Shown: positions 1 through 64,000 of the stretch, piece after piece | Layout: each line of letters begins with the position of its first letter | How positions within the stretch are numbered: position 1 is the stretch's first letter | NCBI GenBank assembly: GCA_965552055.1 | Contig: CBEVQO010000005.1 | Span: 79,597-143,596 of the forward strand | DNA length: 64,000 nucleotides | Reading direction: 5' to 3' | Origin: an uncultured bacterium | GTDB taxonomy: Bacteria; Hydrothermota; UBA3073; NMUJ01; CBEVQO01 | Position numbers and translations under genes: made by a program | Notes under the pieces: model-generated | Seen by the model: only the letters and a program-made list of their open reading frames with translations | Databases searched by the model: none | What the model was told of the DNA's origin: nothing

Positions 1-3000
1 TCACTATTCCTTTAGATTCTTTAAACTTTGGTGATGTATGGGTGGCGGACACTTCCTGCATACTTCTCTGGATTATAAATAAAGGTTCGGGTTATCTTGT
101 CATTGATAGTATCTCTTCTTCTTTGTCTTTCTTTGCATTACATACATTTCCCGATACTATGTTTTCTGGTGAAACTTCAGCGATAAAAATATGTTTTGTG
201 CCACAAGATACGGGAAACTTTGCAGAAACTCTTTATGTGTATTCTACAGACCCCGATACTCCTGCTTATCCTGTGAAATTGTGGGGAAGAGGTATAGCAT
301 CTGATATAGCTTTGTCCTGCAGTTTATACGATTTTGGGAATGTAAATGTTGGCGATTCCGCATTTTGGACACTCCAGATTTATAATAAAGGAAATGCAAA
401 TCTAATAATAGATAGTGTGAAAAATAAAGACACTCTTTTATTTATATGGGAAACTGTTATTCCCGAAACACTTACTCCTGGAGGCACGCTCATTGTTACA
501 GTGAAGTTTAGGCCTTATACTTATGGAGTGTTTGAAGATACTTTTGAGATTTATTCAAATGATTGGGATGAGTATGTGAAGAAAATCGCTGTTAAAGGGT
601 CAGGTTGTCAGCAGGATATAAAGGTGTCAGATACTCTTATAGATTTTGGGGTTGCGAAAGTGCAAACTACTTCAACATATTCGCTGAAAATTTACAATGT
701 AGGATATGCAACGCAATTAATAATTGACAGTGTAAGGACCACGGGGCTTGCCTTTACCCATACCTTTACAGAGCCTTGCACAATTCCTGCTGGCGATAGT
801 GTGATATGTGAAGTTAGATTTACACCGCGGGATACAGGTAATTTTGCAGGCACACTAACAATTTACTCAGATGATCCGGATGAGCAAACACTAACTTTGA
901 GTCTTAAAGGAAGAGGAGTTTTGCCAGATATCGAACTTAAAGACACGATACTGGTATTTGATTCTACATTGATAGGAGATACATCTTATAAGCAAACACT
1001 TATATGTAATAAAGGAGAATATGCATTGACGATTGATAGCGTAAAAGTAACACCGCCTTTCTTCTGCAATGTTATAACTCCTTTGGTAATTAATGGGTTT
1101 GATAGTGTAAGTATTACGATAGGTTTTGCACCTCAGGATACACTGAATTATTCTGCAGATTTTCTCATATTCTCCGATGACCCTGATGAATCTGTATCGG
1201 TTATTCATCTGGGTGGCAAAGGATATGGTGATCTTGTGCCTCCGCCTGCTCCTCAGAATTTAACAGCAAATGGCTCCAATCCTTCACCATGGTCAAAAGT
1301 ATCAGAATTTGTAATTGACTGGACTAATCCACAGGATCCTTCAGGAATAACAGGAGCATATTACAAACTTGATGCTCCACCTGAATCTGCAACTGATGGA
1401 ATATTTACGACACAAAAACCATGTACTGTGATTGTAAGTTCGGAAGGCGTGCATACTCTTTATCTATGGTTACAAGATGGAGCAGGCAATGTCAGTCATT
1501 TAAATCGTTCAATGGTAATTTTGCGTTACGATTCCACAGCACCTGTTGTATCAGCACAAGATTTGACGGCCAAAGAGGATAGCGCAAAAGAAGTAAGATT
1601 TGTAGTGAGAGATGAATTATCAGGGATAAGTGATGTCAAATTTATTTATAGAAAGGGAGGAAACCAAGATTCAATTGTCGTTACTCCTCAAAAAGTTGCT
1701 GATACTCTTTATTCTTATGTAATACCCGATAGTTTTGTCACGACACAGGGCATTGCGTACAGGATTTTAGCACAAGATTCAGCATCAAATGAGGTTTTAA
1801 CATCTTACTATGCAATAGCTGTTGAGATTGAGCAAAAAGAAGCACCATTTGAACTACCAGCAGGCTCTGAACAAACAGCTTACAGAATGATTTCAATACC
1901 TTATATCCTTGAAAATCCTGAGCCTTTAACTGTACTTGAGCCCGTATTTGGACAATACGATCCTGCTCACTGGAGATTGTTTGACTGGCAGGGAAAATGG
2001 GTTGAGGCAACAGATCCTGCTTTTAGAGATTTTGCACCGGGTAGAGCATTCTTCTTAATAACAAGGGATACAGGTAAAAAGATTGTAGGAACACAGGGAA
2101 TTACAGTGCCAATAGACTCGCCATTTGTAATTGAACTTGACTCAGGATGGAATCTTATCTCTACGCCTTTCACTTTTGAAATAATGAAGGAAAACATGTC
2201 TCTTGGTAACGGAGAACCTATAATTCTTTATTCATATGAGGGAAAATGGGATACTGTTAATTCTATGGAACCATGGAAAGGATATGCGATAAAAGTAAGT
2301 AATGCCACTACTCTACAAATTACACCATTTGCCGCTAAGAAAACAAAGGAAAAGATGACAGAACCTGACTGGATAATTCAAATAACAGCACAATGTGAAG
2401 AAGCAAAAGATGAATTAAATTTTGTTGGAGTGTATCAAGATGCAGAAGAAGAATACGATAAATATGAACTCTATGAACCACCATTTGTTGGCAAATATGT
2501 ATCTGTGTATTTCCGAAGGAATGACTGGGCGAAACCTGACATTTACACTACAGATTTCAGACCACCAGCAAAGGAAGGATATAAATTTGATTTCGAGGTA
2601 ATGTCAAACATTGGCTCACCTGTTAGGCTTACATTAAAAGGTATGGAAAAGTTACCATACGATTTTAAGGCTTATATTTTTGATAAGAATCTCGGTCAAA
2701 TTTACGATATTACGGATAATCCGGAGTATTATCTTAACTGTGGAAAAGAAGAAAGAAAACTCACATTGTTGATAGGTACAGAAGAATTCATTCAACAAAA
2801 TGTAGGAAAAACAATACCCGAAGAAATCGCTCTCACAGTGGTACCGAATCCGATGAGAGGTGATGCAATAATAAGGTTCGGAATACCTCAAAGGAGTAGG
2901 GTTATAATTGAGGTGTATGATATTATAGGGAGGATGATAAAGAGAGTAGATAAAGGAGAGTTGAATCCAGGTTATTACTTTGTAAAATGGGAGGATAATG

Positions 3001-3077
3001 AAAAATCTGGTATCTACTTTGTGAGGTTAAAAGCAATGGGTGAAGTTGTAACATCAAAAGTAATTAAAGTAAAATAG
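1..3077 (+). CDS. Large secreted surface protein with choice-of-anchor-D-like repeats, an FN3-like middle region and a C-terminal T9SS (Por) sorting domain; 5' partial
   Basis: The frame stays open upstream of the GTG at position 42 to the window start, and the upstream translation continues the same repeat type. There are recurrent ~100-aa units with a D-x-L/I-D/NFG...IxNxGNAxLxIDSV...Y/FSNDPDE motif. The last ~80 aa (VVPNPMRGDAIIRF...GIYFVRLKAMGEVVTSKVIKVK) match the type-A T9SS C-terminal sorting domain pattern. Confidence 0.8.
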   Translation, partial: TIPLDSLNFGDVWVADTSCILLWIINKGSGYLVIDSISSSLSFFALHTFPDTMFSGETSAIKICFVPQDTGNFAETLYVYSTDPDTPAYPVKLWGRGIASDIALSCSLYDFGNVNVGDSAFWTLQIYNKGNANLIIDSVKNKDTLLFIWETVIPETLTPGGTLIVTVKFRPYTYGVFEDTFEIYSNDWDEYVKKIAVKGSGCQQDIKVSDTLIDFGVAKVQTTSTYSLKIYNVGYATQLIIDSVRTTGLAFTHTFTEPCTIPAGDSVICEVRFTPRDTGNFAGTLTIYSDDPDEQTLTLSLKGRGVLPDIELKDTILVFDSTLIGDTSYKQTLICNKGEYALTIDSVKVTPPFFCNVITPLVINGFDSVSITIGFAPQDTLNYSADFLIFSDDPDESVSVIHLGGKGYGDLVPPPAPQNLTANGSNPSPWSKVSEFVIDWTNPQDPSGITGAYYKLDAPPESATDGIFTTQKPCTVIVSSEGVHTLYLWLQDGAGNVSHLNRSMVILRYDSTAPVVSAQDLTAKEDSAKEVRFVVRDELSGISDVKFIYRKGGNQDSIVVTPQKVADTLYSYVIPDSFVTTQGIAYRILAQDSASNEVLTSYYAIAVEIEQKEAPFELPAGSEQTAYRMISIPYILENPEPLTVLEPVFGQYDPAHWRLFDWQGKWVEATDPAFRDFAPGRAFFLITRDTGKKIVGTQGITVPIDSPFVIELDSGWNLISTPFTFEIMKENMSLGNGEPIILYSYEGKWDTVNSMEPWKGYAIKVSNATTLQITPFAAKKTKEKMTEPDWIIQITAQCEEAKDELNFVGVYQDAEEEYDKYELYEPPFVGKYVSVYFRRNDWAKPDIYTTDFRPPAKEGYKFDFEVMSNIGSPVRLTLKGMEKLPYDFKAYIFDKNLGQIYDITDNPEYYLNCGKEERKLTLLIGTEEFIQQNVGKTIPEEIALTVVPNPMRGDAIIRFGIPQRSRVIIEVYDIIGRMIKRVDKGELNPGYYFVKWEDNEKSGIYFVRLKAMGEVVTSKVIKVK

Positions 3078-3085
3078 GGGGTATT

Positions 3086-3667
3086 ATGAGATGGTTTCTT
3101 TTAATAACCATCTTATGTGCAGGATTGATAGGAGAAAGTTACGCTCAAAAACCAAAAACAACTACTACACGAAAAAGAAGAAAGAGAAGAAAAGCAAGGC
3201 CTAAGATTATTTTTACAGCACCTGATACGGTGATAGAGAATACTCCTATTGACCTTGCAGTAACAGTAAGATCAAGGTATCCTGTAAAATATGCATTGTT
3301 CTATTATATGAACTCTCAGATGACACAGTATAAAAGGTTAAAGCTCTCATTGACAGGGAAGACAAAATACACCTATTATTTTGGAGGACAAATTCCATCC
3401 GAAGATGTGATAGTGCCACAAATCTTTTACTACATAAGAGCTATTGATGTAAAAAAGAGAAGAGGTTATCTTTACTCTCGTAGAAAGCCAGGAGTAATCT
3501 ATGTTAAGAAAAAGAAAAAACCATTTCCTACTTATGCTGTTATTGGAGGGGTGGGCAGTGGTGTAATACTCGGTGGTGCGATAATAGCTGTGCTGATAGG
3601 CGGTAAAAAGGCAGCAGAAAAGCTGGAAGAGTTACCTCTGCCACCATCTTTTCCATCAGCCAGATAG
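3086..3667 (+). CDS. Hypothetical secreted/membrane-anchored protein (signal peptide, polybasic tract, C-terminal Gly-rich TM helix)
   Basis: There is an N-terminal hydrophobic signal (LLITILCAGLIGESYA), a KRRKRRKARPK tract, and a C-terminal TM segment AVIGGVGSGVILGGAIIAVLIGG. No recognisable catalytic motif. Confidence 0.45.
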   Translation: MRWFLLITILCAGLIGESYAQKPKTTTTRKRRKRRKARPKIIFTAPDTVIENTPIDLAVTVRSRYPVKYALFYYMNSQMTQYKRLKLSLTGKTKYTYYFGGQIPSEDVIVPQIFYYIRAIDVKKRRGYLYSRRKPGVIYVKKKKKPFPTYAVIGGVGSGVILGGAIIAVLIGGKKAAEKLEELPLPPSFPSAR

Positions 3668-4351
3668 GGAGGTTATCACCTGAAACAGATTGTATTTTGT
3701 GAAAGGCGAACTCTTATAAATAAAATCAAGAAAAGGACGGATTTTTTCTCTTAAACTATCTTTCGCAAACGGACAGATATTTTGAATCTCTGAAATTCCC
3801 TTTTCTTTTAAAAATTTATCAATCAATTCCTGTGTAAATCTATAAATTGGGCGTACAACTTTTATCCTTCCTTCAAAAAAATATTGCACAGGTTTTATCG
3901 TTTCAGCACGCGCATTATAAGCCATATTCATAAAGAATGTTTCAATAACATCTTCTGCATGATGAGCGAATGCAAAAGTTTTTATACCTCTTTTTTCACC
4001 CCATTTGAAAAGCGTCATTTTGCGTAAACGAGAACACAAATAGCAGGGATGCTTCAAATCTTTAATCTTATTCCAGATATCCTCTTCAATTATGACATAA
4101 TCAAATCCTCTTTGTTTAAAATATTCTTCAATTTTTTGAGTATCCCAATCGGGCATTTTTGGATTCACATGGGCAACTATAAAATCTATCCCGCCATATC
4201 TTAACTTATAAAGATGCAGAATTTCTGTAAGAAATAAACTATCTTTTCCACCCGAAAAGGCAATCAAAATTCTTTCATCTTTTTCAAAAATTTTAAATAA
4301 ATGAATTGTTTTTCTCAAAATCCTTAAACTTGTTTTCTCAATTTTTTTCAT
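3656..4351 (-). CDS. ttcA: PP-loop ATPase, TtcA-like tRNA 2-thiocytidine biosynthesis protein
   Basis: It carries an SGGKDS PP-loop motif near the N-terminus and a downstream CxxC (CYLCSRLRK). The size is ~230 aa. Confidence 0.65.
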   Translation of the reverse strand: MKKIEKTSLRILRKTIHLFKIFEKDERILIAFSGGKDSLFLTEILHLYKLRYGGIDFIVAHVNPKMPDWDTQKIEEYFKQRGFDYVIIEEDIWNKIKDLKHPCYLCSRLRKMTLFKWGEKRGIKTFAFAHHAEDVIETFFMNMAYNARAETIKPVQYFFEGRIKVVRPIYRFTQELIDKFLKEKGISEIQNICPFAKDSLREKIRPFLDFIYKSSPFTKYNLFQVITSLSG

Positions 4352-5256
4352 TTAAAAAATGAAGGATAAGAAATCCCAAATCTCTTTTTGTAATAGAGAT
4401 ACATCGAAACCACAAGAAAAGAATTTATAATTAAAAAGACAGGATAAATGCACGAAAGGATTAAAATGAGTATAAAACCTGTTATTCTTTGTGCCATTAT
4501 GCAATTTTTTCTGTTAAAATTTAAAAGTGGAAAAAGGAAAAGAATGATGCCTGTGCAGGCTACCGTACCCGCAACCCAGTCACCCCTTAATAGCGCGCAA
4601 ACTCCAGCTATCACAATAAAAATATAAGAAAGTTTAAGAGTATTCCTGATGCCAAGTTTTATTCCCGTTGTAATTTTAAAAACTCTTTTATCACCCTCAA
4701 TATCGAGCAAAGTTGTCAGCAAAAAAATAGCACCAACACCAAAAAAATAAGGTAAAGAATTCAAAAATGCAGAAAAAGTTATATCTTTTGCAATAGACCA
4801 GCCAGCGAGAAAATTCACAATACCATATCCCATTGAATTTAAAAATAAATCGAGAAAAGGTCTATCTTTCCAGCGAAAAGGAGGCAAAGAATAAAGCATT
4901 GCCATTATAAGAGATAAGGTAAATAAAATTTTAATCTCTGTAGATTTTTTCATTATCAAAATAAACGCCCCGATTATCAAAAGTAATGTTTGCAAATATG
5001 CATGCGATACAGGAATGATTCCTTCGGAAAGGAGAAAAAGTTTTCTATTAATTTTGTCAGATTCAATATCTTCAATTTGATTAAGTATGTATCCAGCGCC
5101 ACAAAGTAAGGTATAAGCTATGAAAATTATCCAGAAATCTTTTGACAGATGGAAAAACTTTTGAGTTGCCCTATAATATCCTGCAAGTAAAAAGCCCCAA
5201 GATGTGATAAGTAAAGTAGGACGCATCAAAAAAATATGGTCTAAAATTTTAACCAT
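4348..5256 (-). CDS. UbiA-superfamily prenyltransferase (polytopic membrane protein)
   Basis: Multiple TM helices. The first Asp-rich motif is NQIEDIESD (N-Q-x-x-D-x-x-x-D) and the second is DIEGD (DxxxD), both diagnostic of UbiA-family prenyltransferases. Confidence 0.65.
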   Translation of the reverse strand: MVKILDHIFLMRPTLLITSWGFLLAGYYRATQKFFHLSKDFWIIFIAYTLLCGAGYILNQIEDIESDKINRKLFLLSEGIIPVSHAYLQTLLLIIGAFILIMKKSTEIKILFTLSLIMAMLYSLPPFRWKDRPFLDLFLNSMGYGIVNFLAGWSIAKDITFSAFLNSLPYFFGVGAIFLLTTLLDIEGDKRVFKITTGIKLGIRNTLKLSYIFIVIAGVCALLRGDWVAGTVACTGIILFLFPLLNFNRKNCIMAQRITGFILILILSCIYPVFLIINSFLVVSMYLYYKKRFGISYPSFFK

Positions 5257-6149
5257 CTTTTATGTATTCCAAAGTAATTTTCTAATTTTCCACCAAAATT
5301 TGACTTAAAAATTGAAATTGATGGTTTATTTACGCCGAGGAAATCGAGAATATCATAATTATCTTTGTAATATTCAATAATATTGTGGATTAAAAAAGAA
5401 TTTGCTCCAAGTTTTAAACCTTCGTCTGTACTTCCAGCTAGCCAGTCATAAATTTTATCACGATATTTTAAAATTGCACGAACAGCATGGATTTTTTCAC
5501 CTATCCTTGCACAAAATATATCACATAAGCCATATTTTGAAATAGTTTCTATGAGATTTCTAATATACGCTTTATCGCAGGGTAATTTTTCCTTTCGTCT
5601 TTTATAACTTTGTAAAACAAGATTTGATACTGTTTCGAAATCCGTTGTTTTTCCAAATTCTCCGAGTTTTTCAAATTTTTTGATCTGTTTTCTGGCACTG
5701 TAAGTGATGTCCGTATTTTTCAAAGATAAAATTCTTGTGTAATAAATTTTTACATCAAAACCCGACCATAAAAATCCACGCATATCTTTTTCTGAAAGTG
5801 GCATAAAAATATCAACTATATTATAGTGTTTCAAAAAATTTGCGATTTTATACTGGGTTTCAAAAAGTCGCCTTTCATAAGAAGAAGGATGCATATCTTT
5901 TTTTGTCAAAAGTCCTGTGTATGTCATAAAAAGAGGAGTCCTTGCGAATTTTATCCCGAATTTCGAATATCCGCAGTAATAAAACAGGGCAAAGAGTTCA
6001 TCTTTAAAATAGATAGCATAATAACTTAAAGATTTAGAAGATGCCTTTTTAACAGCATTAAAGAAAGCATGATGGCAAAAAACATTATCCTCAAAAGATG
6101 AAAGCAAATCCTGCCATTTTAAGGTGTTGATTTTTACAATTTCTATCAT
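5241..6149 (-). CDS. Hypothetical protein, possibly a GNAT-fold (FemAB/BioF2-like, Acetyltransf_6) acyl/aminoacyl-transferase
   Basis: The C-terminal region (DILDFLGVNKPSISIFKSNFGGKLENYFG) resembles the FemAB/CelD-type GNAT-like domain. It is co-directional and overlapping with the UbiA-like and TtcA-like genes. The family assignment is tentative. Confidence 0.35.
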   Translation of the reverse strand: MIEIVKINTLKWQDLLSSFEDNVFCHHAFFNAVKKASSKSLSYYAIYFKDELFALFYYCGYSKFGIKFARTPLFMTYTGLLTKKDMHPSSYERRLFETQYKIANFLKHYNIVDIFMPLSEKDMRGFLWSGFDVKIYYTRILSLKNTDITYSARKQIKKFEKLGEFGKTTDFETVSNLVLQSYKRRKEKLPCDKAYIRNLIETISKYGLCDIFCARIGEKIHAVRAILKYRDKIYDWLAGSTDEGLKLGANSFLIHNIIEYYKDNYDILDFLGVNKPSISIFKSNFGGKLENYFGIHKRWLKF

Positions 6150-7855
6150 TTGCCTAAAATCAAATGGAGCAAACTACCTGCTGTGAGAGACGAAACAATC
6201 ATGATTAAGATTAGGAAAAGTAAGTTTTTAAATCCCAATTCTTTCCATATTGTTATGAAAGTAGCGATGCAAGGGAAAAACATCGTTAATATTACAGAAG
6301 CTACGATAAGTTGATTTCGCATAAGATTTAATGGCAAAAGCATACCTATTGCTGCATCTTTTCGTAAAAATCCGATTAAAATAGCGAGAATAGCTTCACC
6401 GGGTAATCCAAAAGCTTTTGATAGTACAGGCGAAAATATATGTGCAAGAACCGACATTATTCCGAAAGTGTAAAGAAGATTGGCAAAAAGAACCCCGATA
6501 AATACAAAAGGAACTGCTTCAAGAAGGAAACGCTTCATCCTTAGCCATAATTTTTTAAATAGAGTAGGAAAATGAGGCAATCTATAAGGCGGTATTTCCG
6601 TAAAGATTTCCGGGCTCTCGCCTTTTAAAAAGCGGTTTAAAATTAAGCCAAGTAAAATCCAGAATAGGAATAAAGTTAAAAATACAATGAAAATACCCTT
6701 TAAACCGAGTTTTGCTGATAATCCGAAAATCATTGCAATTTGTGCAGAACAAGGTATGGTTATAGATAAGAGGGCAATTGCTATAAAGCGCTGTCGAAGC
6801 GTCTCAAGCACCCTCGTAGCCATAACACCTGGAACATTGCAGCCAAAACCTAACATCATTGGAATAACCGCAAGACCATGTAGACCTAATCTATGAAAAA
6901 TATTGTCAAGAAGTATGGCAAAGCGGGGTAACCAGCCGAAATCTTCTAAAATACCAAGTATAAAATAAAAAGAAAAAACATAAGGTAAAACCATAGCGAT
7001 GGGAACATAAATACCCGTTGTTAAAAGACCAAAAGATTCTACAAAATCATCAACGGTTTCGGGCAATTTACCTATCAAAATATCATACAAAATTTTATTT
7101 TTCGCTAAAAAGGAAGCAATTTTTTTAAGTAAAGGTAGGTATAGTTCGAATAAAGGATTGAAGACATATTCTATTAGATTTTCACCTATGAATCTTACGA
7201 GATAAAAAGTAGCTGCGAGCACGGCAATCCCCAAAATAATGCCAGATACAGGTTTTATCGATAAATCAGCGAGTTTTTCGAGAAATGTATGATGACGATG
7301 ATAAATTTTTTGCACCTCTTTTACAATTTCCCCGACTTTATCCCATATATGCTCTTCTTCGACTTTTAGTTTGCTTTCTCTGGCTTCGCTCAATCTTTCC
7401 ACGAGTTCTTTTATTCCTTCGCCTGTTAATGCACAGGTAGGAATTACAGGTATTCCGAGTATTTTCTCCAGTTTTTTAACATCTATTTTAATACCTGTGT
7501 GCTTTGTCTCATCCCAGAAATTCAATAAAGAAATCATTTTTTTACCGGATTTTATTAACTGGAGTGTTAAGAATAAACTTCTTTCGAGATTTGTTGCATC
7601 CATTACATTTATTACGATGTCAGCGTCTTCGAGCAGTTTTGCAGCAACTTCTTCTGCCTTTGAAATGGGATTTAGAGAATAAATGCCAGGAGCATCTATA
7701 AGTTCATAAGTTTCATCACTTACTTTCATTTTTCCTTTCGTGAATTCAACAGTGGTACCCGGATAATTTGAAGATATGATGTGTATCCCTGTTAATCTGC
7801 TGAAAATTACACTTTTTCCTACATTGGGATTACCGAACAGGAGAATTTTTTTCAT
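6146..7855 (-). CDS. feoB: Ferrous iron transporter FeoB (N-terminal G-domain plus polytopic membrane domain)
   Basis: GNPNVGKS G1 motif and DxPG, followed by a long hydrophobic permease domain. I chose the second ATG (7855) because it has a GAGGT ribosome-binding site 8 nt upstream. The ORF-track start at 7891 lacks a Shine-Dalgarno sequence. Confidence 0.9.
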   Translation of the reverse strand: MKKILLFGNPNVGKSVIFSRLTGIHIISSNYPGTTVEFTKGKMKVSDETYELIDAPGIYSLNPISKAEEVAAKLLEDADIVINVMDATNLERSLFLTLQLIKSGKKMISLLNFWDETKHTGIKIDVKKLEKILGIPVIPTCALTGEGIKELVERLSEARESKLKVEEEHIWDKVGEIVKEVQKIYHRHHTFLEKLADLSIKPVSGIILGIAVLAATFYLVRFIGENLIEYVFNPLFELYLPLLKKIASFLAKNKILYDILIGKLPETVDDFVESFGLLTTGIYVPIAMVLPYVFSFYFILGILEDFGWLPRFAILLDNIFHRLGLHGLAVIPMMLGFGCNVPGVMATRVLETLRQRFIAIALLSITIPCSAQIAMIFGLSAKLGLKGIFIVFLTLFLFWILLGLILNRFLKGESPEIFTEIPPYRLPHFPTLFKKLWLRMKRFLLEAVPFVFIGVLFANLLYTFGIMSVLAHIFSPVLSKAFGLPGEAILAILIGFLRKDAAIGMLLPLNLMRNQLIVASVILTMFFPCIATFITIWKELGFKNLLFLILIMIVSSLTAGSLLHLILGK

Positions 7856-8084
7856 CTTCAACCTCGACAAATATTCGTTGTGCCATTCCAAATCCCACTG
7901 CTACAGTTGTGCCGGCTATCTCGACGATTGTGGGACCCCTTAAAGGCATTCCGGCTACCTTTTTCACAGTAGCTCCCGGTCGTATCCCCATGGAAATGAG
8001 TCTCATTATCATTCCTCTTCCACCTATAATTTTTGTTACCCTGCCAGATTGACCTGGACGCATCTGAGACAACGGAATTTCCAT
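7830..8084 (-). CDS. feoA: FeoA family iron transport protein
   Basis: A small SH3-like FeoA signature (MRPGQSGRVTKIIGGRGMIMRLISMGIRPGATV) lies immediately upstream of feoB and overlaps it. Confidence 0.8.
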   Translation of the reverse strand: MEIPLSQMRPGQSGRVTKIIGGRGMIMRLISMGIRPGATVKKVAGMPLRGPTIVEIAGTTVAVGFGMAQRIFVEVEDEKNSPVR

Positions 8085-8812
8085 TACAGGACTTCTACTC
8101 CTTCTTTCTGCAATAATTCTTTAAAGCGCTGACTATTCTCAAGCATCGCAGTGTTATTGAACATCACATATGCGGGTTTATCACCGAGCACCCATTTTTT
8201 TAATCTTTCGAGCTCTTCGTCTGTGTATTTGTATCTGTATCCTCCGATTCCATGCAATCTATAATATTTTATATCGCCATAGGTTTCGAGTCGTTTAAAT
8301 GGGTCAACACAATCTATAAGATTCAGTTTTTCGCATATTTCCAGGATTTCTTTGGGATGCCAATCACCACGAGGTTCCCATATAAATACGAAATTTTCTC
8401 TTTCTATTTTTTTGAAAAATTCAACTATGTTTCTTTTATGCTCTTCTGCCGGTGTAAACTTTGCAGGTGTTTGAAAGATTATCTTTTGAGCACCGAGTAT
8501 CTTTGCTATTTTTTTGAATTCCTCCCATGCTTCGAAAACTTCATCTGTTGGTCTGAAAAAACCGTATTTATCTTTTTTATTTTCAGGTATTTCGAATCCC
8601 AGTTTTCTATAGGTTGGGCTCGATGGAGGATGTGTTATCAGTTGCCATGCTTTTAATGTAAATTCAAAATGAATAGGTGCTTCATCTTTCCATCTTTTTG
8701 CAAGATTCTCAGTGGGAAGTTTATAAAATGTTTGTTGAATTTCTATTACACTGAATTTTTTAAAATAGCTTCTTTTAGAAGTTGGGAAGCCACAGCACCC
8801 TACTTTTATCAT
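8084..8812 (-). CDS. DUF72 (UPF0759) family protein
   Basis: The N-terminal IKVGCCGFP...YFKKFSVIEIQQTFYKLP region corresponds to the DUF72 signature (IGTSGW...FxxVEINxTFY). The length is ~240 aa. Confidence 0.7.
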   Translation of the reverse strand: MIKVGCCGFPTSKRSYFKKFSVIEIQQTFYKLPTENLAKRWKDEAPIHFEFTLKAWQLITHPPSSPTYRKLGFEIPENKKDKYGFFRPTDEVFEAWEEFKKIAKILGAQKIIFQTPAKFTPAEEHKRNIVEFFKKIERENFVFIWEPRGDWHPKEILEICEKLNLIDCVDPFKRLETYGDIKYYRLHGIGGYRYKYTDEELERLKKWVLGDKPAYVMFNNTAMLENSQRFKELLQKEGVEVL

Positions 8813-9126
8813 GCTACAAATTTCTCTATTACCCTCTTCAGCTCATGTTCGGGATATGCACCTATTATCCTGTGAACTTCTTTACCATCTTTAAAGATTA
8901 TCATCGTGGGTATCGCTTCGATTCTGTATTCTTCTGCGATTTTCCTGCATTCATCCACATTTAGTTTCGCGAACTTCATTTTACCTTCGAATTCCTTTGA
9001 TAACTTTTCAAGAACAGGAGCCACCCATTTGCATGGCATGCACCATTCAGCCCAGAAGTCCACGAGCACAGGCTCATCCGCCTCCAGAACTTCCTTTTTG
9101 AAATTCTCACAATTCAATACTTTCAT
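8809..9126 (-). CDS. trxA: Thioredoxin
   Basis: WCMPC active-site motif in a ~105-aa protein. The start is set at the internal ATG (MKVLNCENF), which is preceded by an AGGGGGG ribosome-binding site. The longer ORF-track start would collide with the secD start region. Confidence 0.85.
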   Translation of the reverse strand: MKVLNCENFKKEVLEADEPVLVDFWAEWCMPCKWVAPVLEKLSKEFEGKMKFAKLNVDECRKIAEEYRIEAIPTMIIFKDGKEVHRIIGAYPEHELKRVIEKFVA

Positions 9127-9212
9127 ATTCACCCCCCTATATTTTAATCCAAAACGGGAGATGTCAAGTTTTAAAATTTTTATTGACATTCTTCTATTTC
9201 GATTATCTTATA

Positions 9213-10766
9213 ATGATGAGGATAGGTGTTAAATTCATAATTGTAGGAATTGCTATAATTCTCGGTATCTGGCAGTTATCTTATACTTTCAAATATTATA
9301 GAATGTCGGAGAAGCAAAAAGAATATTTGTTGCCACAGGAATTAAAAAACATTGAAAAAAGGGCTATAAAATTGGGTCTTGATTTAAAAGGAGGAATGTA
9401 TATTGTGCTAAGGGCTCAGGTTGAGAAACTGTCTCCCAATGAGCGTGCAGATGCAGTTGATAGAGCGTTTGAGATAATAAGAAATAGAATAGACCAGTTT
9501 GGGATAAGTGAACCCCTTATTGCAAAGGAGCCCCCTGACAGGATTGTTATACAATTGCCTGGCGTTATTTCCCGTGAGACAGCAAGGGATATTTTACAAA
9601 AGACAGCACAGCTTGAATTTAGACTTGTAGAAAGACCTGAGAAACAGCGAAAAGTATTGGAGCAAATTGATAAAGTGATTTATGAAAAAGAGTTGAAAAA
9701 AGCAGGTGGAGACACTTTTGCGGTAATACCAAATCCTGTTACATCGCTGTTTTACAGAGGATTCTTTGTAAGAGAAGAAGATGTTCCTTTGCTTAAAAAA
9801 TATCTGGAAGATGAAGATGTAAAAAAGGTAATACCCGAGGATTGTGAATTTTTGTTCTCTATTCCTGACAAACTGGATGATGTAATGGTTAGGGAAGTTT
9901 TACTTACGAAGAAAGAGCCTTGCTTAACAGGTGATGCCATAAAGGATGCGCGCCCTGGTATCGGGACTGCTCGCGACCCACTTACTCCCCGTGTTGATTT
10001 AACTTTGCGTCCAGAAGCTCGCAGAAAATGGGCAATAGTAACGGGAGCAAATGTTGGAAGGAGAATAGCAATAGTGCTCGATGGAGTAATACAATCAGCA
10101 CCCCGTGTTATTGAAAGGATAGTAACAGGTAGATGCATGATAGAAATGGGTGGAGCTACTGCGGATGATGCGACATATCTTGCCAAGATTATAAGAGCAG
10201 GTGCTCTGCCCGTTCCGTTGGAAATCGAAGAAGAATTTATCGTTGGTCCTACACTTGGTCGCGATTCTATAAAAGCAGGGATAAAGTCGATTTATATAGC
10301 TTCTGTGATAGTGATTTGCTTCATGTTGATTTACTATGCTGCATCCGGATTGATCGCGAATTTCGCGCTTTTCCTGAACATATTACTTCTGCTGGCTGTG
10401 CTTGCAGGGTTAAAGCTTACCCTTACACTCCCGGGTATCGCCGGAATTGTTTTGACTGTTGGTATGGCAGTAGATGCTAATGTTTTAATTTTTGAGAGAA
10501 TAAGGGAAGAATTGAGAGCGGGCAGGACGATAAAAAGTGCACTTGATGCAGGCTATTCAAATGCTTTAAGAACGGTAGTCGATGCGAACATCACTACACT
10601 TTTGATGGCACTTTTACTGTGGTGGAAAGGAAAAGGACCTATAAAAGGCTTTGGCGTTACACTAACATGGGGAATTTTGATAAACCTGTTTACCGCAGTA
10701 TTTGTGACAAAGACAATATTTGACTTTTTCGTAACCAAATTAAAGGTCAAAAAACTATCAATATAG
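9213..10766 (+). CDS. secD: Protein-export membrane protein SecD
   Basis: An N-terminal TM helix is followed by LGLDLKGGMYIVL, a periplasmic domain, and a C-terminal six-TM SecDF membrane domain. No adjacent secF. The start is uncertain (9183, 9213 or 9216 ATG). Confidence 0.85.
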   Translation: MMRIGVKFIIVGIAIILGIWQLSYTFKYYRMSEKQKEYLLPQELKNIEKRAIKLGLDLKGGMYIVLRAQVEKLSPNERADAVDRAFEIIRNRIDQFGISEPLIAKEPPDRIVIQLPGVISRETARDILQKTAQLEFRLVERPEKQRKVLEQIDKVIYEKELKKAGGDTFAVIPNPVTSLFYRGFFVREEDVPLLKKYLEDEDVKKVIPEDCEFLFSIPDKLDDVMVREVLLTKKEPCLTGDAIKDARPGIGTARDPLTPRVDLTLRPEARRKWAIVTGANVGRRIAIVLDGVIQSAPRVIERIVTGRCMIEMGGATADDATYLAKIIRAGALPVPLEIEEEFIVGPTLGRDSIKAGIKSIYIASVIVICFMLIYYAASGLIANFALFLNILLLLAVLAGLKLTLTLPGIAGIVLTVGMAVDANVLIFERIREELRAGRTIKSALDAGYSNALRTVVDANITTLLMALLLWWKGKGPIKGFGVTLTWGILINLFTAVFVTKTIFDFFVTKLKVKKLSI

Positions 10767-10777
10767 AAGGAGGAAAA

Positions 10778-11854
10778 TTGAAAAAATTTTTAATTTTAGT
10801 GCTGTTACTTGGTGGATGTGTAATTATGGTTACAGAGAATTATTATCCTGAGATACCTTCTGAGGAAAGTAAATCAGCTGGTTTTACAGAAGTTAATTAT
10901 GAATTTTCGGTTAAAGCAGAAGACCCTGATACCGATGATGTATCTGTTAAAATGGATTTCGGGGATGGCACTGTAACCGAGTGGTCTCCCTATAAACCGA
11001 GTGGCTCAATTTTTACATTTTCACATACTTATCACTCTTCAAACCTTTATATCATTTACATAAAAATTAGAGACGAATGGGGGAATGAAACCGACTGGAA
11101 CAAATTTAAAGAATTTAAAGTTTACGATGTGGATAAAAAAATAATGCCTTCCTCTGGATTCGCAGGTGTTACTTATAATTTTCAATTCGCAATAATAGAT
11201 CCAGTAGGAGAAATAATAACGCTTTATGTTGATTGGGGAGATAACGATAGCACGACTGTTTCACAATTCGTTGATAATGATTTTAATTTATCTCACAGGT
11301 ATATGAAAAAAGGAAACTATGAGATTAAAATAAGGATAGAAGATAGTGAAAACAATTTAACGGAGTGGTATACTTTACACAATTTTTCTGCATTTGGCTA
11401 TGTAATCAAACTAACATGGGGTTCTGTTCCATCTGACCTTGATGCATATCTATTTTTACCTTCAGGAGATACCGTTTATTATGGTAATACGGGGGATACT
11501 GCGTGGTATCCTTATGCTTTGCTGAAGGGTGATGTAAGTTCGGGCTATGGTCCTGAAGAAATTGTAATATCGGCGCTGGTATCCGGTGATTATATTTTTG
11601 CTGTTAAGGATTATTCAGGTGATGGTACAATAACCCAATCAGGTGCACATGTAGATGTTTATTATACAACTGATCTCACAACACCTGTTTATCAATTTGA
11701 TGTGCCCAATGTTGACAGCGAACCTTTCTGGTGGTGGATTGTATTTGAGATAGATGGGACAACAGGACAAATCACAGAATTAAATTATGTTCAAAATGCG
11801 GGTCCTGTTAAGAGAAAAAAATTCTTGACAAGTGCATATTGTGGTTATAAATAA
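10778..11854 (+). CDS. Lipoprotein with PKD-like repeats and a PPC (pre-peptidase C-terminal)-like domain
   Basis: Lipobox LLLGGC. DFGDGTVTEWS and DWGDNDSTT motifs are typical of PKD domains. The C-terminal region (LDAYLFLPSGDTVYY...GDYIFAVKDYSGDG) is PPC-like. Confidence 0.55.
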   Translation: MKKFLILVLLLGGCVIMVTENYYPEIPSEESKSAGFTEVNYEFSVKAEDPDTDDVSVKMDFGDGTVTEWSPYKPSGSIFTFSHTYHSSNLYIIYIKIRDEWGNETDWNKFKEFKVYDVDKKIMPSSGFAGVTYNFQFAIIDPVGEIITLYVDWGDNDSTTVSQFVDNDFNLSHRYMKKGNYEIKIRIEDSENNLTEWYTLHNFSAFGYVIKLTWGSVPSDLDAYLFLPSGDTVYYGNTGDTAWYPYALLKGDVSSGYGPEEIVISALVSGDYIFAVKDYSGDGTITQSGAHVDVYYTTDLTTPVYQFDVPNVDSEPFWWWIVFEIDGTTGQITELNYVQNAGPVKRKKFLTSAYCGYK

Positions 11855-11860
11855 TGTTAA

Positions 11861-12055
<195 letters not shown>

Positions 12056-12056
12056 A

Positions 12057-12227
12057 ATGTCGATAGACCCTGATTTGTTGAAAATATTAGCATGTCCGAA
12101 ATGTAAAGGTGATCTGGAATACGATGAAGAGAACGATAGATTAATCTGTCGCAACTGCAAACTCGCATACAGGATAGAAGACGGGATTCCAATCATGCTG
12201 ATTGATGAAGCCGAGCAAATTGAGTAG
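12057..12227 (+). CDS. Trm112/YcaR (UPF0434) family small zinc-ribbon protein
   Basis: A 56-aa ORF that is not in the supplied ORF track because it is under 60 aa. It translates to MSIDPDLLKILACPKCKGDLEYDEENDRLICRNCKLAYRIEDGIPIMLIDEAEQIE, with the CPxC...CxxC pattern and the LxCP and GIPxML hallmarks of Trm112p-like proteins. Confidence 0.7.
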   Translation: MSIDPDLLKILACPKCKGDLEYDEENDRLICRNCKLAYRIEDGIPIMLIDEAEQIE

Positions 12228-12984
12228 AACCTACCAGCTGAACAAAGATAGATTCTTTTCATTTTTGCTAAAACTTTCTGAAGATTTTAAAATTTATTAT
12301 CCTGTTAAAATTAAAGATGGAATTTACTTTGAGAAATTTAAGCCCAACAAATCGCCCGAGCCTTATTTTTCAGGGATAAGAGCAGTTGAGCCTGTATCGA
12401 TTTTCTTCACGGGTAAGCCAGAAGAGAAAAGAATAATAATGGGTGTAAAAGCATGTGATATCGCAGGGCTTAGAGTTCTTGATAAAATAATAAAAGATGA
12501 AAATTACCATAAAATGAGGAAAGAAACAATTCTTGTGACAGCCGATTGCCCTTTTCCCGAGGAAACATGCTTCTGCAATTTAAGAGGAATAGAGCCATAT
12601 TGCGATGAAGATGCAGATATCGTAATAAGTCCCCTCGGAGATAGATATCTGTTACAGGCGATATCCGATAGGGGTAAAAAAATAATAGATAAAACAAAAA
12701 ATATCCTTTCAATAGCGACAGAAAGTGATATTGCAGAAAAATTAAGAATAAGAAAAGAAGCTAAAGAAAAACTAAAAGTCATAAATGAAAGAGAATTTAA
12801 AAGCATAAAAGAGAATTGTGTTCGGTGTTTCGGCTGTAGATATATCTGTCCTACATGTTATTGTGAAGAAAAAGTTTGTTCTTTTGAAGAGAGAATAGAA
12901 TGCAAAGCAGAGAATTGCACTGGCTGTGGAAGATGCATATCTGTGTGTCCAGGGATGCTCGATATAAGGAGTTATCTCAAATGA
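12202..12984 (+). CDS. HydB/AsrA-like iron-sulfur subunit (sulfhydrogenase beta-subunit family), short paralog
   Basis: C-terminal CVRCFGCRYICPTCYC and CTGCGRCISVCP ferredoxin motifs. The N-terminal region is colinear with the 19165 HydB-like protein. The start is uncertain because it overlaps the Trm112-like gene. Confidence 0.65.
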   Translation: MMKPSKLSRTYQLNKDRFFSFLLKLSEDFKIYYPVKIKDGIYFEKFKPNKSPEPYFSGIRAVEPVSIFFTGKPEEKRIIMGVKACDIAGLRVLDKIIKDENYHKMRKETILVTADCPFPEETCFCNLRGIEPYCDEDADIVISPLGDRYLLQAISDRGKKIIDKTKNILSIATESDIAEKLRIRKEAKEKLKVINEREFKSIKENCVRCFGCRYICPTCYCEEKVCSFEERIECKAENCTGCGRCISVCPGMLDIRSYLK

Positions 12985-14396
12985 AATGCAGGTTTTGTAA
13001 TCTCGGTTGTGAACTCGATTTAATAGATAGGGATAATAGAAAAATAATAAGTTATAAAGAACCACTTTGTCCAAGAGGAAATGCGATACCCTTATTACTT
13101 GAGTCAGAAAACAGGTTAAAAGAGCCAATTGTAAATGGTAAAGAGGCGAACTGGGAAAAGGCTTTGAGAGAAGTTTATTTGATATTGAAGTCCTATAAAG
13201 GTGATGAAATTGCGATAACTTTTGATATAGGGCTGAAGGACAAAGATTATGCTTTGTGTAGAGGATTCGCAAAATCTTTCAATGCAAAAAATGCTTCGTC
13301 ATTTTTGTCAGAAGAATATTATCTTAATTATTCAATAAAGGATGAAAAAAATGCAGGTCTTGAGGATGTAATAAAATATGAAAATTTTATCGTAATAGGG
13401 GATATTTTCTCTTATATTCCTAAGATTGCAAAGTATTTGATAAGGAAAAATCTTTTTGTCATTGACAGTTATTATTCTGCTGTTGCGAAGTTTTCTTCAA
13501 AATTTGTGAAAGTGAGAAATTGCACACAATCCATTTTTTTGATGGGATTACTTTCTTTAAAAAAGGAAATAGATGTTGATATTGACCTTATTTGTGATGT
13601 TTGTCAGGTAGATAAAAAAGCGATTCTGGATTTTTATAAAGGTTTGCAGAATAAAGATTTTTTGGTAATTTATGGCAGATGGTTTTTTAATTCATTAAAT
13701 CCCGTTTTTGATGCTCTATTTCCTCGCTATTTTGCGAAAAAATTTGGTTTTAAATCTTTCTGCATACATACAGAAAAGAGCCAAATAGGTGAAAATGATT
13801 TTGTCCAGATCTTAAAAGATATTGATGAAGGGAAGATAAAAGTTTTGATAAATTTTGGGGATACCCTTTCTTATTATCAGCAGTTGAAAAAATACTTTGA
13901 CAAACTTGAGCATCTTATTCTTATACAGACAGAAAGAACCGATTTAAAAGCAGATGTAATATTACCTTTGGAGGTTACCAGAATAATATCAGAATTGAGT
14001 TCCCGTTTGAATAAGAAAGTGGAAGAAGTTCCTTCAGGAAAAAAGGAGATAAAAGAAAGCGAGTTAGAAGAATATGGTAAAGAAGTTTTAAAAGGAGTTT
14101 TTCCCGATATAATATGCATTGACGATGCATATGGTTTTCGAAAAGTTTTTACAAGAAAAAACAGGATATTTTTATCTCCAACTTTTGCAAAGAAAAATGG
14201 AATAAGAAGAGAAGCGCTTTTAAAGACATCCAGAGGTGAATTTGAAGTGGAAGTTGTTTTCAAAGATGAACTGGAATCCGGAATTATAGTGGATACTTCC
14301 GATGTTTCCATCCGTAAATTTTTTGAAATGATGATTGACAAAGACAGGGATTTTGTAATATTTAAGATAGAAGGCTTTAAGTTATGCAAAAAGTAA
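12981..14396 (+). CDS. Molybdopterin-oxidoreductase (formate dehydrogenase alpha)-like protein, short and divergent
   Basis: The N-terminal Fe4S4 domain pattern is CRFCNLGCEL...(27 aa)...CPRG, and RLKEPIVNGKEANWEKAL matches the formate dehydrogenase alpha-subunit N-terminal region. At 471 aa it is much shorter than a catalytic FdhH/FdhA, and the distal part is low-complexity. Its start overlaps the upstream stop as ATGA. Confidence 0.5.
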   Translation: MKCRFCNLGCELDLIDRDNRKIISYKEPLCPRGNAIPLLLESENRLKEPIVNGKEANWEKALREVYLILKSYKGDEIAITFDIGLKDKDYALCRGFAKSFNAKNASSFLSEEYYLNYSIKDEKNAGLEDVIKYENFIVIGDIFSYIPKIAKYLIRKNLFVIDSYYSAVAKFSSKFVKVRNCTQSIFLMGLLSLKKEIDVDIDLICDVCQVDKKAILDFYKGLQNKDFLVIYGRWFFNSLNPVFDALFPRYFAKKFGFKSFCIHTEKSQIGENDFVQILKDIDEGKIKVLINFGDTLSYYQQLKKYFDKLEHLILIQTERTDLKADVILPLEVTRIISELSSRLNKKVEEVPSGKKEIKESELEEYGKEVLKGVFPDIICIDDAYGFRKVFTRKNRIFLSPTFAKKNGIRREALLKTSRGEFEVEVVFKDELESGIIVDTSDVSIRKFFEMMIDKDRDFVIFKIEGFKLCKK

Positions 14397-14755
14397 TTGG
14401 CATAAATTCTTCTCTTTGTATAGATTGTGGTTCATGTGAATCTGCGTGTTATTCTCGTTTTTATGAAAAGCGTCTTCACAGGAATTATCCCTGCAAGCAT
14501 TGTTCATCGCCACCGTGTGTAATTGTCTGTCCTACAGGTGCTCTTAGAAAGCAAAATGGAGTAGTTTATCTTCATAAATTTTTATGCGTGGGATGCAAAA
14601 GCTGTGTTTTTGCGTGTCCCTTTGGTGTGCTCGAGGATTTTGTGAATAAAGGGAGTATTCAGAAGTGTGATTTATGCAAAGATGAGGGCATGCCAAAATG
14701 CGTCGAAAGTTGCCCTACTTCTGCACTTTTTCTAAAAAATGAGGAAAAGATTTAA
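14384..14755 (+). CDS. HycB/HydN-like multi-cluster 4Fe-4S ferredoxin
   Basis: Four Cys clusters (CIDCGSCESAC, CKHC..PPCVIVCP, CVGCKSCVFACP, CDLCKD...CVESCP). Confidence 0.8.
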   Translation: MQKVIGINSSLCIDCGSCESACYSRFYEKRLHRNYPCKHCSSPPCVIVCPTGALRKQNGVVYLHKFLCVGCKSCVFACPFGVLEDFVNKGSIQKCDLCKDEGMPKCVESCPTSALFLKNEEKI

Positions 14756-15707
14756 AAAAAATACCTTCGAGAGAATTTTAACCCATTACACTTACAGACA
14801 GATACCCTTTTTATTGCAAAAAATATGCGGTAAACTGTCTTTTTCTTATTCTCTTTCTTTTTGTATTGCTGTGGAAAATATCATTGGTATAGAAGTGCCT
14901 TTAAGGGCGAAGTTTATAAGGACTATTTTTTCGGAGATTGAGAGGATAGAGTTTCATCTTATATGGCTTTCTTTTCTTGCGAAATTTTCTTTTTCTGAAA
15001 GAATTTTTTTAAAATTATTCTCTTTGCGCGATAAGATTAACGAATTGAAGGATTTTTTGTCAAAAGGTGTTGCGATAATAAACACGATCGGCGGGGTAAG
15101 GGTAGATATAGAAGCATGTGATGAAGTTTTTGTGAGTTTAAGAGAATTTGAGAGGAATTTTTCTATTGCAGTAGATTTTTTTAATAGCAATTTTTTCAGA
15201 AGATTATCGAAAGGTTTGGGTTTTTTAAGTCGAGAGATTGCCGAAAAATATGGTGTGAAGGGGGTAGTTGGCAGGGCGTCGTGCATCCGGGAGGATGCCA
15301 GAAAACATTGTGATTACGGGGTTTACGGGTTAATCGAATGGAATGTGGCAACTTGTGAAGGGGGAGATGTATTTTCGAGGACAAAAGTATTGATTCAGGA
15401 AATATTTGAATCTTTGAAAATCATAAATCAGTGCTTTAATAAAATCGAAGGGGAAAAAATTTGTGTAACGGTAAAAAAAATACCACCTGGAGAAGGCAAA
15501 GGGATAGTAGAATCACCTTTTGGTGAAATACGGCATTGTGTTTTATCCGATGGCTCAAATGTTCCTAAAAAATGTGAGATAATGGATGCTTATGAAAATA
15601 TGACTCCGTTGATGAAAGAGATAGTAGAAACCCGTGTTTATGAAGAGAAAATGTTAGCATTAAGTTCTTTTTATCCTTTCTTTTACTTTTATCGATATGA
15701 AATTTAA
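14739..15707 (+). CDS. [NiFe]-hydrogenase large-subunit (NuoD/HycE)-like protein lacking most Ni-Fe cysteine ligands and the N-terminal ~50 aa
   Basis: It is clearly homologous to the bona fide large subunit at 24876. Compare ICGKLSFSYSLSFCIAVENIIGIEVPLRAKFIRTIFSEIERIEFHLIWL with [49 protein letters not shown], and KIPPGEGKGIVESPFGEIRHCVLSDGSN with EVPPGEGIGTHEAPRGEVFHYVKSDGSN. In the RxCGxC motif only the first Cys is kept (CGKL), and there is no C-terminal DPCxxC. Confidence 0.6.
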   Translation: MRKRFKKNTFERILTHYTYRQIPFLLQKICGKLSFSYSLSFCIAVENIIGIEVPLRAKFIRTIFSEIERIEFHLIWLSFLAKFSFSERIFLKLFSLRDKINELKDFLSKGVAIINTIGGVRVDIEACDEVFVSLREFERNFSIAVDFFNSNFFRRLSKGLGFLSREIAEKYGVKGVVGRASCIREDARKHCDYGVYGLIEWNVATCEGGDVFSRTKVLIQEIFESLKIINQCFNKIEGEKICVTVKKIPPGEGKGIVESPFGEIRHCVLSDGSNVPKKCEIMDAYENMTPLMKEIVETRVYEEKMLALSSFYPFFYFYRYEI

Positions 15708-16107
15708 TGAAAAAAATTGTGTGGGTTGCGGTGTATGTGTGAGGATGTGTCCTTTTAATGCTCGTGAAATGTTCGATGATTTGGAAAATGGCATAAGGAA
15801 GCTTAAATTTTATCCCGAAAGATGCAGGAGATGTGGTTTATGTAAAGAAGTTTGTATAAATTCTGCAATAAATGAAGAAGGCGGAGTAGATGAAATTAAA
15901 AAAGAGTTAGTATTTTGTGATAAATGTGGTGCTGTTTTGACAACGCGTGCACATTTATTTTACATAATAAATAAGTTAAAAGAGAAGTATTATGCAAATC
16001 AAACTTTGAGGAGAATATCAGCGGAAAATATGGGAATTGAAACCAGAGATTTAAAACTTTGTCCTTTATGTTTAATGGAAGAGTATAAGAAAGTGAGGGC
16101 GATATGA
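15697..16107 (+). CDS. NuoI/HycF/MbhN-like 2x[4Fe-4S] subunit
   Basis: CVGCGVCVRMCP and CRRCGLCKEVC motifs. Its tail (CDKCGAVLTTRAHLFYIINKLKEKYY) parallels the 32889 NuoI-like protein (CDRCGEVISTKQHLLWLAHKLGEMAY). Confidence 0.75.
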   Translation: MKFNEKNCVGCGVCVRMCPFNAREMFDDLENGIRKLKFYPERCRRCGLCKEVCINSAINEEGGVDEIKKELVFCDKCGAVLTTRAHLFYIINKLKEKYYANQTLRRISAENMGIETRDLKLCPLCLMEEYKKVRAI

Positions 16108-19100
16108 AAAAATATTTGATTGTACTTTTTGTGTGTTTAAATGTAGAGGCGCTTACCCTTAAGAATCCATTTGACATGCCCAAAAAAGGCATCTGGTATC
16201 GCAAACCTGGTATAAAAGCGGTTGACGGGATAGGATTGATGGTGGGTTATCCTCTTTCTTCTGTTCGTATTTTTAAATATTCCCTTGGATATCAATTGAA
16301 GTATTTACCGATGCTTGGGGTTGGCTGTGCATTCTGGGAAGGGCTTTGTTACTATAATTATAGCGATTCCCTGTGCAGTTCGCTTTTTCCAGTGTATTTT
16401 TATCTGGTAAATGGTTATAGTCCTTATCGTGATAAGAAAGCAAAAGACTGGTCCTGCAGGCCTGTTCTTTACACCTATGTGTCTTTTTCCATGTGGTCAA
16501 GTTTGAGGTATCACAGCAAAAGGGATGGTGCTTTTATAAGAGGGGGACTTGCTTTAAGATGGAATTTTGGTACATTTTCTTATGGCTTGGAAGCGGGTGT
16601 GTTTAAAATATGGTCTAAAAATGGTTTTGATACCGGTATAAAATTTTATTTTGGATTGATAGGTGGCTGGGGTGGATGGCTGGGTCTTGGTGTTAAGAAA
16701 TTTTATCCTCCTAAATTTGTGCCAGAAGTTGTAATAGAAGATTCTACAGGAGATGGAGTTTTTACACCATCAGAGAAAGGAAAAATAATTTTAAAAGTAA
16801 AAAATGAAGGAAAAGGACCTTCTTTGAAATTGAAAATATTTCCCGAAATTTTAACAGAACAATTTAAAGATGCGATAAAGATAGGCAAATTTAAAATGGT
16901 TAAAAGAATAAAAGTGGGTGCTGAACATCAATGGGAAGTGCCTTTGCGAACAGAATGGTTTTTACCTGAGGGCGAATGTGAAATTGCATTTAAAGGTATA
17001 GATGCAAAGTTTAATAAAATGGAAGTGAGGACGAAAATCAGGGCACAGAGAACACCTCCTCCAGAGTTATATGTTGAATTCAAAGATAAAACAGGTGATG
17101 GAATTTTAACGGGAGAAGAATCAGGAGAGATAAAGGTGAGTGTGCAAAATGTTGCGAGAACAACCCTTTACGGCATAAAATTGATATGCCGTCCGGATAA
17201 AGATTTGCAAAAATATATTTCGGTTAAAAAATCGGTGGTAATAGGAAAATTATCACCCCGTAGAAGAAAAGAAGCAAAATTTGATTTAAGAAGTTTACAT
17301 TCATTACCAACGGGTGAATTTAAATTAACAATTGTTTGCAGGGATGCCCGTGGTAGAGAAAATAAAGAAGAGATTACTATAAAAACACAGAAATTACCTG
17401 CACCTGATTTCGAAGTAGAATTCGCCGACCCCAATAATTCAGGCTATCTTGAAGCAGGAGAAGAAGCAGAAATTTTGCTTAAATTTAAAAATAAATCAAT
17501 AGGCACTAATAAAAACATAGTTGTTAATCTATCTTTAAAAGAGAAAAAATTCGAAAAACATATTGAAATACCCGAAAAAGTGAAATGCGGAGATATATTG
17601 AGCGGTAAAGAAAAGAGGATACCCGTTAAAATAAAAGCTGGCTTTTATCTACCCGATGGTGAGATAACAATTGTTGCAAGGGGTAAAGATGACCTTGACA
17701 ATACTTTTGAAAAAGAGTTAAAAATAAGGACAAAGAGTGTGGTGCTACCGGAAATGATAGTAGAATTTAGGGACGAAAACAAAAACAGTGCACTTGAACC
17801 ATCTGAAAAGGGTAATATTTTTGTTGTTTTGAAAAATAGATGGGCGTTGCCGAATAGAGGTATAAAATTGAAATTGAATATTAAGGAGTTAAAATTCCAG
17901 AAAGAAATTATTTTGCAAAAGTTTATAAATGTTGGTACAATAAAACCGGGTGCTGTTTGCAGTACCAGGGCATTTATCGTTGCGAAGCCCACGCTACCGG
18001 AAGGCGAGTTTACGATAAAAATAGAAGGAGAAGATTTTAAAGGTAATAAATTTTCGAAAGAGATAACCATACCCACTCGAAAAATCCTTGCACCTGAGCT
18101 ATCCGTATCTTTTGCTGATGCATCCGGGGACGGTATTTTTGATGCAGGTGAAGAGGGGGTATTGAAACTGAAGTTGAAAAATGTAAGTGGATTAAAGCAT
18201 CAAGATGTTGTTATGGAAATAAAGGTAAAGGAACATAAATTTGCTAAAGATTTGAAGTTTCAGGATAAAGTGAATATGGGTGACCTTTTACCTGATGAAG
18301 AGAAGGAGAAAGAAATAAAGATAGTGGCTAAAAAATCTTTGCAATCAGGTGAATTTACTTTACTTATAAAAGGAGAAGATAAACTTGGTGTTAAATTTTC
18401 GGAAGAACTTACTATAAGAACAAAAGCACTTCCGCCTCTTGCGCTAACACCAAGATTAATAGATGAAAGGAAAGATGGTGTGCTTGAAGCAGGTGAGAAA
18501 GCAGAATTTCATCTCGAAATAACGAATTCAACTCCCGTTAAATTAACAGGGATAAAAGTTTATTTAATGCCCGATGTAAAGATAGCAAGGTATTTAAAAT
18601 TTGTAAAAAGCAAATCTGTTGGCTCAATGGAACCCGGTGCTACAGATAGCGTGAAATTACCGGTTAGAGCATTTTATAACATCAGGGAAGGAGAATTTCC
18701 TTTAACATTTAAAATCGAAACCGCAGAAGGAATAAAAGCCGAAGGGAAATACCTGTTGAAAACCAAAAAAGCGTATCCACCTGAAATGTATGTGAGATTT
18801 GAAGACGAATCAAAAGATGGTGTGCTTTCGCCGGGTGAAAAGGGAGAGGTAAAAATAAGTTTCAAAAATACATCTTTTGTAAGATTTTCAAATGTTAGGC
18901 TAACATTTAACATAAAAGAGATAAGATACAGGAAATTGGTAAAAATTCAATCTTCCAGAAAGATAAAGATAGAGCCACAATCTGAGGAAGAAATAGCAAT
19001 ACCTGTGAGCACGAAGAAAAAAATAAAAGAAGGACAATTTACCATCGCTATAGATTACGAGGATGAATTCCATCATAGAATAAAACGGGAAATAAAAATC

Positions 19101-19115
19101 GAGGTAAAAAAATAA
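16104..19115 (+). CDS. Surface protein: N-terminal ~200-aa aromatic-rich putative beta-barrel region followed by ~8 tandem CARDB-like Ig-fold repeats
   Basis: Signal peptide. The N-terminal segment is rich in alternating aromatic and Gly residues (GLIGGWGGWLGLGV). Then come repeated ~115-aa units starting P(E/D)hxVEFxDxxxDGxLxxGExGxhxhxhKN, typical of CARDB domains. Confidence 0.6.
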   Translation: MKKYLIVLFVCLNVEALTLKNPFDMPKKGIWYRKPGIKAVDGIGLMVGYPLSSVRIFKYSLGYQLKYLPMLGVGCAFWEGLCYYNYSDSLCSSLFPVYFYLVNGYSPYRDKKAKDWSCRPVLYTYVSFSMWSSLRYHSKRDGAFIRGGLALRWNFGTFSYGLEAGVFKIWSKNGFDTGIKFYFGLIGGWGGWLGLGVKKFYPPKFVPEVVIEDSTGDGVFTPSEKGKIILKVKNEGKGPSLKLKIFPEILTEQFKDAIKIGKFKMVKRIKVGAEHQWEVPLRTEWFLPEGECEIAFKGIDAKFNKMEVRTKIRAQRTPPPELYVEFKDKTGDGILTGEESGEIKVSVQNVARTTLYGIKLICRPDKDLQKYISVKKSVVIGKLSPRRRKEAKFDLRSLHSLPTGEFKLTIVCRDARGRENKEEITIKTQKLPAPDFEVEFADPNNSGYLEAGEEAEILLKFKNKSIGTNKNIVVNLSLKEKKFEKHIEIPEKVKCGDILSGKEKRIPVKIKAGFYLPDGEITIVARGKDDLDNTFEKELKIRTKSVVLPEMIVEFRDENKNSALEPSEKGNIFVVLKNRWALPNRGIKLKLNIKELKFQKEIILQKFINVGTIKPGAVCSTRAFIVAKPTLPEGEFTIKIEGEDFKGNKFSKEITIPTRKILAPELSVSFADASGDGIFDAGEEGVLKLKLKNVSGLKHQDVVMEIKVKEHKFAKDLKFQDKVNMGDLLPDEEKEKEIKIVAKKSLQSGEFTLLIKGEDKLGVKFSEELTIRTKALPPLALTPRLIDERKDGVLEAGEKAEFHLEITNSTPVKLTGIKVYLMPDVKIARYLKFVKSKSVGSMEPGATDSVKLPVRAFYNIREGEFPLTFKIETAEGIKAEGKYLLKTKKAYPPEMYVRFEDESKDGVLSPGEKGEVKISFKNTSFVRFSNVRLTFNIKEIRYRKLVKIQSSRKIKIEPQSEEEIAIPVSTKKKIKEGQFTIAIDYEDEFHHRIKREIKIEVKK

Positions 19116-19131
19116 TTTAACCTGAAAAATT

Positions 19132-19158
19132 GTTGACAAAGAAATAATTTCATTATAA
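19132..19158 (+). promoter_or_regulatory. Sigma70-like promoter element TTGACA-N15-TATAAT ending 6 nt before the ATG of the hydrogenase operon (possible leaderless transcript)
   Basis: TTGACA at 19132-19137 and TATAAT at 19153-19158. The ATG at 19165 has no Shine-Dalgarno sequence. Confidence 0.5.
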
Positions 19159-19164
19159 TAGGCG

Positions 19165-20154
19165 ATGAAGACCCTGTTCTGTTACAAGGATGTTTTTAGA
19201 GAGTTTTTAAAGAAGTTATCCTGCAGATATAAAATTTTTGCTCCTGTTGAAGGCATTTTTGGTACTTCTTTTGAGCAGCTTGATGAAGATAATATTGATA
19301 GGATTCGCTTATTTGATGCTCGTTTGTCACAATCACTTAAATGGTTTTTCTATCCGCCTTTTGAATGTGTAACAGAAGAAGCAAAAGCAGAAGATTTTAT
19401 AGTGATAGGAGCAAAAGCATGCGATATAAAGGCTTTAAAAATACTTGATAATGTGTTTATTGGTGGAGATTATGTTGATGATTTTTATAAATCAAAAAGA
19501 GAAAAGGGTATAATAATTGCTTGTGATTGCACTGAGCCTTTGGAATATTGTTTTTGCATATTGCTGGGTGATAAGCCATATGTTGAAGAGGGTGCTGACC
19601 TATCGATTTCCGAGGTCCCACGGGGATACATAATAGATGTTTTGACGGAAAAAGGAGAGAATTTAATTCGTGGATTGAATTCAAGAGAAGCAGAAAGGAC
19701 AGAAATTGAGCAAAGGGAGGACAATAGAAAAAAAGTTATAGAAAAATTAAAAGAGATAAATAAGAAATTCAAATCCCTTGATAATGTTCGTGATATTATA
19801 AAAGATTTATATGATAGTGAAGTGTGGCGTGAATATAGTGAGAGATGTGTTGAATGTGGTGCATGCACAATGGTATGTCCATCCTGTCATTGTTTCCTTT
19901 TACAGGAGAGTGTTGTCAGGGAATTTGGCAAAAACAGAGTTTGGGATTCATGCCAATATACCGGGTTTGCAAGGGAAGCAGGAGGTGCCAATCCTCGTAA
20001 AGAAGTATTTGAGCGCCTGAGAAACAGGTATTATTGTAAGTTCCAGTATAAGCCCGAGAATTTTGACCTTGTTGCGTGCACTGGCTGTGGTAGATGTGTT
20101 GCGGCGTGTCAGGGTGGGATTGATATGAGAGAGGTTTTGAGCAAGATGCTATGA
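19165..20154 (+). CDS. Sulfhydrogenase beta-subunit (HydB/AsrA)-like iron-sulfur protein
   Basis: CVECGACTMVCPSCHCF and CTGCGRCVAACQ motifs. 329 aa. ATGA coupling to the downstream gene. Confidence 0.75.
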   Translation: MKTLFCYKDVFREFLKKLSCRYKIFAPVEGIFGTSFEQLDEDNIDRIRLFDARLSQSLKWFFYPPFECVTEEAKAEDFIVIGAKACDIKALKILDNVFIGGDYVDDFYKSKREKGIIIACDCTEPLEYCFCILLGDKPYVEEGADLSISEVPRGYIIDVLTEKGENLIRGLNSREAERTEIEQREDNRKKVIEKLKEINKKFKSLDNVRDIIKDLYDSEVWREYSERCVECGACTMVCPSCHCFLLQESVVREFGKNRVWDSCQYTGFAREAGGANPRKEVFERLRNRYYCKFQYKPENFDLVACTGCGRCVAACQGGIDMREVLSKML

Positions 20155-21020
20155 GCATTTATAAGCCAATAAGAGCAAGGGTAGAGAAAATAGTTGATGA
20201 GACACCAAACATTAAAACATTTACACTTGTGCCAGAAAAGGAGATATCTTTTAAAACCGGTCAATTTATAGCACTTACTGTGCCAAAAGTAGGAGAAGCT
20301 CCTTTTACCCCTTCATCTTCACCTTATCAGAAAGATAAATTTGATGTTACGATAATGAAAATCAATTATAGAACAAGAGAAGGATTTGAGTATAAAGGTT
20401 ATGTTACTAATGCGATTCACAATTTGAAAGAAGGAGATGTTGTTGGAGTGAGGGGTCCTTATGGTCGTGGTTATCCTGTTGATAAGATGTATGGTAAAGA
20501 GATTTTGATAGTAGGTGGTGGTGTTGGCATGGCACCTTTGAGGTCTTTTCTTTTGACAGTTTTGCATGATATTGATAAATTTAAGAGGGTTATTTTATGT
20601 TACGGAGCAAGGACTCCCAAAGATATAGTTTATAAGAAGCAATTTGAAGAAGAATGGATGAAAAACGAAAGGTTAGAGGTTTACAGAAGTGTTGACAAAG
20701 CAGATGAAACTTGGCGAGAAGTTGAAGGAGTAGTTACTGTTTTACTTGATCAGTTTAAACCCGGTGATAAAAAAGCAATAAATCCGGATGAGTGTATATC
20801 TGTGGTTTGTGGTCCACCTATAATGATGAAATTTACGGTTAAAAAGCTGGTTGAAGATTTGAAGTTAAAGCCTGAAAATATTTATTTGTCTATGGAAAAG
20901 AATATGTCATGTGGCTTGGGTAAATGCGGTCACTGTCAGATAGGCAAATATTATGCATGTAAAGATGGTCCGGTATTTGCATATTCAGAAATAATGGATA
21001 TACCGGGGATATGGGAATGA
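20151..21020 (+). CDS. Sulfhydrogenase gamma-subunit (HydG/AsrB/PyrK)-like FAD/NAD(P)-binding oxidoreductase with C-terminal [2Fe-2S]
   Basis: FNR-like fold (ILIVGGGVGMAPLRSF, GPP motif) and a C-terminal CGLGKCGHCQIGKYYACKDGPVF cluster motif. Confidence 0.8.
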   Translation: MSIYKPIRARVEKIVDETPNIKTFTLVPEKEISFKTGQFIALTVPKVGEAPFTPSSSPYQKDKFDVTIMKINYRTREGFEYKGYVTNAIHNLKEGDVVGVRGPYGRGYPVDKMYGKEILIVGGGVGMAPLRSFLLTVLHDIDKFKRVILCYGARTPKDIVYKKQFEEEWMKNERLEVYRSVDKADETWREVEGVVTVLLDQFKPGDKKAINPDECISVVCGPPIMMKFTVKKLVEDLKLKPENIYLSMEKNMSCGLGKCGHCQIGKYYACKDGPVFAYSEIMDIPGIWE

Positions 21021-21424
21021 AATCAAAAATTGTAGAGAAGGTTCGTTTTACAAATTTTGTTGATAAAGAAAAGGTAGTGGAAGCCGATGCTTTAATTGAT
21101 ACAGGTGCTACTATTTGTGCTTTACCGAAAGATATGGTTGAGAAATTGGGCTTACAGAGATTGAGGAAAGCAAAAGTCCGCCATGCTGATAATAGAGTAG
21201 CGGAAAAAGATGTTTACGGTGTTGTAACTATAAGGATTCTCAACAGAGAAGGTGAGTTTAATGTTGTATGTGAGGAAGAGGGTACCCAGCCCTTGATTGG
21301 CTTAACGGTTTTGGAGCAATTAGATTTAATGATTGACCCATCGAGGAAATGTGTGATACCCAACCCAAGGTCAGGTGATTTACCTGTAGTTGATTTAATA
21401 AGCCATGAAGCGAATATTTATTGA
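21017..21424 (+). CDS. Retropepsin-like (clan AA) small aspartic protease, paralog 1
   Basis: ALIDTGATICALP carries the D-T-G-A catalytic motif. ~135 aa. The distal IGLTVLEQLDLMIDP region is retropepsin-like. ATGA overlap with the hydG-like stop when started at the 21017 ATG (the ORF-track start is 21011). Confidence 0.6.
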   Translation: MKSKIVEKVRFTNFVDKEKVVEADALIDTGATICALPKDMVEKLGLQRLRKAKVRHADNRVAEKDVYGVVTIRILNREGEFNVVCEEEGTQPLIGLTVLEQLDLMIDPSRKCVIPNPRSGDLPVVDLISHEANIY

Positions 21425-21863
21425 TCTGGAGAAGTGTTATAAATGCGAGAAGTGTGTAGCCAGGTGCAACTATCCGTATCATCCGGATAATAATGGGGTG
21501 CTGAAACTGATAGAAATGGGTGTGAGGGAAACCGTTTGCAGAAAATGTGAAGATGCTCCCTGTATAAATGCATGTCCAAACGAAGCTCTTGAAAGATTAG
21601 AAGATGGAAGAGTTAAAAGGTATAATATGAGGTGTACTGGATGTGGCACATGTGTTGTTGCATGTCCTTTTGGTGTTATTTTCCATGAAATAATAACCTA
21701 TTATGATTCGCAATGTGATTTCTGTGAAGGAAGGGAACCTTTATGTGTGAAGACATGTCCTCATGGTGCGATAAAATATGAAGAGGTTGAAGAAGAGCCC
21801 GAAAAAAGGGTTTATGTTATTGGAGATAAATTTGCTGTTCATGCAATGGGGTGGGAGAGATGA
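21405..21863 (+). CDS. HycB/HydN-like 4Fe-4S ferredoxin (electron-transfer subunit)
   Basis: Four Cys clusters (CYKCEKCVARC, CRKCEDAPCINACP, CTGCGTCVVACP, CDFCEG..CVKTCP). Confidence 0.8.
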   Translation: MKRIFIDLEKCYKCEKCVARCNYPYHPDNNGVLKLIEMGVRETVCRKCEDAPCINACPNEALERLEDGRVKRYNMRCTGCGTCVVACPFGVIFHEIITYYDSQCDFCEGREPLCVKTCPHGAIKYEEVEEEPEKRVYVIGDKFAVHAMGWER

Positions 21864-22780
21864 AGTGGCTATTTGATTTTGTGGTATTTCCTGGCTTTGT
21901 ATTTACTGCGGTAATTGGGTGTATAGTCAAGTGGTTTGACAGGAAGCTTACTGCGAGGATACAGTGGCGGGTTGGTCCACCTTTTTTACAGCAGTTTTAT
22001 GACTTTATAAAACTTACTGCGAAGGAAACGATAATACCAAAAGGTGCAGGTGCTACATTTGTATTGCCTCCGATTATAAGTGTAGTAGCAGTTACTATTG
22101 TGTCAACATTGATATGGAAAGCGATATTAAATCCCGAGCAGACATTTGTTGGTGACCTTATCGTTGTGATTTATTTCCTTATGGTTCCTAATATTTGTGC
22201 GATAATAGGGGGTGCTGCTTCTCGCAATCCTTTGGCTTCTTTGGGTGTAAGCAGGGAGTTGAAGCTGTTACTTGCTGACGAGTTGCCCTTTATTCTTGCT
22301 GCATTTGTACCTGTTATAAAGGCACATACAATTAGACTTGGAGAGTTACTTACATGGCAATGGAATAATGAATTGTTTATTGCTTCTGCATCAGGTATTA
22401 TTGCATTTCTCGTAATTTTAGCGTGTATGCAGGCGAAACTTGCTTATCAGCCATTTGACATTCCTGAGGCAGAGACAGAGATAATAGCAGGTCCTTATAC
22501 TGAGTATTCTGGTGTGCTTCTGGGTCTTTTCCTTTTATCTCGCTGGATGCTGTTATTTGCACTACCCATGTTTGTAGTTGTTATGTTCCTTGGTGGCATT
22601 AAATTTTCTGGCTGGCATACTCTCTGGGGTATTTTGAAGTATATAGGATTGCTGATTTTGATAATAGTGGTTAAGAATACGAATCCGAGGATAAGGATAG
22701 ATCAGGCTCTTAAATTTTTCTGGTGGGGTGTTACACCTCTTGCTATTTTGTCTGTTGTTCTTGCACTATTTGGTTTGTAA
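21860..22780 (+). CDS. NuoH/MbhM/HycD-like membrane subunit of the group-4 hydrogenase
   Basis: RKLTARIQWRVGPP signature of NuoH-family subunits and ~8 TM helices. Start chosen at the ATG that overlaps the upstream stop as ATGA. The ORF track uses the GTG at 21851. Confidence 0.85.
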   Translation: MKWLFDFVVFPGFVFTAVIGCIVKWFDRKLTARIQWRVGPPFLQQFYDFIKLTAKETIIPKGAGATFVLPPIISVVAVTIVSTLIWKAILNPEQTFVGDLIVVIYFLMVPNICAIIGGAASRNPLASLGVSRELKLLLADELPFILAAFVPVIKAHTIRLGELLTWQWNNELFIASASGIIAFLVILACMQAKLAYQPFDIPEAETEIIAGPYTEYSGVLLGLFLLSRWMLLFALPMFVVVMFLGGIKFSGWHTLWGILKYIGLLILIIVVKNTNPRIRIDQALKFFWWGVTPLAILSVVLALFGL

Positions 22781-22887
22781 TGCGAGCGTTAGCGAGCTCA
22801 TTTCATATGGGTTTTTTGTCGCACCCGAGCGAAGCGAGGGTTGCGCAAATGGGAAGGTGGGGACTGGGAGGCGGGGCTAAAAATATC
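22781..22887 (-). repeat. GC-rich intergenic repeat, compact inverted copy (R1) of the family also found at 33947 and 45537
   Basis: The reverse complement contains TTAGCCCCGCCTCCCAGTCCCCACC, a CGCAACCCTCGC core, and GCTCGCTAACGCTCGCA. These match the head, core and tail motifs of R2 and R3. Confidence 0.7.
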
Positions 22888-22914
22888 TTGACAAAGTTAT
22901 ATTTTGATTATAAG
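22888..22914 (+). promoter_or_regulatory. Internal promoter-like element TTGACA-N15-TATAAG upstream of the NuoB-like gene
   Basis: Same architecture as the other promoters in the window. It lies between repeat R1 and the ATG at 22922. Confidence 0.45.
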
Positions 22915-22921
22915 AAGAGCC

Positions 22922-23338
22922 ATGGGTATTAAGATTGGTGCTTTAAAGAGGTCTATATGGCTTTTTCATTTTAATTCGGGTTCATGCAATAACTGTGATA
23001 TTGAGATTGTTGACTGTTTAACTCCTCGGTATGACATTGAGAGATTTGGCTTGAAACTTGTAGGTAGCATTCGTCATGCTGATGTTCTTGTAGTAACGGG
23101 TTTTGTCAGCCGTCAGAGTGCTATTCGTTTAAAGAGGTTGTGGGAGATGATGCCAGAGCCTAAGTTTGTTGTAGCAGTTGGTACCTGTGCGTGTTCTGGT
23201 GGTATTTTTGCAGAATCCTATCATATGGCGGGTCCTGTTGATAAGATAATACCTGTTCATGCTTATATACCAGGTTGTCCGCCCAAGCCGGAAGCTATAA
23301 TTTCTGGTATTGTGAAATTGTTGAACACTTTAAAATGA
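22922..23338 (+). CDS. NuoB/MbhJ-like [NiFe]-hydrogenase small subunit (group 4)
   Basis: CNNCDIEI, GTCACSGG and IPGCPP cysteine motifs for the proximal 4Fe-4S cluster. Start set at the ATG (MGIKIG) downstream of the promoter element. The ORF-track start at 22904 lies inside the promoter. Confidence 0.85.
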   Translation: MGIKIGALKRSIWLFHFNSGSCNNCDIEIVDCLTPRYDIERFGLKLVGSIRHADVLVVTGFVSRQSAIRLKRLWEMMPEPKFVVAVGTCACSGGIFAESYHMAGPVDKIIPVHAYIPGCPPKPEAIISGIVKLLNTLK

Positions 23339-23712
23339 GTGAAATCAAAGTTATGGAGGATTTACTGAAAGAGGCAAAGAAATATATTGAAGAGGGTAAT
23401 GTTGTTCAGGCGAGCGAGAAGATTTATAAGGTGATAGAGGAAGGCATTAAGTTTTTATCGAGCAGGGATGGAGTTCCTGAATATTCTGTTGCGCAGAAGG
23501 AAGGCAGGTGGTGGACGCATTTACTTGGTAAGGCAGCTGTTCGACTTTCTAAAAAATATAATGAACAGATGATAAATGATTGCTGGGCAAATGCCTATGA
23601 CCTTCATGTATGGGGTTATCACGAAAGGAAATATGATATGGATACGGTTAAACCTAAATTGAGATATGCAGAGTGGATGCTTGAATTTGTAAAGAAGGTG
23701 TCAAATGAGTGA
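23335..23712 (+). CDS. Small helical protein, family X copy A (tentatively PaREP1/HEPN-like)
   Basis: ~125 aa. EAKKYIEEGNVVQASEKIYKVIEEGIKFL...LHVWGYHER motifs. The start overlaps the NuoB-like stop as ATGA. The longer ORF-track start at 23275 is rejected. Confidence 0.55.
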   Translation: MSEIKVMEDLLKEAKKYIEEGNVVQASEKIYKVIEEGIKFLSSRDGVPEYSVAQKEGRWWTHLLGKAAVRLSKKYNEQMINDCWANAYDLHVWGYHERKYDMDTVKPKLRYAEWMLEFVKKVSNE

Positions 23713-24085
23713 GGAGATAAAAGTTATGGAAGAGTTGCTGAAGGAGGCAAAGAAATATATTGAAGAGGGTAATGTTGTTCAGGCGAGCGAGAAGATTTAT
23801 AAGGTGATAGAGGAAGGCATTAAGTTTTTATCGAGCAGGGATGGAGTTCCTGAATATTCTGTTGCGCAGAAGGAAGGCAGGTGGTGGACGCATTTACTTG
23901 GTAAGGCAGCTGTTCGACTTTCTAAAAAATATAATGAACAGATGATAAATGATTGCTGGGCAAATGCCTATGACCTTCATGTATGGGGTTATCACGAAAG
24001 GAAATATGATATGGATACGGTTAAACCTAAATTGAGATATGCAGAGTGGATGCTTGAATTTGTAAAGAAGGTGTCAAATGAGTGA
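23705..24085 (+). CDS. Small helical protein, family X copy B (identical to copy A at nucleotide level except the first ~25 nt)
   Basis: Tandem duplicate with an 8-nt ATGAGTGA start/stop overlap. Confidence 0.55.
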   Translation: MSEEIKVMEELLKEAKKYIEEGNVVQASEKIYKVIEEGIKFLSSRDGVPEYSVAQKEGRWWTHLLGKAAVRLSKKYNEQMINDCWANAYDLHVWGYHERKYDMDTVKPKLRYAEWMLEFVKKVSNE

Positions 24086-24458
24086 GGAGATAAAAGTTAT
24101 GGAAGAGTTGCTGAAGGAGGCAAAGAAATATATTGAAGAGGGTAATGTTGTTCAGGCGAGTGAGAAGATTTATAAGGTGATAGAAGAAGGCATTAAGTTT
24201 TTATCGAGCAAGGATGGGATACCAGAGTATTCTGTTGCGCAGAGAGAAGGCAGATGGTGGATGCATTTGCTTAGTAAGGCATCTCGTCGTCTTTCTAAAA
24301 AATATAATGAAGATGAAATTTATCATGTGTGGAGTGTTGCGTATGATTTGCATGTATGGGGCTATCATGAAAGGAAACTTGATATAGAAGATGTTAAGCC
24401 AAATATTAAATATGCGGAGTGGATGCTTGAATTTGTGAAGAAGGTGTCAAATGAGTAA
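24078..24458 (+). CDS. Small helical protein, family X copy C (~80% identical to A and B)
   Basis: Third tandem copy, with the same 8-nt overlap into the NuoC-like gene. Confidence 0.55.
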   Translation: MSEEIKVMEELLKEAKKYIEEGNVVQASEKIYKVIEEGIKFLSSKDGIPEYSVAQREGRWWMHLLSKASRRLSKKYNEDEIYHVWSVAYDLHVWGYHERKLDIEDVKPNIKYAEWMLEFVKKVSNE

Positions 24459-24879
24459 GATTGATAAAATAAAAGAAAAGTTTGAGAAAGAGATAAAAAA
24501 GATAAAAAAAGTTGGTGAATTTGAATATTTTATTGATATTGACAGAAGAGATTTGCTTAAAGTGGTTGATTATATTTTTAACGATTTAAAAGGCAGATAC
24601 AATATTTTGTCTGCAACGGATCTGGAAGAGGGTTTTGAGATCCTTTATCATTTTAGTTTTGATGAAGAAGGTAAAAGGGTTACTTTGAGGGTGATGCTGT
24701 CTCATGAAAATCCAGAAGTTGAATCGATAAGTAGTATTGTAAAAGGTGCGCAATGGATAGAGAGGGAGATTATGGATTTACTTCCTATTAAATTTTTGAA
24801 TCATCCTGATCCTCGCAGATTTATCTTATCCGATGATTGGGAAGAGGGGGTATATCCTTTGAGAAGGGAGAAGAGATGA
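24451..24879 (+). CDS. NuoC/MbhK-like hydrogenase subunit
   Basis: EILYHFSF...RVTLRVML and the AQWIEREIMDLLPIKFLNHPDPRRFIL NuoC signature. Confidence 0.8.
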   Translation: MSKIDKIKEKFEKEIKKIKKVGEFEYFIDIDRRDLLKVVDYIFNDLKGRYNILSATDLEEGFEILYHFSFDEEGKRVTLRVMLSHENPEVESISSIVKGAQWIEREIMDLLPIKFLNHPDPRRFILSDDWEEGVYPLRREKR

Positions 24880-26087
24880 AAAGGGTGATACCGATAGGCC
24901 CTTATCATCCATTACAGGAAGAAGCGGAGTTTTTCCAATTATATGTTGAAGGTGAAACGGTAGTTGATGTTGACTGGAAAACAGGTTTTAATCACAGGGG
25001 GATAGAGAAAATTTCACAATCGCTTTCTTATGATCAAGTTGCTTTTCTTGTGGAGAGAGTTTGTGGGATATGTTCCACTTCTCATCCGATTGCCTATTGT
25101 AATGCTGTTGAAGAGATATGTGGTATTGAGATACCTGAGAGAGCAAAGTATATAAGGAGCATAATAGGCGAATTGGAGCGTATACATTCGCATTTATTGT
25201 GGCTGGGGCTCGCAGGTCATTTTATTGGATATGACACACTGTGGATGTGGGCATGGAAATACAGAGAGCCTGTTCTCGACATCATGGAGATGATAACGGG
25301 AAATAGGCAAAATTATGCAATGATGAAGCCAGGGGGCGTTAGGAGAGATATCGATGAAGATAAGATACCTGATATTAAAAAAGTTTTAAATAGTTTGAAA
25401 CCTGTTCTTGAAAAGTTTGCCAAAATTGCAATGGATGATCCTGTTTTGCATGCTCGCACAAAGGGTGTTGGTATATTGACAAAGGAAGAGGCACATAATT
25501 TTGGGGCAGTGGGTCCTACTGCGAGGGCATCTGGCTTAAAAATAGATGTGAGGTGTGATTTTCCTTATGCTGCTTATCCTCTTGTTGAATGGGAAGTTAT
25601 AACAACGGAAAATGGAGATGTTTTTGATAAAATTGTTGTAAGAGTGCTTGAGATGATAGAATCTGTTAAAATAATTGAGCAATGTCTTGATAGGTTGAAA
25701 GAAGCGAAAGGAGAGATTGATGCAAAGATAAAGGAAGTTCCACCTGGTGAAGGTATAGGGACTCATGAAGCTCCAAGGGGTGAGGTTTTTCATTATGTAA
25801 AGTCAGATGGCAGTAATAGACCTGTGAGGCACAAAATAAGGGCACCGAGTTATTGTAATGTTCCGACATTTAAAGTTACATGCGTTGGATATCAGGTTGC
25901 TGATGCGGTTATTGCGCTTGCAGCGGTTGACCCTTGTTACAGCTGTACTGAAAGGATGGAAGCGATAGTTGATGGCAAAAGGATTTTAAAGTGGAGAGAT
26001 TTGATAAGGATGAGCAGGCAGAAGACAGAAAAGATAAAGGCAGAGGTTGGCAGGGATTTTCTTTTGAAAGAAAAACCCGAATTGTGA
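24876..26087 (+). CDS. Group-4 [NiFe]-hydrogenase large subunit (NuoD/HycE/MbhL-like) with intact Ni-Fe ligands
   Basis: N-terminal ERVCGICSTSH (RxCGxC) and C-terminal DPCYSCTER (DPCxxC). After the cleavage-site Arg there is a ~43-aa C-terminal extension. Start at the ATG with a GGGAGAAGAG ribosome-binding site and ATGA overlap with the NuoC-like stop. Confidence 0.9.
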   Translation: MKRVIPIGPYHPLQEEAEFFQLYVEGETVVDVDWKTGFNHRGIEKISQSLSYDQVAFLVERVCGICSTSHPIAYCNAVEEICGIEIPERAKYIRSIIGELERIHSHLLWLGLAGHFIGYDTLWMWAWKYREPVLDIMEMITGNRQNYAMMKPGGVRRDIDEDKIPDIKKVLNSLKPVLEKFAKIAMDDPVLHARTKGVGILTKEEAHNFGAVGPTARASGLKIDVRCDFPYAAYPLVEWEVITTENGDVFDKIVVRVLEMIESVKIIEQCLDRLKEAKGEIDAKIKEVPPGEGIGTHEAPRGEVFHYVKSDGSNRPVRHKIRAPSYCNVPTFKVTCVGYQVADAVIALAAVDPCYSCTERMEAIVDGKRILKWRDLIRMSRQKTEKIKAEVGRDFLLKEKPEL

Positions 26088-26491
26088 TGGATGTAATAAA
26101 AGAAATGGAAGTAAGTTTATATTGTGACGGAAAAAGTAGTAAAAAGATGAGATTATATTTTGATAGTGGCTCACCTTATACTTTTATAAAAAAGTCGAGT
26201 GCAGAAGCGATAGGAGGTATTTTTAAATTACCATCTGAAGAAAGATTCGTTGGACTTGGAGGCGGCGGATTTATAAGTGCGGAAGCACAGCATCTTCATA
26301 TAAAGGTTTCAAATGTATGGTGCGCGCATTTTGTTTATGTGATTGATGATGCTATTTTCAAAGATGAGTATGATATGCTTGTTGGTCATGATTTTATGCA
26401 AAAATATGGTATAAAGGTGGTGCCTCATACAGGTGATATTGAGATAGATGAGGTTAGATTGAAATTATCGCAAACTGTGAGGATGGTATGA
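26087..26491 (+). CDS. Retropepsin-like small aspartic protease, paralog 2 (D-S-G-S variant)
   Basis: YFDSGSPYTFI aligns with the DTGA and DTGS motifs of paralogs 1 and 3. The ATG overlaps the large-subunit TGA by 1 nt (TGATG). Confidence 0.5.
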   Translation: MDVIKEMEVSLYCDGKSSKKMRLYFDSGSPYTFIKKSSAEAIGGIFKLPSEERFVGLGGGGFISAEAQHLHIKVSNVWCAHFVYVIDDAIFKDEYDMLVGHDFMQKYGIKVVPHTGDIEIDEVRLKLSQTVRMV

Positions 26492-28281
26492 CGGATATTC
26501 TTTATCTATTATTAATACCTGCTGGTGCCGGTGTTTTGAGTTTGTTGTTGCCTCGTCGTGCTAAAATTGGTGCAGAAATAATTGGCTTACTTGGTAGTGC
26601 GGGAGCGCTCTTTTATTGTGTGCTTATCTATTTGCGTTATAACTCATTTACCAATGCATGGTGGAGAATCGATGGATTATCCCGTTTTATACTTTTATTC
26701 TGTGGTATTTTTGGATTTATAATAACTCTTTATTCACTTCCTTATATGAGGAAATTTAAAAAGTTAAATGAGTATTATGGCTATCTGTTATTTACAATTG
26801 CAGGTTCATTTGGTGTGGTTCTTGCCAACAATTTGATTTTATTCCTTGCCTTGTGGGGCTTTTTGGGTTTGACTCTTTATCTTCTGGTAAACATAAGTGA
26901 TGAAGGCTCGCCTGCAGCGAAGAAGACGATGATAATTGTAGGAGGTGCAGATTGTTTGATGATATTCGGGATAGTTGTATTAATTTTGATGACTTTTTCT
27001 TTCAGGATGGACCAGATGAATGTAAATGTTTCGGTTTCTCCTTTAGCGGCTCTTGCCTTTGTTGTTCTTGCACTTGCTGCCTTTGCCAAAGCAGGTGTTA
27101 TGCCCATGCATACATGGATGCCTGATTATACGCAATGTGCACCAACATCCGTAGCTGCTTATCTGCCTGCGTCACTTAATAAATTGTTGGGAATATATCT
27201 GCTTATGAGATTGGTTAAAGATATTTTTAAGTTGAATAATGCTATGCAAATATTTTTGCTTGCTATTGGAGCATTCACTATTATAGCTGGTGTAATGATG
27301 GCGTTAATCCAGCATGATGTTAAAAGAGTGCTTTCTTATGATGCAATATCACAGGTTGGATATATGGTGCTGGGGATAGGGACATTGAATTCCATAGGTT
27401 TTAGCGGAGGTTTATTCCATATGTTAAATAGTGCGATATTTACAGGATGTTTATTTCTTACTGCAGGGAGTGTTGAACACAGGTCAGGCACAACCGACCT
27501 TGATAAACTTGGAGGATTGTCTCGCTATATGCCTGTTACTTTTATTGCATTTATAATATCAGCGCTGGCGATATCAGGAGTGCCGCCACTTAATGGCTTT
27601 TTCAGTAAATGGATGATTTATCAGGGGATAATTAAGCTTGGTGAAAAGAGTAAACTTTGGATTTTGTGGATTGCGTGTGCGATGTTTGGTAGTGCGTTGA
27701 CCCTTGCAAGTTTTATGAAGCTTTTGCATGCAATTTTCCTCGGACAAAAAGCCGATTATAAGAAAGAAATAAAAGAGGTGAATTTTGCAATGTTGCTACC
27801 GCAAATGTTCCTTGCTGCTTTATGCTTTGTATTTGGTATATGGGCATTTAATGTTCCACTGAGTAAATTGATTTATCCTGCTGTTGGAAGTGTGCCTCAT
27901 TTTGTAGGCTGGTGGGAGCCCTGTCTTGCTACGATTTTGATAATCGTGGGAATATTAATAGGTGCTATAATTTATGTTGCTGGAAAAGTGAAGGTCAGGG
28001 AAGAGGAGCATCCATTTATCGGTGGAGAGATTTTACCAGAAGAAGCAAGGATTACGGGTGTAGATTTTTATAAGACAGTAGAAGAGATGTGCGTTATAAG
28101 GACTTTTTACGGCTTGGCAAAGAAAAAATTGTTCGATATTTATGAATTGTGCAAAAGAATGTTTCTCTATCTTGGAAGTAAGATTTCGAAGTTGCATACT
28201 GGTGTTTTGACATCTTATATTGGCTGGATATTCTTTGGTTTTATCATAATTTTATTCGTGGTTTGGATGCTTAAATGGTAG
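26488..28281 (+). CDS. MrpA/NuoL-like antiporter-type membrane subunit (proton-conducting membrane transporter family)
   Basis: 597 aa with ~16 TM helices. The WMPDYTQCAPTSVAAYLPASLNKLLGIYLLMRL core is typical of the NuoL/MrpA/MrpD family. Confidence 0.8.
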   Translation: MTDILYLLLIPAGAGVLSLLLPRRAKIGAEIIGLLGSAGALFYCVLIYLRYNSFTNAWWRIDGLSRFILLFCGIFGFIITLYSLPYMRKFKKLNEYYGYLLFTIAGSFGVVLANNLILFLALWGFLGLTLYLLVNISDEGSPAAKKTMIIVGGADCLMIFGIVVLILMTFSFRMDQMNVNVSVSPLAALAFVVLALAAFAKAGVMPMHTWMPDYTQCAPTSVAAYLPASLNKLLGIYLLMRLVKDIFKLNNAMQIFLLAIGAFTIIAGVMMALIQHDVKRVLSYDAISQVGYMVLGIGTLNSIGFSGGLFHMLNSAIFTGCLFLTAGSVEHRSGTTDLDKLGGLSRYMPVTFIAFIISALAISGVPPLNGFFSKWMIYQGIIKLGEKSKLWILWIACAMFGSALTLASFMKLLHAIFLGQKADYKKEIKEVNFAMLLPQMFLAALCFVFGIWAFNVPLSKLIYPAVGSVPHFVGWWEPCLATILIIVGILIGAIIYVAGKVKVREEEHPFIGGEILPEEARITGVDFYKTVEEMCVIRTFYGLAKKKLFDIYELCKRMFLYLGSKISKLHTGVLTSYIGWIFFGFIIILFVVWMLKW

Positions 28282-28823
28282 ACCTTTATATCATAATTGG
28301 GATTATGATTTTAAGTGCCATAATTGCTCTTGAAGTACGGGACCTTATTTCTTCGATTATATGTGCTGGTGTGTGTGGTTTTGCACTTGTTTTTGTGTTT
28401 CTGCGTTTACATGCACCTGACCTTGCGGTCGTTCAAATGATTGTGGAAACTCTATCTTTAATAATTTTAATAGCAGCAATTTTGAGGACTACAAGAGAAG
28501 ATGTTCAGGAAGGGATTTCATTTAACAAAGTAATTTTGTATCTTGGAGGACTATTTTTTGTGATAATATTTATGATATTTGCATATAATGTTATAAATGA
28601 TATGGCGAAGTTTGGAGAGCCATATTTGAGAATGTCTTATCCTTATATTGAGCAAGGTGTTAGAAGTTTATTCAATGGTGGTCCAAAAGTTGCGAATATT
28701 GTGGGAGCTGTTCTGCTTGATTTCAGGGGATATGATGCACTTGGATGTGCTACAGTGCTGTTTGCCTCTGCGATAGGTGTTCTTGTAGTTTTGAGGAAAA
28801 TAGGTAGAAAAAAGGATGTTTAA
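28275..28823 (+). CDS. MbhD/MrpA-C-terminal-like (DUF4040-type) small membrane subunit
   Basis: 182 aa with 4-5 TM helices, located in the Mrp module. Confidence 0.55.
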   Translation: MVDLYIIIGIMILSAIIALEVRDLISSIICAGVCGFALVFVFLRLHAPDLAVVQMIVETLSLIILIAAILRTTREDVQEGISFNKVILYLGGLFFVIIFMIFAYNVINDMAKFGEPYLRMSYPYIEQGVRSLFNGGPKVANIVGAVLLDFRGYDALGCATVLFASAIGVLVVLRKIGRKKDV

Positions 28824-29217
28824 ATTTGATAAATATTTAAAGGAAGCAAAGAGATATATTGAAAAAGGGGATGCGGTGCAGGCAAGCGAGAAACTTTATA
28901 AGTGTGGTAAAGAAGCGATAAAATTGCTAGCTGAAACTTTTGATATTGAAGAAAATAAAGAAGCAAAAGAGATGGGAAGATGGTATACGCCTTTACTTGG
29001 AAATGCTGCGATTAGATTGAGTAAAATTGTGGATAGCAGGATATTTGCTTTTTGGAAGACAGTTTATTATTTGCATTGTGAAGGGTTTCATGAGCGTCAT
29101 CTTGATGTTGAAAATGTAAGAGAAAATCTTAAAGATATTGAAGAATTGGTTGAAATAGCGAAGAAATATAAAAATGAAAGAGGGATAAATGAAGGAAGGG
29201 ATGAGTTTGATAGTTAA
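28816..29217 (+). CDS. Small helical protein, family X copy D (~35% identical to A-C)
   Basis: AKRYIEKGDAVQASEKLYKCGKEAIKLL...LHCEGFHERHLD. The same 8-nt overlap style (ATGTTTAA) with the upstream gene. Confidence 0.5.
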   Translation: MFKFDKYLKEAKRYIEKGDAVQASEKLYKCGKEAIKLLAETFDIEENKEAKEMGRWYTPLLGNAAIRLSKIVDSRIFAFWKTVYYLHCEGFHERHLDVENVRENLKDIEELVEIAKKYKNERGINEGRDEFDS

Positions 29218-29626
29218 AACAGTTGCAAGGATTTTAAGCTGGGTAATAGCACTTTATGGTGCTTACATTGTGGCGCATGGTCATCTTACACCTGGTGGTG
29301 GTTTTGCAGGGGGTGCTATAATTGCCTGTGCTTTTATTCTGCTGTTCCTCGCTTACGGGTCCGAGGTGAAAGAAAGCCGGGTTAAGCTTTTACAGGCGTT
29401 ATTTGCAGGAAGCCTTGGAGTATTCTTCTTCTGGCTGATTGCACTACTTGGATTATGTTTCGGAACATACTTCTTCTCAAACTTATTTGCTAAGGGTAAA
29501 GCATTTTGTCTTTTTAGTGGTGGGATAATTCCTGTTTGTAATGCTACGATAGGTTTTGGAGTGGCAGGTGCTTTGTGTATGATATTCATAGGTTTTGCTG
29601 CAATTAAATTATTGGAAGGAAAATGA
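29189..29626 (+). CDS. MrpB/MnhB-like membrane subunit
   Basis: HGHLTPGGGFAGGAI signature of MnhB-family subunits. Confidence 0.75.
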   Translation: MKEGMSLIVKTVARILSWVIALYGAYIVAHGHLTPGGGFAGGAIIACAFILLFLAYGSEVKESRVKLLQALFAGSLGVFFFWLIALLGLCFGTYFFSNLFAKGKAFCLFSGGIIPVCNATIGFGVAGALCMIFIGFAAIKLLEGK

Positions 29627-29973
29627 TTTATTATTTGCTTGGAATATTGCTTTTTGCGATAGGGCTGTATGGAGTGCTTACAAAGAGGAATCTATTTAAA
29701 ATAATAATTGGCTTGCTGATAATAGAATATGCTGTATTTTTGATGTTTGCACTTGTGGGATACAGAGAAGGAGGCATTGCTCCTGTTTTTGTGAAAGGCT
29801 TATCAGCAGGAGATGCGATACAAAAAATGGTTGACCCTATTCCTCAATCACTGGCTCTAACTGTGATGATTATTGGATTGGGTGCTATTGCATTGATATG
29901 TGCACTTGCCGTAAGGATTTATGAAAAATATGGTACACTCGATGTCAGGAAAATTAAGAAATTAAAAGGATGA
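29623..29973 (+). CDS. MrpC/NuoK-like membrane subunit
   Basis: 116 aa with three TM helices. YLLGILLFAIGLYGVLTKRNLFKIIIGLLIIEYAV is typical of NuoK/MrpC. Confidence 0.8.
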   Translation: MIYYLLGILLFAIGLYGVLTKRNLFKIIIGLLIIEYAVFLMFALVGYREGGIAPVFVKGLSAGDAIQKMVDPIPQSLALTVMIIGLGAIALICALAVRIYEKYGTLDVRKIKKLKG

Positions 29974-30332
29974 TGGGCATGGTGGAAGTTAAAATTAAAA
30001 TGATAAATCCCCAGAATGGTAAAAAAATGTGTGAGTTAAACTTTGTAGCAGATACAGGTTCGATTTACAGTGTGGTATCTGTTGAGGAACTTTCAAAGAT
30101 AGGGATAACTCCTCGGTATGAGCGTGAGTTTAAAACTATTGACGGTAAAAAGATTCGTCGCAAAGTTGGCATTGCAATATTTAAATACAAAGAATATGAA
30201 GGAGGAGCTCCTGTGATTTTTGGTGAAAAAGAAGATATGAATGTGCTTGGTGTTACTGCACTCGAAGCAATGGGACTGGAAGTTGACCCTGTAAATAAAG
30301 AATTAAAACCTGTAGAATTATTGTTGCTATGA
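29970..30332 (+). CDS. Retropepsin-like small aspartic protease, paralog 3
   Basis: FVADTGSIYSVV (D-T-G-S). 120 aa. The ATG overlaps the upstream stop as ATGA, and the downstream start overlaps this gene's stop as ATGA. Confidence 0.55.
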   Translation: MMGMVEVKIKMINPQNGKKMCELNFVADTGSIYSVVSVEELSKIGITPRYEREFKTIDGKKIRRKVGIAIFKYKEYEGGAPVIFGEKEDMNVLGVTALEAMGLEVDPVNKELKPVELLLL

Positions 30333-31813
30333 TGGAGTGGAGCATTCCAATATTTGTTGCTATACCTTTATTCTTTGCGTTTATTTTACCGATTGCAGGT
30401 AGGAAGTCAGAGAGGGTGGGTGATGTGCTTGCAAATATAGGGACACTTACTACATTAATATTCGCTATACTGAATGTTAAATTTATGAAAGAAACATCGG
30501 TATATTATGTCGGAGGATGGAAGTTGCCCATGGGAATCTATCTTGTGCGTGATGCACTTACAATATTTATGCTCATTACGGTAAATCTTGTTGCGTTTAT
30601 GTCAACTTTATTCTCAATAAATTATATGCAGAAATTTACAGATAAAACAAAATATTATGCATTATTTATGTTGATGCTTGCTGGTATGAATGGTGTGATA
30701 ATTACAGGTGACTTTTTCAACCTTTATGTTTTCCTTGAGATAGCTGCGATTGCATCTTATGCACTTGTAGCGTATGGGATAGAATCAGAAGAGTTAGAAT
30801 CTGCATTCAAATATCAGGTGATGGGAAGTGTCGGTTCTGCATTTATTCTTCTGGCAATAATTCTGATTTATTCTCATACAGGTACATTGAATATGGCTGA
30901 TGTAGGTAAAGTTCTTAAAGAAAAAGGTTTATCAAATCTTTTAATTTTTACAAGTGTTTTATTTATCGTTGGCTTTGGTATAAAGGCTGGTGTTATTCCT
31001 TTCCATGCGTGGTTGCCCGATGCACATCCATCTGCACCTGCACCAATATCCGCAATGCTATCAGGAGCTGCGATAAAAGTAATGGGAATCTATCCATTAA
31101 TCAGAATAATTTATAATGTAATAGGGTTTAATGAATTGTTCTCCAACATTTTGATGATTCTTGCTGTCATTTCAATAATAATCGGTGATTTACTTGCACT
31201 GTTGCAATGGGATTATAAGCGTTTGCTTGCATATTCGAGTATAAGCCACATCGGATTCATATTGCTTGCTGTGGGATTGGGTACGCCTCTTGGAATTCTT
31301 GCAGGATTATTCCATTTATTTAATCATTCTGTTATTAAAGCGTTGTTATTCCTGAATTCTGGTAGTATTGTTTATTCTGCTGGTACTAGGGATTTAAAAG
31401 AGATGGGAGGATTAGATAAAGATATGCCTGTGACAAGTAAAACAAATCTAATAGGTTCTATGTCTATTGCAGGTATTCCGCCATTTAATGGATTCTGGTC
31501 GAAGTTGCTGATTATAGTGGCGTGTATTACAGCGGGTAAAGCGGGCTATGCATGGTGGGCGATAGCAGGTAGTATAATCACACTCGCTGTGTTTGCCAAA
31601 GCATACAAATATGTATTCTGTGGTGAAAGTAAGAAAAAAGTTAAAGAATCACCTGCATGGATGTGTATAGCGATGATAATACTGGCAATAATTTGTGTTG
31701 CAGGAGGATTGTTGCTCTTACCAGAAGTAAAAGTCGCTTTCTTAAATCCAGTAGTGGAAGTGATTAGAGGAGGTTTACAGTATATCGATAGGGTGCTGGG
31801 AGGATTGCAATGA
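30329..31813 (+). CDS. MrpD/NuoN-like antiporter-type membrane subunit
   Basis: HAWLPDAHPSAPAPISAMLSGAAIKVMGIYPLIRI core and ~14 TM helices. Confidence 0.85.
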   Translation: MMEWSIPIFVAIPLFFAFILPIAGRKSERVGDVLANIGTLTTLIFAILNVKFMKETSVYYVGGWKLPMGIYLVRDALTIFMLITVNLVAFMSTLFSINYMQKFTDKTKYYALFMLMLAGMNGVIITGDFFNLYVFLEIAAIASYALVAYGIESEELESAFKYQVMGSVGSAFILLAIILIYSHTGTLNMADVGKVLKEKGLSNLLIFTSVLFIVGFGIKAGVIPFHAWLPDAHPSAPAPISAMLSGAAIKVMGIYPLIRIIYNVIGFNELFSNILMILAVISIIIGDLLALLQWDYKRLLAYSSISHIGFILLAVGLGTPLGILAGLFHLFNHSVIKALLFLNSGSIVYSAGTRDLKEMGGLDKDMPVTSKTNLIGSMSIAGIPPFNGFWSKLLIIVACITAGKAGYAWWAIAGSIITLAVFAKAYKYVFCGESKKKVKESPAWMCIAMIILAIICVAGGLLLLPEVKVAFLNPVVEVIRGGLQYIDRVLGGLQ

Positions 31814-32295
31814 GGTATATCGTTTTGTTCATCTTTGCTTATGTAATGTGGATTCTGCTGACCTGTGCCGTTGACTGGCAGCATTTACTTACAGGCGCAC
31901 TTGTATCTTTACTTATCACAATAATTTTTGGCAAAAGTGCATTCGCCGGTAAGGTTAAATTCTTTGATTTAAGAAGATGGTTCTGGTTTATAGTTTACAT
32001 CTTTGTATTTTTATGGGAATGTATAAAGGCAAATATTGATGTTGCGTACAGGGTTATTCATCCTCTTATGCCGATAAAACCTGGAATTGTGAAAGTTAAA
32101 ACAAATTTGAAGTCGGACATTGCGAAAACATGGCTGGCAAATTCAATAACAATGACACCGGGAACATTATCTGTGGATATAGATGGGGAATACCTTTATG
32201 TCCACTGGATGTATGTGAGGGATGAAAGTTTGGAAGGTGCTACAGAAAAAATAGTCGGTAGATTTGAAAAGTTACTTATGAGAATATTTGAATAG
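31810..32295 (+). CDS. MrpE-like subunit
   Basis: 161 aa with two N-terminal TM helices plus a soluble tail, in the MrpE position of the Mrp gene order. Confidence 0.65.
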   Translation: MRYIVLFIFAYVMWILLTCAVDWQHLLTGALVSLLITIIFGKSAFAGKVKFFDLRRWFWFIVYIFVFLWECIKANIDVAYRVIHPLMPIKPGIVKVKTNLKSDIAKTWLANSITMTPGTLSVDIDGEYLYVHWMYVRDESLEGATEKIVGRFEKLLMRIFE

Positions 32296-32303
32296 GAGCA
32301 GTT

Positions 32304-32558
32304 ATGATGCCACTAATTTTAATATTGATAGGAATAATGGTGCTGTGCCTGATAAGAGTATGGTCTGGTCCCACTATTGCCGATAGGCTTGTTGCAGTTA
32401 ATATGTTTGGGATAATTATGGCAGGAATTACAGGGTTGCTTTCGATTCTTTTCTATCGGGAATTCCTTATAGATATTGCTCTTGCATGTATTTTTTTGCT
32501 TTTCATAGGCACAATAGCGTTTGCGAAATATCTGGAAAAGAGGAGGTTTGATGATTGA
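32304..32558 (+). CDS. MrpF-like subunit
   Basis: 84 aa. IRVWSGPTIADRLVAVNMFGIIMAG is the MrpF/PhaF signature. Confidence 0.75.
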   Translation: MMPLILILIGIMVLCLIRVWSGPTIADRLVAVNMFGIIMAGITGLLSILFYREFLIDIALACIFLLFIGTIAFAKYLEKRRFDD

Positions 32559-32892
32559 GAAAATAGGTTTTGTAATAATATGCATTGGAATTGCTTTTAA
32601 CTTCTTCGGGATACTTGGGTTATTGCGTTTACCCGATGTTTACAATAGATTACAGGCATCTACAAAATGTGTAGCTCTTGGCACATGCGGGATAATGTTT
32701 GGTGTATTTTTGATGGCACTGGCGAAAGGAATGATAAGTTTGGGTATAAAAGCACTTGTTGCAATACCTTTAATTTTCATTACATTAGCTACCGGTTCAC
32801 ATGCACTCGCAAGGGGAGCACATAAATTTGGCATAAAGCTATGGGAAAAGAGCATCTGCGATAAATATAAAGAAGATAAGGGGGATAAATGA
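32551..32892 (+). CDS. MrpG/MnhG-like subunit
   Basis: GILGLLRLPDVYNRLQASTKCVALG is the MnhG signature. Start at the ATG with an AGGAGG ribosome-binding site. Confidence 0.75.
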   Translation: MIEKIGFVIICIGIAFNFFGILGLLRLPDVYNRLQASTKCVALGTCGIMFGVFLMALAKGMISLGIKALVAIPLIFITLATGSHALARGAHKFGIKLWEKSICDKYKEDKGDK

Positions 32893-33509
32893 AATTGCCG
32901 AAAATTAGAGAATTGGGAGAAGCTTTGAAAGCAATTTTTACAGGTCCCTATACTCTTAAATTCCCGGCAGGTCCGCCAGCAGAAACCACCAAATACTACA
33001 GGGGAAAGCCTGTGCCAGACGACGATTATTGCGTGGGATGCACTGCATGCGCATCAGTGTGTCCTTCAAAAGCAATAGAAGTGGAAGATGACCCGAAAAA
33101 GGGAATAAGAAAAATAATAAGAAGATACGATAAATGCATATACTGTGGGCAATGTGAAAGATATTGTCTCACAGAAAAAGGTGTTCACCTGACACAGGAA
33201 TGGGATTTAGCGGGATTCAAGCGCGATGAGATGCGATATGTCCAGGAAAAAGAATTAGTAGTTTGTGATAGATGCGGAGAAGTGATAAGCACAAAGCAAC
33301 ATCTTTTATGGCTTGCACATAAACTTGGAGAAATGGCTTACGGAAATTATCCTTTGATTTTGGTATCCTATGATAAATTACAAATTGTAAAACCTGTTCG
33401 CGAAAAAATAGAAAAAGAAAAACCAGTAACAAGGCAGGACTTTTTCAGAATCTTATGCCCCAAATGTAAACACATAGTCATCCTTTACGATAAATACGCG
33501 ATAAGGTGA
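32889..33509 (+). CDS. NuoI/MbhN-like 2x[4Fe-4S] hydrogenase subunit
   Basis: CVGCTACASVCP and CIYCGQCERYC motifs. Confidence 0.85.
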   Translation: MKLPKIRELGEALKAIFTGPYTLKFPAGPPAETTKYYRGKPVPDDDYCVGCTACASVCPSKAIEVEDDPKKGIRKIIRRYDKCIYCGQCERYCLTEKGVHLTQEWDLAGFKRDEMRYVQEKELVVCDRCGEVISTKQHLLWLAHKLGEMAYGNYPLILVSYDKLQIVKPVREKIEKEKPVTRQDFFRILCPKCKHIVILYDKYAIR

Positions 33510-33946
33510 AAATAGTAGTTTGTGGTGTAGGTAACAGATTGAGGGGCGATGACGCAATAGGTTTACTTATAATAGAAGAACTCAAAAAAGAAAATTTGAA
33601 CGCAATACTTATAAATGCAGGAAGTGCACCTGAAAATTATCTTCAAAAAATAATAAATCATAATCCGGATATTTTGCTAATCATAGATGCTGTGGACTTC
33701 AAAGGCATACCTGGTCAGACAAAAATTGTTAATGTAGAAGAATTGGAAGATAAGTTTTTTTCAACACATTCCCTTTCTTTAAAATTTCTGACACAATACT
33801 TAAAACAATTTTTACCTGATTTGAAAATTTTGCTGATAGGCATTCAGCCAAAAGATACAAATTTAAGAGAAGGAATAACAAAAGAATTAAAAGAAAAATT
33901 ACCACAAATTAAAAAAGAAATTATCAAAATGCTAAAAAATTATTAG
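33506..33946 (+). CDS. Hydrogenase maturation endopeptidase (HycI/HybD family)
   Basis: KIVVCGVGNRLRGDDAIGLLI is the GxGNxxxxDDGxG nickel-dependent C-terminal processing protease signature. Confidence 0.85.
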   Translation: MKIVVCGVGNRLRGDDAIGLLIIEELKKENLNAILINAGSAPENYLQKIINHNPDILLIIDAVDFKGIPGQTKIVNVEELEDKFFSTHSLSLKFLTQYLKQFLPDLKILLIGIQPKDTNLREGITKELKEKLPQIKKEIIKMLKNY

Positions 33947-34246
33947 CCCCACCTCCCAGTCCCCGCCTTCCCATGTGCACACCCCTCGCAAGGCACAGCC
34001 TTGACAACACCATAGCTCTATAAACGCCCTTCCCGTAAAACCCGACCCATACGCCCCAAAATCACAAAGTACCTTGCTCGGGGTGTGACAAAATACCCAT
34101 TGGTGATAGGCTCGCTTACGCTCGCATTAAAAATTTTTTGATATGCACCCTCGCTAACAAAATGTGATTCATCTTCCACTGCTCGGGTGTGACAAATATT
34201 CTTATGTGAAACACGCTCCGCCCGTAATAAAAACCCAAATCCCCAC
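33947..34246 (+). repeat. GC-rich intergenic repeat R2 (head-core-tail motifs with internal sub-repeats)
   Basis: Starts TTAGCCCCACCTCCCAGTCCCCGCC...TGCACACCCCTCGC. It contains two copies of GCTCGGGGTGTGAC and of CCCGTAA(A/T)AA, plus the tail CTCGCTTACGCTCGCATTAAAAATTTT shared with R3. GC content is far above the flanking DNA. Confidence 0.7.
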
Positions 34247-34273
34247 TTGACAAAATTAGATTTTTATTATAAT
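34247..34273 (+). promoter_or_regulatory. Promoter-like TTGACA-N15-TATAAT followed by an AGGAGG ribosome-binding site
   Basis: TTGACA at 34247-34252 and TATAAT at 34268-34273. Upstream of the 34325 gene. Confidence 0.5.
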
Positions 34274-34324
34274 ATTAGATATGTCTAACAATGTTTGGGA
34301 TATAGAATTAAAAAGGAGGGTGGG

Positions 34325-35314
34325 ATGAGGTGTGTGTTTGTTGTGGTTGTGGGAGGCGGTCTTTTCTTTTCGTCCATTGAGGCTGTATTTGCTGAGCCGA
34401 CCGTAGGGTGTCCTCACGATGTGGGCAAAGGTAAATTCAAAGTTCGCAATAGAACAGCGTATATTCGGGCATCGAAATGCTACTCTGACGAAGTATGGAA
34501 GGCGCTTCGCGATAGTTCACAGTACTCAAAAGATTATGACAAAATGGTGGGTTTGCCAGAGGGCTGGCATATGAAGAAGAACAAAATTGCAATAGGATTG
34601 GAGTATGGGATTATTGATAGGCTAAGTGTGGGAATCTTCCTTCCTTATGTGGTGAAAGATTTAAAGAGACAGGTCTGGTCGAAGCAGGCTAATAAAACTG
34701 TATGGAAGGAGGTTAAGGATAGTGGACTTGAGGATTTCTGGCTATCGGTCAAATATCTGGTATATTCAAAATCCAAAGGATTACTGGGCTTTAACTGGGA
34801 GGATGGGCTTTTTGTTGCCCTCAGCTATAAGCCTTCTGTTAGTTCTGATGAGAAGATTAAAAATGGTATAGGAAGCGGAGCAAATGAGTTTAAATTTGTG
34901 GTTCTCTCTCATCCTCATTTTACCGAGAACTTCTTCCTGTGTAGCGATGTATGGTATCAATACAGAGGAAAGGTCAAAGAGATAGATGGCTTTTCGAAGT
35001 CTGGCTGGGAACTTGGAGATAGATTTGGGTATCGTTTCTTTTTTGGATATGAGTTTAAAAAATTCGCCATAGTTGGTGGTCCACAGGGTTGGCTTGCCCA
35101 AAGTAATAAAGATAAAGACGGAAAAGAAATTGAAGATAGTAATATGTATTCCCACGGAATAGTGGTAAAATTGCGATACCAACCATTTGGGGATGAAGAG
35201 GCAGGCTCCATAGACCTTGGTATAAGAATACCTTATGCAAATAAAACCGCTTTTGCTCCTGATTTTATGCCGGTTATCTGTGGAAGAATGAAATTTGGCA
35301 AATTTAATTTTTAA
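34325..35314 (+). CDS. Hypothetical outer-membrane beta-barrel-like protein
   Basis: Signal peptide. Alternating hydrophobic strands. A C-terminal ...RMKFGKFNF ending in Phe is typical of OMP beta-barrels. Start at the ATG after the AGGAGG ribosome-binding site. Confidence 0.45.
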   Translation: MRCVFVVVVGGGLFFSSIEAVFAEPTVGCPHDVGKGKFKVRNRTAYIRASKCYSDEVWKALRDSSQYSKDYDKMVGLPEGWHMKKNKIAIGLEYGIIDRLSVGIFLPYVVKDLKRQVWSKQANKTVWKEVKDSGLEDFWLSVKYLVYSKSKGLLGFNWEDGLFVALSYKPSVSSDEKIKNGIGSGANEFKFVVLSHPHFTENFFLCSDVWYQYRGKVKEIDGFSKSGWELGDRFGYRFFFGYEFKKFAIVGGPQGWLAQSNKDKDGKEIEDSNMYSHGIVVKLRYQPFGDEEAGSIDLGIRIPYANKTAFAPDFMPVICGRMKFGKFNF

Positions 35315-35346
35315 TTGACTTTTTGAATTTAAAATTATAATTATCT

Positions 35347-35823
35347 GTGAAGAAGAATTTAACTGCGAGTCTGGAAGATTATTTAGAAGCAATATTTATT
35401 ATTTCTCAAAGCCATAAAGTAGTGCGTGTTAAGGATTTGGTGAAACATTTAAAAGTAGCAGGTGCATCTGTTGAAAATGCTTTAAAAATTCTAAAAGAAA
35501 AAGGATTGATTAATCATGAAAAATACGGTTACATAGAGCTAACGGAAAAAGGTGAAAAGGAGGCACAAAAAATCTATGAGCGTCATAAAGTGCTTCAAAG
35601 ATTTTTTTCGCAGATTTTAGGTTTGGATGAATCAACAGCACAAAAGGATGCCTGTGCAATCGAGCATTACATAAGTGAGGAAGGATTAGAAAGATTAATC
35701 AAATTTTTGAAATTTATAGAAGAATGTCCACAAGGAACTCCAAACTGGCTGAAAAGTTTACACTACTATTTTAAGACAGGAAAAAGACCGGAAGAATGTC
35801 CAAAAAGGAAATCCGCCGATTAA
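35347..35823 (+). CDS. DtxR/MntR-family metal-dependent transcriptional repressor
   Basis: N-terminal LEDYLEAIFIISQSHKVVRVKDLVKHLKVAGASVENALKILKEKGLI winged-helix region, then a dimerisation region ERHKVLQRFF. GTG start. Confidence 0.8.
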   Translation: MKKNLTASLEDYLEAIFIISQSHKVVRVKDLVKHLKVAGASVENALKILKEKGLINHEKYGYIELTEKGEKEAQKIYERHKVLQRFFSQILGLDESTAQKDACAIEHYISEEGLERLIKFLKFIEECPQGTPNWLKSLHYYFKTGKRPEECPKRKSAD

Positions 35824-35829
35824 TTAAAT

Positions 35830-36063
35830 TTATTCAAAGACTGCTTTTACTTCCTTTACTTCTGGGATTTCGTCTTTTATTCTCTTTTCGATAAAGCCTT
35901 TAAGTGTCATCTGAGCAAATGGGCATCCAGCGCATCTGCCTTTGAGACGCACAGTAACCACGCCTTCATCCGTTATTTCAACCAGTTCTACATCGCCTCC
36001 ATCTATCGCAAGATATGGCTTTATTTTATCAACAACATTCTGTACCCTTTCTCTATCAATCAT
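35830..36063 (-). CDS. NifU-like (Nfu-type) Fe-S cluster assembly domain protein
   Basis: LAIDGGDVELVEI...GRCAGCPFAQMTLKGFIEKRI matches the NifU C-terminal domain CxxC signature. Start at the ATG with an AGGAGG ribosome-binding site. Confidence 0.8.
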   Translation of the reverse strand: MIDRERVQNVVDKIKPYLAIDGGDVELVEITDEGVVTVRLKGRCAGCPFAQMTLKGFIEKRIKDEIPEVKEVKAVFE

Positions 36064-36490
36064 CTTTCCTCCTGTTAAAAAGTTTAGAAAAAGTGTCAAT
36101 TATTCTTTTTGCATGTTTAAAGCCTTCTTTTATCATCTCAACTCCAACTCCTCCCCTGTAATATCCCAAGATATGCAAATTTTCATGAACAACTCTTAAA
36201 GATGCCTGCAATTTGCCATTGTGGGGTGCTTTCTTAAGCCATTCCCAGTATTCATCATAAGAAGTAGGTAGCTTATCTTCCGGACAGCCTTTTGATAGGG
36301 CAAATGCATCGATTGCAAGTAATGCAGAGAGATAACCTATAGCACATGCCTCTTTTACAGGTTTCTCATCCGTATAAATCCCATATTTTATTTCAACATT
36401 TTTCAAAATCTCTTTTGCATTGTTGAAATAGCGATGCGACATCTCAATCGCCTCTTCAGCACTCGTTGGACGCTTAAATGCCTTCATCAT
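36056..36490 (-). CDS. Small helical protein, family X copy E (divergent subfamily; shares the LHxxGY(H/Y) core with A-D)
   Basis: 144 aa. KEACAIGYLSALLAIDAFAL...NLHILGYYRGG. Overlaps the NifU-like start by 8 nt. Confidence 0.5.
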   Translation of the reverse strand: MMKAFKRPTSAEEAIEMSHRYFNNAKEILKNVEIKYGIYTDEKPVKEACAIGYLSALLAIDAFALSKGCPEDKLPTSYDEYWEWLKKAPHNGKLQASLRVVHENLHILGYYRGGVGVEMIKEGFKHAKRIIDTFSKLFNRRKDD

Positions 36491-36936
36491 GGATTATAAT
36501 CTTCACGCTTCTTTTTTCTATCAAAAAGTTTGGAAAAAGTGTCGATTATTCTTTTTGCATGTTTAAAACCTTCTTTTATCATTTCAACTCCAACTCCTCC
36601 CCTGTAGTATCCAAAAATATGCAGATTTTCGTAAACAACTCTTAGAGATGCCTGCAATTTACCATTGTGGGGTGCTTTCTTAAGCCATTTCCAGTATTCA
36701 TCATAAGAAGTGGGTAGTTTGTCTTCCGGACAGCCTTTTGATAGGGCAAATGCGTCAATTGCGAGTAATGCAGAGAGATAACCTATAGCACATGCTTCTT
36801 TTACAGGTTTCTCATCCGTATAAATCCCATATTTTATTTCAACATTTTTCAAAATCTCTTTTGCATTGTTAAAATAGCGATGCGACATTTCAATCGCTTC
36901 TTTGGCGCTCGTTGGACGCTTAAATGCTTTCATCAC
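36487..36936 (-). CDS. Small helical protein, family X copy F (~96% identical to E)
   Basis: Tandem duplicate of E. Its stop overlaps the E start as ATGA. Confidence 0.5.
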   Translation of the reverse strand: MMKAFKRPTSAKEAIEMSHRYFNNAKEILKNVEIKYGIYTDEKPVKEACAIGYLSALLAIDAFALSKGCPEDKLPTSYDEYWKWLKKAPHNGKLQASLRVVYENLHIFGYYRGGVGVEMIKEGFKHAKRIIDTFSKLFDRKKKREDYNP

Positions 36937-36976
36937 GAATTATAATCAAAAAATGAATCTGTCAAGTTTTCAAAAA

Positions 36977-37555
36977 TTAAAATTTTATAACAGCAAGATG
37001 TCTGCCTGTTTTGCCTTTATCTCTTCTGTAAGAGAAAAATTTATCCGGATGCTCATAGGTGCACAATCCGGGATTGAAAACTTTAACGCCTATCCTTTTA
37101 AGCTTTTCCTCAATTCCTCCCCACAAATCAATGTCATAACAGTTAGGACAGATAGAGGGGCTTATCAGAGCAAATTCAGGTGCTGGCACTAATTTCAGCA
37201 TAGATTCAATGATGCCAGATTCAAAGCCACGCCTACCAATATGTAAAATGCCGATATACTCGGGATGATAAAGAAAAAGAGCAACACAATCTGCAACATA
37301 CACTCCAAGTGTTAAATCTTTTTTGAAAGTTATTAAACCATCGCCTTCTAAATCTTCTTTCTTATCCACAATTCTCACAATGTTGCTATGAATCTGCTTT
37401 AAAGTGATGAGATTTTCTTCACTTATGCCTATTTCTTTAAAATATCTTTTTCTATTTTCTTTCACATTTTCGGGTAAATCCCCAACATTAAAAGATAAAT
37501 TTAAACTTTCAAAATTTCCTTCGCTAACCCCTCCCATCCTTGTCGGAAAATACAT
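36977..37555 (-). CDS. YfiH/PgeF (DUF152, Cu-oxidase_4) family purine-nucleoside phosphorylase/laccase-domain protein
   Basis: MGGVSEGNFESLNLSFNVGD...HSNIV N-terminal signature and a conserved C-terminal Cys/His region. Confidence 0.7.
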   Translation of the reverse strand: MYFPTRMGGVSEGNFESLNLSFNVGDLPENVKENRKRYFKEIGISEENLITLKQIHSNIVRIVDKKEDLEGDGLITFKKDLTLGVYVADCVALFLYHPEYIGILHIGRRGFESGIIESMLKLVPAPEFALISPSICPNCYDIDLWGGIEEKLKRIGVKVFNPGLCTYEHPDKFFSYRRDKGKTGRHLAVIKF

Positions 37556-37592
37556 TTTTACATTTTTGTAAGAGAAGTAAAAAAGTAATAAT

Positions 37593-38309
37593 TTACCTTT
37601 TTGTAGCAATTGCATCTTTTATTCTTTTCTGTGCGAATTCGTAATATTGAGGCGAAATTTCGAATCCTATGAAATTTCTGCCAGTTTCAAGTGCAGCTAC
37701 TGCTGTTGTGCCAGAACCTATAAAGGGGTCGAGCACTATATCCCCCGGATTGCTCGAATACAAAATTAACTTTTTTACAAGCTCGAGAGGTAGTTTTGTT
37801 GCAGTTTTTATCTTGCCAGTCCAGTACTCTCTTTTCATAAAAATAACATCTTCGGGATAATGGTCAATCTTATTGAAAATATATTTTTTCGGATTCTTCA
37901 CTGCAAAAATTATATGATAATGACTTGTTACAAATTTTCGCCTTGTATAAACACCAAATTGATATTTCCATATCAGATGATTTATAACCGTTAATCCTGC
38001 ATCGTCCACTGCTATCAAAATATCTTTTAAATTAGTCCAGCCAGAAAAAATATAAATGCTACCTGTTTCTTTAAGAACTCTTTTGCATTCAAAAATCCAT
38101 TTTCTTGAAAATTCGAGATATTTCTCTTTGGGTATTTCATTGTAGTCTTCGAGCACTTTTTCTGCTTTTCTGTGATAATTTGAGCGCTTTGCTTTGAAAT
38201 CAATTGCAAAAGGCGGGTCTGTTATTACAAGGTCAATAGAATTATCCGGCAATTCTTTAAGAAGAATAAGGGCATCACCGCAATATATTTTATTCAACTC
38301 AAACATCAT
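37593..38309 (-). CDS. Beta-class DNA amino-methyltransferase (N6-adenine or N4-cytosine), apparently orphan
   Basis: Motif IV DPPF (LVITDPPFAIDF) lies near the N-terminus and motif I FIGSGTT near the C-terminus, which is the beta permutation. No restriction endonuclease candidate is adjacent. Confidence 0.85.
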   Translation of the reverse strand: MMFELNKIYCGDALILLKELPDNSIDLVITDPPFAIDFKAKRSNYHRKAEKVLEDYNEIPKEKYLEFSRKWIFECKRVLKETGSIYIFSGWTNLKDILIAVDDAGLTVINHLIWKYQFGVYTRRKFVTSHYHIIFAVKNPKKYIFNKIDHYPEDVIFMKREYWTGKIKTATKLPLELVKKLILYSSNPGDIVLDPFIGSGTTAVAALETGRNFIGFEISPQYYEFAQKRIKDAIATKR

Positions 38310-38546
38310 TTAAAATACTTAAATTATAACAATGTCAACAATTTTTAGCCTGCTCAACTCATATGTAATGCGTGCATTCCGTTTGTAATAGAATTTTAAA
38401 ATTTCGCTTGACATTTTCCGTTATCGATTATATAACTACGATGCAAACTTTGAGACATAACTTGCTTAATTGCATTTTAATGAAAAGAAGCACGGATATG
38501 AATAGGGAGGCGCAATTGCTTTAAATGTAAATAAAGGAGGTGTAAA

Positions 38547-39332
38547 ATGATGGGTGCAGTATTGTTGCAAATAGTGTGGATACTTTTAATTGGAGCGATT
38601 ACTGGCTTTCTGGCTACCTGGCTTGGAATTGGTGGATGCTTCTTAAGAATACCTATGATGATGGCGCTATTGGGCTTACCCATCAAAACGGCTTATGCAG
38701 TGAATATGGCTGTTATATCTATCGCCACAATACCAGGTGTAATTACGCATTACAGGATGAAGCATGTGTATAAAAAGGGATTCATTGTTGCTGCTATAGG
38801 AGCGGCAATAGGCGTGATAATCGGCACACAAATAGCAATGTATGTTCCATCAAGGACTCTCAAAATAATCTTCGGTATCGCATGTATTGGCGTCGGAATT
38901 TATATGACATATTCTTCCATAAAGGGTAAAGGAAAAATGCCTCCAAGAGTGACGGTTGACCAGGTCGAGAAGCTGGAGCATGGGCTGAAACTCGGTGGCT
39001 TTATGTTTTTGGCTGGTATAGCAACCGGTCTTTGTGGCTTCGGTGGAGGCATTTACTACATGCCTATTTTTAATGCGTTAGGTTATCCAATGCATATCGC
39101 TATAGGCACATCTTCAACTCAGATGATACCTGTTGCAGCAATTGGTGCAACGAACTTGACGATACATGGTTTCCAGAACTGGTTCTATGTTCTAACAATT
39201 GGACTTGTGACAATGTTTTTCTCATGGTTAGGAGCACGAGCTACAAAGATAATGAAGGCATGGGTCTTGAGAGGAATATTTGGAGTCCTCATAGGACTTG
39301 TTGGACTTTCTGTTGCCATAGGATTAATTTAA
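38547..39332 (+). CDS. TauE/SafE-family (sulfite exporter-like) membrane protein
   Basis: Two internal repeats, each with a Gly-rich motif (GIGGCFLRIP..., GFGGGIYYMP...), and 7-8 TM helices. AGGAGG ribosome-binding site. Confidence 0.75.
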   Translation: MMGAVLLQIVWILLIGAITGFLATWLGIGGCFLRIPMMMALLGLPIKTAYAVNMAVISIATIPGVITHYRMKHVYKKGFIVAAIGAAIGVIIGTQIAMYVPSRTLKIIFGIACIGVGIYMTYSSIKGKGKMPPRVTVDQVEKLEHGLKLGGFMFLAGIATGLCGFGGGIYYMPIFNALGYPMHIAIGTSSTQMIPVAAIGATNLTIHGFQNWFYVLTIGLVTMFFSWLGARATKIMKAWVLRGIFGVLIGLVGLSVAIGLI

Positions 39333-39835
39333 ATTGTCAGATAAATTTAAATTTACCAAATGATAAGGAAAGCAAAAGATGATGGAGCGGATTTTTATTT
39401 TTGTCGGCAGTTCGACTCGAAGAAAAATCAAAAAAAGATATGCGAGAGATATAGGATTAGAAATAAAATTATTCCTCTATGAAAAAGCCAAGATGGAAAT
39501 TCACTTTATATCTGACCGCCATAGAATGAAGAATGCTATCTTGAAAAATGTGATATAGAACAGCAATTTGAAATTACCCATCAGGTATCCTGTTTAACGC
39601 ATGGACATCTACGCTCACAGATGGCATGCGGAATCTATGTCCAACTTGGAATTAATCTACTTAAGGGCATGACTCACAGAGAGGCATACGAAAAGGAGAA
39701 TTCTGAAATATGATATATCAAAATTAAAAGGAGGAGCTCATAAAATCAGATGGTTATGTAGTCAATACACTGGAAGCAAGTTTATGGTGTTTTTTAAATA
39801 ATGATTCATATGAAAATACGGTACTGGTAGCAGTA

Positions 39836-41629
39836 TTACTCTGGCTTAACTACTGCTTTTATGATGTTTTCCGGCACTTCGTGTTTGCGCAAAAATTCTT
39901 CCCTTTCTTTTTTCATCCTCTGCACCCATTCTCTGTATTCATTTAATCTCCCTTTCTTCTCGTAATATAGTCTGGGCTCAAGTATCTCTGCTGGTACTCT
40001 TTCGAGTAGCCATGCATTTTCAGGTGCATTAACATCTGGTATTTCATAGCCAAAATCCGGGTCTTTCTTCCATTTTATTTTATCTAAAATCATTGCTTCA
40101 AGCATCGAAGAGGAATGTCTTATTTTTACTTTTAGTGCTTCGCCTCGTTTCTCATCGAGTTCATCACCACCGATATATCCCGTATTCATCATCCACACTG
40201 TTAATTTTGGTAATTTTTTAAGGAGTTCTGAGAATCTCTCTGCCTGCAAGCGATGTACTCTTGGGAAAAACGGCTGGGTAAATGGTGACCTTTCTTTTCC
40301 TCTTTCTTTGCCTGCTGCTGATGTCTTTGTTGTTTCACCGAGCATAAAGTATCCTGCTGCCTGTTCGGGTGATGTAAAGCGAACAATACCGGGTGTCGCA
40401 GCATCTCTTCCCTCATCACGATTCAAAATCCCGAGAAACCTTAAAGGAGGCACCTTCCTTGGGTCTGCTGCATTTTCGATAACTCTCATAGGAATGATTG
40501 ACCTGCCGTTTTGTGTCCACACAACAAAATCCCAGCCATCTTTCGGAACATTGTATTTGTCAACAATTTCTTCAAGCTTGACTTCTCCTTTTATATAACT
40601 TTCCACATTTTCCGGAGGTGCACCGGTTTTTATAAGTGTATCGCTCCAGACCGCTACTTCTTCTCTTGATAAAATTTGTTTTGAAAAATCAAAAGTTCCA
40701 TCTGGTTTCATGAATACATTTTCAACCCATGCATCAGGATGTGTTGTTCCCTTGTAAATGATTGGCTCAGATTCAGGTGTTAATCCAAAGGTCTTTGCGA
40801 AGCATCCATTTTCGGTAATGGTAATTTTACCATCCGGCCATATACAAATCATATCGTCCTGAAGAGGCTGTGTTAATTCTCCCTGCTTTGAAAATGTGGT
40901 TGTGGTTTTTCCTGTGCCTGACAGTCCAAGTACTGCGAGCATTACGCTCTCGCCTTTCGCATGAACAACTTTTGCACCAGCATGAAGAACCAATCCACCT
41001 TTCTGATAAACATATTCGTTTAACATCCTTAATAAACCTTTCTTACTTTCCCCAAAGTAATCTGCATATAAAACATGATGCGACCAGTTTTCAAGGTCAA
41101 CTATCATCGCCTGATTCCCTGGCATATCTTCGAGATATAAACCAGATGTAAATACCAGTCTAAATAAAGGCTTGAATGGCTTTTTAAGCATGTCAGGGGG
41201 TTCTACCATTTCCCTTGGGAAAAGCAAAACCTGTTGCATACCCGCTACATTGGCGCATTCAAAAGTATAAAAGCACTGACAGGGAACAGCATAGTCATAT
41301 TCAAGCCCAAGATAACCATGTATTTCAATTACTACTCCCTGTTTTTCGACAAATTCCTTTTGACGATTTAACAATTCCTGTGCCTTATCGGGATTTATGA
41401 TTTTATGGGAGTAAAGATGTGCATCTTCTTCTGGTGCGATTATGTAAGTATATTTTGCCATCCTTGCTTTGTTTTTCGTTATTTTATTAACATTGCCGTA
41501 TGCCGTGATGAATGTCGCAGGAGTGTACTTCAATGCTATTTTTCTTATTTCCCTCTGGCTCGGATTCTCAATATATTTGACATTGAAAGGTTTTAAATTT
41601 TCGTAAGCTTTTTTCCTTTCCCACATCAC
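39836..41629 (-). CDS. pckA: Phosphoenolpyruvate carboxykinase (ATP-dependent)
   Basis: GLSGTGKTT kinase-1a motif, and YADYFGESKKGLLRMLNEYVYQKGGLVLHAG corresponds to the PckA YAGEMKKG...MHCSAN region. AGGAG ribosome-binding site. Confidence 0.9.
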   Translation of the reverse strand: MMWERKKAYENLKPFNVKYIENPSQREIRKIALKYTPATFITAYGNVNKITKNKARMAKYTYIIAPEEDAHLYSHKIINPDKAQELLNRQKEFVEKQGVVIEIHGYLGLEYDYAVPCQCFYTFECANVAGMQQVLLFPREMVEPPDMLKKPFKPLFRLVFTSGLYLEDMPGNQAMIVDLENWSHHVLYADYFGESKKGLLRMLNEYVYQKGGLVLHAGAKVVHAKGESVMLAVLGLSGTGKTTTTFSKQGELTQPLQDDMICIWPDGKITITENGCFAKTFGLTPESEPIIYKGTTHPDAWVENVFMKPDGTFDFSKQILSREEVAVWSDTLIKTGAPPENVESYIKGEVKLEEIVDKYNVPKDGWDFVVWTQNGRSIIPMRVIENAADPRKVPPLRFLGILNRDEGRDAATPGIVRFTSPEQAAGYFMLGETTKTSAAGKERGKERSPFTQPFFPRVHRLQAERFSELLKKLPKLTVWMMNTGYIGGDELDEKRGEALKVKIRHSSSMLEAMILDKIKWKKDPDFGYEIPDVNAPENAWLLERVPAEILEPRLYYEKKGRLNEYREWVQRMKKEREEFLRKHEVPENIIKAVVKPE

Positions 41630-41730
41630 TCTCTCCTTTTTACTAATTTAATCAAAATACAGCATTGTCAACTATTTTTATTGACAAACTGAAATTATCA
41701 GTAAAAATTAATAGTAAAAAGGAGGGAGAT

Positions 41731-42975
41731 ATGGCAAGAATATCTCCTGCTGAAATGGCTAAAAAGCAATTAGAAAAAGCAGCAAAGATTATGAAACTTG
41801 ACCCAAATTTGCTCGAAATATTAAAACATCCTAAGCGAGTAGTAGAAGTATCAATCCCTGTGAGAATGGATGATGGCTCAATAAAAGTATTCACAGGTTA
41901 TAGATGTCAGTATAACGATTTCAGGGGACCCTTTAAAGGGGGTATTCGCTTTCATCCCGATGTAACAAAAGAAGAAGTTATAGCACTTGCTGCTTGGATG
42001 ACTTGGAAGTGTGCAGTTATAGATATTCCTTTTGGAGGAGGAAAGGGAGGAATAAAATGTGACCCCACGAAACTCTCTTTAAGGGAATTGGAAAGGTTAA
42101 CGAGGCGCTTCACTTATACTTTGATGCCGTTACTCGGACCTTCAATTGATATACCTGCTCCAGATGTATTTACCGATGAAAAGACCATGGCTTGGATAAT
42201 GGATACTTTTAGTGTATTTCAGGGACAAACAGAACCTGGTGTTGTAACAGGTAAATCACGCACAATAGGGGGCTCAGTAGGAAGGAGGGAAGCCACGGGT
42301 AGAGGTGTTGCTATCTGCACAAGGGAGATAATGAAATTATATGGAGATGATATAAAAGGAAAAACCGTAGCAGTGCAGGGATTCGGAAATGTCGGCTCTT
42401 ATGCATCAAAATATTTATCCGAAATGGGAGCAAAAATAATAGCTGTAACGGATATCACAGGTGGAGTTTATGACGAGAATGGATTGAATATTCCAGAATT
42501 GATGGAATATGTAAAAGAAAAGAAAGGTGTTAGAGGATTTACAAAAAAATCAATAACAAATGAAGAACTATTCAAACTTGATGCCGATATAATAGTCCCT
42601 GCTGCACTAGAATGTGTTATAACAGAAGAAAATATGAAAGATATAAAAGCAAAATACATTTCCGAAGGAGCAAATGGTCCCACAACACCTGAAGCAGATG
42701 AATACCTTTACAAAAATGGCAAAATAATAATTCCAGATATTCTGGCAAATTCAGGGGGTGTGCTTGTCAGTTATTTTGAATGGGTGCAGGATAGAATGAG
42801 CTTTTACTGGTCTGAAGAAGAAGTTTTCGCAAGAATGGAAGATAAAATAAAAAAAGCAGTAAAAGAAGTTTATGAAACAGCAAAAGAATACAATACAGAT
42901 TTAAGAACAGGTGCATATATACTTGCAATAAAAAGAGTAGCAGATGCTTATTATGAAAGAGGTCTATTCCCATAA
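41731..42975 (+). CDS. gdhA: Glutamate dehydrogenase
   Basis: KGGIRFHP substrate-binding motif and the GFGNVG Rossmann motif. Start at the ATG after the AAAGGAGGG ribosome-binding site (the ORF-track start at 41665 is too far upstream). Confidence 0.9.
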   Translation: MARISPAEMAKKQLEKAAKIMKLDPNLLEILKHPKRVVEVSIPVRMDDGSIKVFTGYRCQYNDFRGPFKGGIRFHPDVTKEEVIALAAWMTWKCAVIDIPFGGGKGGIKCDPTKLSLRELERLTRRFTYTLMPLLGPSIDIPAPDVFTDEKTMAWIMDTFSVFQGQTEPGVVTGKSRTIGGSVGRREATGRGVAICTREIMKLYGDDIKGKTVAVQGFGNVGSYASKYLSEMGAKIIAVTDITGGVYDENGLNIPELMEYVKEKKGVRGFTKKSITNEELFKLDADIIVPAALECVITEENMKDIKAKYISEGANGPTTPEADEYLYKNGKIIIPDILANSGGVLVSYFEWVQDRMSFYWSEEEVFARMEDKIKKAVKEVYETAKEYNTDLRTGAYILAIKRVADAYYERGLFP

Positions 42976-44341
42976 ACTTTCGGAACTGAGGTTAGTTGCA
43001 AGGGAATTAATGAAAAATTTGAAGAAAAAAGTTTATTACGGGGATTTGCGTCTTGAATACAGGAAAGTATTATCTTTTAAAGTATCGGAAAAGGGAGTTG
43101 ATTCTCTTACACTCGAAGAAAGGGTATCCGGAGGCGTAAGGGTGTGGAAAGGTGCTTTTTCTTTTGCTTCTTTTGATTCACTGGAGAAAATAGCAGAGTC
43201 AATAGAATCGGCGATAAGTTTATCAAAATTATATTGTGAAGATAAAAAATTAACAATTGCTGAAAAAGTCGAAGGAGAATTCTATTATCCGGTGGAGAAA
43301 AATCCAGCAGAAGTTTCAGATGGCGAGAAAAAAGAATTGTTTAAAAAATGGGTAAACATAGCACTCGAAGAGATGAATGTAAAATCTGCCATTATAAATT
43401 ATATCGAAATACATTCTGTAAGAGTTTTCGCAAATACCGAAGGCTCTTTGATTTCACAAATATCACCTTACATAATTGCTTACGGTAGTATAACCGCAGA
43501 AAAAGAGAATATAAAAGAGACTATTTATTGCTATTCATGTAAAAGGGATTTCAATAAATTCAAAGATGAAATGGAAAAAGAAATCAGAGATAAATCTGGC
43601 TATGTAAATAAACTCGTACTTTATCCAAGGGTTAGAACAGGCATTTATGATATTGTCATCGACCCTGATATTTCCGGCACATTCGCGCATGAAGCATTCG
43701 GACACCTTGCGGAAGCAGATTTCCATTATCAAAATAAGGAAATGCAAAAAGTTTTTAAGAAAGGAAGGAAAATTGGTAATGAAATGATAAGCATAGTTGA
43801 TGATGGCTCCGATATTGCTTATTTCGGTGGATACTACTTCGATGACGAAGGCGTAAAGCCAGAGAAAACTTATCTTATGAAAAATGGAGAAATAACAGGT
43901 AGATTACATACCATCGAGACAGCAACCATAATGGGTGAAAAACCAACGGGAAATGGAAGGATAACGGACGCTCGCTTCCCACCTGTAGCCAGAATGTCCA
44001 TAACCTATATTGAACCTGGCAAAGATAAAAAAGAAGATTTGATAGCGAGTATAAAAAATGGATTCTACTGCGAAGGAGCAGCAGGAGGATGGACAGAATT
44101 CACAACTTTTACTTTCACTCCATTAAAAGTTTATAAAGTTGAGGATGGAAAAATAAAATATCCTGTAAGAGGTGTATCTTTGCAGGGTGATATTTTTGAG
44201 ACATTGAAGAATGTAAGGGGTGTTAGCAGTGAGCTGCGATTTGTAGATGGCTGGTGCGGTAAAGATGAGCAATATCCCTTACCCATTAGCTGGGGTGGAC
44301 CTTATCTTTTGATAGAAAAGGTGAGAATAAGTGGCGATTGA
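42953..44341 (+). CDS. tldD: TldD-family metallopeptidase
   Basis: HEAFGHLAE (HExxxH) motif and a Gly-rich GGGxxxG C-terminal region. Start uncertain (42944 or 42953). Confidence 0.8.
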   Translation: MKEVYSHKLSELRLVARELMKNLKKKVYYGDLRLEYRKVLSFKVSEKGVDSLTLEERVSGGVRVWKGAFSFASFDSLEKIAESIESAISLSKLYCEDKKLTIAEKVEGEFYYPVEKNPAEVSDGEKKELFKKWVNIALEEMNVKSAIINYIEIHSVRVFANTEGSLISQISPYIIAYGSITAEKENIKETIYCYSCKRDFNKFKDEMEKEIRDKSGYVNKLVLYPRVRTGIYDIVIDPDISGTFAHEAFGHLAEADFHYQNKEMQKVFKKGRKIGNEMISIVDDGSDIAYFGGYYFDDEGVKPEKTYLMKNGEITGRLHTIETATIMGEKPTGNGRITDARFPPVARMSITYIEPGKDKKEDLIASIKNGFYCEGAAGGWTEFTTFTFTPLKVYKVEDGKIKYPVRGVSLQGDIFETLKNVRGVSSELRFVDGWCGKDEQYPLPISWGGPYLLIEKVRISGD

Positions 44342-45536
44342 TATAGAAATAAAAAGAGAAGAAGTAAAATCAATAAGATTGTCTTTTTCTGATAAAAAAT
44401 TGATAAATTGCGAGAGAAGAATTGCGAAAGTGATAACTGTTAGATTAAGTGATGAGAAAAAAAGTGTGATAGTAAGCGGAAGTTTGCCAGAGCAGGAGCT
44501 GATATTGAGGGCAAGAAATCTTTTGAAATACGGAGAAGAAAGAGATTTTGAACTATCACCTGCTCAAACGATTTCAGAAAAAATGCAATTTAAAGAACCA
44601 GACATTAAAAGAATTTGCGAAAAAATAAGAGAAATTATGCCAGAAAATCTATCATCCGAATTATTCTTTGAAATAGGAGATGTAAGCGTAAATCATGAAA
44701 ATACAAAAGGTTTTTCAGGTGAATACTCAAAAAGATACTATTCTATATCTTTCTCGATTCCAGTGGAACACGAAGGAGAAATAATTTTTCTGAATTACTC
44801 GGATATTTCTACTGCCGATAATTCCAGAGAAATCATAAAAGAATTGTTGAAAGAATATGAAAGTTTTCCAAAGAAAAGAGAAAAAGAACCTGCTAATTTG
44901 CCTGTTGTTTTGCATCCGGATGCTGTTTCAGACTTAATCAAAATGTGCACTTATTTTGCAAGGGGTGAGTATATACACAAATGTGTGAGTCCTTTTTGTG
45001 ATAAATTAGGAGAAAAGATATTTTCCGGGGAATTGACAATTGAGCATATACCTGATGATAAAAATTTCGCAGGATGGCGTCCTTTTGACGATGAGTGTAC
45101 ACCAACAAAGAGATTTAAGTTTATAGAAAAAGGTGTATTGAGGAATTTATTTTTATCGCGAAAGAGTGCAAAAAAGTTATCCCTTGAACCAAATGGGTGC
45201 GCTATATTCGGAGAATCACCGTTTTTCAGAATTGAAGAGACAGCACTTGCTCTGGATGTTTATCCAGGTAAAAATTTATTAACTTCATTAAAAGATTTTA
45301 TTTTGATAAGAGATGCATCTTTTGATATTTATCCAACAGGTGAATTCGTGGCAGATTGCATACTTGCATATCTTTACAGGAAAGGCAAAAAAGAAAAATA
45401 TTTGAGAAGCTTCCAGATAGCTGGAAACATTTTCGATATACTTGGTAAAAATTTAATCTTTTTGAGCAAGAAAAGAATAAGAATAGGAAATATAATAGCT
45501 CCCTATATTGGTTTTTCAGGTGTAAAAATTATATAA
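44331..45536 (+). CDS. PmbA/TldE-like partner of TldD (no HExxH)
   Basis: Same-family fold but lacking the metal-binding motif. Adjacent to and overlapping tldD, as in characterised TldD/TldE pairs. Confidence 0.6.
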   Translation: MAIDIEIKREEVKSIRLSFSDKKLINCERRIAKVITVRLSDEKKSVIVSGSLPEQELILRARNLLKYGEERDFELSPAQTISEKMQFKEPDIKRICEKIREIMPENLSSELFFEIGDVSVNHENTKGFSGEYSKRYYSISFSIPVEHEGEIIFLNYSDISTADNSREIIKELLKEYESFPKKREKEPANLPVVLHPDAVSDLIKMCTYFARGEYIHKCVSPFCDKLGEKIFSGELTIEHIPDDKNFAGWRPFDDECTPTKRFKFIEKGVLRNLFLSRKSAKKLSLEPNGCAIFGESPFFRIEETALALDVYPGKNLLTSLKDFILIRDASFDIYPTGEFVADCILAYLYRKGKKEKYLRSFQIAGNIFDILGKNLIFLSKKRIRIGNIIAPYIGFSGVKII

Positions 45537-45924
45537 ATTTTTAGCCCCGCCTCCCTATCCCCACCGCCCTCGTGCACACCCCTCGCTACCAAAAGGCATT
45601 GTCTTGACCACTCACGCTCTTTAAAATGCCCTACCCGTAATAAAGCAAGTTCGCAACCGAAACCTCAATCACATCAAAAACTGCACTACTGCACTCTATA
45701 ACCTCTCCCCATAATGAGTGTAGTATCGCACCTAAATCGGCTCCCGCTTTCATTACCACTACCCTTAAAAATCTCCATTTCTGCTCCCAAAATGCAGTTC
45801 AGCTCTCACCGCTCGGGGTGTTGACTCACAACCCATATGTAATGTGCTCGCTTACGCTCGCATTAAAAATTTTACAGGTTAACCTGATACTGATGTGGCT
45901 TCTTACCTCCTGTGAAATAATTTG
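45537..45924 (+). repeat. GC-rich intergenic repeat R3
   Basis: TTAGCCCCGCCTCCCTATCCCCACCGCCCTCGTGCACACCCCTCGC..., CCCGTAATAAAG, GCTCGGGGTGTTGAC, and CTCGCTTACGCTCGCATTAAAAATTTT shared with R2. Confidence 0.7.
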
Positions 45925-45951
45925 TTGACAGAGGAAAATGTTAATTATAAT
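45925..45951 (+). promoter_or_regulatory. Promoter-like TTGACA-N15-TATAAT followed by an AAAGGAGGG ribosome-binding site
   Basis: Same architecture as at 19132, 34247, 22888, 50355, 38395 and 41695. Confidence 0.5.
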
Positions 45952-45968
45952 ATGCAAAAGGAGGGAGT

Positions 45969-47966
45969 GTGAGGCATGTTGCTTTATTATTCATCATTTT
46001 TACAGGGACGGCTTTCGCAAAGGTATGGGTTGTTGATACCACAGGTGCAGAGGGCAAAAAGCTACAATCTGCAATTGACTCCGCATGGCAAGACCCGGGG
46101 ATTGATACTGTGCTGGTAAAGGATGGAACCTATCATCTATTTATAAATGACACTATGGGCTTGATAATGCATGATTCTGTGGTGCTCATGAGTGAAAACG
46201 GAGCTGAAAAATGCACATTAACAGCTGTATCAGAGGATGGCACAGATACCGCATGGCATGTCATCTATTGCAGTGGATGGGATACTGCATCGCACGCAGC
46301 ACTTATAAAGGGCTTCACCATAAAAGATGGCAATGCAACGGGTCCTTCTTCTCACACTTGGGGAGGCGGAATCTACATTTATTCTGCGTCACCCACAATA
46401 GATTCATGTATAATCACAAACAATTCTGCTAGTGGCGGTGGAGGAATTTTCATTTATTACTATTCTTCCCCCGCATTATTAGGCAATACAATTACAAACA
46501 ATTATGCTGATGCTGGTAGCGGAATTTTTATCTGGTGCCATTCTTCTCCCACAGTATCAGGCAATACAATTGCAAACAATCATGCTTATTATGGCGGCGG
46601 AATTTTCATATCTGATTATTCTTCCCCTACAGTGTCAGGTAATACAATTACAAATAATTATGTTAATAACTATGGCGGCGGGATTTTCATAACAGACTAT
46701 TCTTCACCCTTATTATCATGCAACACAATTATAAACAATCATGCTGATGATGGCGGTGGAATTTACATTTCCTTTTCTTCTTTTCCCATATTAACAGGAA
46801 ATACAATCACAAACAATCGTGCTTTTGTTAACGGTGGAGGTGTTTTAATTGAACTTCGTTCCTCACCCACATTATTATACAATGCTATTACAGATAATCT
46901 TGCTTCATATGGTAGCGGAATTTTCATTACAAATTATTCTTCCGTAAAGATAACAAAATGCGTAATCGGAATGAACAAAAGCAATTATGGTGGTGCAATA
47001 TATGACACACTTCATTCAAAAATTATAATCGACAGTTCGTTCATTGTGGATAATGTAGGTCTCGCTTATATTGCATCTGATGCAGATTCAGGAGTGACAT
47101 TCAAACTAACATACAGCCATATATATTATAACACTTTACAGCAAGATACCGAAATCAAAAATTTTTCGGGTGTAACTATAAATCTTGAAAATAATTTCTG
47201 GTGGGACACAACAGATGCAGAAATATCTGCAAAAATATCGGGTGCAAATGACCATACCCCGTGGTTCAGCCACTTTATACCGGGTGTGCCGGGTGAACCC
47301 GTTAGCATTGACTCTTTTAAAAATTACGATAAAGATTTCTCACAAGTTATTGACTCACTTGGCAAAGAAGATACACTTTACATAAGGATTTACGGACAGG
47401 ATAGGGATGCACATATACATGAAATCGCAGTGGTAATAATAAAATCGAGTGTTTATCCACAGGGAATAGCAGTTGGGCTCGTTGAAACAGATACAAATTC
47501 AGGAATATATGAAGGCAAAGCTTATGTTCTGGAAAGCACAGGAAATGACGATATAAGGGATGACGATATAAATCAAATTATCCGTGTTAATCCAGATGGA
47601 GACGATATTTTCATCATCAGCAATATTGAGCCACAGAAAAAATTTTATGTTAAATATAAAAAAGGTGCTGGGATAAAAGAAATTTCAGTAGAAAAATTCA
47701 AAGTAAGCAATATGCCAAATCCATTCAGCAAATTCACAAAGATTAAATATCAATTGCCAGAAGAAGAAAAAGTAAGGATTGAAATAATAGATGTAACAGG
47801 AAGATTGATAAAAGTATTGGTTAATGAAAAGAAATCACCGGGATTTCATTCTGTAACATGGAAAGGTGAAGACGCCAGAGGCAAAACTGTTCCACCTGGA
47901 ATCTACTTCTATCTCATAAAAGCAGGCAAAAACAAAGCAATAAAGAAAATGATAAAATTGAAATAA
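45969..47966 (+). CDS. Secreted right-handed parallel beta-helix repeat protein with C-terminal T9SS sorting domain
   Basis: Signal peptide (AFA|K). ~9 tandem 22-aa units SSPT(V/L)SGNTITNN(Y/H)A..GGGIFI, which are pectate-lyase-like PbH1 repeats. C-terminal NMPNPFSKFTKIKY...GIYFYLIKAGKNKAIKKMIKLK matches the T9SS type-A C-terminal domain. Confidence 0.75.
   Translation: MRHVALLFIIFTGTAFAKVWVVDTTGAEGKKLQSAIDSAWQDPGIDTVLVKDGTYHLFINDTMGLIMHDSVVLMSENGAEKCTLTAVSEDGTDTAWHVIYCSGWDTASHAALIKGFTIKDGNATGPSSHTWGGGIYIYSASPTIDSCIITNNSASGGGGIFIYYYSSPALLGNTITNNYADAGSGIFIWCHSSPTVSGNTIANNHAYYGGGIFISDYSSPTVSGNTITNNYVNNYGGGIFITDYSSPLLSCNTIINNHADDGGGIYISFSSFPILTGNTITNNRAFVNGGGVLIELRSSPTLLYNAITDNLASYGSGIFITNYSSVKITKCVIGMNKSNYGGAIYDTLHSKIIIDSSFIVDNVGLAYIASDADSGVTFKLTYSHIYYNTLQQDTEIKNFSGVTINLENNFWWDTTDAEISAKISGANDHTPWFSHFIPGVPGEPVSIDSFKNYDKDFSQVIDSLGKEDTLYIRIYGQDRDAHIHEIAVVIIKSSVYPQGIAVGLVETDTNSGIYEGKAYVLESTGNDDIRDDDINQIIRVNPDGDDIFIISNIEPQKKFYVKYKKGAGIKEISVEKFKVSNMPNPFSKFTKIKYQLPEEEKVRIEIIDVTGRLIKVLVNEKKSPGFHSVTWKGEDARGKTVPPGIYFYLIKAGKNKAIKKMIKLK
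46380..46900 (+). repeat. In-frame 66-bp tandem DNA repeats (~8 units) encoding the beta-helix rungs
   Basis: Direct nucleotide-level periodicity, for example ...aatcatgcttattatggcggcggaattttcatatctgattattcttcccctacagtgtcaggtaatacaattacaaat... Confidence 0.7.
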
Positions 47967-47996
47967 AGTTGATTATAATATGAAAAAGGGGGGAGT

Positions 47997-48695
47997 ATGT
48001 GCAAATGCTTGATTATTGCTTTAATATTTGGATTGCACGAAGGAGAATTTGGTGGGGGTGTAGGTTTTATTAAAGGTTATTATTTCATGTCTGGAATCAC
48101 CGGTTTTATGAGAGGACTCTCACCAATGTGGGAAAATATATTTGAAGGTGAAAATATAAGTCCGATTCTCTCCATAACTGGCATTAAGGGTTATGTTTAT
48201 ATAAAACATAGGTTCAAGTTGGGAATAATGGCTAACAAAGGTCTAACAAGGGCAAGCGTTGCGTTTGATACTCTCTATTACTCGTGCTTATTTTCGATTG
48301 ATTATTGGACATTCTTAATGGAATATTCCCCTGTGAGACAAGTTGGTTTCGAGATGATATTTAATATAGGGCTCGGCACAGGCAATGCTACCTTGAATTT
48401 ATTAAAAATAAGGCGATTACCATGTTGGGAGGAAATATGTGAAAATGAAGAAGACGGATGGGGCTCTTCTGAACTCTACGCAGATTTTGGAAATCTTACA
48501 TTGGGAATCGAATTGTTATTCCCAATAATCTCATGCTTTAAAATAGGTTTAGGAGGGGGCTTAATTTACAGTAAAATACCATTCGGCAGTTGGTACTTAC
48601 ATCGAAGAGGATATCGTGTTCCTGATTCTAAAGGAGTTAATCTCGAAGGATTCACTTTTACAATTACAATTGCATTTGATAGACGCAATTTTTAA
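47997..48695 (+). CDS. Hypothetical outer-membrane beta-barrel-like protein
   Basis: Amphipathic strand pattern and a C-terminal ...TFTITIAFDRRNF ending in Phe. AAGGGGGG ribosome-binding site. Confidence 0.4.
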   Translation: MCKCLIIALIFGLHEGEFGGGVGFIKGYYFMSGITGFMRGLSPMWENIFEGENISPILSITGIKGYVYIKHRFKLGIMANKGLTRASVAFDTLYYSCLFSIDYWTFLMEYSPVRQVGFEMIFNIGLGTGNATLNLLKIRRLPCWEEICENEEDGWGSSELYADFGNLTLGIELLFPIISCFKIGLGGGLIYSKIPFGSWYLHRRGYRVPDSKGVNLEGFTFTITIAFDRRNF

Positions 48696-48697
48696 TT

Positions 48698-50350
48698 ATG
48701 AATAAATTGCGTAAAATTTTGAATGAGATTGATGGAAAAGGTTATGGTGCTTACAAGCGCCTTTATGGAGAATATAATTTTGGCAAATATACTCTTGAAA
48801 TTACAAAAGTTCAGCCCGACCCCTATGCTCCACCATCTCGCGCAATTATAAAAATACCACAAAAAATAGCAAGATTCCCAAAAGAGGCATATTCAAATCT
48901 TTCGAGAAAAACAGCGTTGATAGATTTTCTGACAAGATTATTTGCTAAAAATATAAAAAATCCAGATATTAAATGTGCGAGGTGCGGACAGGAGATACTT
49001 TTGAGGTCATCAGTTGAAATCACGGATAATTTTTTAAAATTTAAGTTAAAAATTGAATTGCCAGCAGCAGGAAGGAGAATCCTCGGAGATAAGGCATACA
49101 AAATATTTTTTAAAGATTTGCCACAGATTGTTGAAAAAACTTTAATTTATGATAATATTCCAAAAAATGAGTTGTGGAGACATATTGAGATTTGTGAAGA
49201 CCAGGATTTTCTGCGTGAAAAATTAAAAGAAGAAGGTCTAATTGCATTTGTGAGAGAAGGCGCTGTCCTTCCCCGTAAATCAGGCGTTGACCCGCGTCCC
49301 CTTCCAAATGCAGTAAAATTCATCTCCCCCGATAGTTTAAGAAAAAAGTTTATTTTAAAATCTGGAAGGGAAATTGAAGGCATGGCAATAAAAGAAGGAA
49401 TAACAATAATTTGTGGTGGTGGATTTCATGGTAAATCAACGCTCTTAGAGGCGCTGCAATTCGGGGTTTACAACCATATAGAAGGTGATGGAAGAGAATT
49501 TGTCATAACAAGGGAAGATGCAGTAAAAATAAGGGCAGAAGATGGAAGATACATAGAAAAAGTTGATATATCACCTTTTATTTCGGAGTTGCCCTATGGT
49601 AAAGATACATTGCACTTTTCAACAGAGGATGCGAGTGGCTCAACTTCTCAGGCAGCAAACATAATGGAAGCGCTTGAGATGGGCTCAAAACTTTTACTTA
49701 TAGATGAAGATACAACAGCAACAAATCTCATGATACGGGATAGAAGGATGCAAAAAGTTGTAATGAAGGAAAAAGAACCAATAACTCCTTTCATAGACAG
49801 GATAAGGGAATTGTGGGAAAGATTTAAAATCTCAGTTATAATGATAACAGGCGGGCTTGGAGATTATTTTGAAGTTGCAGATTATATAATACAGATGGAA
49901 AATTATCTTCCACATGATATAACCCAAAAAGCAAAAGAAGTTGTGAATGACTTTCCATCCGGAAGGAGTGTAGAAGTGAAAAAAGAATTTCATCTACCTC
50001 AACCCCGCAGAATAGTTAGAAATTCGGTTGACCCGAGAAAAGGTAAAAAGATAAAAATTGACGCAAAAGGAATAGATACTCTGGTTTTTGGCAGGTATCA
50101 AATAGATTTATCATGTGTGGAACAGATTGCAGATGTATCGCAGGTGAAAACCATTGGCGAAATAATTTATTATGCAGTAAAGAAATATGGAAATCTTACA
50201 ATAAGGGAGATGATAGAAAGGTCTATCTCCGATACGATAAGGGAAGATTTTAAGAATTTAAGGTCAAAGGATTCGTGTGACTATGCCTTACCACGCAAAT
50301 ACGAAGTAGCATCAGCCCTTAATCGCTTAAGAACATTAAAAGTGATATAA
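48698..50350 (+). CDS. Predicted ATPase of the ABC class (COG3044 / ABC_ATPase family)
   Basis: Walker A GGGFHGKST, Walker B LLLIDEDTT, and the family-typical N-terminal region (YGAYKRLYGEY...PDPYAPPSR). Confidence 0.75.
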   Translation: MNKLRKILNEIDGKGYGAYKRLYGEYNFGKYTLEITKVQPDPYAPPSRAIIKIPQKIARFPKEAYSNLSRKTALIDFLTRLFAKNIKNPDIKCARCGQEILLRSSVEITDNFLKFKLKIELPAAGRRILGDKAYKIFFKDLPQIVEKTLIYDNIPKNELWRHIEICEDQDFLREKLKEEGLIAFVREGAVLPRKSGVDPRPLPNAVKFISPDSLRKKFILKSGREIEGMAIKEGITIICGGGFHGKSTLLEALQFGVYNHIEGDGREFVITREDAVKIRAEDGRYIEKVDISPFISELPYGKDTLHFSTEDASGSTSQAANIMEALEMGSKLLLIDEDTTATNLMIRDRRMQKVVMKEKEPITPFIDRIRELWERFKISVIMITGGLGDYFEVADYIIQMENYLPHDITQKAKEVVNDFPSGRSVEVKKEFHLPQPRRIVRNSVDPRKGKKIKIDAKGIDTLVFGRYQIDLSCVEQIADVSQVKTIGEIIYYAVKKYGNLTIREMIERSISDTIREDFKNLRSKDSCDYALPRKYEVASALNRLRTLKVI

Positions 50351-50354
50351 ATTG

Positions 50355-50381
50355 TTGACAAAATCAAATAAGAATTAAAAT
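50355..50381 (+). promoter_or_regulatory. Promoter-like TTGACA-N15-TAAAAT with the ATG 6 nt downstream (possible leaderless)
   Basis: TTGACA at 50355-50360 and TAAAAT at 50376-50381. ATG at 50387. Confidence 0.4.
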
Positions 50382-50383
50382 TT

Positions 50384-51454
50384 TTGATGTCGATTTATGA
50401 GGCAGAGATAAGAAGGGGGATTTTCCATGAAGATTTTCTTACTTCGAAAGTTTTCGGTATCTTCAACATTGTAAACAAAAAAATTTTGCTTTATAATTTT
50501 TTAAGGTTTCTCGGGATAAATGTTCCGCAAAAGGATTGTGATAGGTTAAAAATAACTTTCTGGCGATTAGAAGGTAAAAGGGTGCCCGATGTTATTATCT
50601 CAAATGATAGGATTTTGCTTTACATTGAAGCGAAACTGCATTCTATATCGGAACAGCAATTGATAGAAGAATACAAAGACGGTGTTTTGAAATCGCACAA
50701 ATTCAAACTAATTGTGATAACTCCGGATATTGTATTACCCGAAGAAATTAAAAAAGTTTTTATGAATTTAAAAGCTACTCGCAAAATAGTTAACATTCAA
50801 TGGCTTTCCTGGCGCAAATTAAATAAATTTTTAAAAAAAGAAGCGAGCAGAGTTGATTACAATGATACCGAGCGAAAATTGTTAAAAGAAACTGTGAGAT
50901 TGCTTGACGGACTTGGATTTGGCGAATTTAAAGGTTTTAATGTAAAAATCGATAAATTAAAGTTTGATGATTTTCTCACATTACTTTCTGATTTTTCGCA
51001 TCTATGTAAAGATGTTGCAGAAAATCTCGATATTGATATTTTGACTCAAATTTCAAAGTCAAGAGAATCGAAGTCAATAAATTTACCAGAAGAATGGTTG
51101 CCACATACATTTACGGTTTATCTTTCAAAAGATAAAAGCAATAAAAATGCACTTTTTCTGGAATTATGTTTAAAAACTCCTATCTGCATAAATTATGGAG
51201 TTGAAATAAAGGAAGATGAAATTGAATTTGAATGTGTTCGTAAGTTTTTTGATTTGAAAAGATTTAGAGCAAGTTTTTTATCACAGGGAATAGAACTTGA
51301 TTGCAATTCAGAAGAGGAATTTAGAAATGCTTTATTTTCCGAAACAAAGGGTGTGCGTTTTTTAAGGACATTTTTTGTAAATGATTTGAATGATAAAGAT
51401 TATTTCAATTTGATGATTTCAGATTTATCACAACTGCGTGATTTATTATGGTGA
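50384..51454 (+). CDS. PD-(D/E)xK nuclease-superfamily-like hypothetical protein
   Basis: N-terminal YEAE, then GKRVPDVIISNDRILLYIEAKL (hPD...14 aa...ExK) as in the restriction-endonuclease-like fold. The ATG start is probably 50387. Confidence 0.5.
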   Translation: MMSIYEAEIRRGIFHEDFLTSKVFGIFNIVNKKILLYNFLRFLGINVPQKDCDRLKITFWRLEGKRVPDVIISNDRILLYIEAKLHSISEQQLIEEYKDGVLKSHKFKLIVITPDIVLPEEIKKVFMNLKATRKIVNIQWLSWRKLNKFLKKEASRVDYNDTERKLLKETVRLLDGLGFGEFKGFNVKIDKLKFDDFLTLLSDFSHLCKDVAENLDIDILTQISKSRESKSINLPEEWLPHTFTVYLSKDKSNKNALFLELCLKTPICINYGVEIKEDEIEFECVRKFFDLKRFRASFLSQGIELDCNSEEEFRNALFSETKGVRFLRTFFVNDLNDKDYFNLMISDLSQLRDLLW

Positions 51455-52533
51455 AAGTGCTGATGATATGCGACCCTTATCCCAATGATGTGAAACCAAT
51501 AGTTCAGGTTTATTTGAAGGAGCATGTAGAGATGGCAAAAAGGATAGCAGAAGTGAGATTGCTTGCATTAAATAGATTTCATTTTTTATTAGATAATTTT
51601 GTGAGATTCAAATACAAGGGTGAAAAAATTGAAGTTTATTTTACACAATTTGATAAGTTTTTAAGTTACATTTTGTATTATGTTATAAGTATAATGCTTT
51701 ATCTTTTGTATTTTCGCAAATTTTCACCTCATCTTTTGCATGCACACGATGTTTTTCCAGCAGGTTTCCTTGCTTATCTTTTAGCGAAAATTTTTAAGAA
51801 AAAATATATAATAACAGTACATTCAACCCATCTGATAACCGATAGAATAAATCCACTGAAAAGATTTCTTTTCAGAAGAATATTCGAGAATGCAAAAAAA
51901 GTAATTTTTGTGAGTAACTATTGTAAGAAAGAAATAGGAAAAAGATTGAATTTGAGTTGTTTTAACTGCATCAGTATTCCAAATCCGGTAGGATTGGTGT
52001 CTATACCGCATCATGAATCGAATAATGTGATTTTTGTTGGTAGTATTACAAGAAGAAAAGGAGTCCATAATTTAGTAGAAGCATTTGCTTCTTTAGATAC
52101 CGAAGATAATCTTATTTTAATTGGAGATGGTGATATGAGGGAAGAAATAGAAAAAAAGATACATGATAGAGGTATAAAAAATGTAGTGATGAAAGGTATG
52201 CTTCAGCCTTACGAAGTATTTAGAGAAATGGCGCGATGTAAATTTCTTATCTTACCGAGTGAAATAGAGACATTTGGCAAGGTTTTAATCGAAGCTATGT
52301 CTCTTGGGAAACCGGTTATTGCTACAAAATGTGGCGGACCAGAAGAGATAGTTAAGCCTTTTTGCGGGATACTCATCCCAAAAGGAGATGTTAAAGCACT
52401 CAAAGAAGCGATAGAATATATGTTGAAAAACTACAGAAAATACGATTCTGAAAAGATAAAAAAATATGTGGAGGAAAATTTCTCAATAGAAGCAGTAGCA
52501 AAAAAATTAAAGGAGGTGTATTATGAAGCGTGA
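51448..52533 (+). CDS. Glycosyltransferase family 4 (GT-B)
   Basis: FVGSITRRKGVHNLVEAF and the ETFGKVLIEAMSLGKPVIAT EX7E-type C-terminal motif. Confidence 0.8.
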   Translation: MVKVLMICDPYPNDVKPIVQVYLKEHVEMAKRIAEVRLLALNRFHFLLDNFVRFKYKGEKIEVYFTQFDKFLSYILYYVISIMLYLLYFRKFSPHLLHAHDVFPAGFLAYLLAKIFKKKYIITVHSTHLITDRINPLKRFLFRRIFENAKKVIFVSNYCKKEIGKRLNLSCFNCISIPNPVGLVSIPHHESNNVIFVGSITRRKGVHNLVEAFASLDTEDNLILIGDGDMREEIEKKIHDRGIKNVVMKGMLQPYEVFREMARCKFLILPSEIETFGKVLIEAMSLGKPVIATKCGGPEEIVKPFCGILIPKGDVKALKEAIEYMLKNYRKYDSEKIKKYVEENFSIEAVAKKLKEVYYEA

Positions 52534-54850
52534 TAAAATTTATATTGCGGTATTATTTTTGTTATCTCTTTTATATTTCGGACGATTTTTAACGGGAAAA
52601 TACATGATACATGGTTCCGATTATCTTCTGGAGGGTTATGTTTTTCATAACTGGATTGCGGAAGAGATGCGTAAAGGCGTTGTTCCTCACTGGTGTCCTT
52701 ATATTTTTGGTGGATTACCACTTGGTTCGCATTTAACATTTATCAGGATTATCTATTTGATATTTCCTGTGCATATTGCTTGGAATTGGCTTTTTATGCT
52801 ATCCATGTTCTTTGCGGGTTTGGGTGTTTTTCTTCTTTTAAAGCAGATGAAGGTATCATCGGAAGTTTCCTTTTTATCTGCTCTTATTTATATGAGCTCG
52901 GGATGTGTTCTTTCTGTTACTTATCCCGGGCATGATGGAAAAGCTTATGCTGCTGCTTTTTTGCCTTTTATATTCCTGTTTTTATATAGAGGCATTAAAA
53001 AAGTCAATTTGTGGGATTTTTTGATTTTCGGCGGACTTTATGGACTTTCCGCTGTTCACTCTCATTTTCAAATAATTTATTTCTTTGCTTATTTTTGCCT
53101 TTCTTATTATATTTATGCATTTATTTTATCGAGACAAAAAAAGAAATTATTACTTTATGGCATTTTGGGAGCTCTTCTTGTTGTTTTCCTAGCTGCTCAT
53201 AAATTTTTACCGACTTTCAGGCATTTAAAATGGGGTGCAAGAGGTGCATTTGAAAGAGGATATGAGTTTGCAACATCATGGGCAATACCAGTAAACGAGC
53301 TTTTAAATCTCATAACTCCACACTTCTCAGGGATACTCGATAATTACTGGGGATACAACTATTTCAGATTAAATACTTTTTATCTCGGAATACTGGCAAT
53401 CCTTTTGTTTTTCCTGTCCTTTAAATTTTATAAAAAGACGAAATTTTTCCTGATAGCAGCTATTGTTACACTTTTGCTCTCTTTAGGAGGGAACACTCCT
53501 CTTTACAAATTGGTTTATTATGGACTACCGGGTGCTAAAAAATTGAGAGCACCTTCTATGTTTTTCTACATCACAAATTTAAATCTTGCTATAATAAGTG
53601 GATTGGTAATGCAGGAGATTTTGAATATTAAAAATGAAAAGGAAAAAAGAAGAACACTTAATCTGATATTTGTCTTTACGGGTATTATTTTCCTTTTGTT
53701 GTTAATTTTTGGTGCTTTTAAACATGTGATGCTTCCAGCCCTTAAAGATTATTTTACCACGCGTTTAATAAGTATGTGGGGTGCTACGGGTGATGCGAAA
53801 ATAGCGCGCTTCATAGCTAACTATCCAAATTTCGTAAAGGGACTCACTTTTGCATTTATCATTACGGTAATTTATACTTTTATAATGTGGCTTATTTTGC
53901 GAAAAAAATTGGATTATAAATTTTTAATCTATACACTTTGTTTTGTCACTTTAGTAGATGAATGGCTAATTTGCAAGAAATTCTTACAGAAAGCTCCACA
54001 TCCATCGGAATATTTTAGAAAAGATGAAGTTGTGCAATTTTTATCTTATGATAAGAGTATTTTCAGAGTATTTCCTCTTCATTACGAACATGCAAGAGAT
54101 GAATATTTAATGTATCATGGGATACAGTCACTGGGAGGTTACACTGCAAATCCCTATTACCGCTATCAGCTGCTAATAGGTGCAGGAAAAAGTGTTATGT
54201 TTAATCCGGTGAATTTAATACAATATCCACATTTGCTTAATATTTTAAACACAAAGTACATAATAGCATACAGTATGCCGGAGACCACAAAAGTTGATAA
54301 AAGATATAGAAAACAGGTAGCTATGTGGAAAAATTATCTTAAGAATTTCAAAGAAGCATATAGATTGAGGACAAGACCTTTTGTAATTTACCTTAATGAG
54401 AAAAGATTCGAAAGAGCATTCCTGTGTCCAGATTATGTTGTTGTTTCGGAAGATAGTGCATTGAAACTTATGTTGAATCCAGATTTCAATCTTAAAAGAT
54501 ATGTAATACTTGAGGAAGATGTGGATTTTGAACATAATGATAGAGTAGAAGGCGAAGTTCAAATTTTAAGATATTCAGCTAATGAAGTTGAACTGAGAGT
54601 GAAGACAGATAAAGAATGTTTCCTTGTGCTAACCGATAACTATCATCCTATATGGGAATGTGAGGTGGATGGTGTTCCTGCAAAGATTTATCTTGCTGAT
54701 TTCGCTTTTAGAGCCGTTAGAGTGCCTGCAGGTGAGCATACGGTAAAATTCAGGTGCAAATCTCCAGATAAACCTTTGCATAGATTAATGTTTATACTTG
54801 GGTTAATTGCTTTTGCTTTTGCAGTTTATAAAAAGAGAAAAGAAAAATGA
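52523..54850 (+). CDS. YfhO-like polytopic membrane protein (glycosylation-associated), with large N-terminal TM domain, extracytoplasmic domain and terminal TM helix
   Basis: ~13 TM helices in the first 460 aa, a soluble ~280-aa domain, and a C-terminal TM (LMFILGLIAFAFAVY). Overlaps the GT4 gene. Confidence 0.5.
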   Translation: MKRDKIYIAVLFLLSLLYFGRFLTGKYMIHGSDYLLEGYVFHNWIAEEMRKGVVPHWCPYIFGGLPLGSHLTFIRIIYLIFPVHIAWNWLFMLSMFFAGLGVFLLLKQMKVSSEVSFLSALIYMSSGCVLSVTYPGHDGKAYAAAFLPFIFLFLYRGIKKVNLWDFLIFGGLYGLSAVHSHFQIIYFFAYFCLSYYIYAFILSRQKKKLLLYGILGALLVVFLAAHKFLPTFRHLKWGARGAFERGYEFATSWAIPVNELLNLITPHFSGILDNYWGYNYFRLNTFYLGILAILLFFLSFKFYKKTKFFLIAAIVTLLLSLGGNTPLYKLVYYGLPGAKKLRAPSMFFYITNLNLAIISGLVMQEILNIKNEKEKRRTLNLIFVFTGIIFLLLLIFGAFKHVMLPALKDYFTTRLISMWGATGDAKIARFIANYPNFVKGLTFAFIITVIYTFIMWLILRKKLDYKFLIYTLCFVTLVDEWLICKKFLQKAPHPSEYFRKDEVVQFLSYDKSIFRVFPLHYEHARDEYLMYHGIQSLGGYTANPYYRYQLLIGAGKSVMFNPVNLIQYPHLLNILNTKYIIAYSMPETTKVDKRYRKQVAMWKNYLKNFKEAYRLRTRPFVIYLNEKRFERAFLCPDYVVVSEDSALKLMLNPDFNLKRYVILEEDVDFEHNDRVEGEVQILRYSANEVELRVKTDKECFLVLTDNYHPIWECEVDGVPAKIYLADFAFRAVRVPAGEHTVKFRCKSPDKPLHRLMFILGLIAFAFAVYKKRKEK

Positions 54851-55653
54851 TTTATAAAATATACAAGGATTTTATAAAATTTCTGGAGAAAATAAAAGAG
54901 AGAGAAGGCAATAAATTAGAGTTTTACAGAAAATATTATCTTGATAAACATTTTGAGTTTTTGATGGCATACTGGAAAAGTATGTTTTCGTATTCGCCGG
55001 AGAAATGGCTGTATGAAAGAGTTAATCAGATAAAATATCGGGATTATAAATTTTTAATCGTAAATGTAAAAGAAAATCCACCTGAATTTATAGTAGAGGA
55101 TACATTGAGGCTGTGTCGGAAAGTGTCGCTTTTTGATAAATTGCCCGATGTCTATTTATTTGTGGGCTTTTTCTCATCCGATGGTGCTACTTTTTTCTTT
55201 AAAGATTCACCTGTTATAGCAATTGGTCTTGAGCGCTTTTTTGATTTTGCGGATATGAAATATGTAGTGGCACATGAATATGGACATTTCTGGTTTTTAA
55301 GTTTATGTAAAATGGAAACAAAATATCTCTGGCAAAAGATTTTAAAAGAAGGACTTGCATTTTACTTTACAAAATGCGTATTTAAGAATTCTCCTCTTTA
55401 CAAAATATTATTGATGCACAGAAGGAAAATTAATGCTTGCATTTCTCAGGAAAGCATTATAATAAATTATGTGAAAGGGAATTTTTATAAAAAATTTGAT
55501 GGAAGTTACGAGAGGGAGATTAATTATTTGAGTTATAAATTGATTTATGATGTTGCGAAGAAATTCTCTTTTGATGTTAGAAGTTTGTTTTACGAGGCAT
55601 CGGAGAGAGGGGAGCTGCTTTTAAAGGAGGGTTTGTGCCTTTTGAGCAGGTAG
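54847..55653 (+). CDS. Hypothetical protein with HExxH motif (putative zinc-dependent peptidase, DUF2268-like)
   Basis: VVAHEYGHFWF. Confidence 0.4.
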   Translation: MIYKIYKDFIKFLEKIKEREGNKLEFYRKYYLDKHFEFLMAYWKSMFSYSPEKWLYERVNQIKYRDYKFLIVNVKENPPEFIVEDTLRLCRKVSLFDKLPDVYLFVGFFSSDGATFFFKDSPVIAIGLERFFDFADMKYVVAHEYGHFWFLSLCKMETKYLWQKILKEGLAFYFTKCVFKNSPLYKILLMHRRKINACISQESIIINYVKGNFYKKFDGSYEREINYLSYKLIYDVAKKFSFDVRSLFYEASERGELLLKEGLCLLSR

Positions 55654-56042
55654 CACATACTGCTGACCTTGCTCTGAAAATATGGGCTGATGACCTTAAA
55701 AGTTTATTCTGCGAAGCCGGAAAAGCGTTGTTTGCGACGATTACAGATATTAATAAAATAAAAAAAGAAGAGAAGACAGAAATTGAAATAAAAGCAGAGG
55801 GATATGAGAATCTATTGCACGATTTTCTCGAAGAATTAATCTTTTATTTTGATGCACGATATAAATTATTTTGTGACTTTGAAGTGCTTGAACTTACGCC
55901 GAATTATTTAAAGATAAGGTGCTGGGGTGAGAGCATAAAAGGACATAAAATAGAAAAGTGCGTAAAGGCAGCAACTTATCATGAGTTTGAAATCAAAAAG
56001 GAAAATGGTAAATACATTACAACAATCATATTTGATGTGTAA
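55635..56042 (+). CDS. Archease
   Basis: FEQVAHTADLALKIWADDLKSLFCEAGKALFATI matches the archease N-terminal HTAD signature. GTG start after the AAAGGAGGG ribosome-binding site. Confidence 0.8.
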   Translation: MPFEQVAHTADLALKIWADDLKSLFCEAGKALFATITDINKIKKEEKTEIEIKAEGYENLLHDFLEELIFYFDARYKLFCDFEVLELTPNYLKIRCWGESIKGHKIEKCVKAATYHEFEIKKENGKYITTIIFDV

Positions 56043-56691
56043 TTGGAATTTGTCACCGCGAGATGCTGTAGAATTTCAAAAGAAATTATCGCGAAAAGTG
56101 AAGATAACAAAATATCAAGGTAAACTGGAATTAGTTGCAGGTTGTGATGTATCTTTTTTGCGCGATTTGGGCTGCGCAGCTGTCGTTGTGATGAAATTAC
56201 CGGAATTCGAAATAGTTGAAAAAGAGATTTTTATCGATTTTGTGGAATATCCCTATATTCCTGGATTGCTTGCTTTTAGAGAAGGTCCCCTTTTGTTGCA
56301 GGCAATTAATAAGCTGAAAATAAAGCCGGATATTTTTATTTTTGACGGACAGGGTATTGCCCATCCAAGAGGTCTGGGAATTGCTTCTCACATGGGTGTG
56401 TTATTAGATATTCCTACAATTGGATGTGCGAAATCGATTTTGATAGGAAAATACCAAAATTTGGGGAACAAAAAAGGAGATTTTTCGCCTTTGATTTATC
56501 GAGGCAAGATCGTGGGATACGCTTTGAGAACGAGAGAAAATGTGAAGCCTGTTTTCGTTTCACCCGGTAATCTTTGTAATTTTGAAGATGCAAGGGAAAT
56601 CGTCCTGAAGTGTTGTAAAAAATACAGATTGCCCGAGCCTTTAAGACAGGCACATATCGAGAGTAATGCACATATACAGGAGGGGGTATGA
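56035..56691 (+). CDS. nfi: Endonuclease V
   Basis: LVAGCDVSF, YIPGLLAFREGPLLL, IFDGQGIAHPRGLGIASHMGVLLDIPTIGCAKS. Start at the ATG overlapping the archease stop (ATGTGTAA) chosen by length comparison with characterised EndoV. The ORF-track start is 55981. Confidence 0.85.
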   Translation: MCNWNLSPRDAVEFQKKLSRKVKITKYQGKLELVAGCDVSFLRDLGCAAVVVMKLPEFEIVEKEIFIDFVEYPYIPGLLAFREGPLLLQAINKLKIKPDIFIFDGQGIAHPRGLGIASHMGVLLDIPTIGCAKSILIGKYQNLGNKKGDFSPLIYRGKIVGYALRTRENVKPVFVSPGNLCNFEDAREIVLKCCKKYRLPEPLRQAHIESNAHIQEGV

Positions 56692-57569
56692 AAGCATTTG
56701 TTTTTCCGGGTCAGGGTGCGCAATTTGTAGGTATGGGAAAAGACCTTTATGAAAAATATGAAAAGGTAAAAGAAATATTTGACAAAGCAGTGGAAATACT
56801 GGGTTACGATATTAGAAAACTATGTTTTGAAGGTCCGGAAGATGAATTGACTAACACTCGCAATGCTCAACCAGCAATTTTTCTGCATTCATCTGCTATG
56901 CTGCAATTGATAAATGAAAAGCCCGATATTACAGCGGGTCATAGTTTGGGTGAATATACAGCGCTTTATTGTGCGGGAGTATTTGATTTTGAGACAGCAT
57001 TAAAAGTGGTGGCAAAAAGAGGTGAATTGATGGCTAAAGCAGGAGAAAAGGCAAAAGGAAAAATGTCGGCAGTGATAGGTCTTTCAATAGAAAAAATCGA
57101 AAAAATACTGAGTGATTTATCAAAAAAGGGAGTGATTTTGATAGCGAATTATAACTCGCCGCAACAGGTGGTAATAAGTGGTGAAGAAAAGTTAATTGAA
57201 GAAGCAAATGAGATTTTAAAGAAAGAGGGAGCAAAAAGAGTAATTCCTTTAAAAGTGAGCGCAGCATTTCATAGCCCTTTGATGGATGAAGCAGGTAGGG
57301 AATTTGCACAATTTCTTGATAGGGTAGAATTTAGGGAGCCTGAAATTCCCGTTGTGCCAAATGCTACTGCAAAAGTTACAAAAGATGTAAAAGAAATAAA
57401 AGATGCGTTGAAAAAACAAATGACATCAAAGGTATTATGGATACAGTCTGTGGAAGAGATGATAAAATGGGGTGTGAAAAAGTTCTGTGAAATAGGTCCT
57501 GGTAGAGTTTTAACGGGATTGATAAAAAAGATAGCGCCAGAGGTAGAAGTAGAAAAGATTGAGCTATGA
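56688..57569 (+). CDS. fabD: Malonyl-CoA:ACP transacylase
   Basis: AFVFPGQGAQFVGMG and the GHSLGEYTAL active-site motif. Confidence 0.9.
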   Translation: MKAFVFPGQGAQFVGMGKDLYEKYEKVKEIFDKAVEILGYDIRKLCFEGPEDELTNTRNAQPAIFLHSSAMLQLINEKPDITAGHSLGEYTALYCAGVFDFETALKVVAKRGELMAKAGEKAKGKMSAVIGLSIEKIEKILSDLSKKGVILIANYNSPQQVVISGEEKLIEEANEILKKEGAKRVIPLKVSAAFHSPLMDEAGREFAQFLDRVEFREPEIPVVPNATAKVTKDVKEIKDALKKQMTSKVLWIQSVEEMIKWGVKKFCEIGPGRVLTGLIKKIAPEVEVEKIEL

Positions 57570-60500
57570 TTTTGTTTTTATTACTTCAATATAAATTAGT
57601 GTGGTGTGATAGTGTAAATTTCAGCAATTATGATAGAGCCTTTGCAATAAAATTTAGAGGAAGCGAAATACTCGTTGCGGGATACGGTGTTATAAATCTT
57701 GCATATCGTGGAGTTATTTTACATTACGATAAATCCGGGAATTTGTTAAGAATAGATACAATTTACACGGGTGCAGCTACTTACATTTATGACATGGATG
57801 TAAAGCAGGATAAGATAATTCTTGCAGGACAGAGAGGTATAGGTTCATCCGGTGATTTACTCATTGTAAGAATGGATACTTTAGGTGATACTCTCTGGAC
57901 AAAATGTGTTGATAAATTTGGAGATGCAGAAAGAGGCAACGGAATATTTTATGCGAATAATGACACTTTTGTTGTAACAGGTTATGCAAAACTTAATGCC
58001 AATAATTATTTTTACACTTTAATGTTAATGGATACTGCTATCATATGGCAAAATAGCGATTATTTAGGACAGGGAGAAGATGTGATTTATACTAATGCTG
58101 GAGTTTTTGCATGTGGAGTAGGAGAGTTGTCTTCAAGTGAGGCATTTTTACTTTTAAAATATAATTTCACAGGTAATATTGTAAATATAGATACAATTGA
58201 TTTCGCAGGAGATGAAGGAGCATATTCTTTGATAAAAGAAAATCAAATTTATGTTACAGGATATGTTGTGCCTTCAGCAAATGCAGATTGCTATATTGTG
58301 AAATATAATTTTAATTGCGATACTATATGGACAGGGAAATTTGCTAAAGGCGGTGGAGATTATGGGTATTCTGTATTTTGTAAAAATGGCTATGTATATG
58401 TAGCAGGTATGACACAGACAGCAACAAGGGGAAATGATATTCTCATTTTGCAATACGATACTCTTGGTAATTTGATGTATTGTGATTCAATCGATTTAGG
58501 GACGGATGAAGAGGCGCACGGTATAATAGTTGACGATTCGCTAAATGTTTACATTTGCGGATATAAAGGCGGGGTTAATACAGATATTTTTGTGCTGAAA
58601 CTGATGCCGGTAGCTGACATTGAATTGTCAGATACTTTTCGTGACTTTGGCAATGTAAAAGTTGGTGATACAGTAAGATGGCAATATCTTATCATTAAAA
58701 ATACAGGTTTTAAGTGTTTAACAATAGATAGTATAAAAGTGGATTTTCCGTATTTTGTGGATATTTCTCAAATTGCGATATCACCTTCTGATAGTGTACT
58801 ACTTACAGTTTCTTTTTCACCAAAGGATTCGGGAGTTGTTGAGAAATTGTTGAAAATATATTCAAATGACCCAGATGAGCCTATAAGTACAGTAAGATTA
58901 AAAGGAGGAGGGTTAAAGCCGGGAATCTCTCTTTCCGATACTATTTTGGATTTTGGACAAGTTTTAAAAGGCGATACATCAACGAAAATACTTGTCATAA
59001 AAAATGCAGGCAATGATACTCTTTTTGTAGATAGTATGAAAATAGAAGGAAATTATTTTTCTGCGAAGTTACAATCTTTTTATTTGTTACCTGCTCAAAC
59101 TTACAATGAAACACTTTATTTTATTCCCCAAGATACAGGCGAATTTACAGGTACATTTTACATATACTCAAATGACCCCGATAAGCATGTATCTTATGTT
59201 GATTTAATGGGAAAAGGAATTAAACCGATTTTAATAATATCCCAACGAAATATAGATTTTGGAAATGTTGACCTAAAAGACACAGTGATGTCGCAAATTT
59301 GTCTCAAAAATGCAGGGAACGCGAATCTCATTATAGATAGTGTTAAAAATGAATTAGAGTGTTTCTGGTTTAGCCAGATTTCTGGATGCACTTTGACACC
59401 AAAAGATTCTACCCTTTTAAACATTTATTTTAGTCCGAAAGATTCCGGTGAATTTTCAGATACTTTAAAAATTTACTCTACCGATATTGATAGTCCTTTG
59501 AAATTTGTCTCAATTTTTGGAATGAGCATTTTGCCTTATATTTTGCTTTCGCAGAATTTTTATGATTTTGGTCAAATCTTTATAGGTGATAGTGCTGAAT
59601 TTTCGTTTTACATAAAAAACATAGGTTCTGCAACTCTTATCATTGACAGTATTGCTGGAGAAGAAAATTCGTTTAAAGTATTGCTACAGGATAGTACGAT
59701 AAGGAGAGAAGATAGTGCTTTATGTGTTATTAAATTTATTCCTCAACGAATGGGAGAGATTTCAGAATCAATCTGTTTTTATTCGAACGACCAGAAAAGA
59801 GTCAAAGTTTATTTTTATGCTACAGGTACGGGATTGTGGGCGGATATTGAAGTTGGGGATACCACACTGGATTTTGGTGTAATCGCAATAAATGATACCT
59901 TTGAGAAAGAGATAATGGTGTATAATCAGGGAAATTACAGGATAAAGATAGATAGTGTGATTTTGAGAGATTCGGTATTCTGGCTCACTTCTTTTCCAGA
60001 GAGTATTGCGGGGTTTGACACTGTTTATCTCAAAGTATATTTTGCACCCAAAGATAGCATTGAATATACAGGGAAGTTATACATTTATTCGGATGATGAA
60101 GATGAAGGAATTTTAAGCGTAGCGCTGAAAGGAAAAGGAGGTTTACCTGAAATAAAGGTTTACCCTGATTTCTTAGATTTTGGAGAAGTAAATTTAAAAG
60201 ATACAGCGGATACCCATATTGTGATAAAGAATGAAGGAGATGCATTACTTGAAATAACAAAAATGACCTTTACGGATACCAGCTTCTGGACACTATCTTC
60301 TTTTCCTCTATATATTTCTGGCAGTGATAGTATTCTTTTGGGGATTTATTATAATCCCAAAGATACTTCTTCTGTGCTTTGCACACTTTATATTTACTCA
60401 AACGATAAAGAAAATGCAGTTCTCACCCCTATATTGAAAGGTAAAGGCACGATATTAAAAATTGAAGAAATATCACCTGTTTATAATTTTGTAGAGATAA

Positions 60501-60724
60501 AACCGAATCCGGCAAAAAATAAAATAACTATTTATTTTGAAAAAGAAGTTAAAGTTGATATTGGAATCTTTGATATTTGTGGAAGAAGTGTTAAAAATTA
60601 TAAAGGGGAATTTAAGAGGCTTGATATCGATTTGAAAGAGTTTAAATCGGGTATTTATTTTGTGAGATGTGAGATTGAGGGGAAGAGATTCGGTTTTAAG
60701 TTTTTGAAGATGGGGGCAGAATGA
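57566..60724 (+). CDS. Large secreted protein: N-terminal beta-propeller-like region, ~6 choice-of-anchor-D-like repeats, C-terminal T9SS sorting domain
   Basis: Recurrent DFG.V..GDT...L.IKN.G...L.IDS...YSNDPDE units as in the first CDS. C-terminal KPNPAKNKITIYF...GIYFVRCEIEGKRFGFKFLKMGAE. Confidence 0.8.
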   Translation: MILFLLLQYKLVWCDSVNFSNYDRAFAIKFRGSEILVAGYGVINLAYRGVILHYDKSGNLLRIDTIYTGAATYIYDMDVKQDKIILAGQRGIGSSGDLLIVRMDTLGDTLWTKCVDKFGDAERGNGIFYANNDTFVVTGYAKLNANNYFYTLMLMDTAIIWQNSDYLGQGEDVIYTNAGVFACGVGELSSSEAFLLLKYNFTGNIVNIDTIDFAGDEGAYSLIKENQIYVTGYVVPSANADCYIVKYNFNCDTIWTGKFAKGGGDYGYSVFCKNGYVYVAGMTQTATRGNDILILQYDTLGNLMYCDSIDLGTDEEAHGIIVDDSLNVYICGYKGGVNTDIFVLKLMPVADIELSDTFRDFGNVKVGDTVRWQYLIIKNTGFKCLTIDSIKVDFPYFVDISQIAISPSDSVLLTVSFSPKDSGVVEKLLKIYSNDPDEPISTVRLKGGGLKPGISLSDTILDFGQVLKGDTSTKILVIKNAGNDTLFVDSMKIEGNYFSAKLQSFYLLPAQTYNETLYFIPQDTGEFTGTFYIYSNDPDKHVSYVDLMGKGIKPILIISQRNIDFGNVDLKDTVMSQICLKNAGNANLIIDSVKNELECFWFSQISGCTLTPKDSTLLNIYFSPKDSGEFSDTLKIYSTDIDSPLKFVSIFGMSILPYILLSQNFYDFGQIFIGDSAEFSFYIKNIGSATLIIDSIAGEENSFKVLLQDSTIRREDSALCVIKFIPQRMGEISESICFYSNDQKRVKVYFYATGTGLWADIEVGDTTLDFGVIAINDTFEKEIMVYNQGNYRIKIDSVILRDSVFWLTSFPESIAGFDTVYLKVYFAPKDSIEYTGKLYIYSDDEDEGILSVALKGKGGLPEIKVYPDFLDFGEVNLKDTADTHIVIKNEGDALLEITKMTFTDTSFWTLSSFPLYISGSDSILLGIYYNPKDTSSVLCTLYIYSNDKENAVLTPILKGKGTILKIEEISPVYNFVEIKPNPAKNKITIYFEKEVKVDIGIFDICGRSVKNYKGEFKRLDIDLKEFKSGIYFVRCEIEGKRFGFKFLKMGAE

Positions 60725-61803
60725 AAGAGATGGTTGTGGCTGTTCCCAATATGGGTCCTCTGGCGATAGTTGCCCGTGGTATTTTTAAGTCACTTGGTAT
60801 ACCGATAGTTACTGTGCCAAGAATTACTCGTGAGATGATAGAACGCGGAGTCAAATATTCACCTGAATTTGCGTGTTTTCCTTTAAAGGCAGTGCTTGGC
60901 AATTTTATGAAAGCAGCAGAGATGGGTGCAACTCACCTCTTGATATTCGGTGGAGGAGGACCCTGTAGATTCGGATTATATGGAGTAACTCTTGACTATA
61001 TACTCAAAGATTTGGGATACGATGCAAAGGTTCTGATCTTTGATACGATAAGAGAAGAATGGAGCAAAGAGATGTATAAAGAAATAGGATTTCTGGACCA
61101 TAGATTAAAGATAAAAAATATGGCAAGAGCTTTATTTGTTGGATATTATAAGCTGAGGCTTGCGGAATATGCTGAGAAACTTGCAGGAGAATATAGGGCA
61201 TATCAGGTGGAGAAAGGTGCAGTTGATAGAGTATTGAAGGAAGCTTATCAGATGATAGATGAAGAATTTTCAATTCACAGACTTATGAAGATGAAGAAAA
61301 AAATAAAAGAAATGTTCGATAAAGTGGAAAAAGATATGAGCAGAGAAGTTGTAAGAGTCGGGATAGTAGGTGAGATTTATATGACAGTGGAGCCCACCAT
61401 GAATCTTGAACTGGAACGCAGGCTCGGGGAATTAGGAGCAGTATGCGATAGGAATATAACAGCCTGGAACTATGTGACAGAGACCTTAAAATTAAATAGA
61501 AAATATAAATATGTGCAAAAACTTGCGAAACCTTATTTGAAGTATCATGCAGGCGGTAAGAGCAGTTATTCGGTTGGTTTTACAATAGATTATGCATTAA
61601 AGGGCTATGATGGAGTTGTACATATAATGCCTTTCGGCTGTATGCCAGAAATTATAGCACAGTCAATAATAAATAAAGTTTCAAAAGATTATAATATACC
61701 TGTGCTCGAAGTGGTACTCGATGAGCATGTAGCGGAAGCAGGTTTGCAAACAAGATTAGAGGCTTTTGTTGATTTACTTTTTAAAAGAAAAATTAAAAGG
61801 TGA
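60721..61803 (+). CDS. DUF2229-family protein (acyl-CoA dehydratase activase-related domain)
   Basis: VAVPNMGPLAIVARGIFKSLG...YSPEFACFPLKAVLGNF resembles the standalone DUF2229 proteins (IGIPRAL...VDEACLPVK). Confidence 0.5.
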   Translation: MKEMVVAVPNMGPLAIVARGIFKSLGIPIVTVPRITREMIERGVKYSPEFACFPLKAVLGNFMKAAEMGATHLLIFGGGGPCRFGLYGVTLDYILKDLGYDAKVLIFDTIREEWSKEMYKEIGFLDHRLKIKNMARALFVGYYKLRLAEYAEKLAGEYRAYQVEKGAVDRVLKEAYQMIDEEFSIHRLMKMKKKIKEMFDKVEKDMSREVVRVGIVGEIYMTVEPTMNLELERRLGELGAVCDRNITAWNYVTETLKLNRKYKYVQKLAKPYLKYHAGGKSSYSVGFTIDYALKGYDGVVHIMPFGCMPEIIAQSIINKVSKDYNIPVLEVVLDEHVAEAGLQTRLEAFVDLLFKRKIKR

Positions 61804-64000
61804 TTCTGAGCGCCATAATACTGTGGCATCAGTTAAATACACAAAATTATGTAGTTTTATATCCCGGGGATTATGAAAAAATAGCAATTCAGGTAGCAAA
61901 ATATCTGGAGACATACAGAATGAAAGTGAAAGAAATAACAGGCGTTAAAAATGAGAAGTTAATCTGTGTGATTGAAGATATGGGGCTTTTTTCTAATGGT
62001 TTTGCTTTACCTCCTTTAAATACAATTCATATTTTTACCGGTATTCCTTCTTCTGATCCTCATTTTGATGTAAGGTCGTGGTTTCGCATTGTTACCCTTC
62101 ATGAGCAAACTCACTGTGCACATATGAGAAATTATACGGGTCTTTCTTTGATTTTTAGATTGCTTTTCGGTGAAATTATGTCGGGGAATATGTGGGTGCC
62201 TAACTGGATTGTAGAAGGTGTGACAGTTTATACTGAATCGCAGATAGATAAATATGATGGTAGATTGAACACAGGATACTATAACGCATATTTACTCTGT
62301 TGTGCGGCACATAGAAAAATTCCGGGCTTAGCATCTATCGCAAATAATATAGCAAGATATCCGTATTATACTCAACATTATTTATTTGGCGGAGAATTTA
62401 CACAATATCTCGCAATAAAAGGACATTTGTCTTCGCTTTATAATGATTTGTCATTGTTTTTCTTTCCATGGATAAATATTGAGCTTTCCTTTTTTGTAAA
62501 TTATTTAAATTTTCCGTTTCTGCTTGCCGAAAGATGGAGAAAAACATTATATCGAAAAGCAAAATGGGTAAAAAATGGTAAAACCTTACTAAAAACAAAT
62601 AGCGAGATAAAATTTTTGACTATATATGGTGATTATCTTTACTATGTGAAAAAAAGAGTAAATGCAAGTGCACCTCTGGAAATCGTAGAGGAAAGCGGTA
62701 TTTACAGGTTAAATCTGGAAAATAATATAGAAGAAAAGTTGATAAATGCGTTTGTAGAGATTCCTTTTAAAATAAAAGATGATAAAATTTATTATTGCGT
62801 TGATAAAATGAAAAGAGGTTATAAAAATATAACTGCATGGGGATATGGAGTTTACAGAAAATTAATTTCATACGATTTACAATCGGGTGAAAAGAAAAAA
62901 ATATATGAAGGAAATATAAGAAGTTATGAAGTTTTAAAATACGATAAAATTTTAATTTTTGAAGAAGATAGGTTATTACATACTTCGATTAAGTTGTTGG
63001 ATAATGGAAAGATTGAAACGATAGGAGAACTTGATGGAAAAATAATTCTTGAGAGTGTGCTTTTTGATAGTTTGATTTTTTGTGTTGTGCATGATGAAAA
63101 ATGGGGTAAAGATTTGTATGCTTTAGATTTAAAAGATATGGAAATAAAAAGGATAACGAAGACGCCTTTTTCGGAAATGTGCATTTCCAGATATGGTGAT
63201 CTATTAATCTTTGTAGCAAATAAGGATAATTTTTATAAAATTTATGGATATGATGTTAAAAGGAAAAGATTTTACGAGTTGCTATCCGAAACATTTTCGG
63301 CTTATCCTGTTGTATATAAAGATAAAATTTTTTATGTTACATTACATCCCGAAGGTGAAGAAATTTGTGTATCTTTATACACGAAAAAAGATATAGATTA
63401 TCCTGAATTTTCTGAAGAATATGGTATTCATCCAGAAGAATTTGCGGTTAAAAAGAGTTCCTGTTATGCAAATGAATTGAGATTTCTTTTGCCCGTATTC
63501 TATGTCTTGTTTCCGCCTTATGTGTTTTGTATTATAAGTGCTGATGCTTTCATGCAAAAAGCGTTGGGAGTATTTTACACCAGATACGAAGAAAATACTT
63601 ATATAAACAGCATTGGATATTGCATAATTAAGCCATTTATTGTGTTTGGAAATATAGAAAGGTATAATTTTGATTCGCAAAAGGAATTTGAGAGCTACGG
63701 GGCAGGTGTAAATTTAATCGCCAGATACAATATGGGATACGGAGAAAATTTGAGAATATATGGAATTAGAGTGCAATATGAGAAAGATACCCTTGATAAG
63801 GTAAAAATTGAAAAAGATGTTTTTGTGTTTTCAAATTTAAAAGGTTTTAACAATTACAAAAATTTAATGTTCGGAGTGTATCAGGTTGATGGTGATATTA
63901 AGGTGTATTTTGATTATTTACATGAGGAATATATAAGGTTTTTAAAGGCAGAGTATGGGGTGGGTATGGGATACTGGGGAAGTGGGTGGAGCTGTGAATA
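61800..64000 (+). CDS. Large hypothetical protein, 3' partial: HExxH-containing N-terminal domain, TolB-like beta-propeller-like repeats, aromatic-rich C-terminal region
   Basis: The frame starting at the GTG at 61800 (or the ATG at 61919) stays open to the window end, so the track, which seems to list only ORFs that end in a stop, omits it. It contains LHEQTHCAHM (HExxH) and repeated YGDYLYYV / DDKIYYCV / GDLLIFVANKDNFYKIYGYD / KDKIFYVTLHPEGE blades. Confidence 0.5.
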   Translation, partial: MILSAIILWHQLNTQNYVVLYPGDYEKIAIQVAKYLETYRMKVKEITGVKNEKLICVIEDMGLFSNGFALPPLNTIHIFTGIPSSDPHFDVRSWFRIVTLHEQTHCAHMRNYTGLSLIFRLLFGEIMSGNMWVPNWIVEGVTVYTESQIDKYDGRLNTGYYNAYLLCCAAHRKIPGLASIANNIARYPYYTQHYLFGGEFTQYLAIKGHLSSLYNDLSLFFFPWINIELSFFVNYLNFPFLLAERWRKTLYRKAKWVKNGKTLLKTNSEIKFLTIYGDYLYYVKKRVNASAPLEIVEESGIYRLNLENNIEEKLINAFVEIPFKIKDDKIYYCVDKMKRGYKNITAWGYGVYRKLISYDLQSGEKKKIYEGNIRSYEVLKYDKILIFEEDRLLHTSIKLLDNGKIETIGELDGKIILESVLFDSLIFCVVHDEKWGKDLYALDLKDMEIKRITKTPFSEMCISRYGDLLIFVANKDNFYKIYGYDVKRKRFYELLSETFSAYPVVYKDKIFYVTLHPEGEEICVSLYTKKDIDYPEFSEEYGIHPEEFAVKKSSCYANELRFLLPVFYVLFPPYVFCIISADAFMQKALGVFYTRYEENTYINSIGYCIIKPFIVFGNIERYNFDSQKEFESYGAGVNLIARYNMGYGENLRIYGIRVQYEKDTLDKVKIEKDVFVFSNLKGFNNYKNLMFGVYQVDGDIKVYFDYLHEEYIRFLKAEYGVGMGYWGSGWSCE

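Follow-up and report, generated by a model that had tools for sequence, protein, structure and literature searches.

A hydrogenase-derived gene module that may persist as a soluble Fe-S electron-transfer unit

In the 64,000-nucleotide stretch of DNA from an uncultured bacterium analysed here (the window), five back-to-back genes at 12202-16107 on the forward strand encode homologs of hydrogenase subunits, including a large-subunit homolog that has lost most of its NiFe ligands. This raises the question of whether the genes form a hydrogenase, a decaying copy of one, or a unit put to another use. The reading we favour, although we hold it with no more than even confidence, is that the genes have been retained as a soluble module for Fe-S electron transfer, in which the NuoD-like protein is a scaffold that has no cofactor and may be dispensable.

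Gene content of the module

The module comprises the following genes:

12202..12984, + strand: HydB/AsrA-like Fe-S subunit, 260 aa (NCBIfam HydB, ShyB, AsrA; NF040833, 6e-17)
12981..14396, + strand: short molybdopterin-oxidoreductase-family (FdhH-like, MopB-like) protein, 471 aa (homology to a 550-aa family, P0019-P0021)
14384..14755, + strand: CooF/HycB-like ferredoxin, 123 aa (Pfam Fer4_11; four Cys motifs)
14739..15707, + strand: NuoD/HycE-like large-subunit homolog, 322 aa (Complex1_49kDa, 3e-29; NiFeSe_Hases, 2e-6)
15697..16107, + strand: NuoI/HycF-like 2x[4Fe-4S] subunit, 136 aa (NCBIfam formate-hydrogenlyase Fe-S subunit and HyfH)

The gene order and family identities given in the original prediction were borne out by ORF calls, Pfam and NCBIfam, with some uncertainty in the start codon of the HydB-like gene (12202, 12205 or 12265). 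Gene junctions overlap by 4-17 nt, leaving no intergenic gaps able to conceal missing genes. Searches by tblastn for HydG, NuoB, NuoC and NuoH recovered the downstream copies only, with no remnant within the module, confirming the absence of a NuoB-like small subunit and of a membrane subunit; Mrp is missing as well. Every module protein is 20-35% shorter than its counterparts.

In the NuoD-like protein, the L1 motif reads KICGKL in place of the RxCGxC of true enzymes, with one Cys retained, and the C-terminus reads YPFFYF where true enzymes carry DPCxxC. The alignment thus upholds the predicted ligand loss, leaving 1/4 of the NiFe Cys. The protein is also truncated at its N-terminus as proposed, lacking ~37 residues; its start lies 4 residues ahead of the HRG-motif position, against 37 in true large subunits. 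All other homologs examined, ligand-less ones included, keep this N-terminus. Furthermore, the conserved arginine of PRGE is replaced (SPFGE), and 63/181 positions (35%) invariant in five true large subunits are retained. The fold itself is confidently predicted to be retained: the AlphaFold2 model (pLDDT 88.7, pTM 0.90) matches complex I 49-kDa subunits, its best structural matches, and HycE (7z0s_E) with Foldseek TM scores of 0.84-0.89, and HycE is the best PDB sequence match (108 bits). No ortholog was found among ~15 billion proteins beyond the 98% sister strain. With the NiFe ligands, small subunit and membrane subunit all missing, a hydrogenase is excluded for the module.

Could these losses stem from sequencing or assembly errors, or from frameshifts, in an otherwise normal hydrogenase operon, as the original prediction allowed? 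This explanation is refuted. The same architecture recurs in the independent assembly of another strain (L001, GCA_964419125.1), which aligns collinearly over 15.1 kb at 99.3% without a single gap, and in a JGI contig (L007) carrying the MopB-like gene at 100% identity. Nor do the missing Cys lie in an alternative register, as none of the forward frames of 14000-16500 codes for the absent NiFe motifs, and there are no intergenic gaps for the missing genes to hide in.

Origin of the module and its neighbourhood

The module is flanked by:

11873..12055, + strand: 60-aa single-cluster ferredoxin (Pfam Fer4_13 and Fer4_15), which heads the gene string
12057..12227, + strand: 56-aa Trm112p-like zinc-ribbon protein (Pfam PF03966, 2.8e-17), between the ferredoxin and the module
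16104..19115, + strand: 1003-aa predicted secreted Ig-like-repeat protein (weak Ig-like Pfam matches only)
19165..33946, + strand: complete Mbh-type group-4 [NiFe] hydrogenase operon, HydB-HydG-Fd-NuoH-NuoB-NuoC-NuoD-Mrp-NuoI-HycI (ORFs)

The upstream ferredoxin gene is preceded by a strong Shine-Dalgarno sequence (aaggaggggg) and is conserved in L001; from its adjacency, the protein could serve the module as an electron partner. The Ig-like-repeat gene sits between the module and the downstream operon, its start overlapping the NuoI-like stop codon (ATGA). It is conserved in L001 under purifying selection (4 nonsynonymous : 14 synonymous) and is context, probably outside the function of the module.

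In the downstream operon, both large-subunit motifs are complete (RVCGIC and DPCYSC). The NuoD of this operon shares 75-79% identity with its counterparts in L010 and L012 and 60% with the one in L002, and P. furiosus MbhL (6cfw_L) is its closest solved homolog. A MopB gene is never present in the closest relatives of this operon (75-79% NuoD identity); the operon is a member of a MopB-less sister subfamily and is complete in itself. Identity between the module proteins and their downstream paralogs is only 29-38%. The suggestion that the module is a decaying paralog of the operon 3 kb downstream is thus too simple; that operon is context, as a paralog source and possible docking partner.

The gene order had also been taken to mirror the soluble arm of a formate hydrogenlyase. 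It is instead collinear with AsrA/HydB-AsrB/HydG-MopB-CooF-NuoH-B-C-D-Mrp-NuoI operons in L002, L003, L004 and L008, once HydG, the NuoH/NuoB/NuoC genes and the Mrp block are removed from these. Such operons have been described from Saganbacteria RX5A as encoding “enigmatic” group-4 hydrogenases, and related ones occur in Zixibacteria and Omnitrophica; no substrate could be assigned to their MopB family (PMC6349859, Supplementary Note 5). The HydB-like and ferredoxin-like proteins of the module score higher against this MopB-type subfamily than against that of the downstream operon. In the HydB-like protein, ~70 aa are missing from the stretch that separates the two cluster motifs; its identity to HydB is 29-30% in either subfamily, with the best scores (136-145 bits) in the MopB type. 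The ferredoxin-like protein is 42% identical to the ferredoxin of the MopB-type operon and 38% to the downstream one.

That the module is hydrogenase-derived, as originally proposed, stands. Collinearity, full-length MopB homology, these best scores, the overlapping junctions and the lack of gene fragments all support the source that we propose, a group-4 hydrogenase operon of the AsrA/HydB-AsrB/HydG-MopB-CooF-Mbh/Mrp type, whose cytoplasmic portion would have undergone lineage-specific streamlining. The NuoI-like protein, 35% identical to its downstream paralog, lacks the ~40-residue N-terminal extension of the latter. In complex I and Mbh structures, the NuoD N-terminus and the NuoI N-terminal extension face NuoB, NuoC and NuoH, so that the loss of these termini fits detachment from the membrane arm.

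The same truncations bear on the possibility that the module encodes alternative peripheral-arm subunits, which would dock on the downstream NuoB/NuoC/NuoH/Mrp arm to give an Ehr/Mbx-like ion-translocating oxidoreductase without H2 production. The module adjoins the complete operon on the same strand, the duplicated subunits (HydB, ferredoxin, NuoD and NuoI) are exactly those lining the electron path, and ligand-poor large subunits are known in Ehr and Mbx (PMC6349859). Such docking is nevertheless improbable, given that the NuoD-like protein is missing an N-terminal domain found in every other homolog examined, the NuoI-like protein has lost its extension, the PRGE arginine is replaced and the NuoD-like gene is under relaxed selection.

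Fe-S ligands, selection and proposed function

The Fe-S Cys of the module are nearly all kept, against 1/4 of the NiFe Cys, which supports a retained Fe-S function. Conserved are 16/16 Cys in the ferredoxin-like protein (where 29/35 invariant positions are also kept), 12/12 in the NuoI-like and 15/16 invariant Cys in the HydB-like protein. At overall identities of 30-42%, the chance expectation for such retention is ~1e-6 and 3e-6. By its motifs, the ferredoxin-like protein could hold up to four [4Fe-4S] clusters, and the module as a whole has ligand Cys for roughly 9-10 Fe-S clusters (MopB FS0, CooF-like four, NuoI-like two, HydB-like two to three).

The comparison of two strains, with ~25 substitutions in all, splits by gene. 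The four module genes other than the NuoD-like gene are clearly under purifying selection (2 nonsynonymous : 12 synonymous, p=2e-7). The NuoD-like gene is relaxed: its differences between the two strains (6:5) show no significant departure from neutrality (p=0.055), and its substitution pattern sets it apart from the remainder of the region (Fisher p=0.010). On the choice between decay and repurposing in the original prediction, the evidence thus differs between the NuoD-like gene and the other four.

These patterns must be weighed against a real rival, albeit one we consider unlikely, in which the module is a non-functional remnant of a second, MopB-type hydrogenase operon, its five leftover genes in slow decay and their ORFs still open through recent release from selection or read-through in a long transcript. 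The module has lost its catalytic ligands and every partner subunit, and the near-neutral NuoD-like gene retains few of its invariant positions. Neither this gene nor the NuoI-like gene is preceded by a Shine-Dalgarno sequence. All genes of the module are AT-drifted in composition and FYMINK-rich (GC1 0.37-0.39, against 0.46-0.51 downstream), which points to relaxed constraint; the MopB-like protein falls below all Pfam thresholds that its relatives pass, and the module was found in one species-level lineage only. Most of these observations also count against our own reading. Decay is, however, difficult to reconcile with five ORFs that all remain open: at 29-42% identity to every homolog, there are 0 stops or frameshifts in 3.9 kb, where off-frame stop density is ~0.1 per codon. 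Also against it are the loss of NiFe Cys alone while Fe-S Cys persist, the 2:12 ratio, the clean overlapping junctions free of pieces of deleted genes, and the confidently predicted NuoD-like fold.

The MopB-like protein is the sole MopB gene in the window (single copy by tblastn), has a Shine-Dalgarno sequence, and differs between strains by 1 nonsynonymous and 8 synonymous substitutions (p=1.8e-5 against neutrality). It has no Pfam match and only a weak Fdh-alpha N-terminal match (8e-4), yet aligns full-length with the 550-aa family (30% identity, 97-100% coverage), whose members pass Pfam Molybdop_Fe4S4, Molybdopterin and Molydop_binding. The N-terminal CxxCxxxC...C [4Fe-4S] motif is kept, with no Cys/Sec at the Mo-ligand position; in a PDB profile alignment, the family reads FASSYLEP there, where formate dehydrogenases read CARL-Sec/Cys-HS. 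The protein had been described as FdhH-like and only ~470 aa long, with a low-complexity distal half. The length is correct, but absence of the Mo ligand is shared by the whole family and is not local decay, and the distal half aligns to the C-terminal domains of the family.

It could be argued that the MopB-like protein is itself the catalytic subunit of a soluble enzyme, binding Mo/W-bisPGD via a non-Cys ligand, e.g. Ser-Ser of N-A-S-S-F/Y-L, with the other four proteins wiring it to ferredoxin. Its gene is under the strongest constraint in the module (1:8), the family as a whole conserves A-S-S where the ligand would be, and the 550-aa relatives still match the Molybdopterin and Molydop_binding models. 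We regard this as a long shot: the window protein matches no MopB model in Pfam, it has deletions where the loops that contact the cofactor in formate dehydrogenases align, its structure model is unusable (pLDDT 53.5), and the family has no assignable substrate (PMC6349859). NuoG, moreover, is a case of a MopB domain kept in the absence of the cofactor.

Retention of Fe-S ligands alongside loss of the NiFe site makes the module probably a lineage-specific electron-wire offshoot; a hydrogenase, a formate hydrogenlyase and a plain dead copy are all less likely descriptions. As a retained electron-transfer module, its products would form a soluble contact chain of MopB-like, ferredoxin, NuoI-like and NuoD-like proteins, neighbours as FdhF, HycB, HycF and HycE are in formate hydrogenlyase, and would act as a hydrogenase-independent Fe-S electron conduit. 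No catalytic site or NAD(P)H-binding subunit is recognisable at either end of this proposed wire; likely partners would be the upstream single-cluster ferredoxin and/or the HydG of the neighbouring hydrogenase. The NuoD-like protein would serve as a cofactor-less scaffold only and, under relaxed constraint, may be being lost.

Comparison with known systems

The module is not Ehr-like in the strict sense, which makes the alternative in the original prediction, an Ehr-like module repurposed as a non-hydrogenase unit, imprecise. In Ehr and Mbx, as in the module, the group-4-type large-subunit homolog is short of some NiFe-binding Cys, and these complexes are presumed to carry out electron transfer and not H2 turnover. 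Unlike the module, however, they are membrane-bound, keep NuoB-, NuoC-, NuoH- and antiporter-like subunits, and have large subunits with the N-terminal domain.

Complex I offers two precedents: NuoD for a hydrogenase large subunit and NuoG for a MopB domain, each kept without its cofactor in a structural role within an Fe-S electron-transfer arm. NuoD, though, always occurs with NuoB (cluster N2) and NuoH, with which it forms the quinone site, and keeps its N-terminal beta-sheet; both NuoD and NuoG are strongly conserved, whereas the NuoD-like protein of the module is not.

The soluble arm of E. coli formate hydrogenlyase (FdhF-HycB-HycF-HycG-HycE; 7z0s, 7z0t) has four families in common with the module and the same order of physical neighbours: MopB, four-cluster ferredoxin, NuoI-like subunit, large subunit. 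The module differs in having no HycG small subunit, NuoC-like domain, Sec/Cys-Mo active site or NiFe site, and an extra HydB/AsrA-like subunit. Its ancestry is of the Mbh/Mrp and not the Hyc type, MbhL (6cfw_L) being the nearest solved homolog of the downstream NuoD.

The AsrA-AsrB-MopB-CooF-Mbh/Mrp operons encode AsrB/HydG, NuoH, NuoB, NuoC and Mrp subunits, none of which is present in the module, whose large-subunit homolog has neither NiFe ligands nor the N-terminal domain. The retained genes stand in the same order in both, which share the HydB/AsrA-like subunit, the four-motif CooF-like ferredoxin and a short MopB protein of one family, in which FS0 is the only cluster and the Cys/Sec ligand is absent.

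Gene content and layout of the module

The original prediction had described a five-gene cluster with missing NiFe ligands and neither a small nor a membrane subunit, and its gene order and gene content were borne out by Pfam and NCBIfam profiles, a motif check and tblastn. The genes and the ferredoxin preceding them are as follows.

Genes of the module and its upstream neighbour (window coordinates)
11873-12055: single-cluster ferredoxin, 60 aa, strong ribosome-binding site, directly upstream of the module
12202 (or 12205/12265)-12984, + strand: HydB/ShyB/AsrA-like Fe-S protein, 260 aa (Pfam/NCBIfam)
12981-14396, + strand: short molybdopterin-oxidoreductase-family (MopB-like) protein, 471 aa (full-length homology to a 550-aa family)
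14384-14755, + strand: CooF/HycB-like ferredoxin with four motifs, 123 aa (Pfam/NCBIfam)
14739-15707, + strand: NuoD/HycE-like protein, 322 aa (Complex1_49kDa, 2.7e-29)
15697-16107, + strand: NuoI/HycF-like protein, 136 aa (Pfam/NCBIfam)

Four of the five assignments were directly confirmed by Pfam and NCBIfam. The MopB-like protein passes no Pfam model, any MopB model included, and was assigned through its 30% identity, at 97-100% coverage, to a family of 550-aa proteins (P0019-P0021) with Molybdop_Fe4S4, Molybdopterin and Molydop_binding domains. Each of the five is a cut-down form of its homologs: the HydB-like protein has 260 aa against 329-347, the MopB-like 471 against 550, the ferredoxin-like 123 against 152-159, the NuoD-like 322 against 392-403 and the NuoI-like 136 against 206-214.

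Between ~9.2 kb and 34 kb of the window every ORF is read from the + strand, with hardly any space between genes, and neighbouring ORFs of the module overlap by 4-17 nt. A promoter/terminator scan gave no enrichment over shuffled sequence, and hence no operon boundaries were set from it; an Rfam search of the whole window returned no match. Between the module and the complete Mbh-type hydrogenase operon downstream (19165-33946, + strand) stands a gene for a 1003-aa protein (16104-19115), its first codon overlapping the stop of the NuoI-like gene (ATGA). The protein has a signal-peptide-like N-terminus, many Ig-like repeats and weak Pfam matches only, and its gene is under purifying selection (4 nonsynonymous and 14 synonymous differences). 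Elsewhere in the window, three very large secreted proteins (42-3077, 45969-47966 and 57566-60724) each terminate in a T9SS type A sorting domain (TIGR04183, 1e-10 to 2e-9), a hint that the organism, whose GC content is low (~35%), may be a member of the Bacteroidota-related (FCB) group.

Homologs of NuoB, NuoC, NuoH, HydG and Mrp are absent from the module, and tblastn recovered only the copies in the downstream operon and no fragments. For the NuoB-like small subunit specifically, no ORF was found in 12202-16107, and a query from L002, a locus carrying a MopB-type operon, matched only 22928-23332, within the downstream operon. Genes for the HycG small subunit and the HycC/HycD membrane subunits are likewise missing from the module.

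The possibility that sequencing or frameshift errors had produced this arrangement did not hold up. The assembly of a second strain (L001; GCA_964419125.1) has the same five genes and aligns collinearly with the window over 15.1 kb, at 99.3% identity and with zero gaps, and the MopB-like gene recurs in a JGI contig at 100% identity. The module is therefore confirmed as real, these two sources ruling out an artefact. The downstream HydB gene is uncalled in L001 because of a 100-N scaffold gap (L001 15137-15236; window 19875-20303) and not because of a deletion.

Ligand positions in the NuoD-like and MopB-like proteins

The NuoD-like protein reads KICGKL at the L1 motif, where true enzymes have R-x-C-G-x-C, and ends in YPFFYF in place of DPCxxC. 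With one of the four NiFe cysteines kept, it does not qualify as the catalytic large subunit of a group 4 [NiFe] hydrogenase, and no forward frame of window 14000-16500 encodes the missing motifs. The conserved arginine of the PRGE motif is also substituted (SPFGE). Only 4 residues precede the position of the HRG motif, against 37 in true large subunits and 37-43 in all non-fused, non-fragment homologs compared; all other ligand-poor homologs from an exhaustive search, Ehr-like and others, keep this N-terminal domain. The protein nevertheless appears to retain the large-subunit/NuoD fold, as judged from its Complex1_49kDa match and from an AlphaFold2 model (pLDDT 88.7, pTM 0.90) that Foldseek matches to HycE and to the 49-kDa subunits of complex I at TM scores of 0.84-0.89.

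For the NuoD-like protein, a word-index search found no orthologs. When 1.84 billion representatives were searched exhaustively with HMMER (2806 hits at E <= 0.001), the sister strain alone lay above 39% identity and the next best hits at 35-39%; the protein's best match anywhere is the NuoD of the downstream operon.

The MopB-like protein retains the CxxCxxxC...C cluster motif. At the position of the Mo ligand it reads N-A-S-S-F-L-S-E, where formate dehydrogenases have C-A-R-L-Sec/Cys-H-S, so the ligand inspection found no Cys or Sec there. The 550-aa family reads F-A-S-S-Y-L-E-P; loss of the Cys/Sec ligand is thus a family trait and not a sign of local decay. An AlphaFold2 model built from a 4-sequence alignment was unusable (pLDDT 53.5). 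Scanning a genome collection with the MopB-like protein gave only a spurious Pontibacter fragment, while a metagenome scan gave one further MopB-type operon and the same organism.

Origin of the module and evidence for and against decay

The only relatives of the MopB-like protein lie in operons of the order HydB(342)-HydG(271)-MopB(550)-Fd(156)-NuoH-NuoB-NuoC-NuoD-NuoL-Mrp...-NuoI (L002, L003, L004 and L008). This type, with asrA-, asrB- and cooF-like genes and an unclassifiable molybdopterin protein, has been called an "enigmatic" group-4 hydrogenase; it was reported in Saganbacteria RX5A, and Zixibacteria and Omnitrophica have related ones (PMC6349859). The layout of the module corresponds to this order after three deletions, of HydG, of NuoH/B/C and of the Mrp block. 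The earlier interpretation thus stands in so far as the module is hydrogenase-derived and not a hydrogenase; its ancestry is not formate-hydrogenlyase-like.

In the downstream operon, the large subunit has all its ligands (RVCGIC, DPCYSC), and its closest solved homolog is Pyrococcus MbhL. The operon's closest relatives, at loci L010 and L012 (NuoD identity 75-79%), have the order HydB-HydG-Fd-NuoH... and no MopB gene, which makes the operon a complete representative of a sister subfamily without MopB. Reciprocal loss, in which the module would have kept the MopB gene and the downstream operon given it up, was rejected, as L010 and L012 never carry that gene. The idea of a decaying simple paralog fared no better, nor did a recent tandem duplication of the downstream operon: identity between the paralogs is only 29-38%, a 2-residue insert is missing from the module and the MopB-type subfamily alike, and two module proteins lie closer to that subfamily than to the downstream type, with bit scores of 90-92 against 58-71 for the ferredoxin-like protein and 136-145 against 111-115 for the HydB-like protein. 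Judged from these comparisons, the module did not arise as a recent copy of the downstream operon, nor are the two reciprocal partners. The NuoD-like protein scores slightly higher against the downstream type (186-195) than against the MopB-type (157-160); a count of diagnostic sites does not separate the two (12 against 10). The bit scores could point to a mosaic origin, with a MopB-type front half and a NuoD-like gene from the downstream type, although the NuoD-like score gap may simply reflect slower evolution of the downstream-type large subunit.

The downstream operon itself carries further genes. A 373-bp unit stands three times in tandem (92% matches; 23333-24456) between NuoB and NuoC, every copy encoding a PaREP1-family protein, a fourth PaREP1 gene lies at 28816-29217 among the Mrp subunits, and retropepsin-like genes occur at three places.

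Inserted genes of the downstream operon (window coordinates)
23275-23712, 23705-24085 and 24078-24458: PaREP1-family ORFs in the 373-bp repeats (Pfam, 1e-29 to 1e-31)
21011-21424, 25991-26491 and 29970-30332: retropepsin-like aspartic-protease genes (gag-asp_proteas, Asp_protease_2, Peptidase_A2B)

One retropepsin-like gene occupies the exact position of the MopB gene in MopB-type operons. Neither gene type is present in the L010 and L012 operons. PaREP1 and retropepsin-like genes have repeatedly been inserted together into a respiratory operon. In L010, which holds the closest relative of the downstream operon, HdrC/B/A-like and FlpD/MvhD-like genes (L010 13543-17144) directly follow the NuoI-like gene; in the window that place is taken by a HycI-type maturation protease (33506-33946).

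Decay of the whole module is unlikely, though it keeps appreciable weight. The five genes contain no stop codon or frameshift despite 60-70% divergence from every homolog and an off-frame stop density of ~0.1 per codon, and the junctions at the deletion sites are clean and overlapping. The Fe-S cysteines are kept at 16/16 positions in the ferredoxin-like, 12/12 in the NuoI-like and 15/16 in the HydB-like protein (chance of such retention at the observed identities ~1e-6 and 3e-6), whereas NiFe cysteines were lost at about the background rate. The confident fold prediction for the NuoD-like protein also speaks against decay. The check for purifying selection, which compares two strains of the one species-level lineage to which the module is confined, gave a divided answer. 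With the NuoD-like gene set aside, 2 of the module's differences are nonsynonymous and 12 synonymous, a departure from neutrality at p=2e-7, and the MopB-like gene contributes 1 and 8 of these (p=1.8e-5 by itself); the NuoD-like gene shows 6 and 5, inseparable from neutrality (p=0.055) and significantly unlike the remainder of the region (Fisher p=0.010). This protein also keeps only 63/181 positions invariant in five true large subunits, compared with 29/35 in the ferredoxin-like and 39/64 in the HydB-like protein. Decay, or at the least relaxation, is further favoured by the lack of Shine-Dalgarno sequences before the NuoD-like and NuoI-like genes (the MopB-like gene, the ferredoxin gene upstream and, in the downstream operon, NuoD and NuoI all have one) and by AT drift in all module genes, with GC1 of 0.37-0.39 against 0.46-0.51 in downstream genes and more FYMINK residues.

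Possible function and comparison with known systems

In complex I and Mbh, the N-terminal segments of the NuoD and NuoI counterparts abut NuoB, NuoC and NuoH. It is these segments that the NuoD-like and NuoI-like proteins have lost, and the retained families are exactly those in serial contact in formate hydrogenlyase (FdhF-HycB-HycF-HycE). Taken with the minimised proteins, this leads us to infer, with roughly even confidence, a soluble sub-complex of ~9-10 [4Fe-4S] clusters that would act as an electron conduit, the NuoD-like protein being a cofactor-less scaffold that is maybe becoming dispensable. The 60-aa upstream ferredoxin would be the "obvious" candidate partner, and the downstream HydG flavoprotein is another. 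Two alternatives, a swap of the module proteins onto the membrane arm of the downstream operon and a MopB-like subunit that is still catalytic, are each, in our judgement, very unlikely. We consider it doubtful that the module goes as far as a free-standing soluble complex in which a metal-free large-subunit fold, without small subunit or membrane anchor, is a pure scaffold for a ~10-cluster Fe-S wire that terminates at a MopB domain poor in cofactor. Such a complex would independently replay, in nature, the conversion of hydrogenase and formate-dehydrogenase subunits into NuoD and NuoG, the non-catalytic subunits of complex I, and could have a new redox function, such as ferredoxin-linked electron storage or transfer to the flavoprotein of the neighbouring hydrogenase.

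If functional, the module would mean that selection can maintain a group-4 hydrogenase's peripheral arm after its separation from both the small subunit and the membrane arm, which bears on the assembly of modular complex I-type machines and on how catalytic subunits become scaffolds. Its significance is limited by its restriction to one species-level lineage. Automated annotation would label these genes as subunit D of NADH-quinone oxidoreductase, as formate dehydrogenase and as hydrogenase subunits, and such labels would over-count the hydrogen and formate metabolism of the organism.

The architecture of the module appears unique in very large databases. It shares the large-subunit fold of group 4 [NiFe] hydrogenases but lacks the NiFe ligands and a NuoB-like small subunit with its proximal [4Fe-4S] cluster. 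From formate hydrogenlyases (Hyc/Hyf) it differs in lacking the FdhH-type Sec/Cys Mo ligand with its adjacent His, HycG and the membrane subunits HycC/HycD. Ehr complexes are defined as membrane-bound, with NuoB/NuoH-like and Mrp antiporter-like subunits (PMC6349859); the module resembles them in a large-subunit homolog without NiFe-coordinating residues but encodes no such membrane or antiporter subunits, the nearest being in the downstream operon, and the suggestion of an Ehr-like module falls on this point. With the "enigmatic" operons it shares a short MopB protein that has one N-terminal [4Fe-4S] motif and can be classed neither with FDH nor with Nap, and, on either side of the MopB gene, Fe-S subunits of the AsrA-like and CooF-like kinds. 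It has no FAD/NAD(P)-binding subunit of the AsrB/HydG kind, no NuoH/B/C and no Mrp, and its large-subunit homolog is not ligand-complete; the most fitting description is therefore a derivative, not a member, of the AsrAB-MopB-CooF-Mbh/Mrp operon type. Compared with complex I NuoD, the NuoD-like protein lacks the N-terminal beta-sheet with the quinone-site loop and has no NuoB/NuoH partner in the module. By analogy, the module may work like the peripheral Fe-S arm of formate hydrogenlyase, Mbh or complex I, whose NuoD and NuoG subunits offer conceptual precedents for the cofactor-less survival of large-subunit and MopB folds.

Follow-up and report, generated by a model that had tools for sequence, protein, structure and literature searches.

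What brings genes for small aspartic proteases into an operon that encodes a membrane-bound [NiFe]-hydrogenase? The question is raised by a 64-kb stretch of DNA (hereafter the window), in which three genes for retropepsin-like proteins (RP1, RP2 and RP3) lie within a hydrogenase operon. Pfam assignments give the gene order HydB-HydG-ferredoxin-NuoH-NuoB-NuoC-NuoD(large subunit)-MbhH-MbhDE, followed after MbhDE by MnhB-MnhC-MrpD-MnhE-MrpF-MnhG-NuoI-HycI (Table 1). The large subunit (NuoD) contains the motifs RVCGICSTSH and DPCYSCTER, and HycI-type endopeptidases are the canonical C-terminal processing proteases of this subunit. Going by the relatives of its hydrogenase operon, the host appears to be a bacterium. 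The initial annotation of the window had located the three ORFs by their D-(T/S)-G-(A/S) motifs, and had taken them to be integral to the operon, with a possible part in processing hydrogenase or Mrp subunits. Their coordinates and motifs are borne out, and Pfam agrees on HycI and the surrounding hydrogenase/Mrp genes. The literature is likewise in line with the statement that clan AA proteases had not been tied to such systems, as a search for aspartic proteases linked to hydrogenase or Mrp operons found no paper.

Table 1. Features of the hydrogenase operon in the window.
Feature	Position	Strand	Description	Basis
Host operon	19165..33946	+	group-4 membrane-bound [NiFe]-hydrogenase with Mrp module	Pfam assignments
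RP1	21017..21424	+	retropepsin-like, 135 aa, DTGA; guest at HydG/ferredoxin boundary	Pfam and model
Three tandem PaREP1	23335-23712, 23705-24085, 24078-24458	+	HEPN-T type; guests at NuoB/NuoC boundary	
Large-subunit gene, last ~10 codons	26056..26087	+	…DFLLKEKPEL; relatives without counterpart	
RP2	26087..26491	+	divergent retropepsin-like, 134 aa, FDSGSP and LVGHDFMQ; guest at large-subunit/MbhH boundary	
Fourth PaREP1	28816..29217	+	133 aa; guest at MbhDE/MnhB boundary	PF05942, 98.5 bits
RP3	29970..30332	+	retropepsin-like, 120 aa, DTGS; guest at MnhC/MrpD boundary	motif and sub-threshold profiles
HycI	33506..33946	+	HycI-type hydrogenase maturation endopeptidase	PF01750, 64.3 bits

The retropepsin-like identity of the three proteins is upheld by motifs, profile searches and, for RP1 and RP2, predicted folds. 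RP1 (motif LIDTGAT) passes the Pfam thresholds of gag-asp_proteas (PF13975; 39.1 bits, threshold 28.2) and Asp_protease_2 (PF13650; 32.4 bits, threshold 24.3). Its AlphaFold model (pLDDT 88.6) matches DDI1/Ddi1 and HIV-type retroviral proteases with a probability of 1.0, and its nearest homologues belong to Nitrososphaerota and Bathyarchaeia archaea (50-56% identical). The RP1 start forms an ATGA with the HydG stop (21017-21020), and the 3′ end overlaps the ferredoxin gene by 20 nt. A start at 21011 was rejected; homology with a 94%-identical strain sets in exactly at 21016, and that strain keeps just the ATG at 21017. There RP1 is preceded by an unrelated lipoprotein-like gene, not by HydG, and the breakpoint of this strain-to-strain rearrangement falls exactly at the RP1 start codon. 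Against the same strain RP1 has a dN/dS of 0.087 (14 synonymous and 5 non-synonymous differences), beside 0.056 for ferredoxin and 0.044 for NuoH, substitution patterns by which RP1 is clearly seen to be under purifying selection. RP1 also matches the PADLOC model of the Sulfolobales type III aspartyl protease, PEPT_D, weakly (E 0.0046).

RP2 (motif YFDSGSP) has a single Pfam match above threshold, Peptidase_A2B (23.9 vs 21.2 bits). Its AlphaFold model (pLDDT 91.8) matches DDI1 as well as FIV and HIV-type retroviral proteases, again with a probability of 1.0. The nearest homologues, from Anaerolineae, Poribacteria and Edwardsbacteria, are 40-58% identical and define a family of ~132 aa in which F25, D26, G28, S29, P30, G100, H101, F103, M104 and Q105 are invariant and D102 nearly so; family members have no precomputed Pfam domain. 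The start of RP2 forms a TGATG with the NuoD stop (26085-26089), and its end overlaps MbhH in an ATGA. RP3 (motif VADTGSI) matches PF13650 and PF13975 below threshold, and its 119-aa Chloroflexi-type homologues (~50% identical) carry both domains. Conserved in its family are D-T-G, LGV and ELLLL. ATGA overlaps are found both at MnhC/RP3 and at RP3/MrpD. A 99%-identical strain differs from RP3 at six synonymous sites and one non-synonymous site, which suggests purifying selection as far as these few differences allow.

The RP families retain both the catalytic D-[TS]-G and the hydrophobic-hydrophobic-Gly motif. Matches of the RP1/RP3 profile include DDI2, DDI1, the HTLV protease and ApRick, and all three RPs weakly match the PADLOC defence-candidate component PDC-M08B. 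The clan AA retropepsin-like assignment stands. With TIGR03698, RP1 (54.9) and RP3 (42.8) fall below the cut-off of 57.35 and RP2 is unmatched. The three had also been called paralogous. The term is a loose one: they represent three different subfamilies, their mutual identity is 14-23% and each has far closer relatives in other organisms. Because the nearest relatives (50-58%) of these mutually distant proteins lie in different groups, sequence comparison points to three separate acquisitions from different sources. Since all three genes are co-directional with their operon neighbours and overlap them at start or stop codons, as the initial annotation had noted, translational coupling to the hydrogenase/Mrp genes is likely. 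ATGA overlaps are nevertheless the norm across the whole compact genome, and therefore are by themselves no evidence of integration.

The operon holds further small genes that the initial annotation had overlooked, four ORFs of the PaREP1 family. Copies 2 and 3 of the tandem triplet match PF05942 with 101.6 and 107.3 bits, and copy 1 is 98% identical to copy 2; the repeats (98% and 82% identities) have a period of 373 nt. The fourth PaREP1 is 46% identical to the tandem copies and occupies the identical position in two other strains (L090, L094). The PaREP1 profile matches PDB 2jpu/2q00 (E 1e-19), and the copies keep the conserved His while the Arg of the canonical Rx4-6H motif is missing. The operon thus contains seven guest genes (three RP and four PaREP1) at five junctions, and all seven RP and PaREP1 genes of the window are confined to it. 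Occupied junctions make up 5 of 16 in the operon vs 1 of ~40 outside (Fisher p = 0.006, post-hoc). The guests' GC and GC3 equal those of the host genes. A tandem pair of DUF5618 genes lies 2 kb away.

The age of these genes in the operon was assessed against 80 related operons (58-79% large-subunit identity) from Omnitrophota, Planctomycetota, Ignavibacteria, WOR-3 and other phyla. The 17-gene order is kept throughout, and none of the 80 loci carries a retropepsin or PaREP1 gene, which contradicts integral membership. Little space separates the genes at the corresponding junctions in these relatives (median gaps 5-47 nt). In the closest relative (L005, 79%), HydG/ferredoxin, NuoB/NuoC and NuoD/MbhH are joined directly by ATGA overlaps, precisely the sites of RP1, the three PaREP1 genes and RP2 in the window; each guest site corresponds to exactly one ancestral junction. 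At least four more assemblies, derived from different samples, show the guest arrangement (L085/L086, L090, L094, L095, L096), which is confined to one species-level lineage. Related operons have other small guests: genes for four-helix-bundle 23S_rRNA_IVP proteins (L016, L040, L065 and, twice, L064), a PDDEXK_3 gene (L072) and an IS200-like Y1 transposase (L026).

The neighbourhoods of homologues elsewhere give a similar picture. Hydrogenase or Mrp genes were found at none of 45 metagenomic loci with RP2 homologues and beside none of seven looked-up homologues from other organisms (three of RP2, two each of RP1 and RP3), so that the proposed processing role is not supported and synteny was not found outside the one lineage. 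Neighbours of the homologues instead include SelB/MglB, type I-D cas6 (directly downstream of one RP2 homologue), HicAB and response regulators, and some homologues are isolated in archaeal genomes. Toxin-antitoxin, CRISPR-cas or further retropepsin genes often adjoin RP homologues. At metagenomic RP2-family loci, 124 neighbouring ORFs are spread over 110 Pfam families, of which other retropepsins, DUF5618, HicA, RelE, ParE, DUF433 and UPF0150 recur. RP2-type genes often adjoin RP1- or RP3-type genes (L100, L103, L115, L125).

The large subunit's C-terminal tail had been described as an unusually long extension of ~43 aa. The length is correct, but the tail is only slightly long, because 43 aa past DPCYSCTER compares with a clade median of 34 aa and a range of 21-58. 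The C-terminus reads …RQKTDRIRKELGL in L005 vs …RQKTEKIKAEVGRDFLLKEKPEL in the window, where it runs 9 aa beyond the length in the closest relatives. These ~9-10 extra residues were probably brought along by the RP2 insertion.

Taken together, the three RP and four PaREP1 genes are probably lineage-specific guests, inserted singly at the boundaries of an old, conserved operon. Presumably lacking promoters of their own, the guests would ride on the operon transcript for expression, and start/stop overlaps would couple their translation; such insertions may be tolerated because this coupling keeps them non-polar. The RP products would be small soluble proteases, dimerising as retroviral proteases do, with substrates presumably unconnected with the hydrogenase. 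Their most likely source would be a horizontally moving pool of accessory or conflict-type genes that gathers near toxin-antitoxin and CRISPR loci. That they are real genes is indicated by recurrence across assemblies, the RP1 dN/dS of ~0.09 and the conserved catalytic motifs. Decaying remnants without function, gene-calling artefacts or assembly chimeras might be suspected of ORFs this small, with RP2 and RP3 under most curated profile thresholds, but this is highly improbable and contradicted by the data: the different samples in which the arrangement recurs, the selection on RP1 and the 6:1 ratio of synonymous to non-synonymous differences in RP3, full-length ORFs that can be aligned over their whole length with homologues of 40-58% identity, invariant catalytic residues and confident fold predictions for RP1 and RP2.

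That the guests persist from strain to strain and are held under purifying selection shows that they are useful to something, and their clustering in one operon could indicate a link with it instead of neutral hitchhiking. RP1-3 may have been recruited in this lineage as accessory factors of the complex, RP2 trimming the lengthened tail, RP1 and RP3 processing or policing neighbouring subunits, and PaREP1 proteins serving as further accessory parts. The concentration of guests within the window, their placement for equimolar, coupled translation with particular subunits, the strain-stable arrangement, selection (clear for RP1, on few differences for RP3) and the 9-aa lengthening would all fit. 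Such recruitment is nonetheless quite unlikely, as the complex is evidently matured by HycI alone in relatives lacking these genes, none of the homologues surveyed elsewhere is near hydrogenase/Mrp genes, each of the three proteases traces to a source unrelated to those of the others, an insertion by-product is the simpler account of the extra tail residues, and RP1 follows a lipoprotein-like gene in the 94%-identical strain; a hydrogenase-specific role is without comparative support. Also unlikely is that RP and HEPN-type genes (PaREP1, possibly DUF5618) form one as yet undescribed conflict or addiction system, or are single-gene mobile units homing to coupled boundaries, which would persist through harmful loss or spread and not through host benefit. 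Both families share one predicted transcript, the DUF5618 pair is 2 kb off, a DUF5618 gene comes immediately after an RP2-type gene in L130 and is nearby in L126 and L141, and RP2-type genes keep company with other RP-type, RelE, HicA and ParE genes. PaREP1 genes occur in tandem arrays and their products fall within the HEPN toxin-type superfamily (PMC3710099), the RPs weakly match a PADLOC defence-candidate component, and the rearrangement breaks exactly at the RP1 start. Yet nowhere in the window does an RP gene adjoin a PaREP1 gene, PaREP1 was not one of the recurring neighbours at 31 RP2-family loci, and its similarity to DUF5618 is weak (hhalign probability 39%). Short duplicated start motifs do flank the guests (ATGAA, AATGAGT, ATGATGG), but they measure 5-7 nt, of which 4 nt are forced by the ATGA overlap. 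No mobility gene or recombinase and no flanking repeats of any length were found for the guests, phages, plasmids and viral contigs yielded no copies of them, and guest composition is fully host-like.

Among known systems, RP1-3 resemble stand-alone clan AA retropepsin-like proteins (PF13975, PF13650, TIGR03698 'clan_AA_DTGF') in size (~120-135 aa) and in combining hydrophobic-D-[TS]-G-[AS] with a second hydrophobic-hydrophobic-Gly motif, although all three score under the TIGR03698 cut-off. Structures have been solved for several relatives: APRc, a retropepsin of Rickettsia (5c9b/5c9f), the RVP domain of DDI1/Ddi1, and proteases of HIV, FIV and HTLV. The predicted folds of RP1 and RP2 resemble the DDI1 RVP domain and retroviral proteases (Foldseek probability 1.0, TM ~0.6). 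The RP2 family differs from other clan AA proteins by FD[SN]GSP, often with Asn for Thr/Ser, and by its GHDFMQ block; APRc is membrane-anchored, whereas RP1-3 are predicted to be soluble, without a membrane anchor. HycI/HybD-type endopeptidases are also proteases of hydrogenase operons, but are unrelated to the RPs in fold and family, and HycI ends the operon in most of the 80 relatives, none of which has a retropepsin-like gene. The 23S rRNA intervening-sequence proteins (PF05635) and PDDEXK_3 ('GxxExxY') proteins are encoded by small genes that turn up inside other transcription units. In the related operons (L016, L040, L064, L065, L072) they are, like RP and PaREP1 genes, single small same-strand ORFs at conserved gene boundaries; they belong to other protein families, however, and usually keep spacers of 100-250 nt, whereas RP guests overlap start or stop codons. 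No more than two intact guests occur per related locus, against seven here. A small aspartic protease (Asp_prot, ~100 aa; PADLOC PEPT_D) is a non-core passenger of type III-D CRISPR-Cas loci in Sulfolobales (PMC3973734). The RPs are likewise small stand-alone retropepsin-domain passengers in another system's gene cluster, but the similarity is weak and the Sulfolobales host is a defence locus, not a respiratory hydrogenase operon. Archaeal PaREP genes form tandem arrays and belong to the HEPN superfamily (PMC3710099). The four helical guests are alike to PaREP1/PaREP8 (PF05942, HEPN-T clade, PDB 2q00/2jpu), with 98.5-107.3 bits where scanned and with the conserved His but not the canonical Rx4-6H Arg, and three of the four are likewise tandem. 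Descriptions of the PaREP1 family treat it as essentially archaeal, whereas here the host is apparently a bacterium, and known PaREP1 genes occur in tandem arrays or in operons with MNT or restriction-endonuclease-type (DUF1626) genes, whereas here they lie inside an energy-metabolism operon.

The hydrogenase/Mrp operon of this bacterium probably carries a set of lineage-specific additions that ride on a much older gene string. Pfam assignment resolves the operon as a single co-directional string with the hallmarks of a group-4 Mrp-linked membrane-bound [NiFe]-hydrogenase: the RxCGxCxxxH and DPCxxCxxR/H ligand motifs, NuoB/C/H/I-like subunits and Mrp antiporter-like subunits. The families found are Complex1_49kDa, NiFeSe_Hases, Oxidored_q6, Complex1_30kDa, NADHdh, Proton_antipo_M (twice), MbhD/E, MnhB, Oxidored_q2, MNHE, MrpF, PhaG_MnhG and HycI. 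Seven small soluble ORFs, here termed guests, lie between these genes at five boundaries and leave the host gene order undisturbed. Three encode retropepsin-like proteins (RP1, RP2 and RP3) and four encode PaREP1 proteins, which the initial annotation omitted. The GC and GC3 of the guests equal those of the host genes, and all seven overlap their neighbors through start and stop codons. ATGA/TGATG-type overlaps are the standard junction throughout this compact genome, thus the insertions would be non-polar and tolerable. The remaining 49 kb of the window, itself part of a 180-kb NCBI contig, holds no further RP or PaREP1 copies.

Features of the window and of related loci (L005 to L080, related hydrogenase operons; L085/L086, same lineage; L100 and above, metagenomic RP2-family loci)
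Feature	Position	Strand	Basis or remark
Ig-like-module protein	16104-19115	+	weak Pfam matches only (Transglut_C, DUF4625)
Hydrogenase/Mrp operon	19165-33946	+	Pfam
Operon start: HydB-like 4Fe-4S protein, then HydG-like FAD/NAD/2Fe-2S protein		+	Pfam
Next: ferredoxin (Fd), NuoH-like, NuoB-like (small subunit), NuoC-like		+	Pfam
NuoD-like [NiFe] large subunit		+	motifs RVCGICSTSH and DPCYSCTER
Then MbhH, MbhD/E, MnhB, MnhC, MrpD, MnhE, MrpF, MnhG		+	Pfam
Operon end: NuoI-like 2x[4Fe-4S] protein, HycI		+	Pfam
RP1	21017-21424	+	HydG/Fd junction
PaREP1 triplet	23335-24458	+	between NuoB and NuoC
Last ~10 large-subunit codons	26056-26087	+	extra ~9 residues
RP2	26087-26491	+	NuoD/MbhH junction
Fourth PaREP1	28816-29217	+	between MbhDE and MnhB
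RP3	29970-30332	+	between MnhC and MrpD
DUF5618 pair	36056-36490 and 36487-36936	-	outside the operon
~60+60-nt repeat	22774-22910		NuoH/NuoB spacer
~60+60-nt repeat	33918-34133		inverted, after HycI
~60+60-nt repeat	45535-45873		intergenic
Lipoprotein-like ORF, L085/L086	1-581		precedes RP1; counterpart stretch of the window 20151-21020
Retropepsin co-cluster, L100	3599-4560		RP2-type with RP1- or RP3-type
Retropepsin co-cluster, L103	5514-6399		RP2-type with RP1- or RP3-type
Retropepsin co-cluster, L125	3721-4558		RP2-type with RP1- or RP3-type
Retropepsin co-cluster, L115	48-1394		RP2-type with RP1- or RP3-type
Retropepsin co-cluster, L101			tandem RP2-type
23S_rRNA_IVP four-helix-bundle proteins, L016, L040, L065, L064			intra-operon boundaries; L064 (WOR-3) with two intact, remnants at further junctions
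PDDEXK_3 protein, L072			intra-operon boundary
IS200-like Y1 transposase, L026			intra-operon boundary
Methyltransferase-containing insert, L029			intra-operon boundary; assigned by eye only

Comparison with related operons separates the guests from their host. A large-subunit scan, taking one genome per species, recovered 80 loci at 58-79% identity from Omnitrophota, Planctomycetota, Ignavibacteria, WOR-3, Cloacimonadota, Marinimicrobia, Bacillota and others, the nearest belonging to unclassified 'uncultured bacterium' MAGs and Omnitrophota. Their gene order is that of the same 17 genes as in the window, and RP or PaREP1 matches are absent from all of them (0/80). Junction gaps in these operons are tight, with medians of 5-47 nt. 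In L005, the closest relative, HydG/Fd, NuoB/NuoC and NuoD/MbhH are direct ATGA overlaps, precisely where the window holds RP1, the PaREP1 array and RP2. The guests therefore entered an operon that already existed, and did so in a single lineage; there is little doubt that they represent a lineage-specific insertion rather than a conserved hydrogenase component. The initial annotation had regarded the RP genes as integral operon members, a claim that does not survive this comparison. The neighborhood survey that it proposed found no co-occurrence with group-4 hydrogenase or Mrp genes outside one species-level lineage: such genes accompany none of the 45 non-self loci recovered from metagenomes with the RP2 family, nor any of seven looked-up RP homologs from other organisms.

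The large subunit itself has a tail of 43 aa after DPCxxCxxR, compared with a clade median of 34 aa, which is close to the classic HycE-type extension. About nine residues at its end are without counterpart in L005 or in L006, another related operon (the two at 76-79% large-subunit identity); they likely came with the RP2 insertion and would be a by-product rather than an adaptation. Guests of other kinds sit at intra-operon boundaries in seven of the 80 loci. Small foreign genes thus repeatedly enter the boundaries of such long, tightly packed operons, and the window is an extreme case of guest loading in this operon type. The HydG/Fd junction, the boundary of RP1 in the window, is also where 14 mostly planctomycete loci (including L024, L030, L044, L050, L057, L061, L077 and L080) have an extra ~565-aa gene with N-terminal Cys motifs, which by eye resembles NuoG or a molybdopterin oxidoreductase.

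The RP proteins are new members of known, functionally uncharacterized families. As initially proposed, all three ORFs are retropepsin-like, judged by their motifs, by the profiles and predicted folds of RP1 and RP2 and, for RP3, by the domains of its homologs. The catalytic motif (hydrophobic-hydrophobic-D-[TS]-G-[AS]) reads LIDTGAT in RP1, YFDSGSP in RP2 and VADTGSI in RP3; its Asp and Gly do not vary in any of the three families, and RP2 relatives have Ser or Asn between them. A second hydrophobic-hydrophobic-Gly block (ILG/LIG type), near the C-terminal third, reads PLIGLTVLE, MLVGHDFMQ and VLGVTALE, respectively, with a Gly that is invariant within each family. Both motifs are invariant or nearly so in the family alignments, and FD[SN]GSP together with L[VA]GHDFMQ forms the signature of the RP2 family.

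Profile searches bore out the assignment in part. RP1 scores above the Pfam thresholds for PF13975 (gag-asp_proteas) and PF13650 (Asp_protease_2), and RP2 above that for PF12384 (Peptidase_A2B) only (23.9 vs. 21.2). RP3 falls under the thresholds of both PF13650 (21.3 vs. 24.3) and PF13975 (19.3 vs. 28.2); its homologs, ~50% identical, carry both domains, and its public gene call begins three codons after the first ATG. The cut-off of TIGR03698 (clan_AA_DTGF, AF_0612-like), 57.35 bits, is reached by neither RP1 (54.9) nor RP3 (42.8), and RP2 gives no match. The RP proteins are relatives of that subfamily, outside its membership by the curated cut-off. Monomer AlphaFold models of RP2 (pLDDT 91.8) and RP1 (pLDDT 88.6) have the single beta-barrel-like lobe of the retropepsin fold, and their top PDB matches are DDI1/Ddi1 RVP and the HIV, FIV, EIAV and XMRV proteases (probability 1.0). 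In the PDB, a family profile of RP1 and RP3 matched DDI2, DDI1, HTLV protease and the Rickettsia retropepsin.

Mutual identity among RP1, RP2 and RP3 is 14-23%, compared with 40-58% to relatives elsewhere, which indicates three separate acquisitions rather than duplication within the genome. RP1 relatives are found in Nitrososphaerota and Bathyarchaeia archaea, those of RP2 in Anaerolineae, Poribacteria and Edwardsbacteria, and those of RP3 in Chloroflexi-type bacteria. The homologs lie between SelB and MglB/Ras-like genes, directly upstream of type I-D cas6, next to HicA/HicB and response regulators, and in miscellaneous other neighborhoods. Around RP2-family genes, 124 neighboring ORFs match 110 different Pfam families; the only ones to recur are other retropepsins, DUF5618, HicA, RelE, ParE, DUF433, UPF0150 and DUF5678, together with a few transport and secretion families. 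In four metagenomic loci an RP2-type gene has an RP1- or RP3-type gene ~100-150 nt upstream of it, in some cases with a RelE/ParE-like gene ahead of both, and in a fifth RP2-type genes are in tandem. This co-clustering could reflect heterodimers or a shared mobile unit. PADLOC gave weak matches of all three RP proteins to the defense-candidate component PDC-M08B, and of RP1 to the aspartyl protease model of Sulfolobales type III CRISPR operons, in which such a protease occurs (PMC3973734).

The PaREP1 guests belong to the HEPN-T family, whose members retain a conserved His without the canonical Arg of Rx4-6H (PMC3710099) and, for the most part in archaea, occur in tandem arrays and undergo lineage-specific expansion (PMC3710099, PMC2701414). 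The guests conform to the PaREP1/PaREP8 type in having a helical HEPN-like core and the conserved His without that Arg. Three copies scanned against PF05942 scored 98.5-107.3 bits (threshold 24.4), the family profile matches PDB 2jpu/2q00 (E 1e-19), and all of 19 family members have H87, G90, H92 and E93. The triplet repeats with a period of 373 nt, its copies being 98% and 82% identical, and the fourth gene is 46% identical to them. PaREP1 is a rare family: among 1.84 billion representatives, it forms 218 clusters at 50% identity. Outside the operon, a tandem DUF5618 pair (94% identical), which overlaps a NifU-like gene by 44 nt, looks like a further guest pair in a gene string nearby. In the metagenome loci L130, L126 and L141, DUF5618 genes come after RP2-type genes. 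DUF5618 and PaREP1 share an LHxxGY-type motif, and their profile-to-profile similarity is weak (probability 39%, 45 columns).

The RP genes are genuine, functional genes. The NuoD-RP2-MbhH-MbhDE-PaREP1-MnhB-MnhC-RP3-MrpD arrangement recurs in a genome of the same lineage (L094, GCA_964419125.1), parts of it in L090, L095/L097 and L096, and RP1-Fd-NuoH in L085/L086, contigs of a 94%-identical strain that may represent one sample assembled twice. RP1 differs from its L085 counterpart by 14 synonymous and five non-synonymous changes (dN/dS 0.087), similar to the host genes Fd (0.056) and NuoH (0.044), and RP3 differs from that of L090 by six synonymous changes and one non-synonymous change. Where divergence allowed a test, these substitutions point to purifying selection on RP1 and, from few differences, on RP3. 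A pseudogene explanation was rejected on the dN/dS result. In L085/L086, an unrelated lipoprotein-like ORF takes the place of HydG, its stop also overlapping the RP1 start (ATGA), and nucleotide homology with the window begins exactly at 21016, at the RP1 start codon.

Several observations bear on rival accounts of the guests. Start-motif duplications of 5-7 nt flank RP1 (ATGAA), the PaREP1 array (AATGAGT) and RP3 (ATGATGG). Apart from these microduplications, the only repeat flanking guests is the PaREP1 tandem duplication, and neither terminal inverted repeats nor attC-like sites were found. Integron cassettes were rejected, as the guests overlap the start of the next gene and leave no room for attC (at least ~57 nt), and no common inverted repeat lies beside them. 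Occupied junctions number five of 16 in the operon compared with one of ~40 elsewhere in the window, the DUF5618 pair (Fisher p = 0.006, a post-hoc test). This excess, the start-motif duplications and the L085/L086 breakpoint fit recruitment, a selfish or conflict system, and microhomology alike. Recruitment of the RP guests to the hydrogenase/Mrp complex in this lineage is quite unlikely. A role of retroviral-type proteases in hydrogenase/Mrp biogenesis, as first envisaged, draws no support from the comparative data, and thus no new maturation pathway emerges here. The location of RP genes in a hydrogenase operon, unreported in the literature searched, is confined to one lineage, with a functional link that lacks comparative support.

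A boundary-seeking selfish or conflict system that pairs retropepsin with HEPN-type proteins is unlikely as well. Very unlikely is the reading in which guests are single-ORF selfish units that insert or are kept at coupled boundaries, with retropepsin and HEPN-type proteins as an addiction or conflict pair; it would cover the retropepsin-like and PaREP1 genes, perhaps DUF5618, and 23S_rRNA_IVP and PDDEXK_3 in related operons. Hints toward it are the duplications at both guest ends, the strain rearrangement that breaks exactly at a guest start codon, the filling of so many junctions in one operon, and the recurrent adjacency of retropepsin subfamilies to each other, DUF5618 and toxin genes. If true, it would describe a new way for ~400-nt genes to spread and persist without a mobility gene. 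A two-gene type II toxin-antitoxin or defense partnership is not apparent around RP2-family genes, which have no single recurring partner and whose commonest small neighbor families occur two to three times. Searches of phages, plasmids and viral contigs with RP1, RP2, RP3 and PaREP1 returned no true homologs, hence nothing that points to carriage on known mobile elements, and PHROGs gave nothing meaningful.

The favored account of guests riding on an old operon would combine plain microhomology-mediated insertion with subsequent selection for compactness. Without promoters of their own, the guests would share the transcript of the operon and be translated by coupling at the ATGA/TGATG overlaps, giving soluble dimeric aspartic proteases and HEPN-like helical proteins with putative targets outside the hydrogenase. 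Their neighborhoods elsewhere suggest that they belong to a mobile accessory or conflict gene pool. The operon is a clear case from nature of the load of foreign small genes that a conserved respiratory operon can carry, and the density and neat integration of its guests are noteworthy for genome evolution rather than hydrogenase biology. Context is also gained for bacterial PaREP1 genes and for three retropepsin subfamilies about which little is known: these resemble accessory genes in horizontal circulation, clustered with one another and with toxin-antitoxin genes, and this narrows the search space for their function.

An Rfam scan of the window found no RNA families, hence no rRNA or tRNA. 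Promoter-like counts in the operon equaled shuffled counts, leaving the consensus scan uninformative, and 15 terminator-like matches (8.8 expected) fell within coding sequence and gave no usable signal. The gene immediately upstream of the operon begins with a 4-nt overlap on the gene before it and encodes a protein of 1003 aa, which has a signal peptide-like N-terminus and an Ig-like module of ~100 aa repeated about eight times. The spacer between NuoH and NuoB is unusually long and is filled by an intergenic element of ~60+60 nt that recurs at two further sites; a TTGACA...TATAAT-like stretch lies at one of its ends, and the repeat may be MITE-like or carry a promoter.

What the first reader, a model, noticed from the sequence alone, without database searches (positions are those of the whole stretch)
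22781..45924. Family of GC-rich intergenic repeats (three copies, one inverted) each abutting a conserved promoter
Three elements share these motifs: TTAGCCCC(A/G)CCTCCC..TCCCC(A/G)CC, TGCACACCCCTCGC, CCCGTAA(A/T)AA, GCTCGGGGTGT(T)GAC, and the 27-nt CTCGCTTACGCTCGCATTAAAAATTTT. The copies are 22781-22887 (a compact, reverse-complemented version inside the hydrogenase operon), 33947-34246 (at the hydrogenase operon end) and 45537-45924 (after the TldD/PmbA pair).

They are conspicuously GC-rich against ~35% GC flanks. The TGCACACCCC and GGGGTGTGAC segments are mutually complementary, which gives a long-range stem. Each repeat is immediately followed by a TTGACA-N15-TATAAT element driving the next gene. 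No ORF is encoded.

Candidate roles are REP/MITE-like mobile repeats, transcription terminator or insulator elements at operon ends, or a structured cis-regulatory RNA or small RNA.
Basis: seen in the sequence. Interest (0 to 1): 0.6.

Follow-up and report, generated by a model that had tools for sequence, protein, structure and literature searches.

The report
Lineage-specific modular intergenic repeat family
The three GC-rich spacers are real copies of a short, non-coding, multi-copy repeat found only in one uncultured (probably WOR-3) bacterial lineage; it most likely spread like a small mobile element, so it is an ordinary kind of thing with some unusual DNA-structure features.

Summary
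Three copies sit at 22781-22884 (inverted), 33943-34246 and 45537-45875. At least five more loci occur in metagenome contigs of the same organism, and several assemblies break exactly inside the repeat.

The element is modular:
- a C-rich head, whose opposite strand is a canonical G-quadruplex motif;
- an optional stem module with inverted termini, present as a series of internal deletions;
- a tail hairpin, GCTCGC-TNAC-GCTCGC, which on the G strand reads as a GCGNNAGC mini-hairpin flanked by tandem G·A mismatches.

Copies lie in either orientation, always between genes. Copy A sits in a nuoH-nuoB junction that has no gap in the nearest relative and an unrelated 62-nt spacer in the next. The family was absent from every relative's locus I could fetch, from plasmid and phage records, and, as head and tail-context patterns, from viral contigs.

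There is no Rfam match, no significant fold for the minimal form, no terminator geometry and no ORF. The adjacent "conserved promoter" is simply this genome's general TTGACA-N15-TATAAT consensus, not part of the repeat.

Best reading: a REP/ERIC/MITE-like non-autonomous repeat. The mobilising enzyme was not found and the end structure is unresolved. Copy A is more conserved than synonymous sites, so a secondary host function or gene conversion remains possible.

Interest is modest.

The parts
22781..22884 (-). Copy A, compact head-stem-tail form. The G-rich strand is on the window + strand. It lies between the nuoH-like stop codon (22778-22780) and the promoter-like site of the nuoB-like gene.
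   Evidence: An identical copy is in L108, and orthologous copies are in L115 and L275.
22782..22797 (+). Copy A tail hairpin, read on the G strand: GCGAGC-GTTA-GCGAGC. The apex GCGTTAGC is a GCGNNAGC mini-hairpin flanked by tandem G·A mismatches.
   Evidence: The mini-hairpin definition comes from PMC13037366.
22818..22847 (+). Copy A stem module reduced to its two termini. The apex GCGAAGC is a GCGNAGC mini-hairpin flanked by GA/AG.
22851..22876 (+). Copy A head read as a G-quadruplex motif: GGGAAGGTGGGGACTGGGAGGCGGGG.
22888..22914 (+). Promoter-like TTGACA-N15-TATAAG next to the head of copy A. This is host sequence, not part of the repeat.
   Evidence: It is 84% identical between strains, with both hexamers kept.
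33943..33974 (+). Copy B head. The stop codon TAG of the HycI-like gene (33944-33946) lies inside the head's TTAG.
33975..34089 (+). Copy B stem module, which keeps the 5' internal part of the long form. Termini: GTGCACACCCCTCGC ... GCTCGGGGTGTGAC.
34090..34139 (+). Copy B tail: ACCCATTGG box, hairpin at 34110-34125, and an A/T-rich end.
34144..34246 (+). Second, head-less partial copy in B. It has a short stem module (34144-34193, keeping the 3' internal part) and a degenerate tail.
34247..34273 (+). Host promoter-like TTGACA-N15-TATAAT of the downstream secreted-protein gene.
45537..45571 (+). Copy C head, starting one base after the PmbA-like stop codon (45534-45536).
   Evidence: The contigs of two related strains end 19 nt into this head.
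45572..45825 (+). Copy C stem module, the longest form (254 nt). Termini: GTGCACACCCC ... GGGGTGTTGAC.
   Evidence: z = -2.6.
45826..45875 (+). Copy C tail: CACAACCCATATGTAATG, hairpin at 45846-45861, then ATTAAAAATTTTAC.
45925..45951 (+). Host promoter-like TTGACA-N15-TATAAT, 50 nt beyond the repeat.

Best explanation
These are copies of a lineage-specific, non-coding, non-autonomous intergenic repeat of the REP/ERIC/BOX/MITE kind.

**Anatomy (shown).** The unit has three parts:
- **Head (H).** C-rich, about 30 nt: (A)TTTTTAGCCCCRCCTCCC-NN-TCCCCRCC-CCC.
- **Stem module (S), optional.** Its termini are inverted repeats (GTGCACACCCCTCGC ... GCTCGGGGTGTGAC).
- **Tail (T).** ACCCATATG-AAT, then the hairpin GCTCGC-TNAC-GCTCGC, then an A/T-rich end.

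**How it most likely works (inferred).** An enzyme encoded elsewhere in the genome moved or copied the unit into the very short A/T-rich spacers that this compact genome leaves between a stop codon, or a divergent promoter, and the next -35 box. The long stem module then decayed by internal deletion while keeping its ends. This produced the forms H-S-T (254-nt, 115-nt and 30-nt stem modules), H-T and S-T'.

**Shown:** multi-copy status, both orientations, strictly intergenic placement, modular deletion variants, absence from the equivalent site and from the fetched loci of sister lineages, no ORF, and no RNA-family match.

**Inferred:** mobility itself, the enzyme, and the insertion mechanism.

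**Possible secondary effect (inferred, weak).** Once inserted, the G strand can form a G-quadruplex and two very stable GA-capped mini-hairpins. It may therefore act as an RNA or DNA structural punctuation mark, as REP elements do. That would fit the better-than-neutral conservation of copy A.
For: **Copy number and spread**
- Three copies lie in the window, with head and tail motifs far above chance.
- A 25-nt head pattern finds 8 stretches in public metagenome contigs, 7 of them from one sample. They give at least five further distinct loci: L109/L113, L110, L111, L112 and L114.
- Contigs L111, L112 and L113 stop inside the repeat. So do two independent assemblies of related strains (L116 from ENA, L117 from GCA_964419125.1). 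This is the usual signature of a dispersed repeat.

**Placement**
- The head side faces divergent gene starts (A, L112, L113, L114) or gene ends (B, C).
- The tail side faces gene starts (B, C, L109, L111) or convergent gene ends (A, L110).
- Elements supply or abut stop codons. B's TAG lies in the head, and the L110 ORF stops at TAA in the hairpin loop.

**Empty site**
- In the syntenic operon of the nearest relatives, nuoH and nuoB overlap (TGATG) in L276-278. In L279 they are separated by an unrelated 62-nt spacer.
- The window has a 152-nt gap there, made of copy A plus a promoter-like site.

**Deletion series**
- The B stem module keeps the 5' interior, the second B module keeps the 3' interior, and A keeps only the termini of a C-like 254-nt module.
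- C differs from the stem-less L112 by GTGCAC...GTTGAC, flanked by TC on each side.

**Lineage restriction**
- nhmmer finds nothing in relatives at 66-81% protein identity.
- There is no match in plasmid or phage records. The head and tail-context patterns have no exact match in IMG/VR.

**Other**
- No ORF and no Rfam hit.
Against: - **No mobilising enzyme was found.** None of the about 60 window ORFs scanned matched a transposase, recombinase or HUH family, and seven gave no Pfam match at all. The rest of the genome could not be read.
- **The minimal H-T form has no terminal inverted repeats.** A TA or TTA flanks both ends in most copies, but the flanks are so A/T-rich that this is inconclusive. 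Three copies share TTTTAC beyond it.
- **No same-species presence/absence polymorphism was available.** The empty site comes from relatives with only 66-69% NuoH identity.
- **Copy A is too well conserved for junk DNA.** It is 95.3% identical between strains (5 changes in 107 nt). Third codon positions of the adjacent gene differ at 14.9% (46 of 309) and the adjacent promoter spacer at 16%. This needs selection or gene conversion among copies.
- **The C-tracts of the head are invariant in all nine copies, while the positions between them vary.** This also looks constrained.
Confidence: 0.6

Rival explanations
1. It is a DNA-structure or promoter-context module kept by selection. The G-quadruplex-forming head, the GA-capped mini-hairpins and the A/T-rich ends sit just upstream of -35 boxes. 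There they act as an insulator against read-through, or as an UP-element-like or supercoiling-sensitive activator of the adjacent promoter. The genome shows no excess of intrinsic-terminator-like sites in the two stretches scanned (19 kb).
For: - Four of the five canonical G4 motifs in the 64 kb lie in these elements.
- The G-tracts are invariant in all copies while the loop positions vary.
- An outward-facing TTGACA lies 7-12 nt from the head in A, L112, L113 and L114, and 8-20 nt from the tail in L109 and L111.
- The head ends in CTAAAAAT on the promoter-sense strand.
- Copy A is more conserved than synonymous sites.
- Terminator-like sites are not above shuffles, and stop codons often sit 5-18 nt from the next -35.
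Against: - The same promoter consensus works at many genes without any repeat: at least 8 good consensus sites, 3 of them beside a repeat.
- The distance from tail to -35 is 50-110 nt in C and B.
- In B and C the head faces a gene end, not a promoter.
- Promoter adjacency is expected for any insert tolerated in such short intergenic spacers.
- No experiment or expression data is available.
Confidence: 0.15
2. It is a cis-acting RNA element or small RNA family. The C-rich head (CCCCACCUCCC resembles the anti-Shine-Dalgarno sequence) could pair with G-rich ribosome-binding sites. Alternatively, the hairpins could protect mRNA 3' ends or intercistronic segments from exonucleases, as REP elements do.
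For: - Two compensatory changes keep the pairing. The stem module shows A:T to G:C between B and A. The outer pair of the tail hairpin shows G-C to A-U in L110.
- The long forms fold better than shuffles (z = -1.8 and -2.6).
- B and C lie in 3' UTR position, and A lies in an intercistronic position.
- Conservation is better than neutral.
Against: - No Rfam match, even at E<=10.
- The minimal form has z-scores from -0.4 to +1.9 on either strand.
- The consensus structure is only the small hairpin.
- Orientation relative to flanking genes is inconsistent, and one copy sits between two divergent promoters.
- No promoter or terminator of its own is evident.
- The loop variants GTAA, GTTA and GTCA fit the DNA GNNA mini-hairpin rule rather than the RNA GNRA rule.
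- The anti-SD-like CACCUCC is GCCUCC in most copies.
Confidence: 0.12
3. It is a Rho-dependent terminator (rut-like C-rich, G-poor tract) marking operon ends.
For: In B and C the C-rich, unstructured strand is the sense strand immediately after a stop codon. GC skew reaches -0.5 there. Intrinsic-terminator-like sites are not above chance in the two stretches scanned.
Against: - Copies A and L110 present the G-rich strand to the upstream gene.
- L109/L113 lies between two gene starts.
- Sequence-level repetition, the hairpin and the stem module are not needed for a rut site.
Confidence: 0.05
4. The similarity between short GC-rich spacers is due to chance.
For: None beyond the small number of copies in the window.
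Against: - The tail 18-mer occurs 3 times against 0.01 expected.
- Arms of 47-72 nt match at 79-93%.
- nhmmer E-values run from 1e-8 to 1e-23 for the additional copies.
Confidence: 0.01

Closest known systems
ERIC/IRU and enterobacterial RU small mobile sequences (own knowledge; see also PMC2759123 and PMC3184786, listed)
   Same: - About 70-130-nt non-coding intergenic repeats.
- Found in either orientation, in transcribed spacers.
- Size classes are created by internal deletions or insertions at fixed internal sites.
- No identified transposase.
   Different: - ERIC is one long imperfect palindrome.
- Here the minimal unit is non-palindromic: a C-rich head plus one small hairpin. The palindromic part is an optional internal module.
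- There is no sequence similarity.
REP/BIME/REPIN elements mobilised by RAYT (TnpA-REP) Y1 transposases (own knowledge; PMC2817692 and PMC3733652, listed)
   Same: - A short, G+C-rich, imperfect hairpin with stem mismatches that make the two strands structurally different.
- Extragenic, multi-copy and species-specific.
- Often sits right after stop codons.
- Known effects on mRNA stability.
   Different: - No GTAG or CGTC tag next to the palindrome.
- One hairpin per minimal unit, not inverted pairs.
- A long non-palindromic C-rich head.
- No RAYT gene was seen in the window.
Correia (NEMIS/CREE) and other bacterial MITEs (own knowledge; review PMC10969869, listed)
   Same: - Size variants from internal deletion.
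- Insertion at TA in A/T-rich DNA next to genes.
- Frequent proximity to promoters.
- Hairpin-forming transcripts.
   Different: - Correia has 26-bp terminal inverted repeats and a clear TA duplication.
- Here only the internal stem module has inverted termini. The outer ends have at most a weak A/T-rich inverted repeat, and the TA/TTA flank is ambiguous.
BOX elements of Streptococcus pneumoniae (own knowledge)
   Same: Modular architecture (boxA-boxB(n)-boxC). Modules are present or absent in different copies. The elements are intergenic and non-coding.
   Different: Unrelated sequence. BOX modules together form one extended stem-loop. Here the head is unstructured.
Mini-hairpin DNA GCGNAGC / GCGNNAGC (Hirao; review PMC13037366)
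   Same: - On the G strand the tail apex reads GCGTAAGC, GCGTTAGC or GCGTCAGC, and the stem-module apex of copy A reads GCGAAGC. These are exact matches to the defined motifs.
- GCGTTAGC is the very sequence at the primase-dependent complementary-strand origins of phages St-1 and alpha3.
   Different: Those are single functional sites in ssDNA phage origins or N4 promoters. Here the motif is embedded in a dispersed chromosomal repeat, and a role in ssDNA is untested.
Intrastrand-triplex repeats (TMECO, CCCTCNCCC-N-GGGNGAGGG-N3-GGGNGAGGG; PMC4666352) and G4-forming repeats of Xanthomonas and Nostoc (PMC4692102, listed)
   Same: - Strictly intergenic and multi-copy, with no strand bias.
- Built from G/C-tract blocks separated by about 3 nt that can adopt non-B DNA.
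- No linked transposase is known.
   Different: The head has no complementary pyrimidine and purine blocks on one strand, so a G-quadruplex rather than a triplex is the predicted fold. The sequence is unrelated.

Membership tests
MITE (non-autonomous DNA transposon) | Multi-copy, short, non-coding, at non-homologous loci | tested here: met
   - At least 8 distinct loci.
- No ORF.
- Assemblies break in the repeat.
MITE (non-autonomous DNA transposon) | Terminal inverted repeats | tested here: not met
   - The outer ends GCCCCRCC... and ...GCTCGCAT are not inverted copies of each other.
- Only an A/T-rich AAATTTTTA/TAAAAATTT pair exists, in C, with a weaker version in B.
- The internal stem module does have inverted termini of 11-14 nt.
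MITE (non-autonomous DNA transposon) | Target-site duplication | tested here: inconclusive
   - TA (or TTA) flanks both ends in A, B, C, L110 and L111, but not in L109.
- The flanks are A/T-rich, and C, L109 and L111 share TTTTAC beyond the putative end.
MITE (non-autonomous DNA transposon) | Presence/absence at a given site among relatives | tested here: met
   The nuoH-nuoB junction is empty in L276-278 (overlapping TGATG) and holds an unrelated 62-nt spacer in L279. These relatives are distant (66-69% NuoH identity). No same-species polymorphism was available.
MITE (non-autonomous DNA transposon) | Autonomous partner with matching ends | not testable with these tools
   None of the window ORFs scanned matched a transposase family, and seven gave no Pfam match. 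The rest of the genome could not be fetched.
REP / RAYT system | A 20-40-nt imperfect palindrome carrying a terminal GTAG or CGTC tag | tested here: not met
   The tail hairpin is an imperfect palindrome, but no GTAG or CGTC tag is conserved beside it.
REP / RAYT system | RAYT (Y1 HUH) gene flanked by REPs in the genome | not testable with these tools
   None was seen in the 64-kb window. The remainder of the genome is unavailable.
Curated structured RNA family (Rfam) | Match to a covariance model | tested here: not met
   - 0 hits at gathering score in the window.
- No hit overlapping the elements at E<=10.
Structured RNA (generic) | Conserved fold supported by covariation and by stability above background | tested here: inconclusive
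   - Two compensatory pairs are seen.
- The minimal element has z = -0.4 to +1.9.
- The long forms have z = -1.8 and -2.6.
Intrinsic terminator | G+C-rich hairpin immediately followed by a U-run on the transcribed strand | tested here: not met
   No such site was called at any copy, and the regions show no excess over shuffles. In copy A the T-run precedes the stem on the G strand.
Mini-hairpin DNA (GCGNAGC / GCGNNAGC) | Exact sequence motif | tested here: met
   - GCGTTAGC lies at 22786-22793 and GCGAAGC at 22829-22835.
- GCGTAAGC occurs on the - strand of B and C.
- The definition is taken from PMC13037366.
- Actual folding and function were not tested.
G-quadruplex motif | G3+ N1-7 G3+ N1-7 G3+ N1-7 G3+ | tested here: met
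   The motif is present in all three heads and in all additional copies. Four of the five such motifs in the window lie in the elements. Folding was not tested.

The most novel reading that the evidence does not exclude
The element is a strand-asymmetric non-B-DNA cassette: a G-quadruplex plus two GCGN(N)AGC mini-hairpins, each flanked by tandem sheared G·A pairs. It would be read as single-stranded DNA, either as the recognition signal of an HUH- or primase-like enzyme that copies it, or as a structural switch placed just upstream of promoters.

Its 16-nt cap, GCGAGC-GTAA-GCGAGC, would then be one instance of a widespread, so far undescribed hairpin-cap module. Two observations bear on this:
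- The 16-mer is 6-11 times more frequent in viral contigs than four matched controls.
- The corresponding 18-mer recurs in unrelated repeat families of bacteria and archaea.
Probability: 0.12. Interest if true: 0.6.

Novelty: new member of a known kind. Interest (0 to 1): 0.3.

Why it matters
**For annotation.** The finding explains why assemblies of this uncultured lineage fragment at these points. It also shows that the GC-rich spacers should be masked as repeats, not called as sRNA genes or terminators.

**For biology.** This is a small, clean example of a repeat family invading the minimal spacers of a compact, AT-rich genome, including a normally gap-free hydrogenase operon. It combines three sequence motifs with well-characterised unusual structures: a G-quadruplex, the GCGNNAGC mini-hairpin and tandem G·A. 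If the better-than-neutral conservation reflects function rather than gene conversion, the family would be a tractable system for asking what such structures do next to bacterial promoters.

**Side observation.** The GA-capped 16-mer is specifically enriched across phages and unrelated repeat families. A systematic survey would be worthwhile.

Tried and rejected
**1. Is the tail hairpin evidence of a cross-phylum homologous element?**
- The 18-mer hit at least 107 stretches in 185,579 species genomes.
- My estimate of the chance expectation for that 18-mer in 596 Gb is about 35-55.
- The hits resolve into roughly 40 independent contexts: unrelated repeat families in Methanothrix, Streptococcus loxodontisalivarius, Alphaproteobacteria, Elusimicrobia and others.
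- None shares the head or the rest of the tail, so I rejected homology.
- I kept only the narrower point that the 16-mer is enriched: 104 stretches against 12, 9, 14 and 18 for the controls in IMG/VR.

**2. Rfam searches.** Searches of the window and of 18 foreign loci found only tRNAs and a TPP riboswitch elsewhere.

**3. Literature search for the 16-mer.** No paper holds it.

**4. Fetching the source genome by exact protein.** This failed three times, so no genome-wide census was possible.

**5. Similarity searches.**
- blastn of copy C against plasmids and phages gave no match.
- Head and tail-context patterns in IMG/VR gave no match.

**6. Is the promoter part of the repeat?** Rejected.
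- The hexamers are shared, but the spacers are not.
- The promoter lies on different sides of the element in different copies.
- The same consensus occurs at many repeat-free genes.

**7. IS200/IS605-like ends.** Rejected, because there is no hairpin at the head end.

**8. Helitron/IS91-like ends (5'-TC ... hairpin ... CTRR-3').** They do not fit.

**9. Intrastrand triplex.** Rejected for the head, because there is no complementary block on the same strand.

**10. Orientation of the 16-mer relative to genes in foreign loci.** There is only a weak excess of the G-strand form in the mRNA sense. The crude ORF calling makes this unreliable.

Full report
**1. What is in the sequence**

Reading the three regions and aligning them shows a modular unit. 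I describe it on its C-rich strand.

- **Head (H).** (A)TTTTTAGCCCCRCCTCCC-NN-TCCCCRCC-(N2-4)-CCC.
- **Stem module (S), optional.** Its ends, GTGCACACCCCTCGC ... GCTCGGGGTGTGAC, are inverted repeats.
- **Tail (T).** (A/C)ACCCAT(AT/TG)G-AAT-NN, then the hairpin GCTCGC-TNAC-GCTCGC, then AT plus an A/T-rich run.

The three copies are:
- **Copy A (22781-22884)** is inverted and has S reduced to its two ends, about 30 nt.
- **Copy B (33943-34139)** has a 115-nt S. It is followed by a second, head-less S plus a degenerate T (34144-34246).
- **Copy C (45537-45875)** has a 254-nt S.

The head 15-mer and the tail 18-mer each occur exactly three times. The tail is expected 0.01 times by chance. An nhmmer profile finds no further copy in the window. 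GC content is 48-53% against 35.7% for the window, with strong C>G skew. Only tiny, unshared ORFs overlap the copies.

**2. More copies, and assemblies that break on them**

A 25-nt head pattern found 8 stretches in public metagenome contigs. Seven come from one sample (Ga0190367) and one from Ga0180302.

- L108 is identical to copy A.
- L115, and later L275, are copy A in a related strain.
- L109/L113, L110, L111 and L112 are new loci carrying a minimal H-T form of about 75 nt with no stem module.
- L114 is a degenerate copy.

Contigs L111, L112 and L113 end inside the element. The PmbA-like protein next to copy C has strain variants in two other assemblies (ENA ERZ27248328 and NCBI GCA_964419125.1). 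Both of those contigs stop 19 nt into the head of copy C. Assembly breaks like these are what a dispersed repeat produces. The family therefore has at least eight loci.

**3. Where copies sit**

All copies are intergenic, and their orientation is not tied to the neighbouring genes.

- The head faces a divergent gene start in A, L112, L113 and L114. It faces a gene end in B and C.
- The tail faces a gene start in B, C, L109 and L111. It faces a convergent gene end in A and L110.
- L109/L113 lies between two divergent gene starts, where no transcript ends.
- Stop codons touch or lie inside the element. The HycI-like TAG is inside the TTAG of B's head. The L110 ORF runs 20 nt into the tail and stops at the TAA of the hairpin loop. 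The nuoH-like TAA abuts A.

**4. The promoter is host sequence**

A TTGACA box is close to one end of most copies: 7-12 nt from the head in four copies, and 8-20 nt from the tail in two. Beyond the hexamers the spacers share nothing. The box lies on different sides of the element in different copies.

A scan of every TTGACA in the window shows that TTGACA-N15-TATAAT is this organism's general promoter consensus. Examples lie at 19133, 36965(-), 50355, 11825 and 9167(-), among others. Stop codons are often only 5-18 nt from the next -35 box (also D10). Any insert tolerated in such spacers will end up next to a promoter.

Neither promoter-like nor terminator-like sites exceed shuffles around the elements, and no hairpin-plus-T-run is called at any copy.

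**5. An empty site**

NuoH-like homologues at 66-69% identity lie in a fully syntenic Mbh/complex-I-like operon.

- In L276-278 the nuoH stop codon and the nuoB start codon overlap (GTGTGATGAGT).
- In L279 there is an unrelated 62-nt spacer.
- In the window the gap is 152 nt: copy A plus a 48-nt promoter-like and RBS segment.

The secreted-protein gene downstream of copy B has relatives at 73-81% identity, one of them labelled candidate division WOR-3. Neither their loci nor the NuoH relatives' loci give an nhmmer hit to the element.

Copy C has no match in plasmid or phage records. Head and tail-context patterns are absent from IMG/VR. The family is young and confined to this lineage.

**6. 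Internal variation looks like decay of a longer element**

- The S module of B keeps the 5' interior of C's S (AAGGCA..GYCTTGAC..GCTCT.TAAA..GCCCT.CCCGTAA).
- The second S of B keeps the 3' interior (CAAAATG..TTCA.CT..CAC.GCTCGGG).
- A keeps only the termini.
- C differs from the stem-less L112 by GTGCAC...GTTGAC flanked by TC on both sides. L110 and L111 read TCGTC and TCCTC at that point.

S is either a nested element with inverted termini or a palindromic arm that is prone to deletion. It is never found away from a tail, so I cannot tell which.

The outer ends are unresolved. TA or TTA flanks both ends in five of six complete copies. However, the flanks are A/T-rich, and three copies share TTTTAC beyond that point.

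**7. Structure**

- The minimal form folds no better than shuffles on either strand (z = -0.4 to +1.9).
- The long forms reach z = -1.8 and -2.6 through the S stem.
- RNAalifold on five copies returns only the small tail hairpin.
- Two compensatory changes support real pairing. In S there is an A:T to G:C change between B and A. In the tail hairpin the outer pair changes from G-C to A-T in L110.
- No Rfam family matches, at gathering score or at E<=10.

Read on the G strand, the features become recognisable.

- The head is a canonical G-quadruplex motif. Four of the five such motifs in the 64 kb are in these elements. Its G-tracts are invariant in all copies, while the positions between them vary.
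- The tail hairpin is GCGAGC-GTNA-GCGAGC, and the S apex of A is CCGAGC-GAA-GCGAGG.
- Their cores (GCGTAAGC, GCGTTAGC, GCGTCAGC and GCGAAGC) are exact instances of the GCGNNAGC and GCGNAGC "mini-hairpin DNA" motifs. The review (PMC13037366) reports these motifs at the primase-dependent origins of phages G4, St-1 and alpha3, and figures the N4 early promoter among mini-hairpin contexts.
- The flanking CGAG/GAGC is the classic context for tandem sheared G·A pairs (own knowledge).
- The loop rule seen here, G-T-N-A, fits the DNA GNNA family better than the RNA GNRA family.

**8. Conservation**

Between the window and the strain represented by L115, copy A differs at 5 of 107 positions (95.3% identity). 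Third codon positions of the adjacent nuoH-like gene differ at 46 of 309 (14.9%). The adjacent promoter segment differs at 6 of 38.

About 16 changes would be expected at the third-position rate, so A is constrained. Either selection or gene conversion among copies could cause this. Two of the five changes swap the A/G variants that also distinguish other copies, which hints at gene conversion. I could not separate the two causes.

**9. The 16-mer elsewhere**

The tail 18-mer hit at least 107 stretches across very diverse genomes.

By my estimate, about 35-55 hits are expected by chance in 596 Gb. The hits fall into roughly 40 independent contexts, several of which are multi-copy repeat families of other organisms. 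None shares the head or the rest of the tail, so this is not homology.

The 16-mer GCTCGCTTACGCTCGC is nevertheless specifically enriched. It occurs in 104 stretches in IMG/VR. Controls gave 12 (mismatch order swapped), 9 (A·C mismatch), 14 (perfect palindrome) and 18 (loop changed). It usually caps a longer stem of arbitrary sequence.

In Bacteroidales arrays the flanking pairs covary while the TC/CT (GA/AG) mismatch stays fixed. In some genomes the 16-mer forms the linker of triplex-type repeats (compare PMC4666352). I record this as a side observation.

**10. Verdict**

The best-supported reading is a lineage-specific, non-autonomous intergenic repeat of the REP/ERIC/BOX/MITE kind (confidence 0.6).

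It fails the strict MITE definition at its outer ends, which have no terminal inverted repeats. It also fails the REP definition, having no GTAG or CGTC tag. I therefore file it as a new member of the general kind, not of either named family.

None of the window ORFs scanned matched a transposase or recombinase family, and the rest of the genome was out of reach.

The terminator, Rho-site and structured-sRNA readings are not supported as general explanations. A promoter-context or DNA-structure role remains possible (0.15), because of the conservation and the invariant G-tracts.

Interest is modest (0.3). Specialists expect such repeats in almost any genome. The unusual points are the combination of G4 and mini-hairpin motifs and the invasion of a normally gap-free operon.

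Noticed in passing
window 21011-21424, 23275-24458, 28816-29217: The Mbh/complex-I-like hydrogenase operon carries several small genes that are absent from the syntenic operon of the nearest relatives (L281/L282):
- a retropepsin-like aspartic protease gene;
- three tandem PaREP1-family genes (373-nt period, 84-98% identical);
- a fourth PaREP1 gene further on.

Together with repeat copy A, this operon has been invaded at four points.
   Followed up: partly
IMG/VR loci L118-L221; genome loci L001-L107: The 16-mer GCTCGCTTACGCTCGC reads on the G strand as GCGAGC-GTAA-GCGAGC, a mini-hairpin with tandem G·A. It is 6-11 times more frequent in viral contigs than four matched controls, and it usually caps a longer stem. 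The corresponding 18-mer recurs in unrelated repeat families of Methanothrix, Streptococcus loxodontisalivarius, Elusimicrobia, Alphaproteobacteria, Bacteroidales and others.
   Followed up: partly
window 19133, 22888, 34247, 36965(-), 45925, 50355 and others: The promoter consensus of this organism is TTGACA-N15-TATAAT, two bases shorter than the usual 17-nt spacer. The -35 box often starts only 5-18 nt after the previous stop codon. There is no excess of intrinsic-terminator-like sites.
   Followed up: partly
window 36056-36936 (-): A tandem pair of DUF5618 genes, 93% identical over 300 nt.
   Followed up: no
L279 4928-4989: The Omnitrophica-labelled relative has a different C-rich hairpin (CCTCCCCCC-TTGA-GGGGGAGG) in its nuoH-nuoB spacer, at the same position as copy A.
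   Followed up: no
L039, L097, L104: In other phyla the same 16-18-mer hairpin forms the linker inside CCCTCACCC ... CCCTCTCCC-loop-GGGAGAGG repeats. These resemble the published intrastrand-triplex (TMECO-type) motifs (PMC4666352).
   Followed up: no
window 46359-46997: Tandem repeats with a 78/81-nt period lie inside the beta-helix / T9SS-sorted protein gene downstream of copy C. They are coding repeats, unrelated to the intergenic family.
   Followed up: no
window 42-3077, 45969-47966, 57566-60724; P0137: Three large secreted proteins carry the T9SS Por_Secre_tail domain. A 75%-identical homologue of the gene downstream of copy B is labelled candidate division WOR-3. This suggests where the organism belongs.
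   Followed up: partly
L285 4976-5532 / L286 1-595: Two relatives share a conserved non-coding region of about 550 nt upstream of the homologue of the gene downstream of copy B. I did not examine it.
   Followed up: no
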